Source: Candidatus Sulfomarinibacteraceae bacterium (GTDB lineage Bacteria > Acidobacteriota > Thermoanaerobaculia > Thermoanaerobaculales > Sulfomarinibacteraceae). Taken from it: a stretch of DNA of 64,000 nucleotides. The position numbers and the translations under genes were made by a program. Positions 1 to 64,000 of the stretch are shown piece by piece (positions within the stretch are counted from its first letter, which is position 1; every line of letters begins with the position of its first letter). The notes beneath the pieces are model-generated. The model did no database searches. It saw only the letters and a program-made list of their open reading frames with translations, and was not told the origin of the DNA. The stretch spans positions 1-64,000 of the forward strand of contig CAWCLO010000006.1 of NCBI GenBank assembly GCA_963796455.1. Reading direction: 5' to 3'.

Positions 1-40
1 AATCCGGTGGTCCCGGGTTCGAGTCCCGGGCGGCCCACCA
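1..40 (+). tRNA. 3' part of tRNA-Lys(TTT): anticodon 3' strand, variable loop, T arm, acceptor strand, CCA; 5' half lies outside the window
   Basis: AATCCGG-TGGTC-CCGGG-TTCGAGT-CCCGG-GCGGCCC-ACCA has a canonical T stem/loop and CCA. The anticodon loop CTTTTAA is read from the downstream copies at 7179 and 11733. Confidence 0.85.
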
Positions 41-75
41 ATTTTCGTGTCCGGCCTTCGGCCGACACGAAAATT
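40..75 (+). terminator. hairpin immediately after the tRNA
   Basis: AATTTTCGTGTC...GACACGAAAATT inverted repeat around CGGCCTTCGGCC. Confidence 0.6.
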
Positions 76-562
76 GTCACAGGCGTAGCTCGGAGAGCGA
101 AGCCGGACATCCGCGCTGACACCTGTAGCCGGTCAAGAAGGATCGCCGGGCAAGCCAACCTTCTCCAAGACGTTGTTGTGAACTCAACAATGCGGAACGT
201 GGTACCCATGTTGGACAGCAGTGTCCTGAACTCATCAATGTCTCCCAGAACGGTGGGGCAGGCTGGGGCGTTCTACCACAGAGACTACAACTGGTTGACA
301 TACTGCTTAATTAGTAGCATAAGATACTAATGTTAGAATATCAGATTGAATCCCTGCATATCTGTCGTTGGCTTTTGCGGTCAACAGCAACAAAGGACGA
401 TATCGAGATAAAGATGGTGTTGATGGGTGCGCAGGAGATGACAACGACCATGGACTCCGTGGAGTTCAACGTGGAGATTCCGGAGGGGACCTTCGACCTG
501 CCTGCGGAAATCCAGGAACTGCTCGCCGCGAGACAGCCGGCGGCGGGAGAGTGAGGGTCAAC

Positions 563-1489
563 ATGAGCCACGACTACGATCCCGGCCCTCTCCAGGCTCT
601 CGGGTTCACGGAGACCGAGGCCCTCGTGTACGGCTATCTCGTCGAGAACTCGCCGGCGACGGGGTACCGGATCAGCCACGCCATAGGGAAGCAGCCGGCC
701 AACACCTACAAGGCTCTCAGATCTCTCGAAGACAAGGGGGCGATCATCATCGAGTCGGGGAAGAGCAATCTGTGTCAGGCTGTCCCCCCCGAGGAATTCT
801 CGACAACCTGGAGAGGCGGTTCCAGCGGCATCGCCTCGAGGCCAAGCGTGAACTGGAGGCCCTCCCCTCGCCTTCCGCGTATGGCGGCATCTTCCATCTG
901 AAGAGCGTCGAACAGGTGATTCAGCGGGCCAGGGCCATGGTGGGCGAAGCGAAAGAGATCGTGCTCTGCGATCTATCTCCGGGCCCGTGCGAGCGGATGG
1001 CCGAGGTCCTGCGCCAGGCGGCCGCTTCGGGTGTGGTTGTCGCTTGCCACGTCTACGCCGAAGAGGAGATCGAGGGCGTGCACACCCTGAACATGACCAA
1101 TCGTGATCTCGCTTCGGATCGATTGGCCCGGACAGCAGATCAGCGTCGTCGTCGACAGCCTGGAGCACTTGCTGGGACTGCTCGCGATGGACATGGAGAC
1201 GGTTCACGAGGCGGTATGGAGCAGCAGCAACTTCCTGTCCTGCATGCAGCACAACAACCTAGTGGCCGAACTCATAGCCATCGGCCCCGTGTCCAGATAC
1301 TCGGGACCGGCGGACGATGTCGCCGAGTTCCTGAACAGCATCACCCTGATGCGGTTCCGCCCGCCCGGCCTCGAGGCGCTCATCCGGCGCTATGGCTCCG
1401 GCGATGCTCCGGGCCAGGGGAGACGACACGCGCTAGGGGTCGAGAACGCGGTCAATCGACCGACAATGAAAGGAAGGACCAAACAATGA
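563..1489 (+). CDS. TrmB-family transcriptional regulator (two frameshifts)
   Basis: N-terminal LQALGFTETEALVYGYL...ATGYRISHAIG...NTYKALRSLEDKGAI wHTH; continues in ORFs 772..1668 and 1103..1489. Confidence 0.75.
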
Positions 1490-1700
1490 GAAAGCCCGAA
1501 GTGCATTCTCGGCCTGCTCATCATCGTCAACGCCTGCCTGTGGGGTTTCACGATAATCATGGTCTCCCACACCCTGAAGGGAACCGGCGCCTACCAGGAG
1601 ATCCAGCACATCCTGGGTGCGCGGCTGGGATGTCGGTCGTGATCGTTGGTGGCGGCATGGCTGGATGATGACTGCGATGAAAGCGAAGGGGGGAGATCCG
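1486..1700 (+). CDS. small membrane protein (frameshifted, end approximate)
   Basis: RBS GGAAGGA and ATG overlapping the TrmB stop; hydrophobic ILGLLIIVNACLWGFTIIMVSH in a shifted frame. Confidence 0.4.
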
Positions 1701-1976
1701 GACGCAAGGTGATGATTATGGATCAGGCCGTCCGTGGGGGTCCCAGATCAGAGTATCAGGCCCCCGCAACCAGTGACCCGCCCGAATCTCGTACCACCTG
1801 GAGGTTGAGAGTCGAGGTTCCTGTAGTGCCCGCCAAAACGGAGCATGTCCGACAGCTCCATGGGTTCGAAATACTCGCACCTATTCACACATCCGTATCT
1901 CGTGGAGCACGTCCACCCATGGCGAGGGCCACACACCGCTCCCTTCGGCGTGTTGACTCGCGGCCTACGGCCGCGG

Positions 1977-3841
1977 CTGGGGTTTGGCATCGAGGCGGTT
2001 GCGTAGCGTCCTTTTGGGCGTGATTCGAGGGTAGAACCGGCAGGCTGGTCAGTTGTTTAGCTTGTGATGTCTTGACAAAAAAGACGATTGATGATATCTA
2101 GTTATTACACTAGATACAGGAGGTCATCATGGGCTATCCAACCCGCGTCCAACTGATCAAGCGCAAGGCCAGCGAACAGTGGTACATCAACTTCCCCGCT
2201 GCGCTCGCACAAGCATGTGATTTCTCCAAAGGGGAAACCGTCGAGTGGGTCGTGCGCGACAAGTACTCCCTTGTCCTCGAACGGACCGAGGCTCGCAGCA
2301 GCCCTGAGAATGAGGGGGTAAAAAAAAACTCCGCAGATCTACTGAGCGAGTTCGACAACGTGTGGAACTCCACCACAAGCCCCTTCCGGCAGGCAAGAAC
2401 CCGCGAGCGGGCATATCGGCTCGCTCTAGGGATGCTCGGGTGCCTTGGTCGACACACCATCACCGGAGTCCTCACAGCCACCGGGCGGCAGCATCTGGAC
2501 TGGACGTCAGACTACAGGTTCTTCTCTCAAGCACGATGGAAACCCGAAGAGCCTTTCGCTCCAGTGCTGCGGTCGGTGCTTGAGCTCGTCGCAGATCAGT
2601 CACCGCTGGTAGTAGCGATCGACGACACCAACCTGAGAAAAACCGGGACCAAGATCCCGGGCGTGTCGTACCGCCGTAATTGCAATTTCTTCGCCTTTCC
2701 ATCCCAATTTTGTCCGCGCGCAGCGCTTCTGTCAGGTATCTGCGATGGTGCCCGATCTGATTCTGAAGGGTGCTGCAAGAGCAGTCCCGATTCGCTTTCA
2801 CCACGCACCGACTCCTCGCAAACCTTGGCGCACGGCCTCCGACGAGCGGAGACGGGAGTACCGACGTCTGTGCCGTCAGACCAGTCTCCCTCTACAGGCT
2901 GCTTGCCTCCTGAAAGGTGTGCGAGATGAACTCCCTTCTTCGCACGCCCGGCGGCAGCTCATCGCGCTCGTCGACGGATCATTCTGCAACGGGCCATTCC
3001 TCAAGAAATCGACCCGAAAGGACGACTGTGATCGGGCGCATCCGCAAGGATGCGAAACTGTACGCATTACCCCTGGAATCAGCCCGCAGTCGGTCGCAGA
3101 AGAGTCTATGGTGAGCGTCTGCCAACACCGCGGGAGATCCATCTCGATGGGGAGCAACCCCATGGACTCCTGTCAACGCCTTTGCCGCTCGTAGAATCCA
3201 CACCTTCCACGCAAAACCGATCGGTTCCGTGTTGTAGGCACGGGCTCGGCGCTCACGCTTCTGCCTCCAGCTTGTCGCAATCAAACCTCTCCACTATCGA
3301 GCGCCTGGGAATGAACGTTTGTCGTATCGACACCCCGCATACCTGATCTGTACCGATCCGAATCTTCCTTTGCAGAAGGTCATCCAGTATTACCTCTGGC
3401 GGTGGGACATCGAGGTCAACCATCGCGACGAGAAACAGATCATCGGCGTCGGCCAGGCCCAGGTGCGTTCGCCCAAAGCTGTGGATCGTCCTCCCGGCCT
3501 TTGCGGTCGCTGTCTACGCGACTCTTCTGCTTGCCGGCATCCGAGCTCAGCGCAATGGTGGAAACGTCGATCCTCTCCCCCCACCAAAGTGGCAGCACTG
3601 CAAACCGCGCCCGAGGATCCCTACTCAGACCCTCCTACGTCACGTCCGCGGCTCAACTCTGGGGAGACGCGATTTACTCGAGGCCTCTGAGTTTCTCTAA
3701 CTTCGCGTCGCAAACAAACCATAAAACGAAACTACAGAAACGCCACCTGCCCCTTGCATCGGCTCTTCAGTATGTCGTCAATTAAACCCTCACCGTGAAT
3801 CCGGTCTGCCAACGCCACGCCTGAAAAGCGCCAAACCCCAG
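1977..3841 (+). mobile_element. IS4/IS701-like insertion sequence: small AbrB-like ORF plus frameshifted DDE transposase
   Basis: Terminal IRs CTGGGGTTTGGC (1977-1988) and GCCAAACCCCAG (3830-3841); motifs VVAIDDTNLRKTG, LVDGSFCN, YLWRWDIEVNHRDEKQ; flanking 19-20 bp direct repeat. Confidence 0.85.
2072..2116 (+). promoter_or_regulatory. IS promoter with overlapping palindromic operator
   Basis: TTGACA at 2072; TATCTAGT-N6-ACTAGATA at 2095-2116; GGAGG RBS before ATG 2129. Confidence 0.55.
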
Positions 3842-4219
3842 TCGCGGCCTTACGGCCGCGGCGTTGCGCCCCGTCGAGAGTTCTGAACCACGCCCTGGCA
3901 TGCCGAGACGGTACGCTCCCATCGCCAAACAACTTTATGAATGGTTCCCCCTGGCACCGATACGGCTATCTCCGGTCGTTTAAGATGCACATGTGAGTGT
4001 CCTCAGTTCCATAGATTGTTGCCTATTCCGTCGTGGAGGCTCGATCTACGCGACAAAGCATGAAAAACGGCAGGGGACATCTTGATAAAAACAGCCCCGG
4101 CCAGGTTTGAGTTCATTCTTGAAGGGTGGGTTGTATGAACGGCGTCCAACGCAACAGGGGAAAAGGTCAGAAGAAGGTCGCCAGGCACCTGAATCAGACG
4201 GAGGCATGAGGGAGGTCAC

Positions 4220-4905
4220 ATGAGCACGGCTCTGGAAATGTTCGCTCCGGACGTCTGGGTGAAGAAGTATCCGATTCGTTACTCCGGCTGCACCTTCCTC
4301 GCCTATAATGACCGTGATACGTCTCAAGGCGGGCCGCCTGCTGATTCACTCGCCCTGCGAGATCGACTCACAAACGAAGGCAGAGATCGCCGACCTCGGC
4401 CCCACCGCCTTCATCGTGGCGCCGGGCACCTACCACTATCTGCACGTCATCTCATGTCAGAAGGCATTCCCGGACGCGAAGACGTTTCTCTGTCCCGGCA
4501 TCGAGCGGAAGCGTCCCAAAATCCCCTTCGATGGGATTCTCGATGGCAACACACAACCCGAATGGGATGCTGAGCTCGATCAAGTCCTGGTGGAGGGCTC
4601 ACGGTTCATCTGGGAAGTCGCGTTCCTACACCGGGCGAGCAGGACTTTGATCCTCGTTGACCTGATCGAGAACATCGGCGATTCGACGCCGGGCACCAAC
4701 TCGGTATCGAGGTTCTTCTGGAAGGTCGTCTTCAGAATGTGGAACCGTCCCCGAAGGCTGGAAAGACAAGACAGCCGCCAGCCGGTCACTGTCACGTATT
4801 CTCTCGTGGGATTTCGAGCGAGTCCTCATCGCGCATGGAGAACCGATCGTCACCGATGCCAAAGAAACCCTGCGCAAGGCGTGGCAAGGTGTGTTGGATG
4901 GCTAA
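4220..4905 (+). CDS. DUF4336-like protein (frameshifted)
   Basis: MTVIRL...LLIHSP...IVAPGTYHYLH...EVAFLHRASRTLILVDL pattern; GGAGG RBS. Confidence 0.7.
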
Positions 4906-5415
4906 AAAAAGGTGCCGGGCACCAGGGTATTGACGTTCCGCATCGTTACACCCTTTTCCCCCTACTGCGGAGGTGCTCCCTCCTCTCAAATTAGCGATCG
5001 CCTCATCCTCCCGATTCAGCTTCTCCGAAAAGAGCGGGTCATTGAGCCGCCGAAGCCTTTTGGGAACGTCAATCCGTCTCCCAATGTTCTTCTTGGGATT
5101 CGGATCCCCCTACCCCTTCGACCCAGAAGAATCCTCCATCATCACATTGAAATGACATCGAGACTCCGCAATCTCGAGGATCTGAAAGGTGGCCTCTAGT
5201 GATGACCGAGAAAACCACTCTATTCTCTCCGAGGTGGTTTGCGAGACAACAAGGGCACCCTGCCGAATCGAAACCCGGGATGGCCACACTCCCCGGGCAA
5301 CTGACCTGATCTGCCTGGACTCAGATTCTCTAGCCCCTCGATCTGTGTCGGGCGTCAATGTGAGGCAGGACGAGCACTGACAAAACATCAATACCCAGGT
5401 GCCTGGCACCTTTTT
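4906..5415. repeat. ~510-bp element bounded by 32-bp inverted repeats (MITE/REPIN-like)
   Basis: AAAAAGGTGCCGGGCACCAGGGTATTGACGTT (4906-4937) versus the reverse complement of 5384-5415: 29/32 match. Confidence 0.7.
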
Positions 5416-5621
5416 GGCACCTTTTGGCACTTTTTGGCAGGGCCTTCTCGACGATCGGACGGCGAAGCTCCAGGTGTCCCTCTCGCTCAGACTGTACGAT
5501 CCTTCCACCGGGAGGGCGCCGACGCCGGACCGGGGATCCTTTCATCCCCAGGGTTGCCTGGGGATTGGGGGTGCGATACTCTGGCCTGAGCAAAATCCTT
5601 AAGATTAGAGGAGAGAGAACG

Positions 5622-6950
5622 ATGGGATTACATTCTCTCTGGAAGACGGCGTCGATTGGCTGCCTCGGTCTATCTATGGTTCTGCTGCCTGGAGCAGCTT
5701 TGGCCCAGTGGGTTCAGGCGGGCGCTGACATCGACGGCGAGGCAAGCTTGGACGAATCGGGCTGGTCCGTGTCCCTCTCCGCAGACGGCTCTCGCGTGGC
5801 CATCGGGGCACCCAAGAACGATGGCAATGGCAGTGACTCCGGTCATGTCCGCGTCTATCAATGGATCGACCCGAACTGGGTACAGCTCGGCACCGACATC
5901 AATGGCGACGAGCCGGAGTTTTTCTGTGGCACCTCCGTGTCCATTTCCGCGGACGGTTCCCGCGTGGCCGTCGGGACGCCCGAAGCCGATGGCAACGGCA
6001 GTGACTCCGGTCATGTCCGCGTCTACGAGTGGTTCGACTGGACTTCAACCTGGCTGCTGGTGGGCTCTGACATCGAAGGCGAGGCAGAATGGGACAAATC
6101 GGGCTGGTCCGTGTCCCTTTCCGCAGACGGTTCACGCGTGGCCATCGGGGCGCCCTTAAACAATGGCAACGGCAGTGACTCCGGTCATGTCCGCGTCTAT
6201 CAATGGGTCGAGCCGAACTGGGTACAGCTCGGCAACGACATCGATGGCGATGGTTCTTTCATTCGCAGTGGCTCCTCCGTGTCCATTTCCGCAGACGGCT
6301 CTCGCGTGGCCGTCGGGGCGCCAGACGCCGATGGCAACGGCATTGACTCCGGTCATGTCCGCGTCTACGAGTGGTTCGACTGGACTTCAACCTGGCTGAC
6401 CGTGGGTTCTGAAATCGGTGGCGAAGGTGAGCACGACCTGTCCGGGTTTTCCGTGTCCCTTTCCGCAGACGGGTCACTCGTGGCCATCGGGTCGCCCGGA
6501 AGCAGTGCCGGCGGCCCCGCGGCGGGTCGAGTTCGTATCTTTGAGTACGACAGTCCGCATTGGTACCAGCGAGGTCCACACATCGTCGGCGAGACTTCGT
6601 TCGACAACTCCGGGAGGTCCGTGTCCCTTTCTGAAGACGGCTCATTCGTTGCCATCGGGGCGAACAACAACAATGGCGGCGGTAGCTTCAGGGGCCATGT
6701 TCGTGTTTTTGAGTGGGCCAACTCCGATTGGGTACAGTTCGGACAAGACATCGACGGTGAGGCAGATGCCGATTGGTCCGGGTGGTCTGTGTCCCTTTCT
6801 GCAGACGGTTCCCGCGTGGCCGTCGGGGCGCCCTACAACCATGACATCGGCAATCGGTCCGGTCATGTCCGTGTGTATTTCAGTATGCTGCTCTTTGCCG
6901 ACGGATTCGAGTCGGGCGACACCACGGCGTGGTCAATGACGGTGCCATAG
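5622..6950 (+). CDS. secreted FG-GAP-like beta-propeller protein with C-terminal FADGFESG motif
   Basis: Signal peptide; seven G-x-SVS-L/I-S-ADGS-x-VA-I/V-G repeats; ends LLFADGFESGDTTAWS. Confidence 0.85.
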   Translation: MGLHSLWKTASIGCLGLSMVLLPGAALAQWVQAGADIDGEASLDESGWSVSLSADGSRVAIGAPKNDGNGSDSGHVRVYQWIDPNWVQLGTDINGDEPEFFCGTSVSISADGSRVAVGTPEADGNGSDSGHVRVYEWFDWTSTWLLVGSDIEGEAEWDKSGWSVSLSADGSRVAIGAPLNNGNGSDSGHVRVYQWVEPNWVQLGNDIDGDGSFIRSGSSVSISADGSRVAVGAPDADGNGIDSGHVRVYEWFDWTSTWLTVGSEIGGEGEHDLSGFSVSLSADGSLVAIGSPGSSAGGPAAGRVRIFEYDSPHWYQRGPHIVGETSFDNSGRSVSLSEDGSFVAIGANNNNGGGSFRGHVRVFEWANSDWVQFGQDIDGEADADWSGWSVSLSADGSRVAVGAPYNHDIGNRSGHVRVYFSMLLFADGFESGDTTAWSMTVP

Positions 6951-7021
6951 ATCCCGGGACAGGTCAGCCTCCCTTGACACTTACATACGAAGCTGATTAA
7001 CCATCGGGAGAGGGTCATCCA

Positions 7022-7478
7022 TGGGACATCCATGGGACACTTGCCCTCAACTCCGTCCAACAAGCACCAACTATCCCCATCGAAGCTGCGGCACCCAACG
7101 TCCCTGTTTTGGGTTGGTTACCTTGTTGTGGGGTGTTGAGGATGACTGACGTATATTGTTGGAAATAGGCGTGTTACAGGACTTTTAATCCGGTGGTCCC
7201 GGGTTGCTTCGCCCTCCGGGATCGGCGTCCCGCCGAGATGAGCGGGTGGCCCTACCGGGCCCTGCTGCGGCTTTTCAGACGACGATGGGTCAGAGCTCCC
7301 TCGTCGCTTCGCTCCTCGGGACGCCGTTCGCCTCGCGCAGGGCACACCTGCTGGGCTCACGGCGCCTCTTCGACCGCCCTGGCGAGGGCCACTAGCCGCT
7401 CCCTTCGGCGTGGTCGAGTCCCGGGCGGCCCACCAGGCTTCGTTCGAAACTGCGTTTCGAACTACGCCCTGGCAAGCC
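7022..7478 (+). mobile_element. att-like junction: TGGGACA(C/T) arm doublet plus tRNA-Lys 3' half split by a 209-bp insert, then a palindrome
   Basis: Arms at 7022 and 7033; GGACTTTTAATCCGGTGGTCCCGGGTT at 7179-7205; CGAGTCCCGGGCGGCCCACCA at 7415-7435, identical to positions 20-40. Confidence 0.85.
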
Positions 7479-7777
7479 GAACCACTGCATAGCCGATTTG
7501 GCAAAATCGTTAAATCGTTGGCCCTGGCACCCAACATGGAATTCGCTTTTTGGAACTGTCAGGCGACGGAGTGCAACCTCCCCCGTTGCCTCTCAGTCTC
7601 CCTCTGCGCCCTCGACCGTCTCAGCAATCGTCCGCCCGTGTTCCCGTGCGACCCGCAGAAGCCCAGCTCATCTCAGAGTCGGCGGGAGCGGTGCGGCCTA
7701 CAAGCTCGCCAAGCACCTTGTTGAGGATTTCCACGCGCACACGGAGTCCAGCGACGGCGGGACCGGGCTCGCTCAGG

Positions 7778-8334
7778 CTATCCCTCAGCCTCCTCCACGA
7801 TCTCCATTGCTGGAGGTGCTAGCGTGAAGCCGAGCTGCTGCATAATCGCCCCCTCGTTGTAGTACATCCATTCCTCGGAAAACCTGCCGTCAATAACATG
7901 GATGACGGATGCACCGCTGATCTGGATTGGCATTCCGGTGGGGGGCAGCTCGCCGACTGCGCCAGCGTCGGTGCCGGTCACCGTCCAGCGAAGCACGATC
8001 CTGTCGCCCGCCACGATGTACCTCGTCAAACCTCACGTGGAAATCGGGGAACTGGGTGCGGAATGCCATCACGGCCTCCCCGAATCCCACCGACCCGTAC
8101 GATGTCCTCTGAGATGTCAACCACATGACGGACGTAGCCGGGGCCCACAAGGTCGTCGATCAGATCCAGATCCCCCTCGTTCCAGATCGTGCGGGCGCGT
8201 TCAGCGAGAGCGGTCATAGCCTCCGTGGCCGAAGAATCAACCGCCTGCTGCTGGCAGCAGCCCGACGCGAGGCCCAGCATCACTAGGACGAACGCCGGAC
8301 CGGCAAACCTCAACACAACTCTCGATACTCTCAT
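7778..8334 (-). CDS. SnoaL-like ester cyclase family protein, possible lipoprotein (frameshifted)
   Basis: LASGC lipobox-like; IWNEGDLDLIDD, FRTQFPDFH, GDRIVLRWTVTGT, PPTG, SEEWMYYN spread over three frames. Confidence 0.75.
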
Positions 8335-8473
8335 TCTTCCAATCCCCCTTTGTCTCCGCTCAGGCGAGAAACTCTTCCATCCGTTGTTCGATCCGCACCA
8401 CAAATATTTCCAATACATACAACGTGTGGCCGGGCCTTCTGTCTGTCAACTCTTTCGCACGGATCGGTGAGCA

Positions 8474-8493
8474 ATAGGAATTTCCTTTCGTTC
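8474..8493 (-). mobile_element. orphan IS91-type oriIS end
   Basis: 19/20 identical to 37100-37119, which lies downstream of the IS91 transposase; minus strand reads GGAAATTCCTAT. Confidence 0.65.
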
Positions 8494-8775
8494 GGCTCCA
8501 AGCTATAACGACGTTCGGGCGCGTTCGCGGGCGAGTTGTTCGGGGTCGGTGGACATGGGGCGAGGGTGGCAGGGGGCGCCTCAGCGGGGAGCTTCGCTCT
8601 GGGCGATTTTCGGCCTCCTTCTGTGCCGTTTTCCGGGGGAACGAAAAAGGGGCTTAACGCCCATTCCCTCCGATTACACCGAATCGGTGGTGGTCTTTCT
8701 TGCGTCCCGATCGCCTAACGGTCATCCACCGCTTCGCGGCTTGGATCGACGCCGTGCCTGTAAAGTGAGCAACCC

Positions 8776-9156
8776 TTACTCGGGAGAACCAGGACTCATG
8801 AACAGGTACGCGACACCCAAACCCAACAGCACGTAGATTCCAACAGCCGACCAACCGACTGCGCTCATCACACCTGATAGCGTTCCCTGCACCGAGACAA
8901 TCACGCCGATGATGTTGGAGATCAACAACGCGAGAATGATCGCTCGCCGTGCTCTGCCATCCGTAACATCTCTGGCGAGCCAACACACCAAGCCAATCCC
9001 AATAAGTGCTGCCCCGAAATACCGTCCCATGAGTATTTCGCCCGGACCCTGTGTGACTCCGTAGATCGACAACACGAGCTGCGGGAAGAGTTCAAAGCAA
9101 ATCCCGTAAGCTAGAGGGACGGTGGCGTGAATGATAAATATGGTTTTGAATTTCAT
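8776..9156 (-). CDS. small four-helix membrane protein
   Basis: Intact hydrophobic ORF starting MKFKTIFIIHA. Confidence 0.7.
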   Translation of the reverse strand: MKFKTIFIIHATVPLAYGICFELFPQLVLSIYGVTQGPGEILMGRYFGAALIGIGLVCWLARDVTDGRARRAIILALLISNIIGVIVSVQGTLSGVMSAVGWSAVGIYVLLGLGVAYLFMSPGSPE

Positions 9157-9773
9157 GAGGTCACCCCTTGTGGACCAATTGATAGGATCTTCCGAATACG
9201 ACGACATTCATTCGGTCAGCGAACCAATCTTAAGTACTCGATAGGCACCACCCCCTTTAGTTGGGCACACCTCAACCATCCCAACCATCGACAGGCTGAC
9301 GTGCCACCGGCTAACGGCGGGATACCCGCCATCGTCATGTTGTTCTCCGTTGTCTCTACCTAGGTAAGGTGGTGCCTAAGCGGACGGAATGCAACAACTG
9401 AATCCAGATATCCTCGTCTGGTTTCAATTAATTAGGAACGATTATTACGCCCTGGCAAGCGGGTTTTTCGTGAGGTTGTGATACCTGGCACGGTTTCTCG
9501 GAGGGTGACATCCCGGAGATCTGGACCCATATTGTCTTTGAAGTCACTCAAACAATGGACGCGTCAGGCTGGCCACGCCGAGGTCTCGCCGGATTCGATT
9601 ATCGATGTGGGCCGGTCCAAGATGAACCTATTTGAGGTGCACCAACAGGGCGCCACGGTAGCCTCGACTCTCAACTTCGATAAGGCACAGCTTTTCGGGC
9701 TTGGGTCAGGAACTTTCCGTCCCTATGGGGCGGGGTACAAATACAGGGGGCGGGCCAAGGGAGGATATCTGGA

Positions 9774-11405
9774 ATGAATACGCAAAGCGTTTTCAGATTA
9801 GTGGCGGTTGGAGTGATGACCATGACTCCGATGAGTCTGGCAGCAGAGGATGGCTGGACTGAAAAGACCGACATGCCAACAGCGAGATTCGGTCTTGCCA
9901 CCAGCGTTGTGGATGGCAGGGTTTACGCCATTGGCGGTGGAGTAGGTATGGGAGTCATGGTTCGCAACGTACAGGAATACGATCCGGCAACGGATAGCTG
10001 GGTGGAAAAGGCCAATATGCCTGCCGCCACATGTTGGCATTCCACCAGCGCAGTGGATGGCAGGATCTATGCCATCGGGGGCTGGGCGCCTGGTGGCGTC
10101 GGTATTGACACAGTGGTGGAATATGACCCAGCGACAGATACCTGGAGGGCAAGGGCTGAGATGCCGACACCAAGGAAATTCCTGTCCACCAGCGCAGTGA
10201 ACGGCAAGATCTACGCTATCGGGGGGTCAGAACTCTAAATGCTCTTGGCACAGTCGAAGAGTACGACCCAACTACAAACACCTGGACAACGAAAACCGAT
10301 ATGCCGACGCCGAGAATACTCATGTCCACCAGCGTGGTCGACGGGATCATCTATGCCATCGGAGGCGCCCTAGAGCCGAATACACAGAGGACTCGACAGT
10401 GGAGGCTTACGATCCGGCGACGGACACCTGGACGACAAAGGCGCCGATGCCGACGGCAAGGGCCTTTTTCTCCACCAGTGTGGTGAACGGGAAGATCTAC
10501 GCCATCGGAGGTTGCACAGGAAACTATGACGTTCTTACTTCCAACACCGTGGAGGTATTCGATCCGGTGACGAACACTTGGACGGTGACGGACGATATGC
10601 CAACCCCAAGAGCGGCATTGGCCACCAGCGCGGTCAACGGCAGAATCTACGCCATCGGGGGCGATCTACAGTTGCGCTTTTTTGGAACAATCCTTCTTCA
10701 ATAGTGGAAGAACTGACCGTTGCCCCGCCCGAACTGCCCTTCGTCTACTGGCTGGAGGTGGCCGCCAATCTGCCGGGCAGCTACGGGAGCCAGTGGGTCA
10801 CCGACCTGGTCCTGTTCAACGAGGCGGAGACGGCCGCCACCGTCTCCCTCGTTCTCCACGCTGAGGACGGCCAGCACACCGCGCCCGCGTCGGTCGTCGC
10901 CGGCGCCCAGGGGGTGTTCGAAAACGTCGTCGGCAGCCTCCAACACCAGGGGAAGGGCCCGCTCGAGGTACGCTCCAGCCTCTCGCTGCGGGCCGCCGCG
11001 CGGACCTACAACCTGGCGACCGAGGGCACATTCGGCCAGGGCTTCGCGCTCTACACCACGGATCAGGGCTTGGCCGCCGGCGACACGACGTGGTTGCTCG
11101 AACTGCGCCAGGAGCAGGACCGGTTCCGGACCAACATCGCCGTCGCCAACACAGGCGACGCCGACGCATCGGTGCGGATCCACCTCATGGCGACTGACGG
11201 AAGCGAAATCCACGCCTACACCCTCGACCTCGAGCCGGGCGAGCTGATTCAGGACCTCGAGCCCTTCGCGAGACGCGCCGGCCGTCCCGATCTGGGGTGG
11301 GGGCTGGCCCGGGCGGAGGTGATAACCGGTTCAGGGGTGCTGGTGTCCGCGTCGGTCATCGACTCGCGCACCAACGACGCGACCACTGTGCCGATGCAGC
11401 GGTAG
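9774..11405 (+). CDS. secreted Kelch-repeat protein with C-terminal lineage-typical domain (frameshifted)
   Basis: Six MPT-x-R...S-x-V-x-G-x-IYAIGG repeats; C-terminal AANLPGSYGSQWVTDL...SVIDSRTNDATT domain. Confidence 0.8.
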
Positions 11406-11500
11406 TCATCGGAACTCTGATGCTGGTGCCAGGGGGCAGTGGGAGGAGCGCCTACCCGACCCTTCAAGAACCGGTCTCCGATTAGAGCAAGTATCTGGGT

Positions 11501-12157
11501 GTGACCCAGGCCCTGAAAGCTCTACCACCTGAAGGTTGAGAGTCGCGCCTTGTTCTCCGTGGTCTCCGCCTATCGTGGGGCACTGGTGGGACACTCGCGC
11601 TCAATCCCGCCCAACAAACGCCAATACACCCCATCAAAGCAGTGACACACAAGGTCCTCTTTTGGGGCCGTTTACCTTGTTGTGTAGTGTTGAAGGTGAT
11701 TGACACATGTTGTTGATAATAAGCTATTTACAGGACTTTTAATCCGGTGGTCCCGGGTTTACGTCGTCCCCCTCCCTGCCACCCTCACGACGCGTCCCGC
11801 CGAGATGAGCGGGTGGCCCTACCGGGCCCTGCTGCGGCTTTGCAGACGACGATGGGTCAGAGCTCCCTCGTCGCTTCGCTCCTCGGGACGCCGTTCGCCT
11901 CGCGCAGGACACGCCTGCTGGGCTCACGGCGCCTCTTCGACCCCCATGGCGAGGGCCACACACCGCTCCCTTCGGCGTGTTGGCTCGCGGCTTTCGGCCG
12001 CGGCGTTGCACCGCCGTCAGCGAGTGGCCGATGGTCGGCTTCCCATCCCCCACCCGTCCAACCTCGGCCACACGTCGCTGCCGTCGGCGGAATCGAGTCC
12101 TAGGCGGCCCACCAGGCTTCGTTCAAAACTGCGTTTTGAACCACGCCCGGGCAAGCC
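11501..12157 (+). mobile_element. att-like junction: boundary motif, arm doublet, tRNA-Lys 3' half split by a 334-bp insert, then a palindrome
   Basis: TACCACCTGAAGGTTGAGAGT at 11523; arms at 11576 and 11587; tRNA parts at 11733-11759 and 12094-12114. Confidence 0.85.
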
Positions 12158-12446
12158 CACCATAGCCTGGAACGCTGTTTTGAACGGAGCCTGCTCGTGA
12201 GGGCGTAGCGCGGAGCGCGAAGCCCCATCACGGCGTAGCGCAACGAAGCCGGACATCCTCCTCCACGCCACACAAGGCCTCGAACTACGCCCGGGTAAGC
12301 CAAGTCACGGCGTCTTGTGACGGCGTAGCCTCTGGGCGAAGCCGCAAGCCGGAGGCGACTTGTGCCGGCGAAGTCGAAGACGAAGCCGCAAGCCGGATTC
12401 CGAAGCCACCCGCCAACTAAGTCTCAGACTACGCCTGGGTAATGCC
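12115..12446. repeat. cluster of REP-like GGCGTAG...CGAAGCC / CTTCG...CTACGCC palindromic units
   Basis: Units near 12115, 12201, 12232, 12283, 12321, 12367 and 12428; related units at 82, 3885, 7436, 9446, 16007-16100 and 19610-19757. Confidence 0.75.
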
Positions 12447-12579
12447 TGCTCTCAACATCCAAAATGGGCCACAAGATCACGAGTGTGTGTTTTGATCATT
12501 CAACGCCCAACTTCCTAAGGTTCTAATCCAGCGAAGCCGGAACCATAGTCACCGAGGGTGGTGAGCTACGATCGTCGAC

Positions 12580-14091
12580 ATGTCACAGCTAAAGGAACGG
12601 TATCGGCGGGTTGTTGTGGGAGAGGTGTCGTGTTTTGACCGGGTGGTCATCAACGGGACGCTGACGGAGATCTGCCACACGGCGGCGGTGGCACAGTACC
12701 TGATTTCTCGCAAGGAGCGATTACTGGACATGCCGCGGGTATTTGAGCGAATGAAGACCGAGATCGTGGCGAACGCGAAGGCAGTTGCCACCGCCCACGG
12801 GCTCAAGATCGAGTACATCCCTCGGAAGAGCTTTCGGAAGGAAGAACGGATTCGAGAGATCCTCGCTGAGCGTGGTGACGACCCTGGGTTGGTGCACATC
12901 TTTTCTGCGACCGAGCGATTGAACACCTTTCGAGCCGGGGCCCGCAAGGACACAGGCCGACCGTTCATCGCACCGCGACAGGGACAGTGCCTGCACTATT
13001 ACTTCTACTTCATTGATCCAGATTTTGGGCTTTGTTACCTGCGGGTGCCGACATGGGCGCCTTTTCGTTTGCAGTTCTACTTCAACGGTCACAACTGGCT
13101 GGCTCGTCGGCTTTCAGAGGAAGGCATCGATTTCACACTGATCGACAACGCTTTCGTGAATATCGCAGATTTCGACAGAGCACAGGAGATCGCCGACGAA
13201 TTCCCCGTAAGGGCCCTGCACACGAGGCTGGACGATCTGGCACGCCTGCTGTGCCCGGTAATCCGCTACTTTCACTCCGGCTACTACTGGAGCTTGATGC
13301 AGGTGGAGTATGCCACCGACCTGATCTTCACCTCGGCCGAGGCGCTGGCTCCGCTGTATGACCATTTGGTGCGTACCGCGGCGCATGCGGTCAAGGTAGA
13401 TCAGATCGCGACCTTTCTTGGACGCCGTCTCGACGGGCGTTTCGCCGGCGAGATCGGCAACCGTTTTCACACGCGCATCCAAGGCACGAGCATCAGACAC
13501 CATATGGGCCGTGCCTCAATCAAGATGTATGACAAGATTGGCCGGGTCTTGCGCATCGAGACCACCGTCAACGATGTCACCATTTTCAAGTACCACCGCA
13601 TGGTGGAACACCGCGACGGGACGCAGTCTATGAAGACCGCACCCGTGAAGAAGAACATCTACAGCCTTGCGATCATGGCGAAGCTCATGGCGGCGGCCAA
13701 CCGTCGCTATCTGGACTTCCTGGCCGCTCTCGACGACCCGTCCGATGGAGCCCGGAAGCTGCCGAAGGTCGCGGAGTCGGTGCGGAGGAAAGGACGCAGC
13801 CACCGCGGCTTCAACCTGTTTCAGGCAGAGGACCTCGCGGTCTTCCTCGCCATCGTCCGCGGTGAGTTTGCCATCACAGGCTTCCGTAACCTCGATCTTC
13901 GGCGCCATCTCGGAAAGAACAGCCGCCAGGTGTCCCGAATCCTCAAAAGGCTGCGGCTCCACGGCCTCATCAAGATCGTCGGGAAACGGTACAAGTACTA
14001 CCTCACCCGCCTCGGTCGATCGGTCGTCTCCTGTGCGCTTCAACTCCGCGAAAACCTCGTCATCCCCACACTTGCCGCGCCGATCAGCTGA
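12580..14091 (+). CDS. putative transposase of an unclassified IS-like family with C-terminal winged HTH
   Basis: Intact 503-aa ORF; motifs SCFDRVVINGTL, HYYFYFIDPDFGLCYLRVPTWAPF, QVEYATD, KMYDK...LRIETT, GFRNLDLR...RLRLHGLI; no DDE pattern evident. Confidence 0.6.
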   Translation: MSQLKERYRRVVVGEVSCFDRVVINGTLTEICHTAAVAQYLISRKERLLDMPRVFERMKTEIVANAKAVATAHGLKIEYIPRKSFRKEERIREILAERGDDPGLVHIFSATERLNTFRAGARKDTGRPFIAPRQGQCLHYYFYFIDPDFGLCYLRVPTWAPFRLQFYFNGHNWLARRLSEEGIDFTLIDNAFVNIADFDRAQEIADEFPVRALHTRLDDLARLLCPVIRYFHSGYYWSLMQVEYATDLIFTSAEALAPLYDHLVRTAAHAVKVDQIATFLGRRLDGRFAGEIGNRFHTRIQGTSIRHHMGRASIKMYDKIGRVLRIETTVNDVTIFKYHRMVEHRDGTQSMKTAPVKKNIYSLAIMAKLMAAANRRYLDFLAALDDPSDGARKLPKVAESVRRKGRSHRGFNLFQAEDLAVFLAIVRGEFAITGFRNLDLRRHLGKNSRQVSRILKRLRLHGLIKIVGKRYKYYLTRLGRSVVSCALQLRENLVIPTLAAPIS

Positions 14092-14331
14092 CGCACCGCC
14101 AGGATTTGTCTCCATCTTGCGGACAATCTCACGGGTAAGGAGCTAAAGCCCGGCACCGAGACCTAAAGCCCGGCAGACCGAGACCGAGACTTTCGGCTGC
14201 TCCAGCTCACCCTTCGTATGAATCCACTGGTGCGAGCAGCCATCCTCGTGCAGGTCACCTGGTGTCGATGGATCCCACAACTGGTATTTGCCGATGTCGA
14301 TACTGATTTGGCGACGGTCGTGATGGATGCG

Positions 14332-14913
14332 CTATCCGCTCGCCTCAGCTCGGGCCGTCGCGAGGAGTTCGGACAGGCCGAGACGGCGAGCCCACTCATC
14401 CAGATACAGTGCGTCGAGCCTGTCTTCTTGGGCTTTGAGGACTCCAAGCAGGTCTTTCCATTGGCGATCAGAGACGCCGCCGCCTTCTTTGAACCACTGA
14501 AGCTTGCGAAGGACGATGTCCTCGGCTGATTTGACCGCGGCCCACCTGGGAGGGTCGACGACGATCTGCTCTCTGATGCTGCGCTGCAACTCGACACGAT
14601 CGAACTGCTGGTCTCCTGCGACGAAAAAGTCCACCTTGAAGCCGCTCGTCAGGTGGATGGCGTTGAAGCTGGTTTTTTGCGAAACCGCGTCTGCTACGAC
14701 CGACTCGTCCACGTAGAAATCTCCGGCCAGAGAAGCAGCGAGTTGGCGTCCTGCCTCTGGCGACAGATCGACGACGATGTCCACGTCGCCGGTCTGGCGG
14801 GGCACGCCGTGGATGGTGCTGGCAAAGGACCCGCCGAGGTGGTATGGAATCGATAGGCCATCGAGGATGTCGATCACCTGGACCACGACGGCCAGCACCG
14901 AGGTCACGCTCAT
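14332..14913 (-). CDS. nucleotidyltransferase-fold protein (putative TA component)
   Basis: YHLGGSFASTIHGVPRQTGDVDIVV, KVDFF, SAEDIVLRKLQW. Confidence 0.7.
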   Translation of the reverse strand: MSVTSVLAVVVQVIDILDGLSIPYHLGGSFASTIHGVPRQTGDVDIVVDLSPEAGRQLAASLAGDFYVDESVVADAVSQKTSFNAIHLTSGFKVDFFVAGDQQFDRVELQRSIREQIVVDPPRWAAVKSAEDIVLRKLQWFKEGGGVSDRQWKDLLGVLKAQEDRLDALYLDEWARRLGLSELLATARAEASG

Positions 14914-15158
14914 GACTTGAGGGGGCCGAAGGCGGCCGCAGCCAGGTCTTCTCCCAGGATCAGATCCATGAGAAGGCGTTCGATGGTCTCTCGACATGCG
15001 TCGGGGTTGCGGCTGCGCAGTCCGGCACGGGCCAGATCTCTGGCTGCGAGACAGGCATCATCGAGCAGCTCCAACCGACGCCAGGCAGGCATGTCGCGGA
15101 AGATCCCGAGCATCACGGCCTCCGCGTCTGCAGACGTGTCCCGTGAGAGAGTTCCCAT
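14910..15158 (-). CDS. small partner protein (putative antitoxin) coupled to the nucleotidyltransferase
   Basis: 82 aa, DTSADAEAVMLGIFRDMPAWRRLELL; ATGA overlap with the next gene. Confidence 0.65.
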   Translation of the reverse strand: MGTLSRDTSADAEAVMLGIFRDMPAWRRLELLDDACLAARDLARAGLRSRNPDACRETIERLLMDLILGEDLAAAAFGPLKS

Positions 15159-15346
15159 GGTTTAAGGATACAAGAACGCTCTGCACGGTGCCACGGAAGT
15201 GTCTTCATCAATGGGTATGACGTTCATGATCGGCCTCAATGTGGAGAAGTCGATCATGACGGCGGGCTTCATGTCGCCTGGGCACATAATCAAGAGCAAC
15301 AAGGGCGCCTTCTAATGGGTGGCACCCTTCCTGACCGGGCCTCGAT

Positions 15347-15380
15347 TACCTTGACAAGGTATACCTTGATTAGGTATATT
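15347..15380 (+). promoter_or_regulatory. higBA promoter with tandem palindromic operators
   Basis: TTGACA at 15351 and TATATT at 15375; TACCTTGACAAGGTA (15347-15361) and TACCTTGATTAGGTA (15362-15376). Confidence 0.8.
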
Positions 15381-15388
15381 GATTTCGG

Positions 15389-15679
15389 ATGGCAATCAAG
15401 AGCTTCGCCGGCCGGGCAATCGAGAGGTTCTTTTTCGAAGGAGTTGCTCCAAAACGTGCCGGTTGGGCCGGGGTCGTGAAAGCCGCCGCCAGAAAGCTGG
15501 ACATGCTGGATTACGCGAATCAGCTGAAGGATCTGGCCTCTCCTCCGGGAAACCGGCTGGAGGCTCTGAAAGGAGACCTCTCGGGTTTTCACAGTATCCG
15601 GATAAACGATCAGTGGAGAGTGATCTTCAGGTGGACTGATTCGGGTCCGACCGATGTAGACATTCATGATTATCATTGA
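15389..15679 (+). CDS. higB: HigB (RelE/ParE-type) toxin
   Basis: IKSF...PPGNRLEALKGDLSGFHSIRINDQWRVIFRW...DYH. Confidence 0.92.
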   Translation: MAIKSFAGRAIERFFFEGVAPKRAGWAGVVKAAARKLDMLDYANQLKDLASPPGNRLEALKGDLSGFHSIRINDQWRVIFRWTDSGPTDVDIHDYH

Positions 15680-15686
15680 GGAAAGC

Positions 15687-15977
15687 ATGAAGAGACGACG
15701 CGAACCAACGACACCGGGCGAAATTCTCCGCGATGAGTTTCTCGTGCCGCTGGGAATGACTCAGAAAGAACTGGCTGATCACATCGGATGCGATGTGAAG
15801 GTCATCAATCGAATTGTCAACGGACGAACCTCGGTGTCGGCCGAGATGGCCCTGAGGCTAGGTGCCACCTTCAGGACTTCACCCGAGTTCTGGCTGAATG
15901 CTCAGAAGGCCGTGGATCTGTTCCGCGCCGGACACCGGGTCCCCAACCTGCCGGCGCCCGTGCTCAAGGCGAGCTGA
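15687..15977 (+). CDS. higA: HigA antitoxin
   Basis: PTTPGEILRDEFLVPLGMTQ...SAEMALRL...PEFWLNAQ. Confidence 0.92.
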   Translation: MKRRREPTTPGEILRDEFLVPLGMTQKELADHIGCDVKVINRIVNGRTSVSAEMALRLGATFRTSPEFWLNAQKAVDLFRAGHRVPNLPAPVLKAS

Positions 15978-16184
15978 TTGTAGAGCCAAGTCCCGCCGTC
16001 TAGTGACGGCGTAGCTGCGAAGCAGAAGAAGAGGGCATACGCCTCCACGGCGATACCTAACCTCGAACTACGCCCGGGCAAGCCTGTCACGGCGAAGCCC
16101 AGCGCCGGAACGCTCCCACAATGCGACAATACGGAACGTGTGACTTCTCATAGCGGCACGAAAACACAAAGCGGAGGTCGGTTC

Positions 16185-16993
16185 GTGCATCATCATCCAC
16201 CCCCAAAGGCGTCTCCCACCGCCTTCTTCGTGCTGACCTTCGTCCTATCCGTGCCTTTCTACATTCTCAATGCACTCGCGTATCTCAATGTCCTTTTCGA
16301 GCCCAAAATGGGCGCCCTTTATGTTTCCCTCTTCACCCTCACGCCGATCACGTCCGCCTCGATCCTGGCATTCCGAAGGAACAGATGGGATGGCGTGAAA
16401 AGACTCCTCGGGAGAATCTTTGATTTCAGGAGGATCGGGAGCAAGAAATGGTACGTACCCATCCTTCTCTTGGTGCCTCTGGTCTTTCTGCTTTCCCTGG
16501 GGGTGATGGTCTTGTCGGGGGAGCCGATTCCTGCTGGGTTGATCCCGGTCGTGGCCCTGCCGGCGGTATTCCTCTTCTTCTTCATCCTGGCGGCCGGGGA
16601 AGAGGTCGGCTGGATGGGATACGCCTTCGGGCCAATGCAGGCGAAGGGCGGCGCCCTCAAGGCCTCCCTGGTGCTGGGTGTGATTTGGGCGGTCTGGCAC
16701 GTTCCTTTTTTGTCTTCATGATGCCCGATCCGGTGATCCTCCTCGCGCAGCTCTTCACGCTGGTGGGGACCCGGGTCCTGATGGCCTGGATCTTCAACAA
16801 CACGGGGCAGAGCGTTTTCGCGGCCATCTTGTTCCATGCCGCCGACAATGCAGCGCTCGTGACCATGCCTGAGATCCAGGCAATCTCCCCCTGGGGCGCC
16901 GTCGTGCACAGCACATTTATCCTGGTCGCCGCCGGCGTCGTTGCGCTGCTGTGGGGGCCCCGGACCTTGGCTCGATTCAGGTTCGGGGACTGA
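16185..16993 (+). CDS. CPBP/CAAX (Abi) intramembrane metalloprotease (frameshift near 16710)
   Basis: GEEVGWMGY, WAVWHVP, FNNTGQSVFAAILFHA. Confidence 0.85.
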
Positions 16994-17146
16994 GTTTGTG
17001 CGATTCGATGGTTTCCACCCAGAACGACCTCGGCAACACCTCCGAGAAGGGGCGGCATGACAGCAAGTGATGCCGCGGGACCCGGCGCCGGCCCCGAGCT
17101 GGTACGAGCTTCGAGGTATTGCGCTTTTTGACTGAGAGGAGTCGAC

Positions 17147-17638
17147 ATGACAGAAAAGGCCCAGTGCGCGCTTGCTGACGGCTTTCGTCTTTGGGAGAAG
17201 ATCTACGCTCAGGGGTCGTTCATCGGGATGGGAATTTTCGCCGTTGTCGGCATCGCGCTCGTTGATTGGCGATGGGTTCTGCCCTATCTCGTGATTTACG
17301 CGTACGGCATCTTGGGAGTCGTCATGAGGCACCTCAATTGTCCGAGATGTCCGCATCTCCATGTTTACAACGACTGCCTGCAATTCCCCACACCAATCAC
17401 GAAATGGCTGGTGAAAGAGCAAAAGACGACGCCATTCAGCACTATGGAGAAGCTCCTCTTCTTCTCGATCTTTCTTCTCATACCCACGTATCCCATCTAC
17501 TGGCTGGTGGCAAGCCCATTCACGTTGGTCGGGTTCCTGTCGTTGGCCGCTGTATGGTACGGCGGGCAGTTCTTCTATTTCTGCAAGAGATGCCGAGTCG
17601 AGCAGTGTCCCGTCAATCGGGCTGTGTTCATTCACTGA
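17147..17638 (+). CDS. membrane protein with Cys clusters
   Basis: GAGGAG RBS; TM segments; CPRCPH and CKRCRVEQCP. Confidence 0.7.
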   Translation: MTEKAQCALADGFRLWEKIYAQGSFIGMGIFAVVGIALVDWRWVLPYLVIYAYGILGVVMRHLNCPRCPHLHVYNDCLQFPTPITKWLVKEQKTTPFSTMEKLLFFSIFLLIPTYPIYWLVASPFTLVGFLSLAAVWYGGQFFYFCKRCRVEQCPVNRAVFIH

Positions 17639-17687
17639 CGCATCAAGACCCTCAGCGGTGCCACCCTTCGCATTCACACACTGCCGG

Positions 17688-17850
17688 TGACCCAGGCCCT
17701 ATTTTCTGTACCACCTGAAGGTTGAGAGTTTCACCTCCGGTGCCATCCTGGCGATGGGCCTCGACAGGTCTTTCCGGTATCGAGTTTTGTGGGACACTCT
17801 TGGGACACTTGCGCTCAACATCGGCCCAAAACCGACAACGAAAACCAACA
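17688..17850 (+). mobile_element. truncated att-like junction (boundary motif plus arm doublet, tRNA part absent)
   Basis: GTGACCCAGGCCCT...TACCACCTGAAGGTTGAGAGT (17709) and TGGGACAC at 17790 and 17801 followed by TTGCGCTCAAC, as at 7033 and 11587. Confidence 0.7.
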
Positions 17851-17980
17851 GAAGGAGGTCTCCCGAAGCCCCCATGGCGCGCGTGGCGCGGGAGGTCGCG
17901 CGGGTCCCGGTAGAGAAACCGGCCCGCGCGGGCGAACCGGAATTCTCCCGTTGATCAGCGACCCGTGGAGCCGTCAGGCC

Positions 17981-19084
17981 CTACTCTGCGCGATCGTCGT
18001 AGGTCGGAAAGTCGGTGTAGCCTTTGGCGCCGTTGCCGCCCGAGTACCAGGTGCTCATATCGAAGTCTTCGTTGAGGGGCCAGCCGTTTGCGAAGCGGGC
18101 CGGAAGGTCGGGGTTGTTGATGAACGGTCGGCCGAAGGCAATCAGATCGGCAGCGCCTCGACCGACCGCCTCCTCGGCGGTCTCGACATCGTAACCGCAA
18201 CTGCCGATAAGGGTTCCGTGGTAGACCTCGCGGGCGTGTTCGAGAGTGACCGGCTCACCGAGTTCATGGAACCCGAATGCCAGTCCGTCAACCAGATGGA
18301 GGTAGGCCAGGCCCATGGCCTGCAACTGTTTTGCCGTGTAGGTGAAGGTCTCGCGATAGTCCGGTGAGCCCATGTCGTTGAATGACCCGTTGGGGGAGAG
18401 GCGCACGCCCACCCGGTCCGACGACCAGGCTTTGCTCGCCGCTTCGAGGACCTCTCCGAGGAGCCGAAAACGCTTCTCGATACTGCCTCCATAGCGGTCG
18501 GTGCGCCGATTGGTCTTGGACTCGAGGAACTGGTTGAGCAGGTAGCCGTTGGCGGCGTGGACCTCGACGCCGTCGAAGCCTGCGGTTCGTGCGAGTTCTG
18601 TAGCTCGCGCGAAGTCGGCGACGATGGCGGGGATCTCATCGGGCTCCAGGGCCCTGGGTGTCTCGTAGGGCTTCGGGCCGTCGGGCGTGTGCACGTGATC
18701 TCCTTCGAGCTTGACCGCTGAGGGGGCCACCGCCGGCTGACCGCCGTGAAACGCGCTGTGCGACGCCCGGCCGCAGTGCCAGAGCTGCAGGAAAATCGGC
18801 GTGCCCGTCGCGTGAACGGCGTCGGTCACCAGCTTCCAGCCCTCGGCCTGGGCCTCGGTGTAGATCCCGGGGGAATCGACCCAACCGATTCCCTGCTCGG
18901 AGACGACCGTCGCCTCGGTGATCAGGAGTCCGGCCCCGGCGCGTTGGACGTAGTACTCCGCCATGAGTTCGCTGGGAACCCTGCCTTCCCCTGCCCTTGC
19001 GCGGGTCATCGGCGCGAGCACGATGCGATTCTTCAGGGTCAGGCCGCTCATTTCGAACGAGGTGAAGAGCTGCTTTTCGGTCAT
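17981..19084 (-). CDS. alkene reductase (old yellow enzyme, NemA/XenB-like)
   Basis: LKNRIVLAPMTRAR, QLWHCGR, GFDGVEVHAANGYLLNQFL, FGRPFINNPDLP. Confidence 0.93.
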   Translation of the reverse strand: MTEKQLFTSFEMSGLTLKNRIVLAPMTRARAGEGRVPSELMAEYYVQRAGAGLLITEATVVSEQGIGWVDSPGIYTEAQAEGWKLVTDAVHATGTPIFLQLWHCGRASHSAFHGGQPAVAPSAVKLEGDHVHTPDGPKPYETPRALEPDEIPAIVADFARATELARTAGFDGVEVHAANGYLLNQFLESKTNRRTDRYGGSIEKRFRLLGEVLEAASKAWSSDRVGVRLSPNGSFNDMGSPDYRETFTYTAKQLQAMGLAYLHLVDGLAFGFHELGEPVTLEHAREVYHGTLIGSCGYDVETAEEAVGRGAADLIAFGRPFINNPDLPARFANGWPLNEDFDMSTWYSGGNGAKGYTDFPTYDDRAE

Positions 19085-19800
19085 GTTGTCTCCAGGTCGT
19101 GTATTGACCGCGAGCAGCGACAGTTGCTGCTCATCGTGTGCGGGTCAGCCAGAGCAACAAACCATGGAGATGATGCTATTCCTCGCGAAAATCCCGGAGT
19201 GTTCGGGTTGTCTGGTCGTCGGCGGGGGCGCAGGCGCGACCACCCCCCGAAGCCAGGACGAGCAGATGGGCGAAGACTCCGTCGGTCGGTTTTGTCTGCC
19301 TTCTCGTCTTCCGGATTGGTTCAGGTATGCGTGTCATGCGGTTATCGGTGGTAACTCCACCATTTTCAAAGATGCTCACAAAGCGCATACCTGGCACCCG
19401 ACTACGGCAAAAGGCCCGACCAGGCGCCGGTGTCACCGCTTTCGAATCCATCACTGAACAGGGGAAACCCGGCGCGGACCCAGATGCCTGCGATCCCACC
19501 GGCATAGCCGGTTGACTCCACAGCCAATGCGATGGCCTCGACGGTTTCCGCCGCCAGCTAGGGCGCCACGTTCCGCATTGGCCTTTTGGTTTGGTGGCCC
19601 CGGGTTTGCGTCGTAGCCCGTGGGACGAAGCCGGAAGCCGGACATCCCTTTCGAAGCCAGTACCTAATCGAGAACTACGCCCTGGCACGCCATCCTTCTG
19701 TTAACCCAGATTCGAGCGAAGCCTGCTTGTGACGGCGAAGGGCGCAACGCCACATCAATTTCATCTCTCCGCCAGTGCCACCCGCGCGATCTACCATGCC

Positions 19801-22800
19801 CTACTGCGACACCGCGCTCCACTGTGTGAGATCGCCCGACTCGTATCCGTCCGCGAAGATGCTGATGGGCACGCCCACGACAAATGAACCCTCGGCTGCC
19901 TCCCCGCCGTTGTAGGCACTGTCCACGGCCCGCAAGGTCCACGTGTAGAGACCGTCGGGCAGCCCGGCCAATCTCCACTCAGCGACAGCGCTCAAGCTAC
20001 CGGGTTCCGGAAGCGTGCCCGCGGTCGAAATCGAGGAGCCGTCGCGATAGAGGCGGAGATCGTAGGTCAGCGCGTCTTCGGGCGTGAGGTCGTCGATCGC
20101 CGGGTTCCACCAGAACACGACAGTGCCGTCGTCTTCATCGACCTGGGCGTTCAGGAACGACGGGGCAGAGGGCGGATCGGTTTTGACCTTGGGCATCGTT
20201 CCGATAGAGGTGCATCTGCGCCTCCACGAGGCCGTTGCCGCCCGGCACGAAGTACTGCCCAGCGATAAAGTAGTCGAGGTCGCCGTCCCCGTCGATATCC
20301 AGCCAGGTGAACGAGCCCCCTCGAGAACCGGAGGCCCGAGGGGCGGGCAGTTGGTTGCCCGAGTCGGAAAACACGCCGTCATCGTTGGTGTAGATTTTGG
20401 CGCGACCCTCGATCTGGGACCCGGAGTTGTAGGTGCCGGCGAGCAGGATGTCCATGTCGCCGTCGGAGTCGTAGTCGGCCCAGGTGGCGGCGGTCAGGTC
20501 GAACCAGCCGTTGCAGGCGGGGCATTCGATCACCTCGAACGGTACGTAGGTATCGACGTCGTTCCTGTAGATCCGGAGGACTGTGTTGTACGATCCATCG
20601 ATCTCCCGGATGTGGCCGGCCACCAGGATATCGAGGTCGCCGTCGGCGTCGTAGTCCCCCCACTGCGCTTCTCCGTGCTCGATGGTGAGGGTGCCGAGAA
20701 TGTCCTCTCCGATGAAAACTCCACCCCCGTCGTTTCGGTAGCGGCGGATGAAGCCATCGTCGGTGAGCGGCGCGAGGTGGACCAGCAGCAGGTCTAGGTC
20801 CTGATCGAGGTCGTCATCGGCCCAGATGCTCTGGGCGTGGCGGGTCGACGCGAGGATCGCCGCGATCTCGGTGAAGGTCCACCCGCCGGTGCCGTTGGCA
20901 CCGTCGTTTTGCATCAACGCGGTGCGGTACTCGAACGTGTCATCGTCCCAGACCGACGGCAACAAGAGATCGACATCACCGTCGTTGTCGTAGTCCACCC
21001 AGGTGATGGAACGCAAATCGAAATCGGCCTGGTCATTGTCCTCCCAGTACGCGGGCAACACGGTGTCGCTCTGCACCAACGTGCCGGCGTCGTTGCGGTA
21101 GATCACCGTCTGGCCGTTCGTACCGACCGCGAGGTCCTGGTCTCCGTCGCCGTCAACGTCTCCCCAGGCGAGGTCCGACGCCCCCGAACTCAGCGTTCCC
21201 AGCGACACGTCCACATAGGCGAATTCCCACTCCGCCGGGCCTGCCGGGCCGTCGTTCCGGAGCAGGACGAGGCGCTCGTCCACACTCGTGTTGTAAACGA
21301 CGTAGTAGCCCAGGACCGCGATGTCGAGATCGCCGTCGCCGTCGTAGTCGGCGGGCGCGGTGGTGGTCACCCAGAAATCCTCGTCTTGAGGCGTCACGAA
21401 GAGCGGATCGAGCGGGGTCACCTCGGTGAATTCGCCAAAGGTGCCACCCGGTCCGGGCTGGACCACGACGAACTGGAGGGCGCCGCCGATGTCTCCATCG
21501 TCATCGGTCACGGTCAGGCGCACGTGGAACGTGCCGGCACCCTGGAAGACATGGGTGGGGTCCTGCTCGGTCGACGTCATGCCGTCGCCGAAGTCCCAGA
21601 GCCAACTGATGATGGTGCCGTCGGGATCGATGCTCGTGTCGGTGAAGGCCACCGCGAGCCCGGTGGTCAAAAAGTGGTATGACGCGACCGGCGGCTGATT
21701 CAACGGCGGTGGCGGCGGTCCCGCGAAGTGCTCGATGGAGCCCTGGAAGCCGGCCGTCCAAGCGTCCCCTTCCGGCGTGGCGGCGATGGCCGAGAAATTG
21801 CCGAAGCCCGTCGAGCCGATTTCCATAACAGCCCAATTCTGACCGCCCGTGGCCGAGTAGTAGGCCACCCCAGCGTTGGTGCTGACCCACAGTTCGTTGG
21901 GACCGAGCAGGTAGATGTCGGTGAGCTGGTCGCTACCGTTGGGAGTGGGCAGAACCTGCCAGGTCGCGCCCCCGTCGTCGCTGCGGACCGCGTAACCCCA
22001 CCAACCTACGGCGTAGCCGATACTTGGGTCGAAGAAATCCATGTCCTGAATCTGGAGCGGAGAGCCGGGAAGGTCTCCCTGCGTCCACGTCGCGCCACCG
22101 TCAGTGCTGCGGTAGAAACGCCCGCTGACGTTTGCCGCCCAGCCACTCTGACCTTCGAAATCCACGGCGACGTAGGCCCCCGAAAATCCGGGGACGGACG
22201 TCCACGTGGTGCCGCCGTCCGTCGTGTGAAACACCGCGGCGCCGTTGAAACCGAAACCGGTCACCCACCCGTCGAGCAGGGTGGTGAAGTGAAGGTCCTC
22301 GGCTTCGAGACCCACCGGCGTCGCCACCGCCGCCGTCCACGTGGCGCCGCCATCGGCGCTACTGTACACGTGGGCGTTCTCGTCCACAGCGACAACTTCC
22401 TGCGGACCGATGACCTGTACCGCCTGGACGTGCGACGTCGAAAACGGCTGGTGAAGAGTCCACGGCATCGTACCCGTGCTTGTCAGGATGGTGCCGTTCT
22501 CGCCGACGGCGATCAGGTTGCCGTCACCGAAAATGTCCATGTCGTTGAGGGACTCGCCGGTACCGCTCGAGATCTGCGTCCAGCTCGCGCCACCGTCTAC
22601 CGTCTTGATGACGAAACCGGCGCCGTAGCCAAAATAGCCCGTCAGCGGATCTGCGAAGGCGGGCGCGGTGCTGCCCAGAAAGCTGGGCTGGAAACCTCGC
22701 GAGGCGAAAGCCTGCACCCACGTCTGCCCCGCGTCCGGGGAGTGGTACATGTTGCCAGCACCGTCGGAGGCAACCACGGTCTGGGCGTCCGGCACAGCAA

Positions 22801-23710
22801 AGGCGAAAGGTGCGGCGAAGGCGCCCGGATCGATCACCTCGCCGAGATCGGTCCATGTCTGGCCAGCGTCCGAGGACCGGAAGATACGGTCGTCGTAGTC
22901 CGGGTAGGCGCCGGCCCGGCCCCACGCCAGAACGACGTCGGCCGAGACAACAACGAGACGGCTTCGACCTTCGGCCGAGGGTCCGGCGGACCAGGTGATG
23001 CCCCCGTCGGTCGAGCGCACGAATGCACCGTCCACGATGCCCACCGCGACAGACGCCGAGAGGAAGGCGACGGCGGCCGCGTCGCCGGCGTAGACCTGAG
23101 TCAACGTGGCGCCGCCGTCGACGGTGAGATACAGTCCGGTGTCCGACACGCCCAGCCCGATCACGTCATCCGCGAAGTCAAAGGCGAAGATGTTGTTCGG
23201 GGAAGGTTCCCACGCCAAACCGCCGTCGCGACTGATGAAGTGGTCGGGGTTGCTCGAGGCCAGGCCAAAGCTCGTCGTGTAGAACTCCATGAAATACGTC
23301 GAGCCAAGGAGGGGCAACTCGGTCCACGTGGTCCCACCGTCGGTCGTGCGGTAGTTGGCGTTGCCCCAGGTCCAACCGTTCTGGTCGTCGAGAAAGAAGA
23401 TCCCATTCAGCGGAGAGCCCAGGCTGAAGGGGACATCTCGTTGGACCCAGGTGGCCCCGCCGTCGGTCGAATCGAAAAGAGCACCCCCGTCGTCGAACGA
23501 GTCATCGTCGGTGGCGATGAAGACTCGCTGAGCCGTCGGCGCACCGACGCCCCGGATGTCCAGGTAGGTCGGCAGGGGACTCTGCGTATCCCACTGCGCG
23601 GCGGCCGGAATCGCCAGCAGGAGCATGGGGACACACAAGACTCGCCCGAGTCGTTGCGCCGTGTGACGCTTCTCGCGTTTGACCTTGGGTTCTTTTCGAG
23701 CAGCATTCAT
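19801..23710 (-). CDS. large secreted protein: YCF48/BNR propellers, PKD, FG-GAP/VCBS, FN3-like, FADGYESG tail (frameshift near 20190)
   Basis: S/TxDGGxTW repeats; WDFGDG PKD; DYDxDGDLD repeats; ORF 19801..20382 supplies the tail IFADGYESGDLTQWS. Confidence 0.85.
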
Positions 23711-24147
23711 ACGTCAGATTCCTCTCTTTTGTTGAGCGGCCCTCGCATCGGTCCAAGCGTTCGATGAGTAGGCGACGAGTCGCAGCTTCCAGTCGGAGCC
23801 TCGTTCGCCTCGACCACAGCCGACGATGCAAGTAGTGCTGGAGTACTTGAGCAGGTCCATTACTTGACAGTGTGGTCAATCATGCAACCGAGACGGGTTT
23901 GCGCAAATTTCTCCGAATATTCTCAATCAGCGCTCGTGAATTCGTCGGCACCAAAAGGGGTCTCCCCCCAGTCGTGCCCATTTCCGACGACCTTCATGAT
24001 CCTGTCCACTCATCACCTCCGGGATCTCTGTTGATCTGCTGGCTGCCGGGGAATCAAGCTGAAGCCCGGTTGTGTTAGATGAAACTGTGGTGCCGATTCG
24101 GCTCTGGGCGGCCCGGCGGCTGAGCCGATCGCCACGAAAGGACCCCA

Positions 24148-24753
24148 TTGCAGGACAACCACTGGAGCGAATCGAGGGCGCTGGACCGGCGTCTGGTGAA
24201 CGCGTGCCTCCGCGGCGACGAGGAGGCGTGGGTGGCGGTGTGGCAAAAATACGGGCCGCTCGTCAAATCTGTCTCTCGCCGCGTCGGTTGCGACTCCGAA
24301 GAGGCACGGGACGTGGTCCAGCGAGTGGCCCTGGTCGCCCTGCAGAATCTGGGCTCGCTGAAGAACCCGGAGAAGTTGGGTGGCTGGCTCGCCGGAGTGG
24401 CCCGCCTGCAGTCCCTCGAGGCGATCCGCAATCGCCGGCCCACCGCCAGCATCGATGGCCTCCAGCCGACGACCGAGACCCGGCTGGATGAGGAGCTGAT
24501 CCGCGATCAGGAGCTGGCTCTTCTGCATCGTGCATTCGGTCGGCTCGAAGACCGATGCCGTCGGATCCTCCACCGTCTCGAACTCAAGGAACCCGCAGAC
24601 ACCTACCGCGACGTGGCGGCAGCAGAGGGGCTGTCGGAATCCTCCATCGGGCCGATCAGGCGCCGCTGCATGCAGCGACTGCGGAAAATCGTCGAACAAC
24701 TGTCTCGAACGTCCCCCTCCGCGCACAGTTCAGACGAGAGGTCGCGATCATGA
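24148..24753 (+). CDS. ECF sigma-70 factor
   Basis: LVNACLRGDEEAW, EARDVVQ, GWLAGVAR, YRDVAAAEGLSESSIGPIRRRC. Confidence 0.85.
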   Translation: MQDNHWSESRALDRRLVNACLRGDEEAWVAVWQKYGPLVKSVSRRVGCDSEEARDVVQRVALVALQNLGSLKNPEKLGGWLAGVARLQSLEAIRNRRPTASIDGLQPTTETRLDEELIRDQELALLHRAFGRLEDRCRRILHRLELKEPADTYRDVAAAEGLSESSIGPIRRRCMQRLRKIVEQLSRTSPSAHSSDERSRS

Positions 24754-25343
24754 ACCACTTGAGCGCATCACAGGTCATTGACCTGATCGGCGGTGAGGAT
24801 ATCGCGGGGGCCGCCGAACATCTGAAAAGCTGTCGGCGCTGTCTCAATCTCCACCGGACCTGGATCCGGCGAATGGAGGCACTCAGGGATCTGCACCGGG
24901 AGAACCTCGATGAGGCAGAGATCCACAGTCTTCGTGCGATGTACCGCCACCTCGGTCCGAAACCGTCGTTGGGGACTCGCTGGACAGCGACCCTTGTCCG
25001 TGCTTCGGACGGGCAACTGGCGGCGGTACGCGGCACCGCTTCCGGTACGATCCTCGAGTTCTCGGCCGGACCCTACGATGTTCTGTTCCGCGTCGGGACA
25101 CCGGACCGCCGATCGACGGTTGCCGTGTACGGCCAGCTCACCGGAGGGGAAGGTGCCGGCGATCTGGCGGGGAGGGCGTCATTTACAGCCGGCGACGGAA
25201 GCACCTTCATCTGCGATGTGGATCGGTTTGGGGAGTTTTTCCTGCCCGACGGGACGGCGGGACGATACCGCGTCCAGCTCTGGATCAACGGGGGGATCGT
25301 GGAGATCGAAGAGCTCGAGATCGGAATCGATGAAAATCAGTGA
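24750..25343 (+). CDS. putative zinc-finger anti-sigma factor with C-terminal beta domain
   Basis: MNHL...EHLKSCRRC (HxxxCxxC); ATGA overlap with the sigma factor; no TM helix evident. Confidence 0.65.
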   Translation: MNHLSASQVIDLIGGEDIAGAAEHLKSCRRCLNLHRTWIRRMEALRDLHRENLDEAEIHSLRAMYRHLGPKPSLGTRWTATLVRASDGQLAAVRGTASGTILEFSAGPYDVLFRVGTPDRRSTVAVYGQLTGGEGAGDLAGRASFTAGDGSTFICDVDRFGEFFLPDGTAGRYRVQLWINGGIVEIEELEIGIDENQ

Positions 25344-28059
25344 CCACGAGTCAGTCCTCCCCAAAGAGGTGCGTCGGTTGCTCGCTTCGGGAGACCAGGA
25401 GGCTGCCGGGGAGAAGATCCGTGAGCATGCTGAACGGACTTCCCGGACGTCTCCTGGACAGGGTCGCCGCTGGTCGCGGAGGATCGCTTCAGCTGATTTC
25501 GAACAAACCCTGTTCGGCGCCTACGTTGGTTGGGCGGTGGGAGCGGTCCACCACCTGACCGGTGATCCGATCCTGGCGGAACAGCAACTCGAGGGCGCCG
25601 CGAGGGCGATGGCACGGGCCGGTCGGCCGGACCTCGCCGATCGAGTCTCCTTGACGCTCTTGGACGTCTACGGGGAGCAGCTCAAGCTGCACCGCGCCCG
25701 GGCGACGGCGCGGCGCCTGGAGCGTCGATTCGTCGAGCGGGGCGATGACGAACGGGGCGCCGTCGCACTGGCGAATCTCGCCTGCGCCGAGGATGCCGCG
25801 GATCACGTTGACCGGGCGCGAGCACTGTGGAAAACGGCGCTGCGCCGGTTGACGCCGGGCGGCCTTCGTCATCTCCTCGCGCGTGCGAATCTGGCCAACT
25901 CCGCCGCATTGATGGGACGCTTCGACGAGGCCATTCGGGAGCATGGGGCGGTGGCGGATGCGGCGGGCGCCCTCGGCTTCGAGGCCCTGGCTCTGCAGGC
26001 CAATTTGAATCTCGCCGAAGCAGAGTTCGCGATCGGTCACGTCGAAACGGCTCTCAGCCGATGGCAGGATGTCCTCGCGACCGCCCGACGGATGGGTGAC
26101 GGGTATACGGAATTGGTGGCCGGGGTGGATCTCGCGGCCGCGGAGGCCGATCTCGGCGATTTTGACAGCGCCGAACGGCGCCTGGAAGCGGCGGTACCGC
26201 GCGCCAGAAACGCAGGCCTGCGGCGCGAGGAGGTCCGTATCGTCCGTCAGCTGGCTGTGCTCCGTACCGCCCGCGGCAGACGGGGCGAACGGCGGCTGGC
26301 GCTGCGGCAGCTCCGCGGTTCCGGGCTTGGGGTGCAGCGCGATCTGCTGACGGTGGACCTGCTGCAGATCGACCCGGAATGCGACCCCGCGGAGGCGACC
26401 CGAGCGGCGCGGCGACTTCGTGCGGCCGGGATGCGTCACCGCGGCGCGGTGGGCCTCGCGTGGGTCGCCAAGAGATACCAGGAGCGAGGCGACCGATCCA
26501 GAGCCGCCCGGCTCGCCCGGGAGGCGCTTGCCAACGCGGCCGGCTCGGCCTGGGTGGGAATGGTGGCCCACCAGGTGCTCGGCAGGAACGGTGGCGCCGA
26601 GGCCACCCGGCACCTCTTCCGCGCGGTGCACCGAGCTGACCAGCTTTATGGCCGGTTGGCCGCGCCCGCAGATCGCACTGCGTTTCTCGAACTCCGCGGT
26701 GACGTGTACCTCGATCTGGTGTCGGCGCTGCTCGAGCGCAACCGACCACGGGATCGACGGCGAGCTCTCGACGTGTTGTCCCAGTTTCGATCGGGCTGGT
26801 TGGTGGAAGAACTGGCTCGGCGCGCCGATCGGGGGAACGACCCGGAGGTATTGAAGTGGCAGGAGCTGCGACGACGGCTCGCGGCCCTCCTGGACCAGGC
26901 GGAGGGTGAGGACGAGCCCCGGGTGCGACGGCTCAGGACGACAATCCATCGCGAGCTGCGGCAGGTGGAGGGGCAGCTCCGCGACAGCGAGCTGACCCTG
27001 GCCCGCCGCCGGCCCGGGTTACTGCCAGCAGCACCTGGGGAGTCGGTGGCGAAGCTGCTGATGGATCGTCTGCCGGATGGACATGTCTATGTCGAGTATT
27101 TCCTGGACTCGCGCGACCTGTTGACCTTCGTCGCGAGGCGGAACCGTCTGCGCGTCCACAGAACGCCGGTAGCGGCGGAGATCCGACAGCTGGTGGCATC
27201 GGTGCGGTTTCACATGGATACCAACACCTGGCGTAGCGGAGGATCATCGGCGGCGTCGGCCGAGGTCCTTCGCGAGCGCATCGGGATGCTCGGCGAGAGG
27301 CTGCTGGGATATCTTCCCACCGACAGCTGGCGGGCCCTGTGGGTGGCACCGCACGCCGAGATCTTCCACATTCCGTGGGCGGCGCTCGAATGGCCCGACG
27401 GGGAAGCACTGGTGGACCGAGGGTCGTTCTCGCTCGTCCCGGGTGCCGGAGTCGCCGCTTCGCTTCTCCGCGATGTTCCCCGCCGGCCGATGCGATTCGG
27501 CCTGTGTGGCGCCGGCGACGACGATCTGCCACTGGTGTCTCAGGAGCTGGACGCGATCTCCGGCATCGGTACGACGTCCTCGGTCGTCGAGACCGCAACG
27601 CGTTTGGATTTCCTCGACATGCTCGCGTCGCACGACATGGTCCACCTCGCCGGTCACGCAGCCTTTCTTGACGGGATTCCCTCGGCTTCCGGCCTTCGAC
27701 TCGCAGATGGCTACGTCACGGTGCACGATCTCGCGGCGAGCAGGATCCAGGCGCAGCTGGTTAGCTTCGGAGTCTGTTCCGGCGCCCGAATGGCAGACCA
27801 TGCCGACCTACAGTACGAGGGTTTCCTGAGGGCCCTGCTATCGGGGGGGGTGCGGACCGTGGTCGGGGCCATCTCTCCGGTGAGAGACGAGGTAGCGTTT
27901 GACTTCGACCTCGAGTTTTTCCGCAGGCTCAATGCGACGGACGCCCCGGGGGAGGCGTACCGCGGAGCAGTCGTGAAGCTGCGCCGCAGTGATCCCCACC
28001 CCGCAACCTGGGGGAACTTCCATCTCTACGGAGACCAGCGAACCTGGAGGACCGCATGA
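25330..28059 (+). CDS. TPR + CHAT (caspase-like) domain protein
   Basis: Helical TPR region; LWVAPHAEIFHIPWAAL, VHLAGHA, VSFGVCSG, HPATWGNF. Confidence 0.85.
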   Translation: MKISDHESVLPKEVRRLLASGDQEAAGEKIREHAERTSRTSPGQGRRWSRRIASADFEQTLFGAYVGWAVGAVHHLTGDPILAEQQLEGAARAMARAGRPDLADRVSLTLLDVYGEQLKLHRARATARRLERRFVERGDDERGAVALANLACAEDAADHVDRARALWKTALRRLTPGGLRHLLARANLANSAALMGRFDEAIREHGAVADAAGALGFEALALQANLNLAEAEFAIGHVETALSRWQDVLATARRMGDGYTELVAGVDLAAAEADLGDFDSAERRLEAAVPRARNAGLRREEVRIVRQLAVLRTARGRRGERRLALRQLRGSGLGVQRDLLTVDLLQIDPECDPAEATRAARRLRAAGMRHRGAVGLAWVAKRYQERGDRSRAARLAREALANAAGSAWVGMVAHQVLGRNGGAEATRHLFRAVHRADQLYGRLAAPADRTAFLELRGDVYLDLVSALLERNRPRDRRRALDVLSQFRSGWLVEELARRADRGNDPEVLKWQELRRRLAALLDQAEGEDEPRVRRLRTTIHRELRQVEGQLRDSELTLARRRPGLLPAAPGESVAKLLMDRLPDGHVYVEYFLDSRDLLTFVARRNRLRVHRTPVAAEIRQLVASVRFHMDTNTWRSGGSSAASAEVLRERIGMLGERLLGYLPTDSWRALWVAPHAEIFHIPWAALEWPDGEALVDRGSFSLVPGAGVAASLLRDVPRRPMRFGLCGAGDDDLPLVSQELDAISGIGTTSSVVETATRLDFLDMLASHDMVHLAGHAAFLDGIPSASGLRLADGYVTVHDLAASRIQAQLVSFGVCSGARMADHADLQYEGFLRALLSGGVRTVVGAISPVRDEVAFDFDLEFFRRLNATDAPGEAYRGAVVKLRRSDPHPATWGNFHLYGDQRTWRTA

Positions 28060-30544
28060 TCAGACCACTGAATCGGGCCACCTTGGCAATTCTCGCGCTC
28101 ATTCTGACGGCGACGGCGACGTCGGCCGATGCCGGAGAGGCGGCACGAGTGGCAGCGGACAAGAGTATTTCGGTGGTGGTGACCGGCCGGGTGAGCTGGG
28201 TCGAGCCCCCTCTGCGTCTCGGCCTCGACGGCGGCTGGACGGTGGAGCTGCCCGAAGCCGCATCCTGGGTCGACCAGGTGTCCGAGTTGGTGGCGGTCGG
28301 GGAGGCGCCCCTGCTGAAGGTGGTCGGGACACGCATCGCGGGCAATGAGCAACGTCTCATCCGCGCCGGAGGAGTCGCCGTTCTCTCCGAGCGGTCGCCT
28401 TCGTCGCGAGCTACGGCGGCCGGGATTCGCCATTCCGGTCACCGCACCGTATCCGGTCGCCGGCAGCTCGACACGAGAGAAGGCGCCAGCGATCCTCTGG
28501 GCATTTTCGATGGCGAATCCGAGGTCCGCGGCGTCATCGTGGAGTTCTCCGCGGCCGGTTTTCGGCTGGATGCGGAAGGCTCGACCTTTGACGTCGTGAT
28601 CACCGAGGATACCGAGTTCGACGGATTTCTCGACCTGTCCGAGCTCGATGTGGGCGACCACGTCGAGGTTCGAGGTGAAATCCAGGGCTCGACCATCATC
28701 GCGACCCGGGTGAAGCTCCGATCCGACGACGAAGAAACCACCCTCCGGGGGTTCATTCTCGCTCTCGGCACGGACAGTTTTCAGCTCGATGTGGACGGCT
28801 CGACCTTCGACATCGTCGTCACTGCCGGCACCGAGTTTGACGGGTTCGGCGAGTTGTCGGAGCTGACGATCGGCCAGGAGGTCGAGGCGAGAGGGACCCT
28901 GGTGGGAACGGTGTTGACGGCAACGAGGGTCAAGCTCCGAGACGGGGGAAGCGGCGGCGTCGATTTCGAGTACGAGGGTCTGCTGACGGACCTCCTTCCT
29001 CCGGATCGGTTCCTGATGGACGACGGTCGGATCTACACCGTGGACCTGAACACGGTGTTCGATCCCCTGATCGGCGCGTACGGGGGTCTTGTCGCAGGTC
29101 AGTTCCTCGAGGTCGAAGCCCTTCGGGGCCCCTCGGGATCGAATCTGGTGGTGGAGATCAAGCTTGAAGGCGACGAGCAGAACGGTCAGGGCTATCGCGA
29201 ACTGGAGGGCGTGATCCTGACGATCAGTCCCACCGAGATCGTGCTCGAGAGCGGGGTTGTCGTTGCCGTCAATCCAGGGACAGTGTTTGTCGGTGACGCC
29301 GATTCTCTTCAGGACGTATTGCCCGGATGGTGGGCTGAAATCCATGCGCTGCTCGACCTGGCGGGAGTGTTCAACGCCCTCGAGGTACGCACCGACGATC
29401 GTGAGCCTGCGACAACCGCTGATCAGGACTTCGAACCCCAACAGGCGCTGCTCGTGCCGACGCCCGGCGCCAACGCCGACGACATCGCCGCACGGTTTGG
29501 CGCTCAGGTCGTCGGTCGGGTGGGCGGTCTCGGAGCTCTGCTGTGGTTTTCCAACCCGCTGAGCGATGACCTACTGGCCGCCCTCAATGCCGATCCCGAG
29601 GTGGCGGCGGTCGAACCCAACTACCTGTTCCAGGACCCCGAGTCGGTGCGCCGACGGTACGTCACAATCGACCGCCACCCGACGACGGAGAAGCTCGTGG
29701 ACCAGCTGGCTGGGGCCCAAATCAACCTGCACCAGGCCCATCAGCTCGCGACCGGAGAAGGAATGGTGGTTGCGGTGATCGACACCGGAGTGGACCCGCT
29801 CCACCCGGTGCTGCGGCGGCTGCTGTTGACCGGAGGCCTCGACCTCGTCGACGGAGACCTGTCGCCGTGGGAGGAGCGCGACCACGTGGATGGTGACGGG
29901 GACGGGGATGTCGACGAGGCAGCCGGACACGGGACCTTCGTGGCGTCGCTGGTGGCCGTCACGGCGCCCGGGGCGTCGATCCTCCCGTATCGGGTGCTCG
30001 ACGACGAGGGAAGGGGCACCGCGTACAACCTCGCGTTGGCTCTCGCCGACGCCATCGAGCGCCGGGTCGACGTGATCAACCTCTCGCTGGTTTATCGAGA
30101 ACGGTCCTCAGCGGTGGACCTTCTCCTCGAGCGGGCGGCAGCCCAGGGAATTGTGGTTATTGCCTCGGCGGGCAACGACGGCTCGACCACCGTCCCCTTC
30201 CCCGCCTCAGACAGCAACACTCTCGCAGTGGCCGCTCTCGACCAGAATGGCCTCGCCCTCGCGGCCTTCAGCAACCGGTCGCACCTGGTCGATTCGCGGC
30301 TCCCGGAGAGGAGGTCTTCGGGGCGCTGGACGAGCTGGCCTTCGGGACGTGGAGCGGGACCTCGATGGCGGCGCCCTTCGTGTCGGGAACGGTTGCCCTC
30401 CTGCTGAGCGCCGACCCTGGCCTCGACCCCCTGCTTGTGCGAAATGCCATCGAACAGGCCGGGGTTGTGTTGGAGGACGCCGGCTGGACCGGCAGAATGC
30501 TCGATGCGCTGGCGGCGGTGAGCCTGGTCAAGGACTCGCCGTAA
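28056..30544 (+). CDS. secreted S8 subtilase with N-terminal DUF5666-like OB repeats (frameshift near 30290)
   Basis: VAVIDTG, GHGTFVA, ASAGN, and SGTSMAAP in the shifted frame; repeated L-x-VG-x-x-VE-V/A-RG units. Confidence 0.85.
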
Positions 30545-30596
30545 TTCGACGGGGGACAACAAAAATATTGTGCCTACCCAGAGGACTGCGAATACG

Positions 30597-31849
30597 ATGA
30601 GAACGACAACATGCCGAATCAGGGTCGGAATCGTCTTTTGCGCGCTGCTCATCACCATGGCGGTGAGTGCTGACGCCCAGACTGCGGGTCGCGATCCTGT
30701 CCCTGGGGTGCCGCTGTCGGGTGGAACGCACCTACGTCGACGTCGATCACCCGGTGACCTCGAGCGGCGAGCTTCGGGTGTGGCGGGTGGCTTCGTCGCA
30801 AGGCGCCCGTGTGATGCTCAAGGTCTACCGCCCCGACGGTGACAGACTATTGCTGATTGGCACGTCCCCGTTGGAGACGGTTTCCGCCGGGACCGTGGCC
30901 GACATTCCAATGCAGGATTCCGGTGGCCCGCAACGACGTGATCGGTTGTTTCTGTCCGGACTCCAGCTGTGCCGACGCCCATTCGGACGGTCTGATTCTG
31001 GCGGCTGAGGGTGATCTGGGAACGAGTCCCGCGAGCGCCTTCACCAGCGGAACCGGCTCGCCTTCCATCTTTGCCTCGGGATTCCGACTGGCTGACGTGC
31101 CATCCAGCGCCAGTACCGATCTGGTGGTGCCAGTGGTGGGCCGGACAGCCGGCGTCGGCGGCACCGTCTGGAACACACGGCTCGAGCTCTTCAATACCGC
31201 TGACAGCGCCACCAGCGTCGCGTTCCACCTCAACCTGTCCGATCGCGACAACACCTCTCCGGCCGCCTCGGCTCAGGTGAGCGTCTCGCCGCGCGAGACA
31301 CTGGTCATCGAGGATCTGATTTCGGAGACGTTTGGATTGGAGGTGGCGGTGGGCTCGGTGGACATCGTCGCCTCGGCGCCGGTGATCGCCCATGCCAGGA
31401 TTGCCAACCTGGGCAGCGACACGGGCACGTACGGGCAGGCGGTTCCCGCGATCCCCGCGAGCTGGGCGGTGGGCGACGACGACCTCCCGGGTATCAATCC
31501 CAACGCCGATGTGGTGTACCTCTTCGAGGTCCAGGAAGACGCGGTGTTCCGGAGCAACCTTGGAATTTCGAGCATCGTCGCCACACCGTTGTCGCTGACC
31601 GTGGTCGCCAGGGTCGGCAACGACCCCATTGGATCGCCTCTCGATCTCGTGCTCGACCCCTTTTCGCACACCCAGGTCAACCGCGTGCTCGACGTGATGG
31701 GTGTTCCGGAAGGGACGGGTGGCGTGAGGCTGGAGGTGCAGGGCGCAGCCGGCACCGGGGGTCGGTTTTTCGCGTACCTTTCACGGGTCGACAACGACAG
31801 CGGGGACGCCGTTTTCCTGCTCGGCGCGCGCGAACAAGCCCTACCCTGA
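30597..31849 (+). CDS. secreted protein with lineage-typical C-terminal domain (frameshifted)
   Basis: Signal peptide; VVPVVGRTAGVGGTVWNTRLEL...GTYGQ...FRSNLG...SRVDNDSGDA. Confidence 0.7.
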
Positions 31850-31945
31850 ACTCGGATCCGGGCCGCGAAAAGGGGGACGGGAGGAAACTCCTCCCCACCA
31901 CCCGAATCTGAGAAGCCCATATTTCGGCGGTTGCCTAGCCCGCAT

Positions 31946-32105
31946 ATCTCACCGGGTTTCGTAACGAGGGCGGCGAGGTGCCGTGCCCAGTGGGGTTTTC
32001 GACCCGAGGGGCGCGGAGGCGTACTCGACAGTACGTCGAGCACCTCGAGGCGAGAAAACGCCGTTGGGTGCGGTGCATCGCCGGCCGGGAGAAACCCGGT
32101 GAGAT
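31946..32105. repeat. MITE-like intergenic palindromic element
   Basis: Perfect 15-bp IR ATCTCACCGGGTTTC / GAAACCCGGTGAGAT; central GGAGGCGTACTCGACAGTACGTCGAGC hairpin. Confidence 0.7.
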
Positions 32106-32193
32106 GGCTGACCCACGTCGCACTGATATTCGGTGGGCCCCGGTGATTTCGGAATTTTGAAACCCTGTCTCGATTTAAAGACTGCACACACTG

Positions 32194-33420
32194 TTGGGCG
32201 AGAGGTCTACCGTGCAGCACTGGGACAAAGTCGAAGATACGTCGCTCCCCGAGACCGCCGGCTGGCGGGCTCTGAGAGCTCGCGTGCGATGGATGCGCAC
32301 GCCGGTCTTCGTATTCCTCGTGACCCGGCTCGGAATCATGGCGATCGCCTACATCTCGGTGTCCGTCATCCCGGATGCCCAGGAGACCATTTATCACCTG
32401 CGGGGAACCGAAAACCGGCTCCTCGACGTCTTCGGCAGCCGGTGGGACACCGGGTTTTACGTCAGCATCGCGGAGGAGGGGTACAGCTTCGAAGGGGTCG
32501 AGCTGCCCTCGGTCGCCTTCTTCCCGCTGCTGCCGATCCTGATGCGCCTGCTGATGCCGCTGGTCGGTGACGCGGTCGTGGCGGGCATATTGATCAGCAA
32601 CCTCGCCCTCTTCGCAGCGACGATCGTGCTCTATCGACTGGTGCTCGATGAGTGGAACGGGGCGGTGGCGGAGCGGGCCATCTGGTACCTCTCCGTCTTT
32701 CCCGCGTCGATGTTCGGCTCCGCGATCTACACGGAGTCGCTCTTCCTGCTGACGGCCATAGGCGCCTCCCTGCTCGCCCGGCACGGCCGGTGGTTCGGCG
32801 CGGGGCTGGTGGGTGTGGCAGCCTCACTGACCAGGCTACACGGGATGCTCGTTGCCGTACTGCTGGCCGGCGAGTGGTGGAGACAGCGGCAGGGTACCGA
32901 AACCGAGAAGCCCTCGCTCGCCGCGCTCGCGGCCGCGGCGGTCACCCCTCTGGGCACCGTGGCATACATCCTTTACTGCTGGAGGGCGTTCGGAGACCCT
33001 TTCGCGTTCGCGACCGCCGCCTCGGCGTGGGGGCGGGTCCCGAAGCCTCCCTTCGCCACCATGGCGGGTGTTGTCCAGGCTCCACCCGGGGGGTGGATTT
33101 CCGGGCTCCTCGCGGGGACCATCCACGTCGACAACTGGATCGACCTGACCGCGGTGCTCGCGTTCCTGCTGCTCGGCTGCGCGCTGCTGGCAATCGGCCG
33201 ATGGGGCGAGGGTCTGTTCGTCGTTCTGGGCGTCAGTCTTTCCTTCGGCTCGGGCCTGCTGATGAGTCAGCGACGCTATATGTGGGTCCTGTTCCCGGTG
33301 TTCATCCTGCTTGGCGTGTGGGGTGAGCGCCCCTGGCTCGATCGCACGGTCACGCTGCTGTCGGCGCTCGGGTTGGCGCTGTGCACGGCGCTGTTCGCCA
33401 ACGGCTACTGGGTCGGCTGA
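32194..33420 (+). CDS. GT-C mannosyltransferase (PIG-V-like)
   Basis: RWDTGFYVSIAEEGY, AFFPLLP, AIYTESLFL, multi-TM. Confidence 0.85.
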   Translation: MGERSTVQHWDKVEDTSLPETAGWRALRARVRWMRTPVFVFLVTRLGIMAIAYISVSVIPDAQETIYHLRGTENRLLDVFGSRWDTGFYVSIAEEGYSFEGVELPSVAFFPLLPILMRLLMPLVGDAVVAGILISNLALFAATIVLYRLVLDEWNGAVAERAIWYLSVFPASMFGSAIYTESLFLLTAIGASLLARHGRWFGAGLVGVAASLTRLHGMLVAVLLAGEWWRQRQGTETEKPSLAALAAAAVTPLGTVAYILYCWRAFGDPFAFATAASAWGRVPKPPFATMAGVVQAPPGGWISGLLAGTIHVDNWIDLTAVLAFLLLGCALLAIGRWGEGLFVVLGVSLSFGSGLLMSQRRYMWVLFPVFILLGVWGERPWLDRTVTLLSALGLALCTALFANGYWVG

Positions 33421-35018
33421 TGGCCAGGAAATCCAAGTCCACGATCCGACGCAAGAATGGCCCGCCGGCAAGCCGGTGGCGGAAGGACGGCTGGTGGGTC
33501 TCGACCTTCGCGTTCGCGGCGCCATTCGTCCTCTACCTGCGCACGATGGCGCCGACCATCTACAACCTGGACAGCGCCGAGCTGACGACGGCGGCTGCGA
33601 CCGGGGGCCTGGTCCGCGCGACCGGGTATCCGCTCTACCTGGTCATCGGGCGGCTGTGGAGCCAGCTGCCGATGGGCGACGTTGGCTACCGGATGAACCT
33701 CCTCTCCGCGGTCTGCGGCGCCCTCACGGTCATGCTGGCGGAGAGAATCCTGCGGCGGCTCGGGGTCGGGGTCTGGGCGCGGCTGGCCGCCGTCGGCCTG
33801 CTCGCGGTGGCCCAGTTCTTCTGGGCCCTGTCCCTGATCGCGGAGGTCTACACGCTCCACACGGCCATCCTCGCCGGCGTCATCCTCGCTCTGGTCAGGT
33901 GGTCGGAGCAACCGACGCCGGCCAGGCTCGCGCTGGCGACCTTTCTGGTGGGCATCGGCTTCGGAAACCACGTCGCCACGGTGCTCGCAGCCCCCGGCTG
34001 CGTCTGGTTCGTGCTCAATGCCGAGCCGAGGAAGGCACTGGAGGCCCGTTCGCTCGCGCTGGCGGCGGCCGGACTCGCCGCAGGGCTCGCCATCTACCTC
34101 TACCTCCCCCTGGTCTACTGGACCCGACCCGAGTTCAACTACGTCGGCTGGTTCGACGCGGCCGGTCAGTTCGAACCGGTCAACCTCGCCACCTTCGAGG
34201 GTCTCTGGTGGCTGGTGTCGGGCAAGGTCTTCGCCGACGTGATGATGGCCTACACCACTCCCGAACTCATCCGTGAGATCGGCCACTTCGGCGCCGAGCT
34301 GGTGCGGGCGTTCATGATCATCGGTATCGGACCGGGACTCGTGGGGATCGTGGTCGCGTGGCGGCGGAGCCGTGCTCTCGGCGGCCTGCTGCTGCTCGTC
34401 TTCGCCATCAGCGCGGGCTTCTACATCAACTACCGCGTCATCGACAAAGACACCATGTTCCTCCCGGCCTACCTCGTCTGGGCCCTCTGGGTCGGACTCG
34501 GCTACCAGTGGCTGATTGACTGGGCGGGCCAGTCGTCGCCGGCCGTCCGCCGAGGTGCCGGGCGAGGCACGGTAGTTGCCCTCAAGGGGATCATGGCCGG
34601 GGCGGTGGTCTTCGCCGTCAGCTGGAACTGGCCGCTGGTCGATCTCTCCGACGACTGGAGCGCGCGGGTACGGGGGGAGAAAATTCTCGAACTCGCGCGT
34701 CCAAACGCCCTCGTCGTCGGGTGGTGGGGAACGGTGCCGGTGGTGGAGTACCTGCAGCAGGTCGATGGGCAACGACGGGACGTCCAGGCGATCAACCGCT
34801 TCTTGATTCGGCCCGACGACCTCCGCGAGTTGATCGAGCGCGAGGTGGACCGCCGTCCGGTCTACCTCGACGAGCCGTTGGAGGGGTTGTCCGATTCGGT
34901 GAAAGCGGTCCAGGTCGGTCCGCTCTTCAGACTCTATCGAGACACCCAAACGGTATCACCAGGACCCGACCAGCAGAATTTATCTGAATCGATCCGCCCG
35001 CCGAGAGCATCCCATTGA
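33420..35018 (+). CDS. DUF2723/TMEM260-like GT-C glycosyltransferase
   Basis: LRTMAPTIYNLDSAEL, GYPLY, YRMNLLSA, IAEVYTLH, multi-TM. Confidence 0.8.
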   Translation: MARKSKSTIRRKNGPPASRWRKDGWWVSTFAFAAPFVLYLRTMAPTIYNLDSAELTTAAATGGLVRATGYPLYLVIGRLWSQLPMGDVGYRMNLLSAVCGALTVMLAERILRRLGVGVWARLAAVGLLAVAQFFWALSLIAEVYTLHTAILAGVILALVRWSEQPTPARLALATFLVGIGFGNHVATVLAAPGCVWFVLNAEPRKALEARSLALAAAGLAAGLAIYLYLPLVYWTRPEFNYVGWFDAAGQFEPVNLATFEGLWWLVSGKVFADVMMAYTTPELIREIGHFGAELVRAFMIIGIGPGLVGIVVAWRRSRALGGLLLLVFAISAGFYINYRVIDKDTMFLPAYLVWALWVGLGYQWLIDWAGQSSPAVRRGAGRGTVVALKGIMAGAVVFAVSWNWPLVDLSDDWSARVRGEKILELARPNALVVGWWGTVPVVEYLQQVDGQRRDVQAINRFLIRPDDLRELIEREVDRRPVYLDEPLEGLSDSVKAVQVGPLFRLYRDTQTVSPGPDQQNLSESIRPPRASH

Positions 35019-35121
35019 GCCACTGTCTCGATTGGCTCGCCCGGCGCACTGTCATAACAGGAGTCACCGATGGCACGGCAAAACGCACCAAAAACCGTGG
35101 CCACCGAGAAAGGGATACATC

Positions 35122-36638
35122 ATGAAAAGTCTCATCCGATTCGGCATCGCAGTAGGCATCTGCCTTTCGGGATGGGCGCTGGCACCGTTCGTCGATCTCC
35201 CCAGAGTCGCCTTCGGCTGGGAGCAGTACGCGGATGCCTACAGCCTCATCCATCGTTCGGTCATCCCGGCGGCTGCGGTCGCGACGGGCGCGGAGGGTGC
35301 CTTCTTCCAGACCGACGTCGACATCAACAACCTGGACTCGGGCGGTGAGGCGAGCTACGAGCTCTGGTGGCTGCCGCGCGGCCAGGACAACTTCTCGCCG
35401 AGACGCTCACAGATCTTCACCATTGCCGGCGGTCACGGCGTGCGCATCGAGAACGTGTTGACCGAGGTCTTCGGTCTCCAGCCCGACAGGGTCGGCTCGG
35501 TGGTGATCGCGTCTGACAGCGATCGCGTCATCGCCATGAGCCGGACCTACAACGTGTCGGATAACAAGGCGACCGGCACCTTCGGCCAGGCACTGCCTGC
35601 GGTGCCTGCCGACAAGCTGATCCAATCCGGGCAGTCCAGACGAATCATCTTCTTCAGCGAGGACCCCTCCACGCGCGCCAACCTGGGCTGCGTCAACGGC
35701 ACCGACTCGAACATCGAGATCCTGGCCGATCTCTACGATTCCGGGGGCGCGTTCCTCGGGACGAGAACCATGGACCTCGGCCCGTGGGGCAATGACCAAA
35801 TGAATCGTATTTTCCGGGGTTTCGAGCCGGTCAACGGCTACCTGGAGGTGCGCAGCGACACCCCCGGTGGCTCCTTCTACTGCTACGGCTCGGTGCTCGA
35901 CAATGCGACCTCGGATCCGACCACGATCCTGCCGCAGAGTCCTTCCTCTGGAACGACATACTATATCCCTGCGGCCGCCCTGGCATCGGGTTCCTCCGGA
36001 GCGCTTCTTCCAGACCGACGTCGACATCAACAACGTCGGACCGGACTCGTCGTTCGTCTTCAAGTGGTTGCCTCGCGATCGGGACAACTCGGATCCGATG
36101 CAGTCGGTCTCGCTCAGCCTCGGTTCCGGAATGAGTATGCGCTTCGAGAACATACTTTCCCAGGTCTTCTTCCTGTCGCCGGACGCCGTGGGCGCCCTCG
36201 CCATCGAGTCTCCGAGCGACAACCTGCTGGCGATGAGTCGGACCTACAACGTATCCGGAAGCGGTGGGGCCGGGACCTTCGGGCAGGCGCTGTCCGGGCG
36301 TCCAGGAGGGCGACATGATTCGTGCCGGCGAGCGGCGGCGGATCATCTTCCTGTCCGAAAACGGAGAGTTCCGTTCCAACGTCGGCTGCGTCAACGGGAC
36401 CGACGAGGACATCGACATCGATATCGACGTGTACGACGATGCCGGAAACCTCCGCAACAGGCTCGAGATGGAGCTGGACCCGTGGTCGAACGACCAGTTC
36501 AACCGCATCCTGCAACCGTTCGCGCCAACCAACGGCTATGTCGATGTCTCGTCCGACACAACCGGCGCCCGGTTCTTCTGTTACGGCTCGTTGCTCGACA
36601 ACGAAACCTCTGATCCGACCAGCGTCTTTTCGCAGTAG
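35122..36638 (+). CDS. secreted protein with two tandem copies of the lineage-typical domain (frameshifted)
   Basis: IPAAA...FFQTDVDINN...AMSRTYN...GTFGQAL...CYGS-x-LDN-x-TSDPT occurs twice. Confidence 0.75.
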
Positions 36639-36659
36639 CTCCACGCCAGGTTCGACTCG

Positions 36660-36688
36660 AAGGGCGGGGATTTCCCCCGCCCTTTTTT
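36660..36688 (+). terminator. rho-independent terminator
   Basis: AAGGGCGGGG-ATTTC-CCCCGCCCTT followed by a T run. Confidence 0.85.
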
Positions 36689-36927
36689 CATCTTGGCGGC
36701 ACAGCATCTTCCAATCCTGCGCCACATCAGCCTGACAAGCGACGGTTCCGTGGATCCCGGTTCGGGTCAGCCTCGGTGGCACTGACTCGGGGAAGGGAGC
36801 GCGTCATGGCGGAACCCTTGTGTGACTCGTCACGTCGAGGCCCGACAGAGGGAGCCCTAACCCGCTTATGTCACCAGGGTCCTACTGCGGTGTGCGGAAC
36901 GCAGACGAACGAAGGCGCCAACCGTCC

Positions 36928-36956
36928 TTGACATCGGTAAATCCCAGAACCATATT
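36928..36956 (+). promoter_or_regulatory. sigma70-like promoter
   Basis: TTGACA-17 bp-CATATT. Confidence 0.5.
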
Positions 36957-37098
36957 GATGGGGAACTCCAAAACACTCGGCAAGGCCCAACTCATTAGGG
37001 GAGGCATCCGCGGTAACCGCGCGGGCTTCGTGGTGGGCCGAATGTGGTGAAACCGGAGAAAGTGAGGACCGCATGTCTGCAAGATCGTCCGTCCGAGG

Positions 37099-38634
37099 GA
37101 TAGGAGTTTCCTTTCGTTCAGCGCCAGCCTAGCACGGGGTTGAGGCGCTTATTCGGGGCCCAAGATGGGCTCGCATGCCCCGAGCGATCTCCGATACGGC
37201 AGAAACCGGCGTTTGGGAGAGCGCGTCCCGGTACAACGCGCTCCGAACCCCGGCTCCGCGACCGACCGCCGCCTCCATGAACACACTCTGCACGGGCGGC
37301 CGCGGCCGTGATGGAGTCAGGAGGTGGTGGGGAGGGTCGCCGCGCCCGGCGGGCCGCGAGGGGATCGCGCCCCCGCTTTCGCGAGATGCCTCAGGATCGC
37401 GTCGACCACGTCGTGCTCGGTGATGAACGCGATCACCTTCATCTCTGAACCGCAGGACGGGCACACCAGCGGGTCGACCTCGTAGATCCGCTTGATCAGC
37501 TGTGCCCAGCTTCGCCTGAGGGCGCGGGCGTTGCGGGCCTCGGCACGAGCCGCACGGGAGGCCGGGCCGGCGCCCGCACCCCCAACCTCCCCATTCTCAG
37601 CCTCAGCCTTCCGGCGCTTGCCCCTCGACACGTTGGAGTACCACCCGTAGTACCGCACCAGGTGCCGCCGCGGCTCGCGGGATGTGCATGATGACGCGGG
37701 CCAAGAACTCGGCCGGATCGAAGGCCTCGGCAGCATCGCCGGCCGGCAGGGTGCGACCGTCGTGGCCTCCTTTCGCCCGATAGTGCACCACACCCTCCCC
37801 ACCCCACTGCACCCGCTCGAGGCTGATCGGCGGCCGCATGATGTAGCGGGCGAGACGCTCCACCGCCGGCTGATCCTCGGGCTCCACCCGAACCCGGTTG
37901 TGCACCGAAAACCCGGTGTGCCGCCACGACAGTAGGAGCTCGGTCCGCTCGTCTGAGAGCAACCCCTCATCCTGCAGCAGGCGCATCACCTTGTGCCGGT
38001 AGAGCAGCTCCGCTGAGTGCTCATCGACGAAGGCGACCGGGATCCACTCACCATCCTGCGTCCAGCCGCCGCGCGACACGATCGCGTGCACATGTGGGTG
38101 CCAATTGGCCAGGTCGCCCGCGGTCTGGACCACGGCGACCATCCCCGGCCGCATCCCCTCGTCGCCGGCCGCCGCACACATCAGCTCCAGCACCGTCTCC
38201 CAGGCCGCCTGCGCGAGCCCTCCGAGGAGCGCCCGGTGGTGCAGGAAGTACGGCCGCAGCATCTTCGGCATCACGAACACCCACTGAGCGTGCCCCACCT
38301 CCTCGAAGACCTCCTCCGCCAGCAACGCGGCCGTCGCCGCTGAACGCTTGGCCGCGCATGACGGGCACAGCTCCCGTGTCTTGCACGAGAATGCGAGCAG
38401 GTATTCCTCGGCGCAGTCGGGACACCGGATCCGGGCGAAGCCGTTCTCGAAAAGCCCGCAGTCCAGGTACCGCCGCACCTGCTCGTCGACGAAGCCGCGC
38501 CAGAACCCGCAGCGGCGCTCGAAGCGCTCCTCCCACTGCCCCCTCACCTCGTCGAAGTGGGTCTCGAAGAGCCGGTAGAGGGGCGTCGCACGCGGATTCC
38601 GGGCCCGGTAGCGGGCCGCGCAGCCTTGAGCCAC
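37099..38634 (-). mobile_element. IS91-family element: Y2 transposase 38634..37317 (frameshift near 37680), oriIS near 37100; terIS end not resolved
   Basis: LDCG...GFARIRCPDC...AFSCKTRELCPSC Zn finger, HPHVH HUH motif, LARYIMR, RYYGWYS, DPLVCPSCG; GGAAACTCCTAT downstream. Confidence 0.9.
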
Positions 38635-38981
38635 AGTGACGCTCGACGTCTCCTGCAGCGTGGACGGGCTGCCTCAGCGTGACCCGAACGGCCCCTACAG
38701 TCAAGGCGACCGTCGTGCAAAGACACATTTTGTTTGTTTCAAATGTCATTTTCCGGGCAGAATTCGACGCGGCTGAACGGATCATCCTCGGGACCCGGCA
38801 CGGTGAAACGGAAGGCGCCCGAAAAGAACTTCTCTTCCCCCTGACACAGATTCTTGAGAAATACAATTCTTGCAAAAGAAAACAAAAAATCTTATTTTGG
38901 AGAAGAAACGTAACAAGCAGAACAGGACGTTTCTTCTTTGATACGATGATTGTCATTACTTTATAGGAGAATCGTAACACT

Positions 38982-39765
38982 ATGCGAGCGAGCGAGTACA
39001 TACGGGAGTTGGCATCGAATGGGCGCTACCACTTCACAACGGCGGACGCTGTCAAGGCTGTCGAGGGAAATCCTCCGGCAGTGCGTGCCCAGTTGCTCCG
39101 ACTGAAACAGCAGGGGCTGATCGCGCAGCCCGTGCGCAGCTTTCATGTCATCGTACCGCCCGAGTACAAACGCCTGGGTTGCCTGCCGGCGGAGCAATTC
39201 GTCGACCATCTGATGCAATTCTGGGATGAGCCCTATTACCTCTGTCTGTTGAGTGCGGCCGAAAGGCACGGCGCCGCGCATCAACGACCTCAGGCAACCC
39301 AGGTGATGGTACGCAAAAACCGGCAGGCCATCACCTGTGGGCAGGTGAGAGTCGAGTTCATCGCCCGTGGCGACATCGAAAAGATGCCGGTCACCAGGCT
39401 CAACACGCCGCGCGGGGTGCTGCGGTATTCGACCCCGGAAGGAACGGCGCTCGAGCTGGTCGGCTACCCCAATCGTGCTGGTGGCCTCGACAACGTCGCT
39501 ACGGTCCTGTCCGAGCTCTCCGAGGAGATGGTGGCTGAAAGGCTGCTCGAAACCGCTCGTCTCTGTCCCGTGAGTTGGTCACAGCGTTTGGGATATCTCT
39601 TGGGGCTGGTCGGGCGAGAAGATATCGCTCAAATCCTCAGCGCCTTTCGTGCTGGAGAATGCCCGGAGCTATACCCCGCTGCGGCGCGCTGCGCCAATCG
39701 CCGGTGGAGTCAGGGACCCTCGCTGGAAGATCATCGTCAACGTCGAAGTGGAGCCGGACGAATGA
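38982..39765 (+). CDS. AbiEi type IV antitoxin (frameshift near 39645)
   Basis: GRYHFT...VIVPPEY...PYYLCLLSAAERHGAAHQRPQ...STPEGTALEL; natural end EPDE* overlaps the next ATG. Confidence 0.85.
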
Positions 39766-40596
39766 TCCCCAAAGACAACATCACCGCATGGAGAGCTCAA
39801 GCACCGTGGCTGCTCGACGCTCAGGTCGAGCAAGATCTGGTGATAAGCCGCGCGATCGTCAACCTCTTTTCCGATACCCGATTGGCGGATAGCCTGGCGT
39901 TTCGTGGCGGGACCGCTTTGTACAAGATCTACCTCACACCTCCGGCTCGATATTCCGAGGACATCGATCTGGTTCAGGTGAGGGCCGAGTCAATCGGCGA
40001 GACCCTCGATCGGGCGCGTGCCATCTTGGATCCATGGCTCGGGAAGCCCCGCCGCACTCTCAAAGAGGGCCGCGTCACCCTCGTGTATCGATTCGAGTCC
40101 GAGGATGTTCCACCGCTCACGCTTCGGCTGAAGATCGAGATCAACACCCGCGAACATTTCACCGGATCGGGCGTGAAAAAGGTGCCGTTCGAGGTGACGA
40201 ACCCCTGGTTCAACGGTGTGGCAAACGTTGCGACCTACTCTATCAACGAGCTGCTTTGTACCAAGCTGCGGGCGCTGTACCAGAGGAGGAAGGGCCGAGA
40301 CCTCTTCGATGTCTGGTACGCGCTGGACACTGCGCGCTGCGACCCAGCAACACTTCTCGCCTGCTTCGACCGGTACATGGCCGAAGACGGACACAGAGTC
40401 AGCCGAGCACAGTTCGAAGAAAATCTGGCCGGGAAACGTCAACACCCCGAATTCCGCGACGATGTGCGGGCCGCTCCTACGCCCCGGCTTGCCCTGGAAT
40501 TGCGACGCAGCCATGGACGGAGTTCTCGAAAACCTGGTGGCACGATTGCCCGGCGAACCCTGGAAGGGTGGAGTAAAGCGGGACGGGGAAGAGTAA
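39762..40596 (+). CDS. AbiEii/AbiGii nucleotidyltransferase toxin (frameshift near 40470)
   Basis: QVEQDLVISRA, LAFRGGTALYK, RYSEDIDL, KIEINTREH, KLRALYQRRKGRDLFD. Confidence 0.9.
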
Positions 40597-40790
40597 GTTC
40601 AACCTGTCTTTTGTTTTGCGAGCCACCGAAGGGCCTTTCCGACAGCCCAACGATCAACCCCCAACCGGCGCCCAATCTCTGACTGACTCAACCCAAGCTC
40701 ATGGAGTTGGTTCGCCTTCACGGCAATTCGCTGATAGATCGGCGGCATCCTGGTCTCGAGAATCGGCACCTCGATGGGTATGAATGCGGT

Positions 40791-40856
40791 GGTTCGAATT
40801 CTTCGCGTTCGCGTCCACCAGAGGAAATCAAATTCGCCGCCCTTTGGGCGGCTTTT
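40791..40856 (+). other. degenerate tRNA/tmRNA-like 3' end plus hairpin (possible relic att site)
   Basis: GGTTCGAATTC...GTCCACCA, then GCCGCCC-TTT-GGGCGGC-TTTT. Confidence 0.4.
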
Positions 40857-40997
40857 CTCGTCTCTGACTTCGCCGATGGGGATTAGACTACGGCCCATCG
40901 GCATTGGAAGAGCCATCACCCCGCAGAATCTCGGTCGAGCGATCTCCAGGCGAACTCGCTACAATCCCCTGATGAATCCGGTACCGGGGGAAATTCC

Positions 40998-42686
40998 ATG
41001 GACAGTCTCGAGAGATTCGAAGCCGCGAGCATTGTGGTTTTTGCGCTGGTGCTCATGTCGATGATCTCGTGTACGGGCTCCGGTCTCAACCAACCCGCCT
41101 CGCTCGTCATCACCGACGCCCGGGTGTGGACCGGCGATGAGTCTCGACCCTGGGCCGAGGCTGTCGCCTGCCGCGGTGACGCCATCATCGCCGTGGGCAG
41201 CGGCCGAGCAGATCGACGGCGTTCATCGGCGCCGAGACCGAGGTGATTTCGCTTCCGGCAGCATGGTCGTGCCGGGATTCATCGACACCCATCGTGCACT
41301 TCATCGACGGCGGCTCGGTGCTGGCCTCGGTACAGCTCAGCGATGCCGCGACGCCAGAGGAGTTCACGCAGCGCATCGGCGAGTTCGCGCAGACCCTCGA
41401 GCCCGGCGAGTGGATCACCGGCGGAGCGTGGGACCACCAGAACTGGGGCGGCGAGCTTCCGCACCGCGATTGGATCGATGCCGTGACCCCGGAAAACCCG
41501 GTTTGGGTCTACCGCCTCGACGGGCACATGGCCCTCGCCAACTCGCTCGCCCTCGAACTCGCCGGTGTGAGCCGACACGATCCCCGAGGTGGATGGTGGC
41601 GAGGTCGTAAGCGCGATGATTCCGGCGAGGGCCACCGGTCTGCTCAAGGACAATGCCATGTGCGTACGTGGATCAGGCGGAGCCCGCGTCAAGCGAAAAA
41701 CGCCTGGACCGCGAGGTGCAGGCAGCGATGCGCCATGTCGCTTCGAAGGGCGTGACCTCGGTCCACGACATGGCCGGCTTCGAGAGCCTGGCTGCTTACC
41801 GCCGCGCCAACAGCCGCGGCGAGATGACGACGCGGATCTACTCGGTGGTTCCGCTCGATCAGTGGCAGCGCCTGCGCGACGAAATCGCTGCCAACGGCAC
41901 CGGCGACGAGTGGTTGCGGATCGGTGGGCTCAAAGGCTTCATGGACGGATCCTTGGGCTCCCATACGGCGGCCTTCCTCGAGCCCTTCACCGATGCCCCT
42001 GACGATCGTGGCTTCTGGTCAATGAACTGGACGACATGCGGGAATGGATCGCGGCCGCCGACACTGCGGAGCTGCAACTGATTGTGCACGCAATCGGCGA
42101 CCGGGCCATCCGCGATCTGCTCGACATCTACCGAGCAGGTGGCTGCTGCAAACGGACCGCGTGACCGGCGCTTCCGCATCGAGCACGCCCAGCACATCCA
42201 CCCGGACGACATTCCCGTTTTGCCTCCCAGGAGGTGATCGCGGCTATGCAGCCTTATCACGCCATCGACGACGGCCGCTGGGCGGAAAAAGTGATCGGGC
42301 CCGAACGAGCGAAAACCACCTACGCGTTCCACTCACTCATCGCCGGTGGCGCACACGTCGCATTCGGCAGCGACTGGTTCGTAGCCCCGCCCACCCCACT
42401 CGAAGGCATCTACGCCGCGGTGACCCGGCGCACGCTGGACGGCGAGCACCGGAAGGTTGGGTGCCCGAGCAAAAGATCACCGTCGAAGAAGCACTTCGCG
42501 CCTACACCTACGAAGCGGCCTACGCCTCCTTCGAAGAAGACATCAAAGGCACGCTCAAACCCGGCATGCTGGCCGATTTCGTCCTCATCGACCGCGACCT
42601 GACGGCGATACCGCCGCGCAGAGATCCGCGACGCCAAGATCCTCCGCACCATTGTCGGCGGCAGGATCGTGTTCACCGCAGACTGA
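40998..42686 (+). CDS. amidohydrolase 3 (YtcJ-like), many frameshifts
   Basis: [64 protein letters not shown]. Confidence 0.85.
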
Positions 42687-42777
42687 ACGATCACGCATCC
42701 ACGAGGACAACGAAAAAACGTCGCGCTCGAACTGGCACCGTCAGATGCCGGCTGATCCCTGCCGTGACCTCTATCTG

Positions 42778-43530
42778 CTATTTTTTGGCCTTCTCGGCCT
42801 CGCTCTTCAAAAAAGCTTCGTGTTCTTTCTGAAGGTCTTTCCAGTTCTTCTTGAGATATTTCTCCTCTTCTTTGGTCATGATCCGGAAAGGCGCCTCGAC
42901 AGTGCTACCGGAAAACTTGACGCTGAGCCAGTACTGCCCCGGTTCGATCGTCTTCCCCTCAGGGAGTTTGAAAAAGATCCGTCCGACGCACCCGCGTTGC
43001 CAAGTCACTTCGAACTCGTCGAAGGACATGGCCCCGTCCGAGTTGACCGGATCAGTGAAGAAGAGCATGGGACAGCCCTGCGCCGCCTGGTTCGGAAAGT
43101 AGTTGATGGAGTCGCGGACCGTGTCGGCCCGCCGGTTGAGCGCGCGCAGATAGCCGGCTTCTTGAAACTCCGACTGGGACGCCATCGGCACCATCGAACC
43201 ATCCGGTAACTTGACCGAGAACGAGGCGCGAGTCAGCTTCTGGTTCGGTCTTCCCTTGAAAACCGTCACCCCTGCGTCGAGCAACATCCACTGATCGCCC
43301 TGAGAACCGTTGGCCGTGCGATAACCAAGAGTGACCCATCCCTCGTTGTTGTATGCGATCCTGGTGAACTGCCCCTTGATCGTGAAGATCTCCGGCACAG
43401 ACGGCACCGGCGCCTGTGGGACGTCTTCCTGAGCCATGACCGCCGGAGCGGCAATCACGACAACCATGAGCATGGCTGGCACCAACAGATTTCTTTTTGT
43501 TTCCAAATTTTCCTCCCAATGTCTGTTCAT
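42778..43530 (-). CDS. secreted hypothetical protein
   Basis: Intact ORF with signal-like [12 protein letters not shown]. Confidence 0.7.
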
Positions 43531-43853
43531 TGTTTTCCTCCGACCGTTTGCGGCTCCGTCGAAAACTCCCCCGCCGGTATCGCGGGACGCATTTGACGCA
43601 GCGGCCTGCCAAAAAGATTCGTCTATACAGTACAGGAATCATTGGTCATGATGCTGGTGTCCGACGTAGGGGCCACTTGGCCGCGGACTCCGATCGTCAG
43701 TTCGGCGACCTTCCCTCGGACACCCTGTACCGCACCGAGTCCTTCGCCCGGTAATTGGACGAAACGCTCTCGGCATGAGCTAATTGCCAGGAAATCGAGG
43801 CGAAGCTGACCGTTTGTTTCAATCGGCTTCGCCGGATCGGGGAATCACCACCG

Positions 43854-45161
43854 ATGCCGAACGCAACCACAATCACCAAAGAAGATAAATTCTGGAGGCT
43901 GTCGCGAACCACCACGATCGTTGTCATCGCGATGGCTCTTATCGTGTCGCTGGTCATCCTCAAACCGGCCGCCCCCGACAAGATCACGCTGCTCACCGGG
44001 CCTGAGGGAAGCGGTTACCAGGAGTTGGGGACACGACTCGCCGCATCTCTCACCGACCTGGGCCTCGATGTCGAGGTCATCGTCACCGACGGTGGTTTCG
44101 AAAACGTGAAACGTCTGGCCGCCGGCGCCGAGGACACGGTGGCCTTCGCCCCCTCGAATATCGAGGAGCTATTCGAAGACCCGGTTGACACGAGTCACCT
44201 CGTGAGCCTGGGCAGCATCGCCTACGAGCCGTTGTGGCTCTTCTACCGGTCGGAAATCGCCGTGCAGAGGATCCCCGATCTCGCCGGACTCAGAGTGGCT
44301 ACGGGGGCACCAGGCACAGTGGTCGAATTTTTTGCGAGGTCTCTTTTCAAGCTCAACGGCATCAGTGATCAGGTCGTGATTCTTCCGTCGGAGGGACAGA
44401 CTCCCGACACCATCGCAATGGCCCTGATCGAAGGCGAGATTGACGCCGCGTTCGCCGTCGGCTTGCCCGCCACACCGGCTATCCGAGAACTACTCCATCG
44501 TGAGGACATCAGCGTCCTTTCCTTCGAACGCGCCGACGCCTACCGGGCACTCGATCCCGGGACCACCAAGCTCGTGGCCCCACAGGGGCTCTTCGACCTC
44601 GCCAACAACAATCCACCCGAGGATCTGGTTCTTCTTTCGGCCACCACCAACCTTGTCAGCCTCGACAGCTTTTATCCCGGCGCTGTCCCTCTGTTGCTTC
44701 GGGCAGCAACGCATGCTCACGCCGAGAAGCGATTTAAGATCGATGGCGAGAAATTTCCGAACGCCAACAACGTTTCCCTCCCATTGAAGGCGGCCGCGAG
44801 CCGGTACTACGAACAGGGCGAAAAAGGGCTCGCAAGAATCCTCCCCTACAAGGTGATGCGCTGGCTCAACCATCTCAGCTTCGTTGTACTCCCACTACTG
44901 GCTCTAGGGGTGCTGTTGATCAAGATTGTTCCCGTGGCGGCAAAAACCTGGATTTCAATCAAGCTCATGGGCTTCTTCAAGCGCTTGGAAAAGGTGGAGA
45001 AGGCGTCCGCCGCCGGCGGAGATCGGTCGTCGCTCCTCGCCGAACTGGACGCCGTTGATCGCGAAAGTGCGACGATCTTCGTCCCGCGCACGAGCCTCCC
45101 GGACTACATCGATTTTCGCCAATTCCTTCACGACATGCGGGAGCGGGTGTCGGGCAGTTGA
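43854..45161 (+). CDS. TAXI-family solute-binding protein with TM anchors
   Basis: TGPEGSGY, SLGSIAYEPLWLFYR, GEIDAAF, N- and C-terminal TM helices. Confidence 0.75.
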   Translation: MPNATTITKEDKFWRLSRTTTIVVIAMALIVSLVILKPAAPDKITLLTGPEGSGYQELGTRLAASLTDLGLDVEVIVTDGGFENVKRLAAGAEDTVAFAPSNIEELFEDPVDTSHLVSLGSIAYEPLWLFYRSEIAVQRIPDLAGLRVATGAPGTVVEFFARSLFKLNGISDQVVILPSEGQTPDTIAMALIEGEIDAAFAVGLPATPAIRELLHREDISVLSFERADAYRALDPGTTKLVAPQGLFDLANNNPPEDLVLLSATTNLVSLDSFYPGAVPLLLRAATHAHAEKRFKIDGEKFPNANNVSLPLKAAASRYYEQGEKGLARILPYKVMRWLNHLSFVVLPLLALGVLLIKIVPVAAKTWISIKLMGFFKRLEKVEKASAAGGDRSSLLAELDAVDRESATIFVPRTSLPDYIDFRQFLHDMRERVSGS

Positions 45162-45314
45162 TGTAAGGGCGCCGCGCGGCGCTTTGATCGATCACTTTCC
45201 CATCAGAGCCAGATTGAAGTGTATCTTCTCCCAATGCCGCAGCAACACCCGGCCATCCGGGCAGCTCTATCCCGTTGCAGACAATCTCAAGCCTCAGTCC
45301 TCAGGCCCCAAGCC

Positions 45315-46253
45315 CTAAAACCGCACCCTCACGAAGAGGCTGAAATCGTGAATGCTCATGCTGACGGCGCCCTTGTACAGCTCGTCGCCATCCCCGTTCT
45401 TGAGCCCCTTCCAATCCACATTGATGTCCGAGAGATTGAACGCGCCGCCAAAACCCCATCGTTTACCCAGCAGATACTCGACGCCGGCGCGCCCGATCCA
45501 TTGGCCGCCCTGGATGTCGCCGACCTTGAGGTAGAAAAAACCGAGACCGGTGATCATTCGCCACTTCTTGGATAGGAGCCGGCGGTACTCGAAATAGACA
45601 TACGGCAGAGGGCCCGTGCCCGCGGCTTCGGTTTTGCCTTGGTGTTCGATTCCACCGGCCGCCTCCCACTCCAGACTCGCAGCGATGTCCATCACCCGGA
45701 AGCCGAGGCCGAAACCGGCCGCCCAGCGTTCCTTGACCCACGGGTAGTACGTGTAGTCGACAAAGGTCTGGGTGATGTCGAAGCCCAGGTTGATATCGGC
45801 CTCGATGGGGATGATCTCGTCGCCCCACTGGATTTCGGTCAGCGCCTGCGACGAAGAGGCACGGTCGATATCCTGCCACCTGACACCCAGTTTGTGTTTG
45901 CGGGCGATTTGCCATTCAAATGCCAGAGTCGGGATGCTCTTTCCGCCGGCAAGATCGAGATCATCCTCGAAATTGAGCGTCGTCCCCTGGCCGAGGGTCT
46001 CCGAGTCGAGCCGGACTTCCGTGCCCAACTGAACCCAGCTGGCCTCGAACTTGAAGTTGAACTTGTCGAAAAGCGGCTCGTAGGCCCGTTGCGCCTCGAC
46101 CGGCCCGGCCACGCTCAACGACACAATGGTCAGAGTTGTCACGAACAAAACGCGGCTCATTCGATGTGGTCTATTTGTCACCTGAGTTCCCCCATCAGGC
46201 CTGTCATGGCGGACAAATCCTAACATCCACGCCAGGAACAGCGGAGAAAACAC
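45315..46253 (-). CDS. outer-membrane beta-barrel protein (true start probably ~46160-46180)
   Basis: Signal peptide, amphipathic strands, C-terminal FVRVRF. Confidence 0.7.
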   Translation of the reverse strand: MFSPLFLAWMLGFVRHDRPDGGTQVTNRPHRMSRVLFVTTLTIVSLSVAGPVEAQRAYEPLFDKFNFKFEASWVQLGTEVRLDSETLGQGTTLNFEDDLDLAGGKSIPTLAFEWQIARKHKLGVRWQDIDRASSSQALTEIQWGDEIIPIEADINLGFDITQTFVDYTYYPWVKERWAAGFGLGFRVMDIAASLEWEAAGGIEHQGKTEAAGTGPLPYVYFEYRRLLSKKWRMITGLGFFYLKVGDIQGGQWIGRAGVEYLLGKRWGFGGAFNLSDINVDWKGLKNGDGDELYKGAVSMSIHDFSLFVRVRF

Positions 46254-46263
46254 GAATCCTCAT

Positions 46264-46370
46264 TCCGAACTCCGAACTCCGAACTCCGAACTCCGAATTC
46301 CGAACTCCAAATTCCGAACTCCGAACTCCGAACTCCGAATTCCGAACTCCGAACTCCGAACTCCGAACTC
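46264..46370. repeat. heptamer tandem repeat (TCCGAAC)n, about 15 copies
   Basis: Directly visible, with TCCGAAT and TCCAAAT variants. Confidence 0.95.
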
Positions 46371-46372
46371 AC

Positions 46373-49300
46373 CTAGTTTCTCGCAAGGTATTCGCCAACT
46401 TCAACCTCGTCCACCTGCTCCGGCTGCAGATGCTGTTCGCCGTATTTCCGATAGACCCCCTCGCTGAGGAAGAGATCGAAGAGATCGGGGCAGATGTGGC
46501 CGTCATCGCGCATGGCGCTCATGATCTTGATCGCCTGGCTGATCTTTTTTGGCGGTTTATAGGGACGGTCGGAGGCGGTCAGCGCCTCGAAGATGTCGGC
46601 CAAGGCCATAATTCTCGCCTGCACCGACAGTTGGTCGGCCGAAAGGCGTCTTGGATAGCCCTCGCCATCGAGTTTTTCGTGGTGGTTGCCAGCCCACTCC
46701 GGTACCCGGCGGAGCTCCTTCGGGAAGGGCAAGTTACCGAGCATATTGATCGACTCGATGATGTGCTCGTTGATCTTGAAGCGTTCCTCGGTGGTCAGGG
46801 TGCCACGTGGCGTGCACAGATTGTAGATCTCGCCGTGATTGTAAAGGTGTTCAGGGACATCCATCCGGAAGCCGTAAGGGTTTTCTCCAAAGGGTGGTCC
46901 ATCCCGAAAGATGATGTGTTCCGGTTTGTCCGCAAGCAAGGATTCTTCGACAGGGAGCTCGGCTGCCGCTCCGCGCTCGGCGCGATCAAGTTCATCGTGG
47001 GACAGGCCGATTCGATCATCGAGGTGGCGAAGCCAGGTCTGGGCGCCGATCTCTTGCACTCGCCGACAACGATCTTCTGACATGAAGGTCTCGCCCGAGT
47101 TGCACTCGGCGATGAATCGGAAGTTTCGCCGGATCTGGTCGAAACGCCGCTCCATGCGGTCTTTCGCCTCGTCGTTGTCAGGCCGTCCGGCAGCCAGGGT
47201 TTTCAGATAGTCGATCTCCGCATCCCGCCACAACACCTCGAACCGGGTCCGGACCTCGTGCAGCCGGTTGTGAATCGTCTCCAGACGGGTCGCCTTGTCG
47301 ACAACGAACTCGGGAGTCGTCAGTTTCCCGCAATCGTGCAGCCAGCTCGCCACATCCAGTTCGTACCACTCGTCCTCCGACAGGGTGAAGTCCGAGTACG
47401 GTCCTTCCTCGCTGTCATTGGCCGCCAGTGCCAGGAGCCTGGCGATTTCCGGCACCCGCTGGCAGTGGCCGTGGGTGTAGGGAGATTTGGCATCGATTGC
47501 TCCCGCCACCATGTGGATGATGGCGTCCAACAGGTCTTTTTGTGCCTGCAGCATCCGCCGCAAATCGAGAGCGACCGCCGCGTCGGCCGACAGGGCTTCG
47601 ACAAAGGGCACCACTTCCGGGTCGAAGTCGACCACTTCACCCGCAGCTGACCGGGCGTTAACCAGCTGCAGCACACCGACGATCTCGTCTTTCTGATCGG
47701 TCAGGGGGATGTTGAGCAACGAAGAGTTGGCCCCGTTTCCCACCCAGCCATATCGTTCGCAGATCGGAGCGGCTTCGAAACTCCGGTCAGACATCACATC
47801 CCGAACCCAGATCGTCGTTCCGAGGCGGGCCGCTTCGGCGTCGACACTGCCGGCATCGTCAAATCGTATGAGCTCGAATGAAGGCTCGGCGCCGCCGGTG
47901 CCACCGAAATAGGCGCCGGTGTGCTCATCCTCGGCCACCGCGACCTCGAGACCCGTATTATCCAGATTGGTCATCAGAATGGCGCCGCCATCAGCGTGGG
48001 CCACATTCCGGGCCTCGCGCAGGATCATCTCGAGCAACTTGCGATAGTCCTTCTCCGCCGACAAGGCATGAGAAATGGCGAAAAATCGCTGCAGCGAGCT
48101 TTTCATCACAGCCATGGTTCTCGCGAGCTGGTCGACCTCGGTGATCCGTGACCGCACCGAAAGCGGCCGCCCGAGCTTGAATCGTCTGATCTGCTCGGCT
48201 TCCCGGGCCAGTCCGCGGAGTGATGACGAAAGACCACGCGAGACCCAGAGGACAATTCCGGAAGCCACCGCCAGAAGGGCAAGGGCGATGAGAACACTCT
48301 GGTTTCGAACTCGATCCACATCCGCCAGGAGCTCGCTCCGCGGAATCATGGTTGCCAGAAAGACGTCTTCGCCACGTCTGGTGGGGACCGCCGATACCGA
48401 GGCAAGCCATCGTTCACCCTCAACCTCGATCGCGAAGCGCCCGGCCCATTCATTCTCTTTCAATTGAGCAGCCAGGGCCGAGTAGACAGGGTCATCAAGC
48501 GCCGCCAGGCGCGGCATGGTCACCTCGCCGGACGCGTCGGTCGCGTGGACCGGCACCCGCAGCTCTGGAGTCGAGAGAGCGACAACCCGTGCGGAAGAAT
48601 CAAAGACCGCGATTTTGGTTGAGGATGTGACCCGTTGCCGAGCGAGCCCCGCCGACAGATCGGCGAGGGCGAGGTCGGCGCCGACGACACCGCCGCCACC
48701 GGCCATTCTCCGCGCAAAGGTCAGACCAACCTCTCCAGTTGTGAAAAAAACGTAGAAGTCCGAAGTGATTTGATCGTCGCTGCCCATCGCTTCGCGGTAC
48801 CAATCTCGGAGGCGCGGATCGAAGTCGTCGGTTTCGAGGGGACGGGTATCGATCACGACCAGATCGTCGTCCAGAAAATGCAGCGATGCACCGACATTTC
48901 CGGTGCTGTCGCGGTCGATGCTTTGAACCGCAAAACGGCTGCCAGGTGGTGCGTCCAGAGACTGCACTGCGACCCGGCGGTTGCCGACAGATCTGACGAG
49001 AAAGAAATCGCCATCCTCGGCGCCGACAAAAATCGACGACATCTGGGGATTGAGTCGCAGGGACTCGGTGAGAGCCCCCAACGATCGGAGGCGTTCTTCC
49101 AGGGAATCTGCGGCGAGCGGTGCCGATCTCGACGCGATGTCAACCACGCCCTGTGCCGGTTGGTAGAGCCCGGCAATCGAAACCTCCATGTGATGTCCGA
49201 TCCGCTCCATCAAATCGTTGGCGCCGAGTATCTCGATCCTCCGGCTTTCCGAGTGAAAGAAATAGATGAGCGCCAAACCGAAGACCACGAAGAGGGTCAC

Positions 49301-49390
49301 GAAAACCGCGGCCAGGGTCAGATAGAGGGGGAAGCGGGTGAGGGCGCGCTCTCCCCCCGAAGCTTCGGATTCAGTTCTTTGCTGTGACAT
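46373..49390 (-). CDS. Cache-HAMP-GAF-HD-GYP phosphodiesterase
   Basis: AIDAKSPYTHGHCQRV, LHDCGK, HHEKLDGEGYP, ADIFEALTASDRPYK; two TM helices. Confidence 0.9.
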   Translation of the reverse strand: MSQQRTESEASGGERALTRFPLYLTLAAVFVTLFVVFGLALIYFFHSESRRIEILGANDLMERIGHHMEVSIAGLYQPAQGVVDIASRSAPLAADSLEERLRSLGALTESLRLNPQMSSIFVGAEDGDFFLVRSVGNRRVAVQSLDAPPGSRFAVQSIDRDSTGNVGASLHFLDDDLVVIDTRPLETDDFDPRLRDWYREAMGSDDQITSDFYVFFTTGEVGLTFARRMAGGGGVVGADLALADLSAGLARQRVTSSTKIAVFDSSARVVALSTPELRVPVHATDASGEVTMPRLAALDDPVYSALAAQLKENEWAGRFAIEVEGERWLASVSAVPTRRGEDVFLATMIPRSELLADVDRVRNQSVLIALALLAVASGIVLWVSRGLSSSLRGLAREAEQIRRFKLGRPLSVRSRITEVDQLARTMAVMKSSLQRFFAISHALSAEKDYRKLLEMILREARNVAHADGGAILMTNLDNTGLEVAVAEDEHTGAYFGGTGGAEPSFELIRFDDAGSVDAEAARLGTTIWVRDVMSDRSFEAAPICERYGWVGNGANSSLLNIPLTDQKDEIVGVLQLVNARSAAGEVVDFDPEVVPFVEALSADAAVALDLRRMLQAQKDLLDAIIHMVAGAIDAKSPYTHGHCQRVPEIARLLALAANDSEEGPYSDFTLSEDEWYELDVASWLHDCGKLTTPEFVVDKATRLETIHNRLHEVRTRFEVLWRDAEIDYLKTLAAGRPDNDEAKDRMERRFDQIRRNFRFIAECNSGETFMSEDRCRRVQEIGAQTWLRHLDDRIGLSHDELDRAERGAAAELPVEESLLADKPEHIIFRDGPPFGENPYGFRMDVPEHLYNHGEIYNLCTPRGTLTTEERFKINEHIIESINMLGNLPFPKELRRVPEWAGNHHEKLDGEGYPRRLSADQLSVQARIMALADIFEALTASDRPYKPPKKISQAIKIMSAMRDDGHICPDLFDLFLSEGVYRKYGEQHLQPEQVDEVEVGEYLARN

Positions 49391-49426
49391 AGCTGTTGAT
49401 TGTACCCGGACGCCCCGCCGCCGGAG

Positions 49427-49507
49427 AAACCGCAGATCACGCAGATGCACGCAGATCACACAGTTGAGTTTCGTTCTATCTGCGTCTATCCGCGTGATCT
49501 GCGGTTT
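49427..49507. repeat. inverted CGCAGAT-type repeat pair; a second pair lies at ~49973-50210
   Basis: AACCGCAGATCACGCAGATGCACGCAGAT ... ATCTGCGTCTATCCGCGTGATCTGCGGTT. Confidence 0.75.
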
Positions 49508-49540
49508 GAGATGGGTGGCGAGCGGGTGGTTTGCCGACCT

Positions 49541-49915
49541 TTAGCTGAGACCGCGAAGAGCTCCGGTACCCGCATCCCTGAATGCTCTGCCGACGCCGCC
49601 CGGCCCGAGCTTGACGCCACCAAAGATCCTCGACACCACCAGAAGCCCCTCGAGATCGTGATGGCGAAGCAGTTCGAGGAGCTTCATTCCCGGCCGCCCG
49701 ACCTCGCCGTCGTCCCGCGCCTGTTCGACGATCTTCCCGTTGTCGTCCCGCACCCGGCAAGCCCAGCAATGATGGCGAGCCTTGTGGTAGAGCTTTTTCC
49801 GTTTGTTGATCTCATTTTTGACCTCGACAAGCGAGGCAACCGGCACCGCCGCAGCATAGAAGCGGGAGCGTTGTTCAGTGAGGTCGAATTCCGAGAGCGT
49901 CACGATCAGCGGCAT
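49541..49915 (-). CDS. YigZ/IMPACT family protein (N-terminal domain only)
   Basis: RSRFYA, ARHHCWA, DDGE...PG, VSRIFGGVKLGPGG. Confidence 0.85.
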   Translation of the reverse strand: MPLIVTLSEFDLTEQRSRFYAAAVPVASLVEVKNEINKRKKLYHKARHHCWACRVRDDNGKIVEQARDDGEVGRPGMKLLELLRHHDLEGLLVVSRIFGGVKLGPGGVGRAFRDAGTGALRGLS

Positions 49916-50268
49916 ATCGAGCAGGATACTCGATACATCACCTATGAACTCGTCTCATCACATTACGGAGTAGCAGCAGATCACGCAGATAGAAAACGAG
50001 ATCGCCGAACGCGAGGGCGCGTACGATTTCAGTTGTGCGCTGCAACGGCGCTCTCCACGTATTGTTCCGATGACCGGGTCAGAAAGCCTGTTTGCCCTCT
50101 GTGCATCTTCGCGTTTTCAACGATATGCCACTACGGAAGAAGCCAATTCATGGGGAGGTCTTTGCAAGTACGGGCCCGAAAATCTGCGCCCATCTGCGTG
50201 ATCTGCGGTTGTGAGACGGAAACGGTAAAGGGTGCTTTGCCGCACCGGTTCGCGGTAGTATCGCTTGC

Positions 50269-52323
50269 ATGGAGTGGCCAAGCGGAAGGCGGGAGACACG
50301 ATCTCTCGGTGTGATTATGGCGGCGTTGGCCGCTGCATCGATTCTTCCCTCGGTTCTCGTGGCAGCCGAAATCGAAGGCCATCAATTTTCCGAGTACCTC
50401 GAAATCAATCAACGCCTCGCGAGCGGGTGGAATACCTGGAACACACGATCGGTTCTTTCGCACTCGCTCTTGCCGGAGGGATTCGGCTTCGATCTCGCCT
50501 TCAAACAGGTCAGGTGGCTCGACGAGCCCTATCTCCGCTCGGCGCTGATCGGGCGCTCCGACAACGGTCTGCAGATCCGACCCGGAGCCCACACCCTCGA
50601 CGGCAGCTATACCCGGCTCGATCTGCAGTGGAAATCACTTTTCGCCCGTGTCGAGTCGGCCAAGGTCGGCGAAGATCTGGTGGTATTGGTCTCACCCCTG
50701 ACGCGTCCGGAACTTCCGATCAAGATGATCGTCTCGACCGCGATGTTCTGGAACCGGCCCGGTTCGCTGTCCAAGGTCGGCGCACGCCGACTCAGGGCCG
50801 AATTTCCAAACAGGCTTGTCGATGTGTACTCGACCGCCGACCACCAGGAGGATTTCTACGTCCGGGTGGAAACGCCTTATCTGGTATTGGTTCTGGATGG
50901 TCCAGTGGGTCTCTCGACCGGCACCGAGCGCAGCGTCGGAGAGATCGAAAAGATCATTTCCGATCAACGAGATACGCTCGACCGACGGGCCGAGGCCTTT
51001 GGCGATCTCGCCGAGGCTCTGATCGCCGTCGAGTCCGGTCTCGCCTGGAATCTGGTTTATGAACCGCGACTCGATCGAGTGGTCAACACCGTGGGCCGGT
51101 TGTGGAACGAGGAATACGGTGGCTACTGCCTCTTTGGCTGGGATAACTTTTTTCTCGCCTACATGACCTCCCTGTTCAGCCGCGACCTGGCATTTGCGAA
51201 TGTCATCGAGCATCTGCGCGGCGCCACCGACGAAGGCCAGGTTCCGAATGACAACCGTGGCAACGGCAGCAAGTCCTGGGATCGCTCGCAACCGCCGGTC
51301 GGGTCCGTCATGGTGCGCGAGATCTACAAGAAATACCCCGAACGCTGGTTTCTCGAGGCGACCTTCGACGATCTCCTCGAGTGGAACCGGTGGTGGGTCA
51401 AACGCAGATACAACGAGGGTCTTCTCAGCTACGGATCTCACCCGGCAAAAAACCCCTTCTTCGAACCCGACACCGGAAGCAGACGGACAGCCGGATATGA
51501 ATCGGGAATGGACGACTCGCCGATGTACGAGGGGGTGCCGTTCAGCAAAAAGAAAAACACCCTCGAACTGCAGGATGTTGGGCTGACAAGCCTTGTCATA
51601 GCAGACTCGCTGGCCCTCGCCGAAATGGCCGATCTGCTCGGGCGGGAACTGGATGCCGGCGAACTGCGCGACCGTGCAGCATCCCTCGCGTCACACATGG
51701 AGCCTCTCTGGGATGAACAGGTCGGGCTCTACCTCAACCATCGGACGGACACCGACACCGCCTCTCGCAGGCTTTCACCCACCCTCTTCTACCCGCTGCT
51801 GGCCGGCATTCCCGACGAACGCAGAGCCGATAAGATGGTCACCGACCACCTCCTGAACCCTGACGAATTCTGGGGCAGATGGGTGATCCCCTCCATCGCA
51901 CGCAACGATCCCTCCTTTCAAAAACAACGTTATTGGAAGGGCGCGATCTGGCCGCCGCTCAATTTCTTGACCTATCTCAGCCTGAGGCAAGCAGGCTTTC
52001 CTGATGTGGCCACCGAACTGGCGCAGAAATCGCGGCAGCTCCTGCTCTCCGAATGGCAACGCAAGGGATATGTGAGCGAAAACTACTCCTCGATCACCGG
52101 GACTGGCGACGACGAGAGGCTCTCATCGGATCGTTTCCATTCCTGGGGAGCGCTCCTCGGCATCATGAGTTTTGTCGAGACCGGCGAGATGCCCGCACCC
52201 GAATCATCCCTGACCGATTCCGAATACCACTACAGCTTCCGTTTGCGGCCGATCGGCCCATCGACGGTCATCGATGAAATCGCCCGAAAGGTGCCTGAAC
52301 AGCCTCACCTACCCGTTGAATGA
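50269..52323 (+). CDS. GH63/MGH1-like (alpha/alpha)6 glycoside hydrolase, probably secreted
   Basis: LFGWDNFF, RSQPPV, ESGMDDSPMY, YWKGAIWPPLN, ENYSSITG. Confidence 0.8.
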   Translation: MEWPSGRRETRSLGVIMAALAAASILPSVLVAAEIEGHQFSEYLEINQRLASGWNTWNTRSVLSHSLLPEGFGFDLAFKQVRWLDEPYLRSALIGRSDNGLQIRPGAHTLDGSYTRLDLQWKSLFARVESAKVGEDLVVLVSPLTRPELPIKMIVSTAMFWNRPGSLSKVGARRLRAEFPNRLVDVYSTADHQEDFYVRVETPYLVLVLDGPVGLSTGTERSVGEIEKIISDQRDTLDRRAEAFGDLAEALIAVESGLAWNLVYEPRLDRVVNTVGRLWNEEYGGYCLFGWDNFFLAYMTSLFSRDLAFANVIEHLRGATDEGQVPNDNRGNGSKSWDRSQPPVGSVMVREIYKKYPERWFLEATFDDLLEWNRWWVKRRYNEGLLSYGSHPAKNPFFEPDTGSRRTAGYESGMDDSPMYEGVPFSKKKNTLELQDVGLTSLVIADSLALAEMADLLGRELDAGELRDRAASLASHMEPLWDEQVGLYLNHRTDTDTASRRLSPTLFYPLLAGIPDERRADKMVTDHLLNPDEFWGRWVIPSIARNDPSFQKQRYWKGAIWPPLNFLTYLSLRQAGFPDVATELAQKSRQLLLSEWQRKGYVSENYSSITGTGDDERLSSDRFHSWGALLGIMSFVETGEMPAPESSLTDSEYHYSFRLRPIGPSTVIDEIARKVPEQPHLPVE

Positions 52324-52367
52324 GATAACCTCGAAGGAAGAAAAGGACCGCGATTCATGCCTTCGAG

Positions 52368-53573
52368 TTGCCCAGAAACCGTCACCCATCACGAGAGCCA
52401 CGGAGTCGCCAAGTGACCATCCGGCCGGCAAAGCTGTTCTCCGAGTATTTCGGCGATGCCACCGCGGCAGTGGTTGCAAGGGCACCGGGGCGCGTCAATC
52501 TGGTCGGCGACCACACCGAATACAACGAAGGGTTTGTTCTCCCCACCATCATCGACCGAAACGTCGAGGCGGTGGTCCGGCGGCGTCCGGACCGCAAGGT
52601 CCGTCTGGCGGCGGCGGACTTCGATGAAGTGATCGAGACCACTCCCGGCGAACCGATCGATTTCGACGGGCCCGGATGGGCGCCCTATGTCTTCGGTATT
52701 GTTCGCATGTTGGAGCAGCGCGGCAAACTGACCTCCGGCATCGACATCGTCATTCGCGGGACGGTGCCGAGAGGAGCCGGGCTGGGCTCTTCGGCCGCCC
52801 TCGAACTGGCGGTGGTCCTGGCTTTGGATGGTATTTTCAACCTTTGGCTCGAGCCCATCGAGATGGCGAAACTCTGCCACGAGGTCGAACACCGATTTGT
52901 CGGGATCAGGTCGAGCATCATGGATCAGCTTGTCTGCCGCCTCGGGAAACCGGGTTCGGCCCTGGCCATCGACTGCCGAACTCTCGACGCCCGCCACATT
53001 CCACTCCCGTTCGAAAACCACCGCCTCGTCATCGTCGACAGCGGTATCCGGTCGGAACCCGATGACTCCGATTTTGAAGAGCGGCACCGGGAGTGCCGGG
53101 AGGCGCTGAAGATCCTGCAGGCGATCGATCCATCGATCCACGCACTGCGCGACCTCTCGGCTCCGAAGCTCGCCGCCAATCACGAGCATCTTTCGCCACT
53201 GCTCTTTTCGCGATGCCGGCACGTCGTCGAGGAGAATCTGCGGGTCGCTGAGGCCTCCGAGATCCTGCCGACCGGCGATCTGTCCGGATTCGGCCGACTG
53301 ATGACGATCTCGCATCAAAGTCTGCACAACGATTTTGATGCCAGTCACCCAGTTCTCGACCGTCTTGTTGCTTGCGCAAACAAAGTTGACGGCGTGCTCG
53401 GTTCAAGGCTCACCGGGAGCGGATTCGGAGGCTGCACGGTCCATCTCGTGACCGCGAAAGCGGTTCAAGATCTGGAGGATCGCCTGCAGCCGATTCTCGA
53501 CGAGCTTCCGGATTCGAGTCTTTTCGTCGTCGGCGCACCATCCCAGGCCGGCGTTGTGGAGGTTGTTGCGTGA
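52368..53573 (+). CDS. galK: galactokinase-like GHMP kinase (start uncertain)
   Basis: APGRVNLVGDHTEYNEG, PRGAGLGSSAA, IMDQ, RLTGSGFGGC. Confidence 0.75.
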   Translation: MPRNRHPSREPRSRQVTIRPAKLFSEYFGDATAAVVARAPGRVNLVGDHTEYNEGFVLPTIIDRNVEAVVRRRPDRKVRLAAADFDEVIETTPGEPIDFDGPGWAPYVFGIVRMLEQRGKLTSGIDIVIRGTVPRGAGLGSSAALELAVVLALDGIFNLWLEPIEMAKLCHEVEHRFVGIRSSIMDQLVCRLGKPGSALAIDCRTLDARHIPLPFENHRLVIVDSGIRSEPDDSDFEERHRECREALKILQAIDPSIHALRDLSAPKLAANHEHLSPLLFSRCRHVVEENLRVAEASEILPTGDLSGFGRLMTISHQSLHNDFDASHPVLDRLVACANKVDGVLGSRLTGSGFGGCTVHLVTAKAVQDLEDRLQPILDELPDSSLFVVGAPSQAGVVEVVA

Positions 53574-55882
53574 TACCCATGATCGATACTGCTCAGATCG
53601 AAGACATCGCCCGCGAGCAATGGAATATCGAGGCCCGGGCCCAGGCCTTGGCGGGCGAAGAGGATCGGAATTTCGTGCTTGTCACGAAAACGGGCGACCG
53701 TTGTGTGCTCAAGTTGTCGCGACCGGGGATGCGCCGGGAGGCCATCGAATGCCAGGTCGCGGCCCTCAACCATCTCGCCGAAGGTTCGTTGGCGGAGATG
53801 ATTCCAAGGGTGATCAATACGACCACGGGCGACGCGCTCTTCGAGGCTGACCTCGGCGACGGCCCGAGCTGGATTCGGCTGGTCACCTACCTCGACGGCT
53901 CGCCTCTGGTCAATCGCAGCGATCGCCCACCCCACTTTCTCGAAAACGTCGGAATGTCGCTGGCCCGGCTCGATCTCGCGCTGCGTGGTTTTGACCACCC
54001 GGGAACCCGTCGAGACATTCCGTGGGATATCGAGCGAACCTCCGAGCTCGCCACCCACGCAGAACACATCTCCGACATCTCGCGACGGAATTTGGTCGAA
54101 AAGCGCCTCGAGAACTTTGGCAGCTCCGTTCTGCCTTTGCTCGGCGGGTTTGACCGCGGTGTAATCCACAACGATGCCAACGACCACAATCTGCTGGTGC
54201 GCAACGGCAGCAACGGTCAAACGGAGCTGGTTGGTCTGATCGATTTCGGAGATATTCTCCACACCATCACGGTGGCCGAGCTGGCCATCGCCTGCGCCTA
54301 CTTGATGCTGGATCGCGAGGACCCGCTGGCCGACGCGTCGAGGGTGATCGCGGGCTACGATCGGGTGCGTCCGTTGGCACCGGGTGAACAGGCCCTGATC
54401 TGCGACCTGATCGCCGCCCGTCTCTGTACCTCGGTGCTCATGTCCGCCTACCGCCGCCACCACGACCCCGACAACGAGTATCTCCAGATCTCGGCGCAAC
54501 CGGTATGGCGGCTCCTGGAGCGGCTGGAAGCGATCGACCCGGGACGCGCCCGCGACCGGCTCGTGGAGGGCTGCAAAGCCACCCGGGCTCCGATCCGCAC
54601 GAACGATGAGATCGTTGAACTGAGGCGCCGTCACGTCGGCCGCAACCTCAGCGTGGCATATTCGGAACCATTGAAAATCGTCCGAGGCGAAGGTCAATAC
54701 CTTTATGACGAGCACGGGCGCCGCTATCTCGATCTGGTCAACAACGTCTGCCATGTCGGTCACTGCCAGCCGCAGGTGGTTGCGGCAGCCCAGCGCCAGA
54801 TGGCCGAACTCAATACCAACACCCGCTATCTGCACGACAATCTGGCGGAATACGCACTTCGACTGACAGCCACCTTTCCCGAGCCCTTGAGCGTCTGCTT
54901 TTTTGTCTGCACCGGTACCGAAGCCAACGACCTCGCCCTCCGGCTCGCCAGGGCTCACACCGGATCGAAAGAGATCCTCGTCCTCGATCACGCGTATCAC
55001 GGCCATTCGCCCTCATTGGTGGAGATCTCACCCTACAAATGCGAGGGGCCCGGTGGCGAAGGGCTTGCCGACCACGCCCACAAGCTCGCCATGCCGGATC
55101 CCTATCGGGGCCCCCACCGCGGCCCGGACGCCGGGGCCCTCTATGCAGGCGACGTACGAAAGACCATTGAGAGGTTCACGACTTCGGGTCGGGCCCCTGC
55201 TTCCTTGCTGGCCGAATCACTGATCGGTTGTGGCGGCCAGGTCATCCCCGCCAAAGGATTTCTGTCCGGCGCATCGGAGGCTGTCCGCGCCGCCGGCGGC
55301 ATGTATATCGCGGACGAGGTCCAGGTCGGATTCGGTCGCGTCGGCACACATTTCTGGGCCTTCGAATCCCAGGGCGTGGTTCCCGACATCGTCACCCTCG
55401 GCAAACCCATCGGCAACGGCCACCCGATGGCTGCGGTCATCACGACGCCCGACATCGCAGATTCCTTTGCCACCGGGATGGAGTACTTCAACACCTTCGG
55501 CGGCAACCCGGTTTCCTGTGCCGTTGGTCTCGCAGTGCTCGATGTCATCGAGGCGGAAGGATTGCAGGATCACGCGCTCGAGGCCGGCACCGGGCTGCTC
55601 GAGGGAGCGCGTGAGCTCCAGACCCGCCACCGGCTGATCGGCGACGTCCGCGGCCTCGGCCTCTTCTCCGGCATCGAGTTGGTACGCGACCACGAGACCC
55701 TCGAAGCCGCCGCCAGCGAGGCCTCGCAGGTGATCGACGAGATGAAAGCACGCGGTTTCCTGCTCTCCACCGACGGACCGCTCCACAACGTGCTCAAGAT
55801 CAAACCGCCGATGGTGATCACGAAGCAGGATGTGGACGAGACCCTCGAGGCTCTCGATGAGGTGTTGACCCTGGTCGAATGA
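53570..55882 (+). CDS. APH-like kinase + class III aminotransferase fusion (hydroxylysine kinase / phospho-lyase type)
   Basis: IHNDANDHN and [51 protein letters not shown]. Confidence 0.85.
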
Positions 55883-57298
55883 CTAGCTCGCGCCCTCGGC
55901 CTCCTTGTCGAGGGGAACCATCGAAAAACCGGTGAATCCGTAGATGATCGAGATGAGCGGGTTGAGGAGATTGAGGAAACAATACGGAACGTAGGCCCAC
56001 GGAGTGAGGCCAAGAGTGGCGATCATGAAAGCTCCGCAGGTGTTCCATGGAATGAGAACAGACGTCAGGGTGGCGGAATCCTCCAGCGTCCGGGACAGGT
56101 TTTTGGGCGCGAGACCCTGCTTTTCGTATGCCTCCTTGTACATCCTCCCCGGCACCACGATCGCGAGATACTGATCCGAGGCGAGCACATTCATACCGAT
56201 GCAGGTGCCCACGGTGGAGGTCACGAGACCACCGGTTCCATGGGCCAGCTTGAGAATGGAGCCAGCTATGGACTCCAACATGCGCGACCGCTCCATCACT
56301 CCACCGAATGCCAGGGCGCAGATGATCAGCGCGATCGTCGAGAACATGGATGCCAAACCGCCGCGCGAGAGCAGCCCATCCACCAGATCGCTCCCGGTGT
56401 CCGCAGTCACTCCGGAGTAGGAAGCACTGAGCACCTCTCCAGCGGAGAGACCCTGGACGGCCATCGCCACGAACGCCCCGACGATCGCACCACCGAGCAA
56501 TGCGGGTAGTGCCGGGATGCGCAGGATGACCATCACGATCACGAAGACAGGCGCCAGCATCAACAGTGGATGGATCGAGTAGGTGCTTTCGATGGCGTTG
56601 CGGATTGTATCCACCTGGGCCGTATCGATTTCTCCACTCCGTCCGATCCCGAGAATCGAGAAGATCACCAATGAGATGATCAGACTCGGTCCGGTGGTCA
56701 GGGCCATGTGCCGGATGTGGTCGAAAAGATCGGCACCGGCCACCGCCGGCGCCAGGTTCGTGGTATCCGACAGAGGCGACATCTTGTCGCCGAAATAGGC
56801 GCCCGAGATGATGGCTCCAGCCACCATGGCTCGCGGAACCCCGAGACCCTCGCCCACACCGATCAACGCGATGCCGACCGTCGCGGCGGTGGACCAGGAC
56901 GAACCGGTGGCCAAGGAAACGAGAGCACAAATCAGGCAGGCCGCGGCCAGAAAGACGCTCGGGGTCAACATGTCGAGCCCATAGGCCACCATGGCCGGGA
57001 CGATGCCGGCCTGGATCCACGAGGCAACCAGCATCCCGATCACCAGGAGAATGAGAATCGCACCCATGGCCAGGGAGATTCCCTTCACCATTCCGCGCTC
57101 GATCTCTTTCCACGAGTAACCCCGTGCCATCGCGATTGCTGCCGCCACGACCGTCGACAAAACCAGCGGCACATGGGTGGTCAGTTCGAGATCGGCAAAA
57201 TGAACCAGCGAGACCCACAGGGCACCCACCAGGAACACGACAGGCACCATTGCCACATACAAAGGTGGGACTGGTCGCGACCTTGTCTTTTCACTCAT
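55883..57298 (-). CDS. nhaC: NhaC-family antiporter
   Basis: [40 protein letters not shown]. Confidence 0.88.
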
Positions 57299-57449
57299 GC
57301 ATCACACCTCACCTCATTTGCCGCCACCAGACCCTGCGCGGCGGCGCTTCGGTTGACCAACCTACAGTGATCCACTTCCCGGGGCAAAAAATTCTCGGAT
57401 CCGAGCTCATTTTTCGGGCCGGGGCAATGATGAACCTCCGCAATGGTTG

Positions 57450-58853
57450 TCACGATCCGGTTGCGGTATCCGGTCTCTTTTGGTGGTGCCACCACAGGTA
57501 GGCCGGCACACCCGCACCGATCAACACCAGACCGATCAGTGACTCAATCGGTTTTTCGACGAGGGTGTTCACCAGCAACAGGACCGACGCCAGTATGAAG
57601 AGGAGAGGCACCCACGGGTATCCAATGACTTTGTAAGGCCGTTCCATATCCGGCAGTCTCCGACGCAGAACGATCACTGCCCCAGCGGTTGCGACGTGAA
57701 AGAGCAAACCACCAAAAACCACATAGGTGTAGATCTGTTCGTAGCTCCCCGACAGGGTAAGAACAATAGCCCACAGACTCTGAGCCCAGAGGCTCCGTCC
57801 AGGCGTGTGGTATCGGGGGTGGACCGCTCCCAGACCACGGAAGAACACACCATCGCGCGACATGGCGAGATAGATTCTCGGGCTGTAGAGGATGGTCGCC
57901 GCCAGACAGCCGAAGGTGGACACCAGAATGGCGAAGGACATGACTCTTCCCCCGCCGTCGCCGAAGAGTGCTGCGGCAGCCGTTTCTCCGATCCGTGGTG
58001 TTGCGGCGATCACGTCGAGCGGCAGGGCGACGAAGTACACGAGGTTGATCAGCGCGTAGAGGACCATCACGATGACCGTTCCCCAGACCAACCCGAACGG
58101 GAGGGTGCGTCGCGGATCTCGCATTTCGCCGGCCGAAAAGGTCGCCCCATACCAGCCGTCGTAGGTCCAGAGCGCGGCGATCATGCCGATTCCCACCGCT
58201 GCAAAAAGGTTGTTATCCGGCAAGGGCGCGATGATGGAAGCCGACACCGGCTTGTCGACAAAAAAGGCCAGAACCACAAAGGCGATGATGGATCCGATCC
58301 TGAACACCGTAAGAAAATTCTGCACCGCGGCGCCTTCGCGCAGACCGATGTAGTTGACCGCGGTGAGAATCAGGATCGCCAGCGCACCGGCGACCTGGCC
58401 GCCGGAGACCGACCAACTCCAGCCGCCGAGAGGAAGCGTCAACAAAATGTTACCGGTTGAGAACATGGGGATGAAACTCCCCAGGTACTCACCGAAAGCA
58501 ACCGCCACTGCAGCGATGCCCCCCGACATGATGACCAGGAAACATGCCCAGCCAAAGAGGAACCCCCAGAACGTTCCGTAAGCCTCTTTGAGATAGTGGT
58601 ACATACCGCCCGCACGGGGATAGAGCGCTCCCAGCTCGGCGTAGGTGAGGGCACCGGCCAGAGTCAGGAATCCGCCCAGCGTCCACACCAACAGGATCAT
58701 CCCTTCGTGGGGCAGGACCCGCGCCATGTCGGCGGTCGTTATGAAGATCCCGGTGCCGATCACCGCACCGACGGTGAGGAGGGTGGCATCCCAACGACCG
58801 AGCCCCCGGACGAGGCCGTCCGAGCTCAGCGAGCCTTCAGGTGGCTGTTTCAT
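57450..58853 (-). CDS. APC amino acid permease
   Basis: VIGTGIF, YAELGALYPRAGGMY, YDGW, RPYKVIGYP. Confidence 0.9.
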   Translation of the reverse strand: MKQPPEGSLSSDGLVRGLGRWDATLLTVGAVIGTGIFITTADMARVLPHEGMILLVWTLGGFLTLAGALTYAELGALYPRAGGMYHYLKEAYGTFWGFLFGWACFLVIMSGGIAAVAVAFGEYLGSFIPMFSTGNILLTLPLGGWSWSVSGGQVAGALAILILTAVNYIGLREGAAVQNFLTVFRIGSIIAFVVLAFFVDKPVSASIIAPLPDNNLFAAVGIGMIAALWTYDGWYGATFSAGEMRDPRRTLPFGLVWGTVIVMVLYALINLVYFVALPLDVIAATPRIGETAAAALFGDGGGRVMSFAILVSTFGCLAATILYSPRIYLAMSRDGVFFRGLGAVHPRYHTPGRSLWAQSLWAIVLTLSGSYEQIYTYVVFGGLLFHVATAGAVIVLRRRLPDMERPYKVIGYPWVPLLFILASVLLLVNTLVEKPIESLIGLVLIGAGVPAYLWWHHQKRPDTATGS

Positions 58854-59125
58854 AAACCGCTTTTTGGCCCTTCATCGTTTGCCACATATTCGTCGGACGA
58901 TCTGATGCGGCTCATCGGTGTCCTCCTGCACAAGACGCGGCGCATGACTTCATTCGAGAGATTTGAGTTGATCCTCGCGGAAGAGAATACCAGCAGCAGC
59001 CATAGTCCCCTTTCCACCTTTTCAGAACACAAACCGTCACCCATACGTTCGACTTCTTGGGAGATGGCCTGATTCCACTTCGGAGAAAACGGATTGAAGC
59101 GATCGGGCCATTCTCGCCGCTTCGA

Positions 59126-60109
59126 TCAGCCCATCAGGTTGATTTCGGCGCCGATACCCTTTTCCAGCGCTCGTTCGTAAACAAGCTGTGCCGAGGCGAT
59201 GTCCTCGATTGCCAGACCGAGGGATCGGAAGATCGTGATTTCGGTTTCGGAGGTCCTTCCGGGGTGGTCGGCGTTCAGGACCTCGCCGATTTCCGGGACG
59301 ACGAGACCAGCGGGAATGAGACCGGCCTCGATGGCCGCGATAAACTCGCCCGCTTCGTTGGCTAGGGATTCGCGCCGATCGGTGAAGAGAGTCACCAGAG
59401 GCACGACCCGCGGATCGATCTCCTGGTACGACGGAATCGATGCTCCGACCGCGTTGATGTGCATTCCGGGTTCCAGCATCTCGGCAAAAAAAATCGGTTC
59501 GCGGGCCGAGGTCGTCGTGCAGACGATATCCGCGCCGGCAACCGCCTCTGCTTTGTCGGTCACCACCTCGATCGGGATCCCATGATGTTTCGAAAGTTCA
59601 CCGGCTGCCTCTGTCGTGCTTTCCGCGCTTCGGCCCCACATCCGGACCCGTTGAATCGGCCGCACCGTGAGCATGGCTTCGATATGCGACCGCGCTTGCG
59701 TCCCGGCTCCGAGAACGGCGAGAGAGGATGCGTCCGACCGGGCCAGGCGATCGGTGGCGATCGCCGAGACCGCCGCTGTGCGAACGGCTGTGATGGCACC
59801 GGCTTCGCACAGGGCCACGGGCGAGCCGTTGGCCGGATCGAAGATCAGGACTCCTCCTTGGTGGGAGTCGACTCCCAGTTCGCGTGGGTTTTCGACGACG
59901 CTGAGGACCTTGATACCAAACGGCCGACCCGATGCGAGCGAACCCGGCATCCAGGCAAGAACCCCACTACGGTCGGGTAGCAGCGCGCCATCCCGCAAGG
60001 GCTGCAAGCCCTCGCCCCAGCTCAGGGCGGCCAAAGCATCGGCGACGACTTTCATGCAATCCTCCATTGAGAGTAGGTTGCGGACCTGCGTGTGATTGAG
60101 GATCAACAT
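59126..60109 (-). CDS. ornithine cyclodeaminase / mu-crystallin family protein
   Basis: ITAVRTAAVS, LGAGTQA, GMHINAVG, FRSLGLAIED. Confidence 0.9.
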   Translation of the reverse strand: MLILNHTQVRNLLSMEDCMKVVADALAALSWGEGLQPLRDGALLPDRSGVLAWMPGSLASGRPFGIKVLSVVENPRELGVDSHQGGVLIFDPANGSPVALCEAGAITAVRTAAVSAIATDRLARSDASSLAVLGAGTQARSHIEAMLTVRPIQRVRMWGRSAESTTEAAGELSKHHGIPIEVVTDKAEAVAGADIVCTTTSAREPIFFAEMLEPGMHINAVGASIPSYQEIDPRVVPLVTLFTDRRESLANEAGEFIAAIEAGLIPAGLVVPEIGEVLNADHPGRTSETEITIFRSLGLAIEDIASAQLVYERALEKGIGAEINLMG

Positions 60110-60225
60110 GATTCGGCCTCCAATTCACAAGATACTCCTGCGCCGCAAAAACACCGAAGGATTCTCGACGACGGGCGACACCTACAAACTGCGATAGAAT
60201 CCCGAATCCGGAGAGAGGCGGGGTC

Positions 60226-62190
60226 ATGTGCGGTCTGGTCGGCATTCTGGGGTGCAGAGGTCCTGACGAAGAACGTCGGGAGCTGGTGCACGCGATGGCG
60301 GAGACCATGGTCCACCGCGGCCCCGACGGCGAGGGCTATGTCGCACCGGAGGATTGCGCACTCGGTTTTCGCCGCCTCGCCATCATCGATGTCGCGGCCG
60401 AGTCGCCGCCATTTCCCAACGAGGATCGATCCATCTGGTCGATCTGCAACGGCCAGATCTACAACGCCCCCGATCTCTTCCAGTTCCTCGAAAGCAAGGG
60501 CCACACCCTGCGTACGAAGACAGACACCGAGGCGATCCCCCACCTCTACGAGGAATACGGTGCCGATCTGGTCGGACACCTGAACGGAATGTTCGCCTTT
60601 GCCGTCTGGGACGAGAATCGTAAACGTCTGCTCCTGGCCCGCGACCGCGCGGGAGAGAAACCGCTCTTTTACTGGACCGATGGCGAGGAACTCGTATTTG
60701 CCTCGGATCTCCGCGCCTTTCTGGTCCATCCCCGGATCAAAAAGGCGCTCGACCCGATCGCCCTGCGCAGGTATTTGTCCCACGATTATTTTCCGGCCCC
60801 GCTGAGCCCGCTTGCGGGTGTGCGCAAGCTGCCCGCCGGCCACCTGTTGATAGCTGAGGACTGCAAGGTCACCGTCAAACAGTATTGGGACCTCGCGGAT
60901 TATTTCGTGCAACCCGATCTCGCGCGCCGCCGCACCGATGATCTTGCCGAGGAGCTCGACCATTTGATGGCGCAGGCGGTCCGCCGCCGCAGCCGTTCCG
61001 ATGTGCCCTTCGGGCTCTTCCTGTCCGGCGGTATCGACTCGTCGGCCGTCCTGTCCCACCTGGCCGAACAACAGGGCGATGGGGTGCCGGTCTTCTCGAT
61101 CGGTCATACCGACAAGGGATTCGACGAGGCGAGCATGGCCGAAGTCACGGCGCGGTATTTCAAGGCCGACTTCAATCAGCTCATCCTCGACGAGAGCCAT
61201 CTCGCCGACGGCCTGCGCCGGGTCGGCCCGGGCCTCGGTGAACCACTGGGCGATGCCTCCACGATCCCCAGCCATCTCCTCGCTCTCTTCGCCCGGAAAA
61301 AGGTCAAGGTGATTCTTTCCGGTGAGGGCGCCGATGAGCTCTTTGCCGGGTATCCGACCTATCTCGGGAATCGCGTCGCAGAAATCTACAACCGGGTGCC
61401 TCGACCGATTCGCAACGCCATGGTCAAAACAGCGCTCAAGCTGACTCCGGTCTCCATGGGTAACGTGGGGCTCGACTACCTTCTGAGTCGATTCGCCGCC
61501 GCCGCCGAAAAGGACCTGGTGGAGCGCCACCATACCTGGTTCGGCTCCTACTCACCGGGGCGACAACAACAGATCCTGGCACCAGCGGTCATTGCGGCGC
61601 TGGCGGACGATGATCCCTTCGGTTCGGCACGAGCGCAGCTCGAGGGGCGTGATCTCCCCGACAGCCTGTCCAAACTCCTTTACATGGATTTCACCATGTA
61701 TCTCCAGGACGACCTGCTGACCAAGGTCGATCGCGCCACCATGCTGGCCTCCCTGGAGGCGCGCGCGCCATTCCTCGATCACGATCTCACCCAATTCGCG
61801 GCCGGTTTGCCATCGAGCCTCAAACTCCGCGGCATGACCACCAAGGACATCCTGCGCCGGGCCGTCAAACATCGGCTGCCGGCGGATGTTTTGAAGCGCC
61901 GCAAGCGAGGTTTCAACATCCCCTTCTCGAAATGGTTGTTGCACGGGCTCGGCGACGAATTCAAACGGCGATTCTCCGCCGAGAAGGTGGAGGCGCGCGG
62001 TCTCTTCAACCCTGAAGGAGTGACTCACCTGATCGAAGATCACCTTTCCGGTCAGACCGATCACCGCAAACCGCTTTTCACCCTCCTCGCCTTTGATATG
62101 TGGTGCGATGCCACCTTTGGCGAAGGGGTCAAGATCCCCGTCGATTCCGGCAACGCAGGCGCCTTTGGCGCCGAAGAGGTGGTCCCATGA
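60226..62190 (+). CDS. asnB: asparagine synthase (glutamine-hydrolysing) family amidotransferase
   Basis: MCGLVG, HRGPDG, LSGGIDSS, LSGEGADELFAGY, LEARAPFLD. Confidence 0.92.
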   Translation: MCGLVGILGCRGPDEERRELVHAMAETMVHRGPDGEGYVAPEDCALGFRRLAIIDVAAESPPFPNEDRSIWSICNGQIYNAPDLFQFLESKGHTLRTKTDTEAIPHLYEEYGADLVGHLNGMFAFAVWDENRKRLLLARDRAGEKPLFYWTDGEELVFASDLRAFLVHPRIKKALDPIALRRYLSHDYFPAPLSPLAGVRKLPAGHLLIAEDCKVTVKQYWDLADYFVQPDLARRRTDDLAEELDHLMAQAVRRRSRSDVPFGLFLSGGIDSSAVLSHLAEQQGDGVPVFSIGHTDKGFDEASMAEVTARYFKADFNQLILDESHLADGLRRVGPGLGEPLGDASTIPSHLLALFARKKVKVILSGEGADELFAGYPTYLGNRVAEIYNRVPRPIRNAMVKTALKLTPVSMGNVGLDYLLSRFAAAAEKDLVERHHTWFGSYSPGRQQQILAPAVIAALADDDPFGSARAQLEGRDLPDSLSKLLYMDFTMYLQDDLLTKVDRATMLASLEARAPFLDHDLTQFAAGLPSSLKLRGMTTKDILRRAVKHRLPADVLKRRKRGFNIPFSKWLLHGLGDEFKRRFSAEKVEARGLFNPEGVTHLIEDHLSGQTDHRKPLFTLLAFDMWCDATFGEGVKIPVDSGNAGAFGAEEVVP

Positions 62191-63833
62191 AGTGGTCGCG
62201 CATTGTCATCCTTGTGGCCGCCGTCCTCTTCGTTATCAATATCTGGGGCTACGATTTGTGGGCCCCGGACGAGCCGCAACACGCAGAGGGCGCACGGGAG
62301 ATGTGGGTCGATGGGCACCCCTTCGTCACCCACCTCAACGGCGAGATCAACGACGACAAACCACCGCTGTTTTTCTGGCTGATCATTCTTTTTTCGATAC
62401 CTTTCGGAGAGATCTCGGCGTTCACCACACGGTTGCCATCGGTGCTGGCGGCACTCGGGACTGTCTGGCTGACCCTGCGAATGGGGCGCCGAATGGCCTC
62501 CGAACGAACCGCCGTTCTGGCTGCCTTCATTCTTGCCACCTTGCTGATGTTCTGGGAACGGGCGCGGATGGCACAGATCGATATGGTGCTGTGTTTTTTG
62601 ATCTGGGTCGCGCTGTCGGCCTTCGAGCAGTGGCGGGCCGGAGATGCCGACGGTCGCCGGGCGGGTCTGCTCTTCTGGGCCGCCCTCGGGCTCTCGGTCC
62701 TCGCCAAATGGCCGGTCGGGCTCGCCATCGCCATGGCCATCGTCTTCTTCACCCTGCTCTGGGACCGCCAGTTGCTGAAGGGCTTCGAATTCGCACCTTT
62801 CCTCGGAACTTTCGTGGTGATCGCCATATTCGGCGCCTGGGCTGTGGCTGCGACACTCTGGGGACCCGAGGGCTACTCGTTTCTGGAGGCCTTCTACCGC
62901 CATTTCTTCGAACGGGCGGTGGCGGGTTATCACCATCCGCAACCGTGGTGGTACTACGCCAAGGTCCTCCCACCCCAGCTCATCCCGTGGACCTTCGTGG
63001 TTCCCGGAGCGATGGTCCTGGCATTCCGGAGGCGCGACCGCGAGGACCGCTTTCTGCTGGTTGCCATTCTCTTCGTGCTGGTTCTCTTCACCCTGTCGAC
63101 CGAAAAGCGGACCCTCTATGTCCTGCCCACCTTTCCGGCCTTTGCCTTGCTGACGGCCCGTTTTCTCGGCGCCGCATTCGGTTGGGAGGAAGCACCGGCG
63201 TTTTCGAAACGGTGGATCACGATCGGTCAGGCATTTTTTGGAGTGTTGTTGATCGTTCTCGGGCTGGCGATCCCATTTGCGTCCGACCGGGTCGAGATCG
63301 GCAATTTCCCCCTCTGGATGTTCTGGGGCCTCGGTCTTCTTCTGATGACCGGCGGCGTCGCCGCCCTGGCCGGAGTGCTGCGAAAAGATCTGAAGACGGC
63401 CGTCCTCGCTCCGGCCGTCACCATCGCTTTGGTCTATGTCTTCATCGCCACGGTCGTCAACCCGGCCGCCAACCATTTCAAATCGGGCAAGGCCATGGGT
63501 CTGGCCATCAAGGAGCACACCGCCGATTCACGGGCAGCGGGCCACGATGTCTATGCAGTGGGAATTCGAAATCTCTACATGCCCTTCAACTTCTACTCCG
63601 GTGGGGTCTACTTCGTTCGCATTGAAAAGGTGAAAGACCCTGAGATCGACGAACTCGGCGAGCTGGTCAAGCACTTCGATCAGGAGGCGCGGGTCTTTGC
63701 GGTGACGGACACCACGATTCTGGAGAGTCTCCCGAAAGACATGCGGCAGAGTGTGGAAGTGGTCTACACCCACCGCGGCAGCAGGAAAGATGTCGTGCTC
63801 GTGGCCAACCGACCCGATCTCGAATCTCCGTAG
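62187..63833 (+). CDS. ArnT/GT39-like glycosyltransferase
   Basis: PDEPQHAEGAREM, DKPPLFFW, RLPS, HPQPWWYY, multi-TM. Confidence 0.88.
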   Translation: MKWSRIVILVAAVLFVINIWGYDLWAPDEPQHAEGAREMWVDGHPFVTHLNGEINDDKPPLFFWLIILFSIPFGEISAFTTRLPSVLAALGTVWLTLRMGRRMASERTAVLAAFILATLLMFWERARMAQIDMVLCFLIWVALSAFEQWRAGDADGRRAGLLFWAALGLSVLAKWPVGLAIAMAIVFFTLLWDRQLLKGFEFAPFLGTFVVIAIFGAWAVAATLWGPEGYSFLEAFYRHFFERAVAGYHHPQPWWYYAKVLPPQLIPWTFVVPGAMVLAFRRRDREDRFLLVAILFVLVLFTLSTEKRTLYVLPTFPAFALLTARFLGAAFGWEEAPAFSKRWITIGQAFFGVLLIVLGLAIPFASDRVEIGNFPLWMFWGLGLLLMTGGVAALAGVLRKDLKTAVLAPAVTIALVYVFIATVVNPAANHFKSGKAMGLAIKEHTADSRAAGHDVYAVGIRNLYMPFNFYSGGVYFVRIEKVKDPEIDELGELVKHFDQEARVFAVTDTTILESLPKDMRQSVEVVYTHRGSRKDVVLVANRPDLESP

Positions 63834-63839
63834 CCCTCG

Positions 63840-63994
63840 ATGTGTCGCCCCTCCGGGGCTTGTTTGGTGTTTGGCCTCGGTACCCGGGGCTGATGCCCCG
63901 GGCGATATGTCTGCCGCCGCTCTACGGCTCCACCAGGCGCGAAATCGTACGCCGTCCAACTCGCTATCGCTATCGCTATCGGAATCGCTATCGA
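63840..63994. repeat. REP-like hairpins followed by an (ATCGCT)n hexamer repeat
   Basis: GCCCCTCCGGGGC, CCCGGGGCTGATGCCCCGGG, TCGCTATCGCTATCGCTATCGGAATCGCTATCG. Confidence 0.65.
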
Positions 63995-64000
63995 AAAGCC

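Follow-up and report, generated by a model that had tools for sequence, protein, structure and literature searches.

The window analysed here, i.e., the whole stretch of 64,000 nucleotides, comprises positions 1–64,000 of contig CAWCLO010000006.1 (assembly GCA_963796455.1) of a Candidatus Sulfomarinibacteraceae bacterium with a genome of 5.02 Mb (labelled G000). It carries an array of small gene packets that is real, but aged (Table 1). Read 5′ to 3′, each unit starts with a tRNA 3′ half followed by its hairpin and repeat, continues with a small number of cargo genes (one to a few), and closes with a 159-bp attR-type arm. This gene-collecting layout is common to the close relatives of the window's genome, and 10 further genomes as well as independent metagenome contigs show the same architecture.

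The TrmB, DUF4336, FG-GAP, Kelch, and CPBP genes that an earlier note on this DNA had named as cargo were borne out by Pfam matches, and its SnoaL-like fragment by an NCBIfam match. Of its two toxin–antitoxin (TA) pairs, HigB and HigA were supported by Pfam and NCBIfam, respectively, whereas the pair at 14332–15158 matched neither database. The window HigB was 95% identical to the HigB directly behind a tRNA-Lys half in G013, and the DUF4336 gene was 93% identical at the DNA level to an intact one that lies behind a tRNA-Lys in G021. No transfer-gene families were detected by Pfam among the 37 window ORFs scanned, and the window contains no recombinase, as previously stated, and no functional mobile neighbour. 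Two transposon-like elements and the junction remnant at 19560–19615 had been missed. One of these elements, which is IS701-like, sits in a hairpin of a T-loop insert remnant; the other contains an intact 503-aa ORF (12580–14091), for which family searches returned no named family above the cut-off.

Table 1. Features of the array in the window (+, forward strand; -, reverse strand)
Positions	Strand	Feature	Evidence or remark
1–40	+	tRNA-Lys(TTT) 3′ half, uninterrupted	cut by contig start inside anticodon loop
41–165	+	terminator-like hairpin, then tRNA-downstream repeat module (GCGTAGC..GCGAAGCCGG)	right limit approximate
186–208	-	dispersed 'E' motif (TGGGTGCCACGTTCCGCATTG type)	
563–1489	+	TrmB-family regulator, split over several frames	PF01978, weak PF11495
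1773–1831	+	'box A' repeat (TACCACCTG..GTTGAGAG)	outside att arm
1916–1976	+	T-loop insert remnant	95% to 11943–12004
1977–3841	+	IS701-like element flanked by terminal inverted repeats CTGGGGTTTGGC; transposase frameshifted	DDE_5 Pfam; IS701 models below cut-off
3842–3906	+	remainder of insert remnant and repeat	tRNA letters and arm gone
4220–4904	+	DUF4336 gene, three frames	Pfam
5622–6950	+	FG-GAP repeat protein, signal-like N terminus	Pfam; ends 72 bp ahead of arm
7022–7180	+	attR-type arm, 159 bp	begins TGGGACAT-CCA-TGGGACAC
7181–7205	+	core, tRNA-Lys anticodon loop to T loop	
7206–7414	+	structured T-loop insert, 209 bp	
7415–7478	+	tRNA 3′ end and downstream hairpin repeat	CCA ends at 7435
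7778–8334	-	SnoaL/ketosteroid-isomerase-like gene, frameshifted	TIGR02096, below cut-off
8776–9156	-	small membrane protein	no Pfam/NCBIfam family above cut-off
9648–9708	-	box A, inverted copy	
9774–11405	+	Kelch-repeat gene, broken by stop and frameshifts	Pfam
11501–11550	+	box A	
11576–11734	+	attR-type arm, 159 bp	
11735–11759	+	core, tRNA-Lys anticodon loop to T loop	
11760–12093	+	structured T-loop insert, 334 bp	188 bp (96%) common with first insert
12094–12450	+	tRNA 3′ end and several repeat-module copies	tRNA end at 12114
12549–14111	+	IS-like insertion	contigs skipping 12549–14111 in 3/4 runs, short sides 26–28 letters
14332–15158	-	nucleotidyltransferase-like gene and 82-aa partner; possible TA pair	AbiEii/DUF6036 lead
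15389–15977	+	HigB–HigA TA pair	HigB Pfam, HigA NCBIfam
15984–16110	+	repeat module	
16140–16993	+	CPBP/Rce1-like protease, frameshifted	Pfam
17147–17638	+	163-aa membrane protein	no Pfam/NCBIfam family
17655–17731	+	E motif, then box A	box at 17687
17790–17840	+	truncated attR arm	repeats present, core side gone
17981–19084	-	NADH:flavin oxidoreductase (old yellow enzyme family), intact	PF00724
19560–19615	+	junction remnant: E motif fused to degenerate tRNA-Lys core and T-loop insert start	arm deleted
19609–19760	+	repeat module closing array	

The tRNA-Lys(TTT) 3′ halves reported to start in the anticodon stem were recovered at 7179–7435 and 11733–12114, together with a third at 1–40, and the displaced tDNA fragments are correctly oriented, with 3′ halves at 1, 7181, and 11735 on the same strand. 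Both internal halves have the homologous arm ahead of them that had been described (7022–7180 and 11576–11734; 116 of 159 positions identical, ungapped). At these two junctions, the 159-bp arm carries two TGGGACAC repeats 11 bp apart and is followed by the tRNA-Lys 3′ half from the anticodon; this direct-repeat pair of arm-type sites with an 11-bp period, placed at the arm end, would form a putative heterobivalent integrase site. A search of the 5.02-Mb genome for the double-repeat motif (up to two mismatches) returned three occurrences, all inside the window, and thus the motif is not there by chance. No attL-like signature was found in the window. T-loop inserts split both internal tRNA halves at GGTT^CGA, and neither copy could therefore re-form a functional tRNA.

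Regarding degraded junctions, the truncated arm at 17790 was confirmed, its similarity to other arms dropping after 30–50 bp, whereas 1773–3904 contains neither arm nor tRNA letters. The junction remnant at 19560–19615 matched a G018 junction at 32 of 39 letters. The box at 1773, 11501, and 17687 does not belong to the arm: an inverted copy lies at 9648–9708, and the box was found in only 1 of 24 relatives.

The view that the array is anchored on tRNA-Lys was not borne out: ARAGORN found no tRNA gene in the window and the single intact tRNA-Lys(TTT) of the genome lies elsewhere, on contig C10, with a T arm and acceptor that differ from the window halves. The half at 1–40 is the same as that of the intact purA-linked tRNA-Lys of G013, G018, and G022; the assembly has a gap ahead of position 1, and this half may be part of an intact gene or another displaced copy. 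Synteny suggests that the contig follows tRNA-Ala(CGC), where the window's block seems to have been displaced, away from the resident tRNA-Lys. Contigs of metagenome-assembled genomes often break at these tRNAs. The start of the present contig inside an anticodon loop and the lack of any public contig spanning the stretch could point to an assembly artefact in the repeats or a chimeric contig start, and the frameshifts in the cargo might stem from a less reliable consensus where the sequence is variable. We consider an artefact scarcely credible, since the two arm copies differ and the architecture recurs in the other genomes and independent metagenome contigs.

Across the window's genome, relatives, and metagenome contigs, 29 core-to-core intervals (cores hand-listed) measured 454–15,407 bp, with a median of 3,944 bp, and 13 of them, all elsewhere than in the window, begin at an intact target tRNA. 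Neither an integrase nor an integrase remnant was detected in any of the 29 by HMM or tblastn. The arm repeats were kept in 35 of 37 displaced halves, compared with 5.5% of random windows that carry them; the arm pattern was chosen once the data were known, and the genomes, being related, are not independent. Arm length was exactly 159 bp in 27 of 35 cases and 156–158 bp in the other eight. The 26 distinct 159-bp arms shared 41–88% identity (median 53%), and their conservation was phased at 10–11 bp, a level reached by none of 2,000 permutations. Behind the tRNA end, an IHF-like site was seen in 3 of 78 rows, compared with 17 of 20 autonomous controls. In place of the attL arm, the units nearly always have the hairpin and repeat, and the hairpin and module at 41–165 stand where autonomous islands have an IHF-like site and attL arm.

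Between relatives, the cargo differs unit by unit, with reshuffling of arms, cargo, and target tRNAs. In one case, the arms were 88% alike and the kinases 34% alike; in another, the kinases were 75% alike and the arms, before Lys and Arg halves, 46% alike. The same arm types stand ahead of Lys, Leu, and Arg halves. One filled/empty pair is best read as unit-wise gain, because 1,500 bp of DNA directly downstream of the intact G022 tRNA-Lys match the DNA behind an arm-core junction of locus L084 at 98% identity; the left end of the L084 unit lies beyond its contig, and the unit may therefore have come in with an integrase. Locus L092 shares the arm and upstream cargo with L084, and its DNA behind the arm is different.

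Elsewhere among bacteria, autonomous islands that encode a tyrosine integrase have this same arm pattern at their attR end, and their left end is ordered tRNA, IHF-like site, arm repeats, and integrase. Comparison with the islands of this family (alignment A2; G086, L108, L118/L152, L131, and L144) identifies the arm, on sequence grounds, as the attR end of a family of tyrosine integrases of approximately 355 aa that target tRNA anticodon loops. These islands likewise carry arm-type repeats 11 bp apart before the anticodon loop and have the same range of tRNA targets, whereas the units lack the integrase and, nearly always, the IHF-like site and arm repeats of the left end. In other phyla, the arm is shorter by approximately 24 bp (134–136 bp before class I tRNA cores). 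The integrase family was not found in any of the 25 genus genomes, gave one strong match in 119 order genomes, and occurred in 18 of 401 class genomes. G086, from the same taxonomic family, encodes a member at tRNA-Leu whose arms carry TAGTGCACTCCTGGTGCAG, a motif that also marks the second arm type of the genus. No helper of the kind invoked in the earlier note, an integrase acting in trans, was found in the window's genome or genus, and a search of viral contigs with three arm patterns led to none. A parent element with the same cargo was not found; the arm is common to the units and autonomous integrase islands.

The earlier concept of non-autonomous att-and-cargo units stood with respect to the attR-type ends and the lack of integrase in the 29 intervals. 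It failed with respect to the attL arm, whose absence means that the units are not complete att–cargo–att cassettes and that canonical excision in trans is unavailable. The explanation that we favour, to which we give about an even chance, is that these are one-armed cassettes dependent on a helper, a rare integrase that recombines them in trans at the anticodon loop. A rare autonomous element would briefly bring in an integrase of the cognate family, which, with IHF, would bind the single arm and recombine the arm-bearing core with a bare core. Units would leave as circles and enter at the tRNA anticodon loop, newer ones pushing older ones outward. DNA landing between the tRNA end and the next arm would become cargo, and only the attR arm would therefore stay under selection. 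In the window, the internal copies would now be immobilised as tRNA-restoring units by their T-loop inserts and would be decaying, as seen in the truncated arm, deleted junctions, and broken cargo. Arm sites on only one side of the core count against one-armed recombination, since heterobivalent integrases such as those of mv4 and lambda are described as canonically using arm sites on both attP arms. The mv4 system is described as having a direct-repeat pair of arm-type sites in the same arrangement as here. Further points against the one-armed cassettes are the lack of a helper in the genome, genus, and viral contigs, the signs of decay, and the possibility that arm divergence took place within autonomous donors that escaped notice. 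For lambda, attL × attL is a one-armed recombination pathway.

Alternatively, autonomous islands may have integrated in succession at the anticodon loop, after which deletions and insertion of the tRNA-end repeat removed the integrase and attL arm of each and left its cargo with the attR arm as a relic; we regard this as plausible but somewhat improbable. Decay followed by accretion is a described route to tandem islands (PMC5704250, PMC7563491), and erosion would leave what was found at three ends, i.e., attL-like signatures with no integrase behind them. Truncated arms are common, the junction at 19560 is armless, and the DUF4336 gene is split into three frames when none of 29 core genes is split. 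Such erosion is hard to reconcile with the lack of an integrase remnant in all 29 intervals, including the 13 adjoining an intact tRNA, where the newest element is expected, or with the lack of the integrase family in the 25 genomes; moreover, the loss is one-sided although both arms are close to their cores. In Streptococcus, CIMEs and accretion arrays are described as integrase-less cargo of 1–13 kb at the 3′ end of target genes, including tRNA-Lys, that derives from ICEs or IMEs and is moved only with the help of another element (PMC5704250, PMC7563491). CIMEs so described resemble the present units in that both lack an integrase and form stacks at target-gene 3′ ends. They differ in that, by definition, they keep both attL and attR, whereas the units nearly always lack the attL arm; they usually lie beside a functional element at the target, whereas even tRNA-proximal units here have no integrase and the cognate family was not found in 25 genomes of the genus.

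Integrase-less tandem elements at tRNAs are usually taken as decayed islands and dropped by island finders. In the Islander description (PMC4383910), island ends are recognised by a tRNA gene plus displaced 3′ fragments, with an anticodon-centred crossover, as here, but an integrase in every array member and a length of at least 2 kb are required; by these criteria, all of the present units would be filtered out. Prochlorococcus tycheposons are described as similarly placing cargo side by side at tRNAs with partial tRNA copies between, new elements pushing old ones outward as proposed here; they encode an integrase and often replication or packaging genes, and fragmented integrases occur in their islands, whereas none occurs here (bioRxiv 10.1101/2020.12.28.424599). 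Integrons and CALINs, as described in PMC11389934, share with the array its polarity, small cargo genes of unrelated kinds, a single site for each unit, the presence of TA genes, and an integrase supplied in trans (in the array, as proposed), but their site is a single-stranded attC hairpin rather than a double-stranded phased arm and tRNA half. We tentatively entertain, while leaning against it, a broader scheme in which the genus' tRNA genes form a distributed integron-like system, with attR junctions acting as attC and anticodon loops as attI; a rare visiting integrase of the G086 family would spread cassettes across tRNA-Lys, -Leu, and -Arg, and T-loop inserts would lock them. If so, natural one-armed site-specific recombination would sustain a large cassette pool invisible to island finders.

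It is highly improbable that a host recombinase acts on the arm, either an integron integrase, to which it would look like an attC hairpin, or XerCD, for which it would serve as a cer/psi-like accessory sequence. Proteins resembling XerC and XerD are encoded in the genome together with a broken gene resembling that of an integron integrase (names by sequence reading), the arm has CAAC/GTTG motifs and a loosely palindromic look, and cer and psi have one-sided accessory sequences of similar length. However, no conserved hairpin was predicted (consensus energy, −1.97 kcal/mol), five of six arms folded no better than shuffles, and no dif-like core was seen by eye. The broken gene, the only intI-like one, lies on another contig, with no intI or attI beside the array, and the arm repeats are those found beside a dedicated integrase in autonomous islands.

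The systematic one-sided loss, the exact helical length of the arm, and a candidate helper integrase whose own arm repeats match make it directly assayable whether a unit is a relic or a hitch-hiking cassette. If one arm suffices, the units would represent a new bacterial way of collecting accessory genes and a compact integration system; if it does not, they would reflect unusually fast and tidy island domestication in a sediment Acidobacteriota lineage.

The repeat module lies behind many tRNAs and the tmRNA, often in tandem, and E motifs are dense in variable regions. With 100–300 bp of homology in the tRNA half, module, arm, and E motifs, RecA could swap or amplify cargo, e.g., after DNA uptake, the arms being passengers of past integrations. 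The cargo common to hotspots (DUF4336 and HigB) and the apparent displacement of the window's block to the tRNA-Ala locus are consistent with such homologous recombination, which we nevertheless judge improbable as the main explanation, as it accounts neither for exact arm length and phasing at approximately 50% identity nor for the same arm types before Lys, Leu, and Arg halves. Homologous recombination may also operate alongside either one-armed cassettes or eroded islands.

The window forms the start of contig C6 of its genome (G000; 10 contigs, 5.02 Mb), and no tRNA was called in it by ARAGORN. The two internal tRNA-Lys(TTT) 3′ halves described in the earlier note were confirmed, and one more was found at the contig start (see the table). 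In both internal halves, the T loop is interrupted between GGTT and CGA, with inserts of 209 and 334 bp, and upstream of each half lies a 159-bp arm, which starts with two TGGGACAC-type repeats at a spacing of 11 bp. The reported homology between these two ends held over their full length, with 116 of 159 positions identical in a gap-free alignment. The third arm is truncated, and a further junction remnant matches a junction of another genome (G018), with the arm deleted. The double arm repeat occurs in three copies genome-wide, all inside the window. The degraded junction proposed at 1773–3904 stood in part: a repeat and a T-loop insert piece remain, the latter interrupted by an IS701-like element, but nothing else of a junction does. 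No gathering-level Rfam match was obtained within 1–20,500.

Structured inserts of 102–334 bp interrupt the T loop of some displaced tRNA-Lys and tRNA-Leu halves (3′ halves away from the intact gene), precisely at GGTT^CGA, and none was seen within any intact tRNA. In G001, two tandem 178-bp units (T arm, insert and 3′ end) follow the tRNA-Lys.

The arm pattern was found at 55 loci in GTDB genomes, many of which comprise the arm, an anticodon loop and a tRNA 3′ half. At loci L108, L118/L152, L131 and L144, an integrase of ~355 aa, belonging to one PF00589 family, is located 7–9 kb upstream of the arm, preceded by arm repeats and, on contigs that extend far enough, by an intact tRNA. A preprint on the mv4 integrase (bioRxiv 10.1101/2023.11.06.565760) describes two 11-bp arm sites, arranged as a direct repeat, ending each arm. 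Because the same arm pattern ends integrase islands, and given the mv4 arm-site layout, the arm is, judging from sequence, the attR end of this ~355-aa integrase family, and its repeats are putative integrase binding sites. Among 35 arms with a core (anticodon loop to T loop) 150–185 bp downstream, 27 were 159 bp and 8 were 156–158 bp long; the 26 distinct 159-bp arms shared 41–88% identity, with conservation phased at 10–11 bp. The genus has three arm types, at displaced tRNA-Lys, -Leu, -Arg and -Ala halves. An attC-like hairpin was rejected on folding, and the orphan TAGTGCAC repeats before kinase genes were rejected as attL arms, being truncated attR arms.

Across relatives, 29 core-to-core intervals of 454–15,407 bp were delimited from hand-listed cores (23 in 11 genomes and 6 on metagenome contigs, two of the latter being the same unit), and 13 of them begin at an intact tRNA. 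None of the 29 carried an integrase match by HMM or tblastn, the same tools that found the integrases of the control loci, so the proposed integrase-less nature of the units was upheld. Arm repeats were present within 200 bp of 35 of 37 displaced halves versus 5.5% of random windows, with an arm-repeat pattern fixed after the data had been seen. After the tRNA end of autonomous controls, an IHF-like site, by consensus sequence, was present in 17 of 20 and a repeat pair in 15 of 20. The IHF-like site was found in 3 of 78 rows of genus-type loci, a set in which ~5 rows are false matches to coding sequence, some are duplicates and one is from a different phylum; the hairpin and repeat module usually occupy the IHF-like/attL place in these loci.

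In G022, a stretch of 1,500 bp that immediately follows the intact tRNA-Lys shares 98% identity with the DNA after an arm–core junction of locus L084; the L084 unit has its left end beyond the contig. Locus L092 has the same arm and upstream cargo as L084 with different DNA beyond, and loci L085 and L093 share a near-identical upstream junction, beyond which each has an integrase-less unit of its own, 1.8 and 2.0 kb long. Since these loci differ unit by unit, cargo order is not identical across relatives, in line with the stacking of single units suggested earlier. Units show re-assortment of arms, cargo and target tRNAs, and at L096 an intact tRNA-Leu is followed by 1.85 kb of cargo, then by the arm and the half. 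The contigs from four read runs all came from other strains or relatives, and none of the pieces listed spans the array; repeat-module joints, which have short sides (20–45 letters), were left out.

The units thus described have attR-type ends, no integrase and no attL arm, and are gained one at a time. Joining of an arm–core to a bare core would admit such units; only the attR arm would then be conserved, and whatever DNA came to lie between a tRNA end and the arm that follows would become cargo. With a single arm only, canonical excision is not available. A one-armed lambda pathway reportedly exists. We consider one-armed, helper-dependent entry by this reaction to have an even chance of being correct. 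Erosion of former islands to integrase-less, attL-less remnants would account for three attL-like remnants, truncated arms and broken cargo, but it requires integrase loss from all intervals with no trace left, as well as a donor pool, which was not found; we regard it as possible but somewhat less likely. Under one-armed entry as under erosion, the split internal halves leave copies unable to rebuild a tRNA, and the window array is for this reason largely fixed and ageing.

No recombinase was found in the window, as already noted, and the three PF00589 matches of G000 are all on other contigs; we take one to be XerD-like, one XerC-like and the third a broken gene resembling an integron integrase. 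G000 gave no match to PF07508 or PF00239, and the serine recombinase domain PF07508 was present in 3 of 25 genus genomes, G000 not among these. PF00589 matches, sorted by size and coverage, not individually, occurred in 24 of the 25, none within a fetched array. The cognate integrase family was not found in any of the 25 genomes (MAGs 65–97% complete, with contigs often ending at tRNAs); it gave one strong match among 119 order genomes, in G086 of the same taxonomic family, and was present in 18 of 401 class genomes. In G086, tRNA-Leu is followed by a TAGTGCACTCCTGGTGCAG arm and then the integrase; the TAGTGCACTCCTGGTGCAG motif characterises the second of the genus' arm types, and TGGTGCAC-type junctions in G013 and G020 match the arm of this integrase. 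Its best 120 matches included two homologues at 76–80% identity, both lacking genomic context. Of the three arm patterns searched against viral contigs for a helper, one retrieved an unrelated locus, one nothing and one a repeat-like locus, and the viral protein search retrieved nine loci at 40–55% identity, without the genus' arm. No subgroup name for the arm-family integrase was found in the available part of PMC8138268.

The array works like tDNA tandem accretion (PMC4383910), and CIMEs are the closest known elements (PMC5704250, PMC7563491), although the array does not have both att sites. The likeness to CALINs (PMC11389934) is in logic and that to tycheposon stacks (bioRxiv 10.1101/2020.12.28.424599) in layout. 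Full-text literature searches gave, among the titles and abstract openings listed, no description of one-armed integrase-less tRNA cassettes or such T-loop inserts. The features that this case adds are the one-sided arm loss, the fixed 159-bp phasing shared by the arm types, the G086 integrase as a named candidate helper and the T-loop inserts.

The array had been considered anchored on tRNA-Lys, which gained no support: no intact tRNA was called in the window, and synteny points to tRNA-Ala(CGC). The conserved genes at 46–63 kb come after tRNA-Ala(CGC) in four of five relatives, the fifth contig ending earlier, and the tRNA-Ala(CGC) of G000 is 14.5 kb from the end of C7. Because of this synteny and the position on C7, the array is probably a block within a tRNA-Ala hotspot, or lies behind another tRNA-Lys that fell into the gap. 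A second tRNA-Lys gene, away from purA, is present in G012. The single intact tRNA-Lys(TTT) of G000 is on C10 after purA, with a T arm and acceptor unlike those of the window halves. The purA–tRNA-Lys locus, with displaced halves of its own, runs from C10 to C3 and tRNA-Glu; a window position inside it was ruled out, since it joins C10 to C3. Among G000, G001, G013, G014 and G021, the T-arm and acceptor sequences of the intact purA-linked tRNA-Lys(TTT) vary, which fits a 3′ half supplied by incoming elements.

Coordinates of features in the window and their occurrences elsewhere
Feature	Window	Elsewhere
tRNA-Lys(TTT) 3′ halves	1-40, 7179-7435, 11733-12114	
T-loop inserts	7206-7414, 11760-12093	L018, L024, L060, L077, L089, L090, L182
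T-loop insert piece and repeat	1773-3906	
Truncated third arm	17790	
Junction remnant	19560-19615	
Repeat module	41-165, 7436-7478, 12115-12450, 15984-16110, 19609-19760	G000 C7:279288-279640, C9:20520-21080, C10:37070-37400
E motif	186-208, 17655, 19560	G000 C4:630,000-684,000, C6:265,000-288,000; L024, L057
Box A	1773-1831, 9648-9708, 11501-11550, 17687-17731	L187
IS701-like element	1977-3841	
Segment with inverted repeats	4906-5415	
IS-like element	12549-14111	
IS91-family element	37094-40682	G000 C7:279899-286913
7-bp repeat run	46243-46389	similar runs before tRNA-Leu on C8
Carotenoid cluster		G000 C10:1255-12131 (minus); L023, L058

The repeat module (hairpin, TGTCACGGCGTAGC..GCGAAGCCGG and GAACTACGCCCTGGCAAGCC) starts directly behind the CCA end in many tRNA genes and in tmRNA, forms tandem copies with a period of 110–113 bp and is without an Rfam match. 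A GIY-YIG protein moving these tRNA-end repeats was rejected, the one G000 match being to a 668-aa frame of a different contig. The E motif TGGGTGCCACGTTCCGCATTG crowds variable regions between genes in both orientations and cuts into a gene at two loci, a kinase (L080) and a reverse-transcriptase-like frame (L057); it may mark a second, tRNA-independent gene-capture or deletion system. An inverted box A pair brackets the Kelch gene, and a single copy is present in G022, likewise within a tRNA-Lys array; that box A belongs to the att site was rejected. Positions 9565–9755, which hold inverted box A, were skipped by contigs in all four runs. The 7-bp unit TCCGAAC/T occurs ~17 times in its run.

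Pfam matches in the cargo comprised TrmB, DUF4336, FG-GAP, Kelch, HigB, a CPBP protease and a flavin oxidoreductase, and NCBIfam matches comprised HigA and a SnoaL-like piece. One of the two TA pairs noted earlier thus has family matches (HigB/HigA), but the second candidate is an AbiEii-like lead only. Several window cargo genes are broken (DUF4336 is spread over three frames, versus an intact copy at 93% identity), and none of 29 core genes tested was split; the breaks reflect either decay or a poorer consensus in the variable region. The 503-aa ORF inside the 1,563-bp IS-like element had no Pfam match above cut-off and no named family was found; contigs skip this segment in three of four runs, with short sides. 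Its protein is intact, with an HTH-like part at the C-terminal, and its family is widespread (Atlas clusters at 0.98). The element adjoins CTTCCTAAGGTTCTAA, which is also found beside a RAYT-like gene on C8.

Nearly the same 19–20-bp hairpin lies on either side of the IS701-like element, representing either a long target duplication or hairpin targeting. The IS91-family element has three copies around the C7/C6 gap, and the AbiEi/AbiEii-like pair after the window copy is ~95% identical to a pair in the tRNA-Ala hotspot of G001. The segment with 32-bp inverted repeats (AAAAAGGTGCCGGGCACC type) at its ends has no recognisable gene, and 5029–5291 was skipped by contigs in three of four runs. Ser/Thr kinase paralogues, 34–75% identical, are numerous in arrays L022, L053, L021, L015 and L198, often directly 5′ of a whole or truncated arm. 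A carotenoid biosynthesis cluster, its gene names being our presumptive reading of the sequences, is located inside the purA–tRNA-Lys array, and in G000 it separates the two parts of a tRNA half split in the T loop, which lie ~11 kb apart.

Follow-up and report, generated by a model that had tools for sequence, protein, structure and literature searches.

We have identified a family of gene-less, folded DNA repeats, here called dumbbell units, which split the T-loops of displaced tRNA-Lys(UUU) fragments in the 64,000-nt stretch of DNA analysed (the window). What was observed comprises the unit itself, a conserved fold, precise ends, a range of host sites, tandem stacking, and one site in both empty and filled states. 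The inserts are likely to be mobile as single-stranded DNA, probably cut and rejoined in trans at TT|C or TT|G, and to survive in spare tRNA pieces. The family explains T-loop splitting of such pieces and gives a lineage-wide repeat defined ends, a fold and a target rule; since these are defined, a handful of candidate enzymes and short oligonucleotides would be enough to test it. Where units intervene, software that locates att sites will overlook the ends of islands or put them in the wrong place.

A sequence-only reading of the window had claimed that two tRNA-derived att copies are each interrupted in the T-loop. This was confirmed, the insertion point being the T55/C56 boundary in both 3' fragments. 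All features given here lie on the forward strand. Copy 1 comprises a presumed att arm with short direct repeats (7022-7173), a left half running from the anticodon loop to T55 (7174-7205), a 209-nt insert (7206-7414) and a right half from C56 to the 3' end (7415-7435). Copy 2 comprises a second arm diverged from the first (11576-11727), a left half (11728-11759), a 334-nt insert (11760-12093) and a right half (12094-12114). Window positions 1-40 hold a tRNA-Lys(UUU) 3' part with an intact T-loop, a whole gene or a fragment cut by the contig start; minus their inserts, copy 1 matches these 40 nt with 0 mismatches and copy 2 with 2. A fourth split junction, now decayed, retains a left half and, after it, the opening bases of a unit (19580-19615). 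Trailer repeats of a separate family occupy 12115-12450; they are also found 3' of copy 1 (7436-7478) and, in relatives, 5' of a small GIY-YIG gene.

The nearly identical 188-bp core reported for the two inserts is indeed better conserved (180/188 identical) than the upstream arm (109/152 ungapped; 77% by another comparison). The core is not the repeat unit, which is 100-125 nt long and gene-less; it is one unit bearing a 109-nt loop expansion. Each unit folds into a short hairpin and a long rod, and its two ends come together on a single helix. The copy 1 insert is a single unit (7206-7414), made up of a short hairpin (7206-7226), a rod 5' arm extending to 7254, the loop expansion (7255-7363) and a rod 3' arm (7364-7414). 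Copy 2 holds two units: the first (11760-11981) differs from copy 1 in its short hairpin but not in its rod or loop expansion, and the second (11983-12093) is of the plain type, with a DNA fold z of about -4. A single extra base (11982) lies between them. The third partial copy noted near 1916 proved genuine and decayed. It consists of a rod 3' arm, 35/35 identical to that of copy 2, and a second unit's short hairpin (1915-1976); a frameshifted IS701-like element (1977-3841) lies within this hairpin and has duplicated about 19 nt of it, after which the copy resumes (3842-3875) and is truncated. The loop expansion is missing from two sequencing runs. In four sediment runs contigs link 7204 to 7414, joins that may represent intact tRNA genes because their short side spans just 18-22 bases, and that are given no weight here.

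It is quite conceivable, if short of an even chance, that both window inserts derive from one old insertion that was copied with its att fragment, a history compatible with mobility of the unit. The flanks are 91-100% alike (32/32 for the left att halves, 59/65 for the 65 nt starting at the right junction), and the two copies have in common a loop expansion that is whole in no other searched genome. Against a single insertion, the short hairpins of copies 1 and 2 are wholly different, the 3' arm of copy 1 is closer to a copy in the relative G006 (35/35) than to copy 2 (31/35), and copy 2 gained its second unit from a different lineage.

Covariation in the fold is strong. Double changes occur in 23 of 35 pairs among 22 hand-picked units, compared with 6-13 for slid partners, and in 30 of 34 pairs among 85 distinct model-fitted matches; covariation with internal positions extends to the final two paired bases of the unit. 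With two fixed G-T positions set aside, the counts are 34 G-T and 39 A-C appositions, a balance that gives the fold a DNA-like symmetry. Together with the tandem stacking of units, the covariation bears out the earlier proposal of a non-coding, structured element accumulating stepwise. That account had also seen neither terminal inverted repeats nor a target duplication, and we agree on both: no terminal inverted repeats were detected in the inserts, and at 97 of 110 family sites the right flank and the element start have no prefix in common.

Insertion sites follow a short rule. T was found at -2 in 105/110 sites, T at -1 in 107/110, C or G at +1 in 106/110 and G at -3 in 62/110, a tally that leans towards TT and C because these flanks were included in training the model. 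The empty site falls in a hairpin loop in 23 of 74 cases, as against 88/1500 and 149/1818 (6-8%) in controls, and some copies have the left junction shifted by one base. Host sites comprise T-loops, REP loops, attC loops and simple repeats. Further tRNA hosts are the T-loops of tRNA-Leu and tRNA-Ala and, in tRNA-Pro, a different TT|C site; one integron carries units in four attC sites, inside attC rather than replacing it. An indirect sign of movement comes from G006, which has three near-identical IS110 copies: the flanking REP lacks a unit at two of them and carries one at TT|C at the third, without loss or duplication of sequence. A split-tRNA pattern search of 119 genomes returned 13 matches, 11 of them tRNA-Lys fragments (10 with a recognisable unit) and two chance matches in coding DNA, and no whole tRNA gene split by a unit. 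By manual reading, tRNA-linked units fall at no fewer than three points of the tree; its automatic labels misassigned about ten rows, and the change count and p-value obtained with them carry no weight here. The suggestion that the element targets the T-loop thus stands in part: TT|C or TT|G is needed and hairpin loops are favoured, but most copies in relatives lie outside tRNA pieces.

The repeat was found in 60 of 77 genomes of the host bacterial family and in 0 of 149 sampled genomes outside it. In a phylum sample only 1 of 151 genomes matched, namely the window's own, and weak relatives may have been missed there because 24 candidates were scored per genome. Plasmid and phage collections gave no match. 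Genus g4 carries 11-46 units per genome, and unit counts in individual relatives reach 40 (G018), 32 (G001) and 42 (G077). No account of the unit was found in the main texts of the largely open-access literature searched.

If units are mobile as proposed, a folded single strand would place both ends side by side and could be released as a small closed dumbbell, which would then enter exposed hairpin loops; later spread may be as a passenger of the host repeat or att fragment. Sub-lineages keep to one type of host repeat, and so many copies may be passengers rather than new insertions. T-loop copies likely persist only where the tRNA piece is spare. Among candidate enzymes, a Y1 HUH transposase working in trans is our tentative preference. 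HUH enzymes are described, in the passages cited, as cutting and rejoining single strands without target duplication (PMC8266576, PMC6006769); Y1 HUH genes occur in 71 of 77 host-family genomes. Counting against this choice, a unit lies within 1.5 kb of a Y1 gene at just 2 of 36 Y1 loci (in L119 it is inside the Y1 gene's own REP), Y1 genes also occur in unit-free genomes, neither circles nor excision events were seen, and the one-base variation at the left junction is not predicted by clean strand transfer. IS200/IS605 elements show a replication-strand bias according to the cited part of PMC3971601, whereas units show none (25 versus 24, with 12 unclear). A gene-bearing parent with both unit ends was not found in 312 loci totalling 897 kb. 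Ranked next, and considered unlikely, is a small GIY-YIG nuclease of the Ssn type together with host repair; enzymes of other kinds are entertained as seriously, and as tentatively, as the Y1 transposase.

Several other candidates were rejected. Reverse transcriptase genes were found neither in the window's own genome nor in four of five unit-rich relatives, and 0 of 10 such loci hold a unit; an inverted pair of units in G002 flanked ordinary genes; and elsewhere in the own genome, one left half and one right half flanked no transposase. A tyrosine recombinase search of the own assembly yielded no island integrase, just two XerC/D-like genes and one fragment. Locking of modules in place would be a possible side effect of the split att copies, but the missing island integrase speaks against relying on it in this assembly.

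A variant of the repeat lies 3' of intact tRNA genes, seen here behind tRNA-Asp, -Pro, -Leu and -Lys. Its short arm consists of the tRNA's own 3' end and an antisense copy; the repeat begins at C56 and contains the rod, in many cases together with an antisense copy of 21 nt. One doubtful extension of the main proposal is that gene-less DNA dumbbells enter TT|C loops and have the short arm rebuilt from the target's downstream sequence, gene-bearing versions having a tiny GIY-YIG nuclease within this arm. Because the incoming arm would be a tRNA 3' end plus terminator, an intact tRNA gene would be restored without an integrase. If true, islands could come to lie at tRNA genes with no integrase involved, and there would be a testable candidate origin for tRNA-linked repeats, to which no known function in tRNA operons is ascribed in the cited part of PMC8144298.

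A less probable mechanism is homing by nick and repair, in which an Ssn-like GIY-YIG nuclease nicks empty hairpin loops and the unit is copied by recombination from a filled copy of that repeat or tRNA fragment. An 82-aa GIY-YIG gene is located behind tRNA-Ala or tmRNA, and at 8 of 21 loci, as judged by eye, a unit or stub comes after its stop codon (2 of them reach E<0.001 with the model). Ssn enzymes are described as cutting single strands near hairpins (PMC11893778, in the portion cited), and homing would account both for the even use of the two strands and for lineages keeping to their own host repeats. It would leave unexplained the jumps among unrelated hosts and the covariation at the ends. 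Moreover, the gene occurs in only 17 of 119 genomes, is missing from this genome and is not in G018 or G001 despite their many units, and the trailer repeats upstream of it are its likelier substrate.

Joining of the unit as a gene-less, folded single-stranded cassette into short genomic sites by an integron-type tyrosine recombinase is very unlikely. The unit start does pair with sequence just 5' of the rod, a cassette-like layout, and integron cassettes are reported in the cited portion of one study to enter GWT sites without strand bias (10.1101/2022.09.11.507474). However, an integron integrase scored above cut-off in just 25 of 77 genomes and 0 of 8 in the unit-rich genus g4, the G expected at -3 is limited to the 62 sites given above, attC core motifs are missing from the unit, and in integrons the unit sits within attC.

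Least probable of all, and not borne out where the sequence-only reading had raised it, is that the unit functions as a structured RNA or as an intron spliced from the T-loop: the strong covariation, the shared tRNA sense and the two conserved top-strand G-T positions fit it, but Rfam 15 gave no match for the inserts (window 1-20000) or for four loci, there is no G-U excess beyond the two fixed positions, units show no orientation to neighbouring genes (four classes of 18, 16, 14 and 13, from crude ORF calls), the hosts are tRNA fragments rather than whole genes, and to our knowledge the unit is too short to be any known self-splicing intron.

REP/REPIN sequences with RAYT (TnpA-REP) resemble the unit in being gene-less, extragenic and multi-copy, with compensatory hairpin changes and no target duplication, and are thought to be mobile in trans as single strands (PMC3116915, PMC8266576, PMC6006769). 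In contrast to them, the unit has in alignments no GTAG foot at its hairpins, is not a REP doublet, has a junction of TT|C or TT|G rather than C|T, rarely flanks a RAYT gene (the 2 of 36 Y1 loci above) and sits inside the REPs of other families. IS200/IS605 elements, with IS608 as the mechanistic model, likewise have two near-end hairpins and insert 3' of a short T-rich site without duplication (PMC8266576; PMC3971601), whereas the unit has no tnpA parent in the 312 loci searched, its ends pair by plain antiparallel pairing and its 49 assignable copies are evenly divided between replication strands. The ssr9 module of ISPpu9 (IS110 family) is also small and gene-less; it forms circles and uses another element's enzyme, and its parent element targets REPs (PMC12288879). 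The unit is unlinked to an IS110 gene and shows no derivation from the ends or guide RNA of such an element: units were present at 2 of 13 IS110 loci, the locus examined has it in the REP beside the element, and G077 carries 42 units without any PF01548 match. The displaced tRNA fragments found at tyrosine-integrase islands (Islander) similarly are 3' pieces from the anticodon loop bounding tandem gene modules (PMC4383910), but those in the window are secondarily split, in an assembly without an island integrase. E. coli tRNA-linked repeats stand in tandem behind tRNA genes and terminate with a copy of the tRNA 3' end (PMC8144298); here the repeat differs in its C56 start, its rod and its frequent antisense copy, there is no sequence match to Rfam, and the window copies sit in displaced fragments. 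With Ssn/SRM systems the point of comparison is the unit or stub behind the small GIY-YIG gene (8/21 loci), and from MITEs of the type with terminal inverted repeats the unit is set apart by lacking both these and a target duplication. Dumbbell repeats are non-autonomous hairpin repeats with new features.

The genome of this bacterium measures 5.0 Mb at 60% GC, and the window is the beginning of its contig CAWCLO010000006.1. The first 20 kb are a series of unrelated gene modules (TrmB-like regulator, DUF4336, FG-GAP, SnoaL, Kelch, HigBA) bounded by tRNA-Lys(UUU) 3' fragments that start at the anticodon loop, a layout left behind by integrase islands according to PMC4383910. Recombinases in the assembly comprise only two XerC/D-like genes and one fragment. 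Two of the tRNA fragments were found to be split between T55 and C56 of the T-loop, by 209 nt (7206-7414, copy 1) and 334 nt (11760-12093, copy 2), as the sequence-only reading had described. With the halves rejoined, copy 1 has 0 mismatches and copy 2 has 2 mismatches to window positions 1-40. The same reading was borne out in that the inserts share a nearly identical core (180/188), that this core is more conserved than the att arm upstream of each fragment (109/152), and that a third partial copy is genuine, resuming beyond an IS701-like element. A fourth, decayed split junction lies at 19580-19615, and contig C10 has one more split fragment, interrupted by 102 nt, behind an intact tRNA-Lys gene. 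The different conservation of arm and insert needs no special cause, since the two lie on opposite sides of a crossover that we infer in the anticodon loop. Both window inserts may descend from one old insertion, although their short hairpins differ and copy 1 has a 3' arm nearer to that of a copy in genome G006 than to that of copy 2.

Other features of the window were recorded. A motif of ~20 nt precedes the arm or junction in three modules (1792-1815, 11523-11545 and 17710-17730) and may mark module ends. A third att arm (17790-17839) has no tRNA fragment downstream. A 503-aa ORF at 12580-14091 appears transposase-like by eye and has no Pfam or NCBIfam match, and short palindromic arms at 4905-4925 and 5395-5440 resemble those around 330-350-aa Y1 genes elsewhere in the same genome.

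The 188-bp core is shared by both inserts but is not the true monomer. Relatives differ in which third of the 334-nt insert they match (36 of 61 genomes), so the insert is composite. Their loci reveal a unit of 100-125 nt, made up first of a 7-bp hairpin that has a bulged T close to the start, and then of a long rod that has a 3-nt bulge and a loop rich in pyrimidines. In this fold, both unit ends come together on one helix with the final T facing a conserved G, resembling a nicked dumbbell. Copy 1 is a single unit with its rod loop enlarged by 109 nt, while copy 2 consists of the same enlarged unit with a different short hairpin, followed by a second unit of the plain kind. A relative of the loop expansion (L005; G028:C230:1588-1668) occurs in a non-tRNA setting flanked by direct repeats and probably belongs to another repeat family. 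The claim of a structured element was upheld by covariation, as both sides had changed in 23 of 35 pairs in a model-free alignment of 22 hand-picked units, versus 6-13 for slid partners. The corresponding figure for 85 distinct matches, 30 of 34 pairs, comes from a model-fitted set biased towards structure.

A structured non-coding RNA, as also proposed, found no support. Rfam contains no match to the unit, G-T and A-C appositions are equally frequent outside two fixed positions (34 and 39), and units show no orientation relative to flanking genes. Together, these sequence-level results favor a constraint acting on folded DNA.

The repeat family is real and is confined to one bacterial family. 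Using a covariance model, the unit was detected in 60 of 77 Sulfomarinibacteraceae genomes, with scored counts reaching at least 48 units in a genome, and a sample of 149 genomes from beyond this family yielded no match; the literature searched held no description of it. All seven matches in the genome under study adjoin tRNA genes or fragments, whereas in relatives the majority of copies examined lie elsewhere. On all large contigs of G000 (e.g., C1:256404-256498), dozens of copies of a ~95-nt repeat are miscalled as tRNA-Asp by ARAGORN; in G006 this repeat starts a larger composite repeat with a unit inside, in nine near-identical copies.

A tally of 110 unique sites has T at the two positions just before the unit in 105 and 107 of them, and C or G at the first position beyond it in 106; the model behind this tally was trained with, and hence favors, these flanking bases. 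The site is written here as TT/C or TT/G (TT/S for either), the slash marking the junction with the unit. The modeled empty site is a hairpin loop in 23 of 74 sites (from 90 of 94 matches), versus 88/1500 random TT/S sites and 149/1818 in flanks. Among the hosts are REP-like repeats (one of which overlaps Acido-Lenti-1 matches), four attC sites in one integron, simple repeats, and T-loops of tRNA Lys, Leu and Ala fragments. The cleanest empty/filled case is in G006, where three near-identical IS110 copies have the same terminal REP; two of these REPs are empty, and the third contains a single unit at TT/C. At an orthologous RAYT locus, a unit lies within a REP in G018 and is absent in G015. 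The integron at L307 (G014:C1:634000-644500) carries the unit in attC sites of four cassettes, which suggests that filled sites were copied into new cassettes.

The T-loop serves as a target because TT/C is always present there in a loop. A pattern for split tRNA-Lys T-loops, run against 119 genomes, matched 13 times and in 7 of them. Two were chance hits; the other 11 are fragments with the D-arm missing upstream, 10 of them with a recognizable unit. Fragments without a split occur as well, at least two of them. The insert is probably tolerated only in spare tRNA pieces. Recombination of a split junction into an intact gene would break that gene, as the sequence-only reading held, and this could dead-end a module; no sign of selection for such an effect was seen. 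Downstream of 5 of 30 intact tRNA-Lys genes is a copy of the 3' end starting at C56, and in every case a unit precedes it. By automatic labels, units end in TT in 1 of 12 cases when a tRNA right half follows versus 59 of 73 others. On visual reading, tRNA-linked units occupy at least three places in the tree, one group covering three tRNA types.

A variant found downstream of intact tRNA-Asp and tRNA-Pro genes starts at C56, runs through the 3' end and terminator, and continues as an antisense copy of the tRNA 3' end leading into the rod. Of 14 Asp and 11 Pro loci chosen for likeness to this module, 5 and 1, respectively, have a full antisense match (21/21); the copy tracks the local tRNA variant and ends at C56. 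Modeled as a circle, the module would fold into the same dumbbell, whose short arm is then formed by the tRNA end, and its entry into an intact tRNA gene at TT/C is predicted to restore the gene. Three loci behind tRNA-Asp (L252, L253, L259) have a symmetric 8-by-8 pyrimidine-rich internal loop, both sides nearly the same in sequence.

With regard to candidate enzymes, Y1 HUH genes are near universal in the family (71/77 genomes), with just 2 of 36 Y1 loci adjoining a unit. A small GIY-YIG gene behind tRNA-Ala has a unit or stub following it in 8 of 21 loci and is present in only 17 of 119 genomes; at these loci (L383-L403) the gene encodes 82 aa, and most of them combine an upstream tRNA-Ala or tmRNA with trailer repeats. 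Integron integrase is absent from a unit-rich genus, reverse transcriptase from most of the unit-rich genomes in which it was sought, and IS110 from genome G077, and no gene is shared between left and right unit halves in 312 loci.

Taken together, the unit is very probably a mobile folded repeat, and movement by single-strand cutting and rejoining is a likely reading. It works like REPs, REPINs and IS200/IS605 derivatives, yet tests of membership speak against placing it in any of these groups. IS200/IS605 elements show replication-strand bias according to PMC3971601, whereas the units do not (25 vs 24). The tRNA-linked repeats of E. coli, as described in PMC8144298, have the same build as the tRNA-Asp/-Pro variant.
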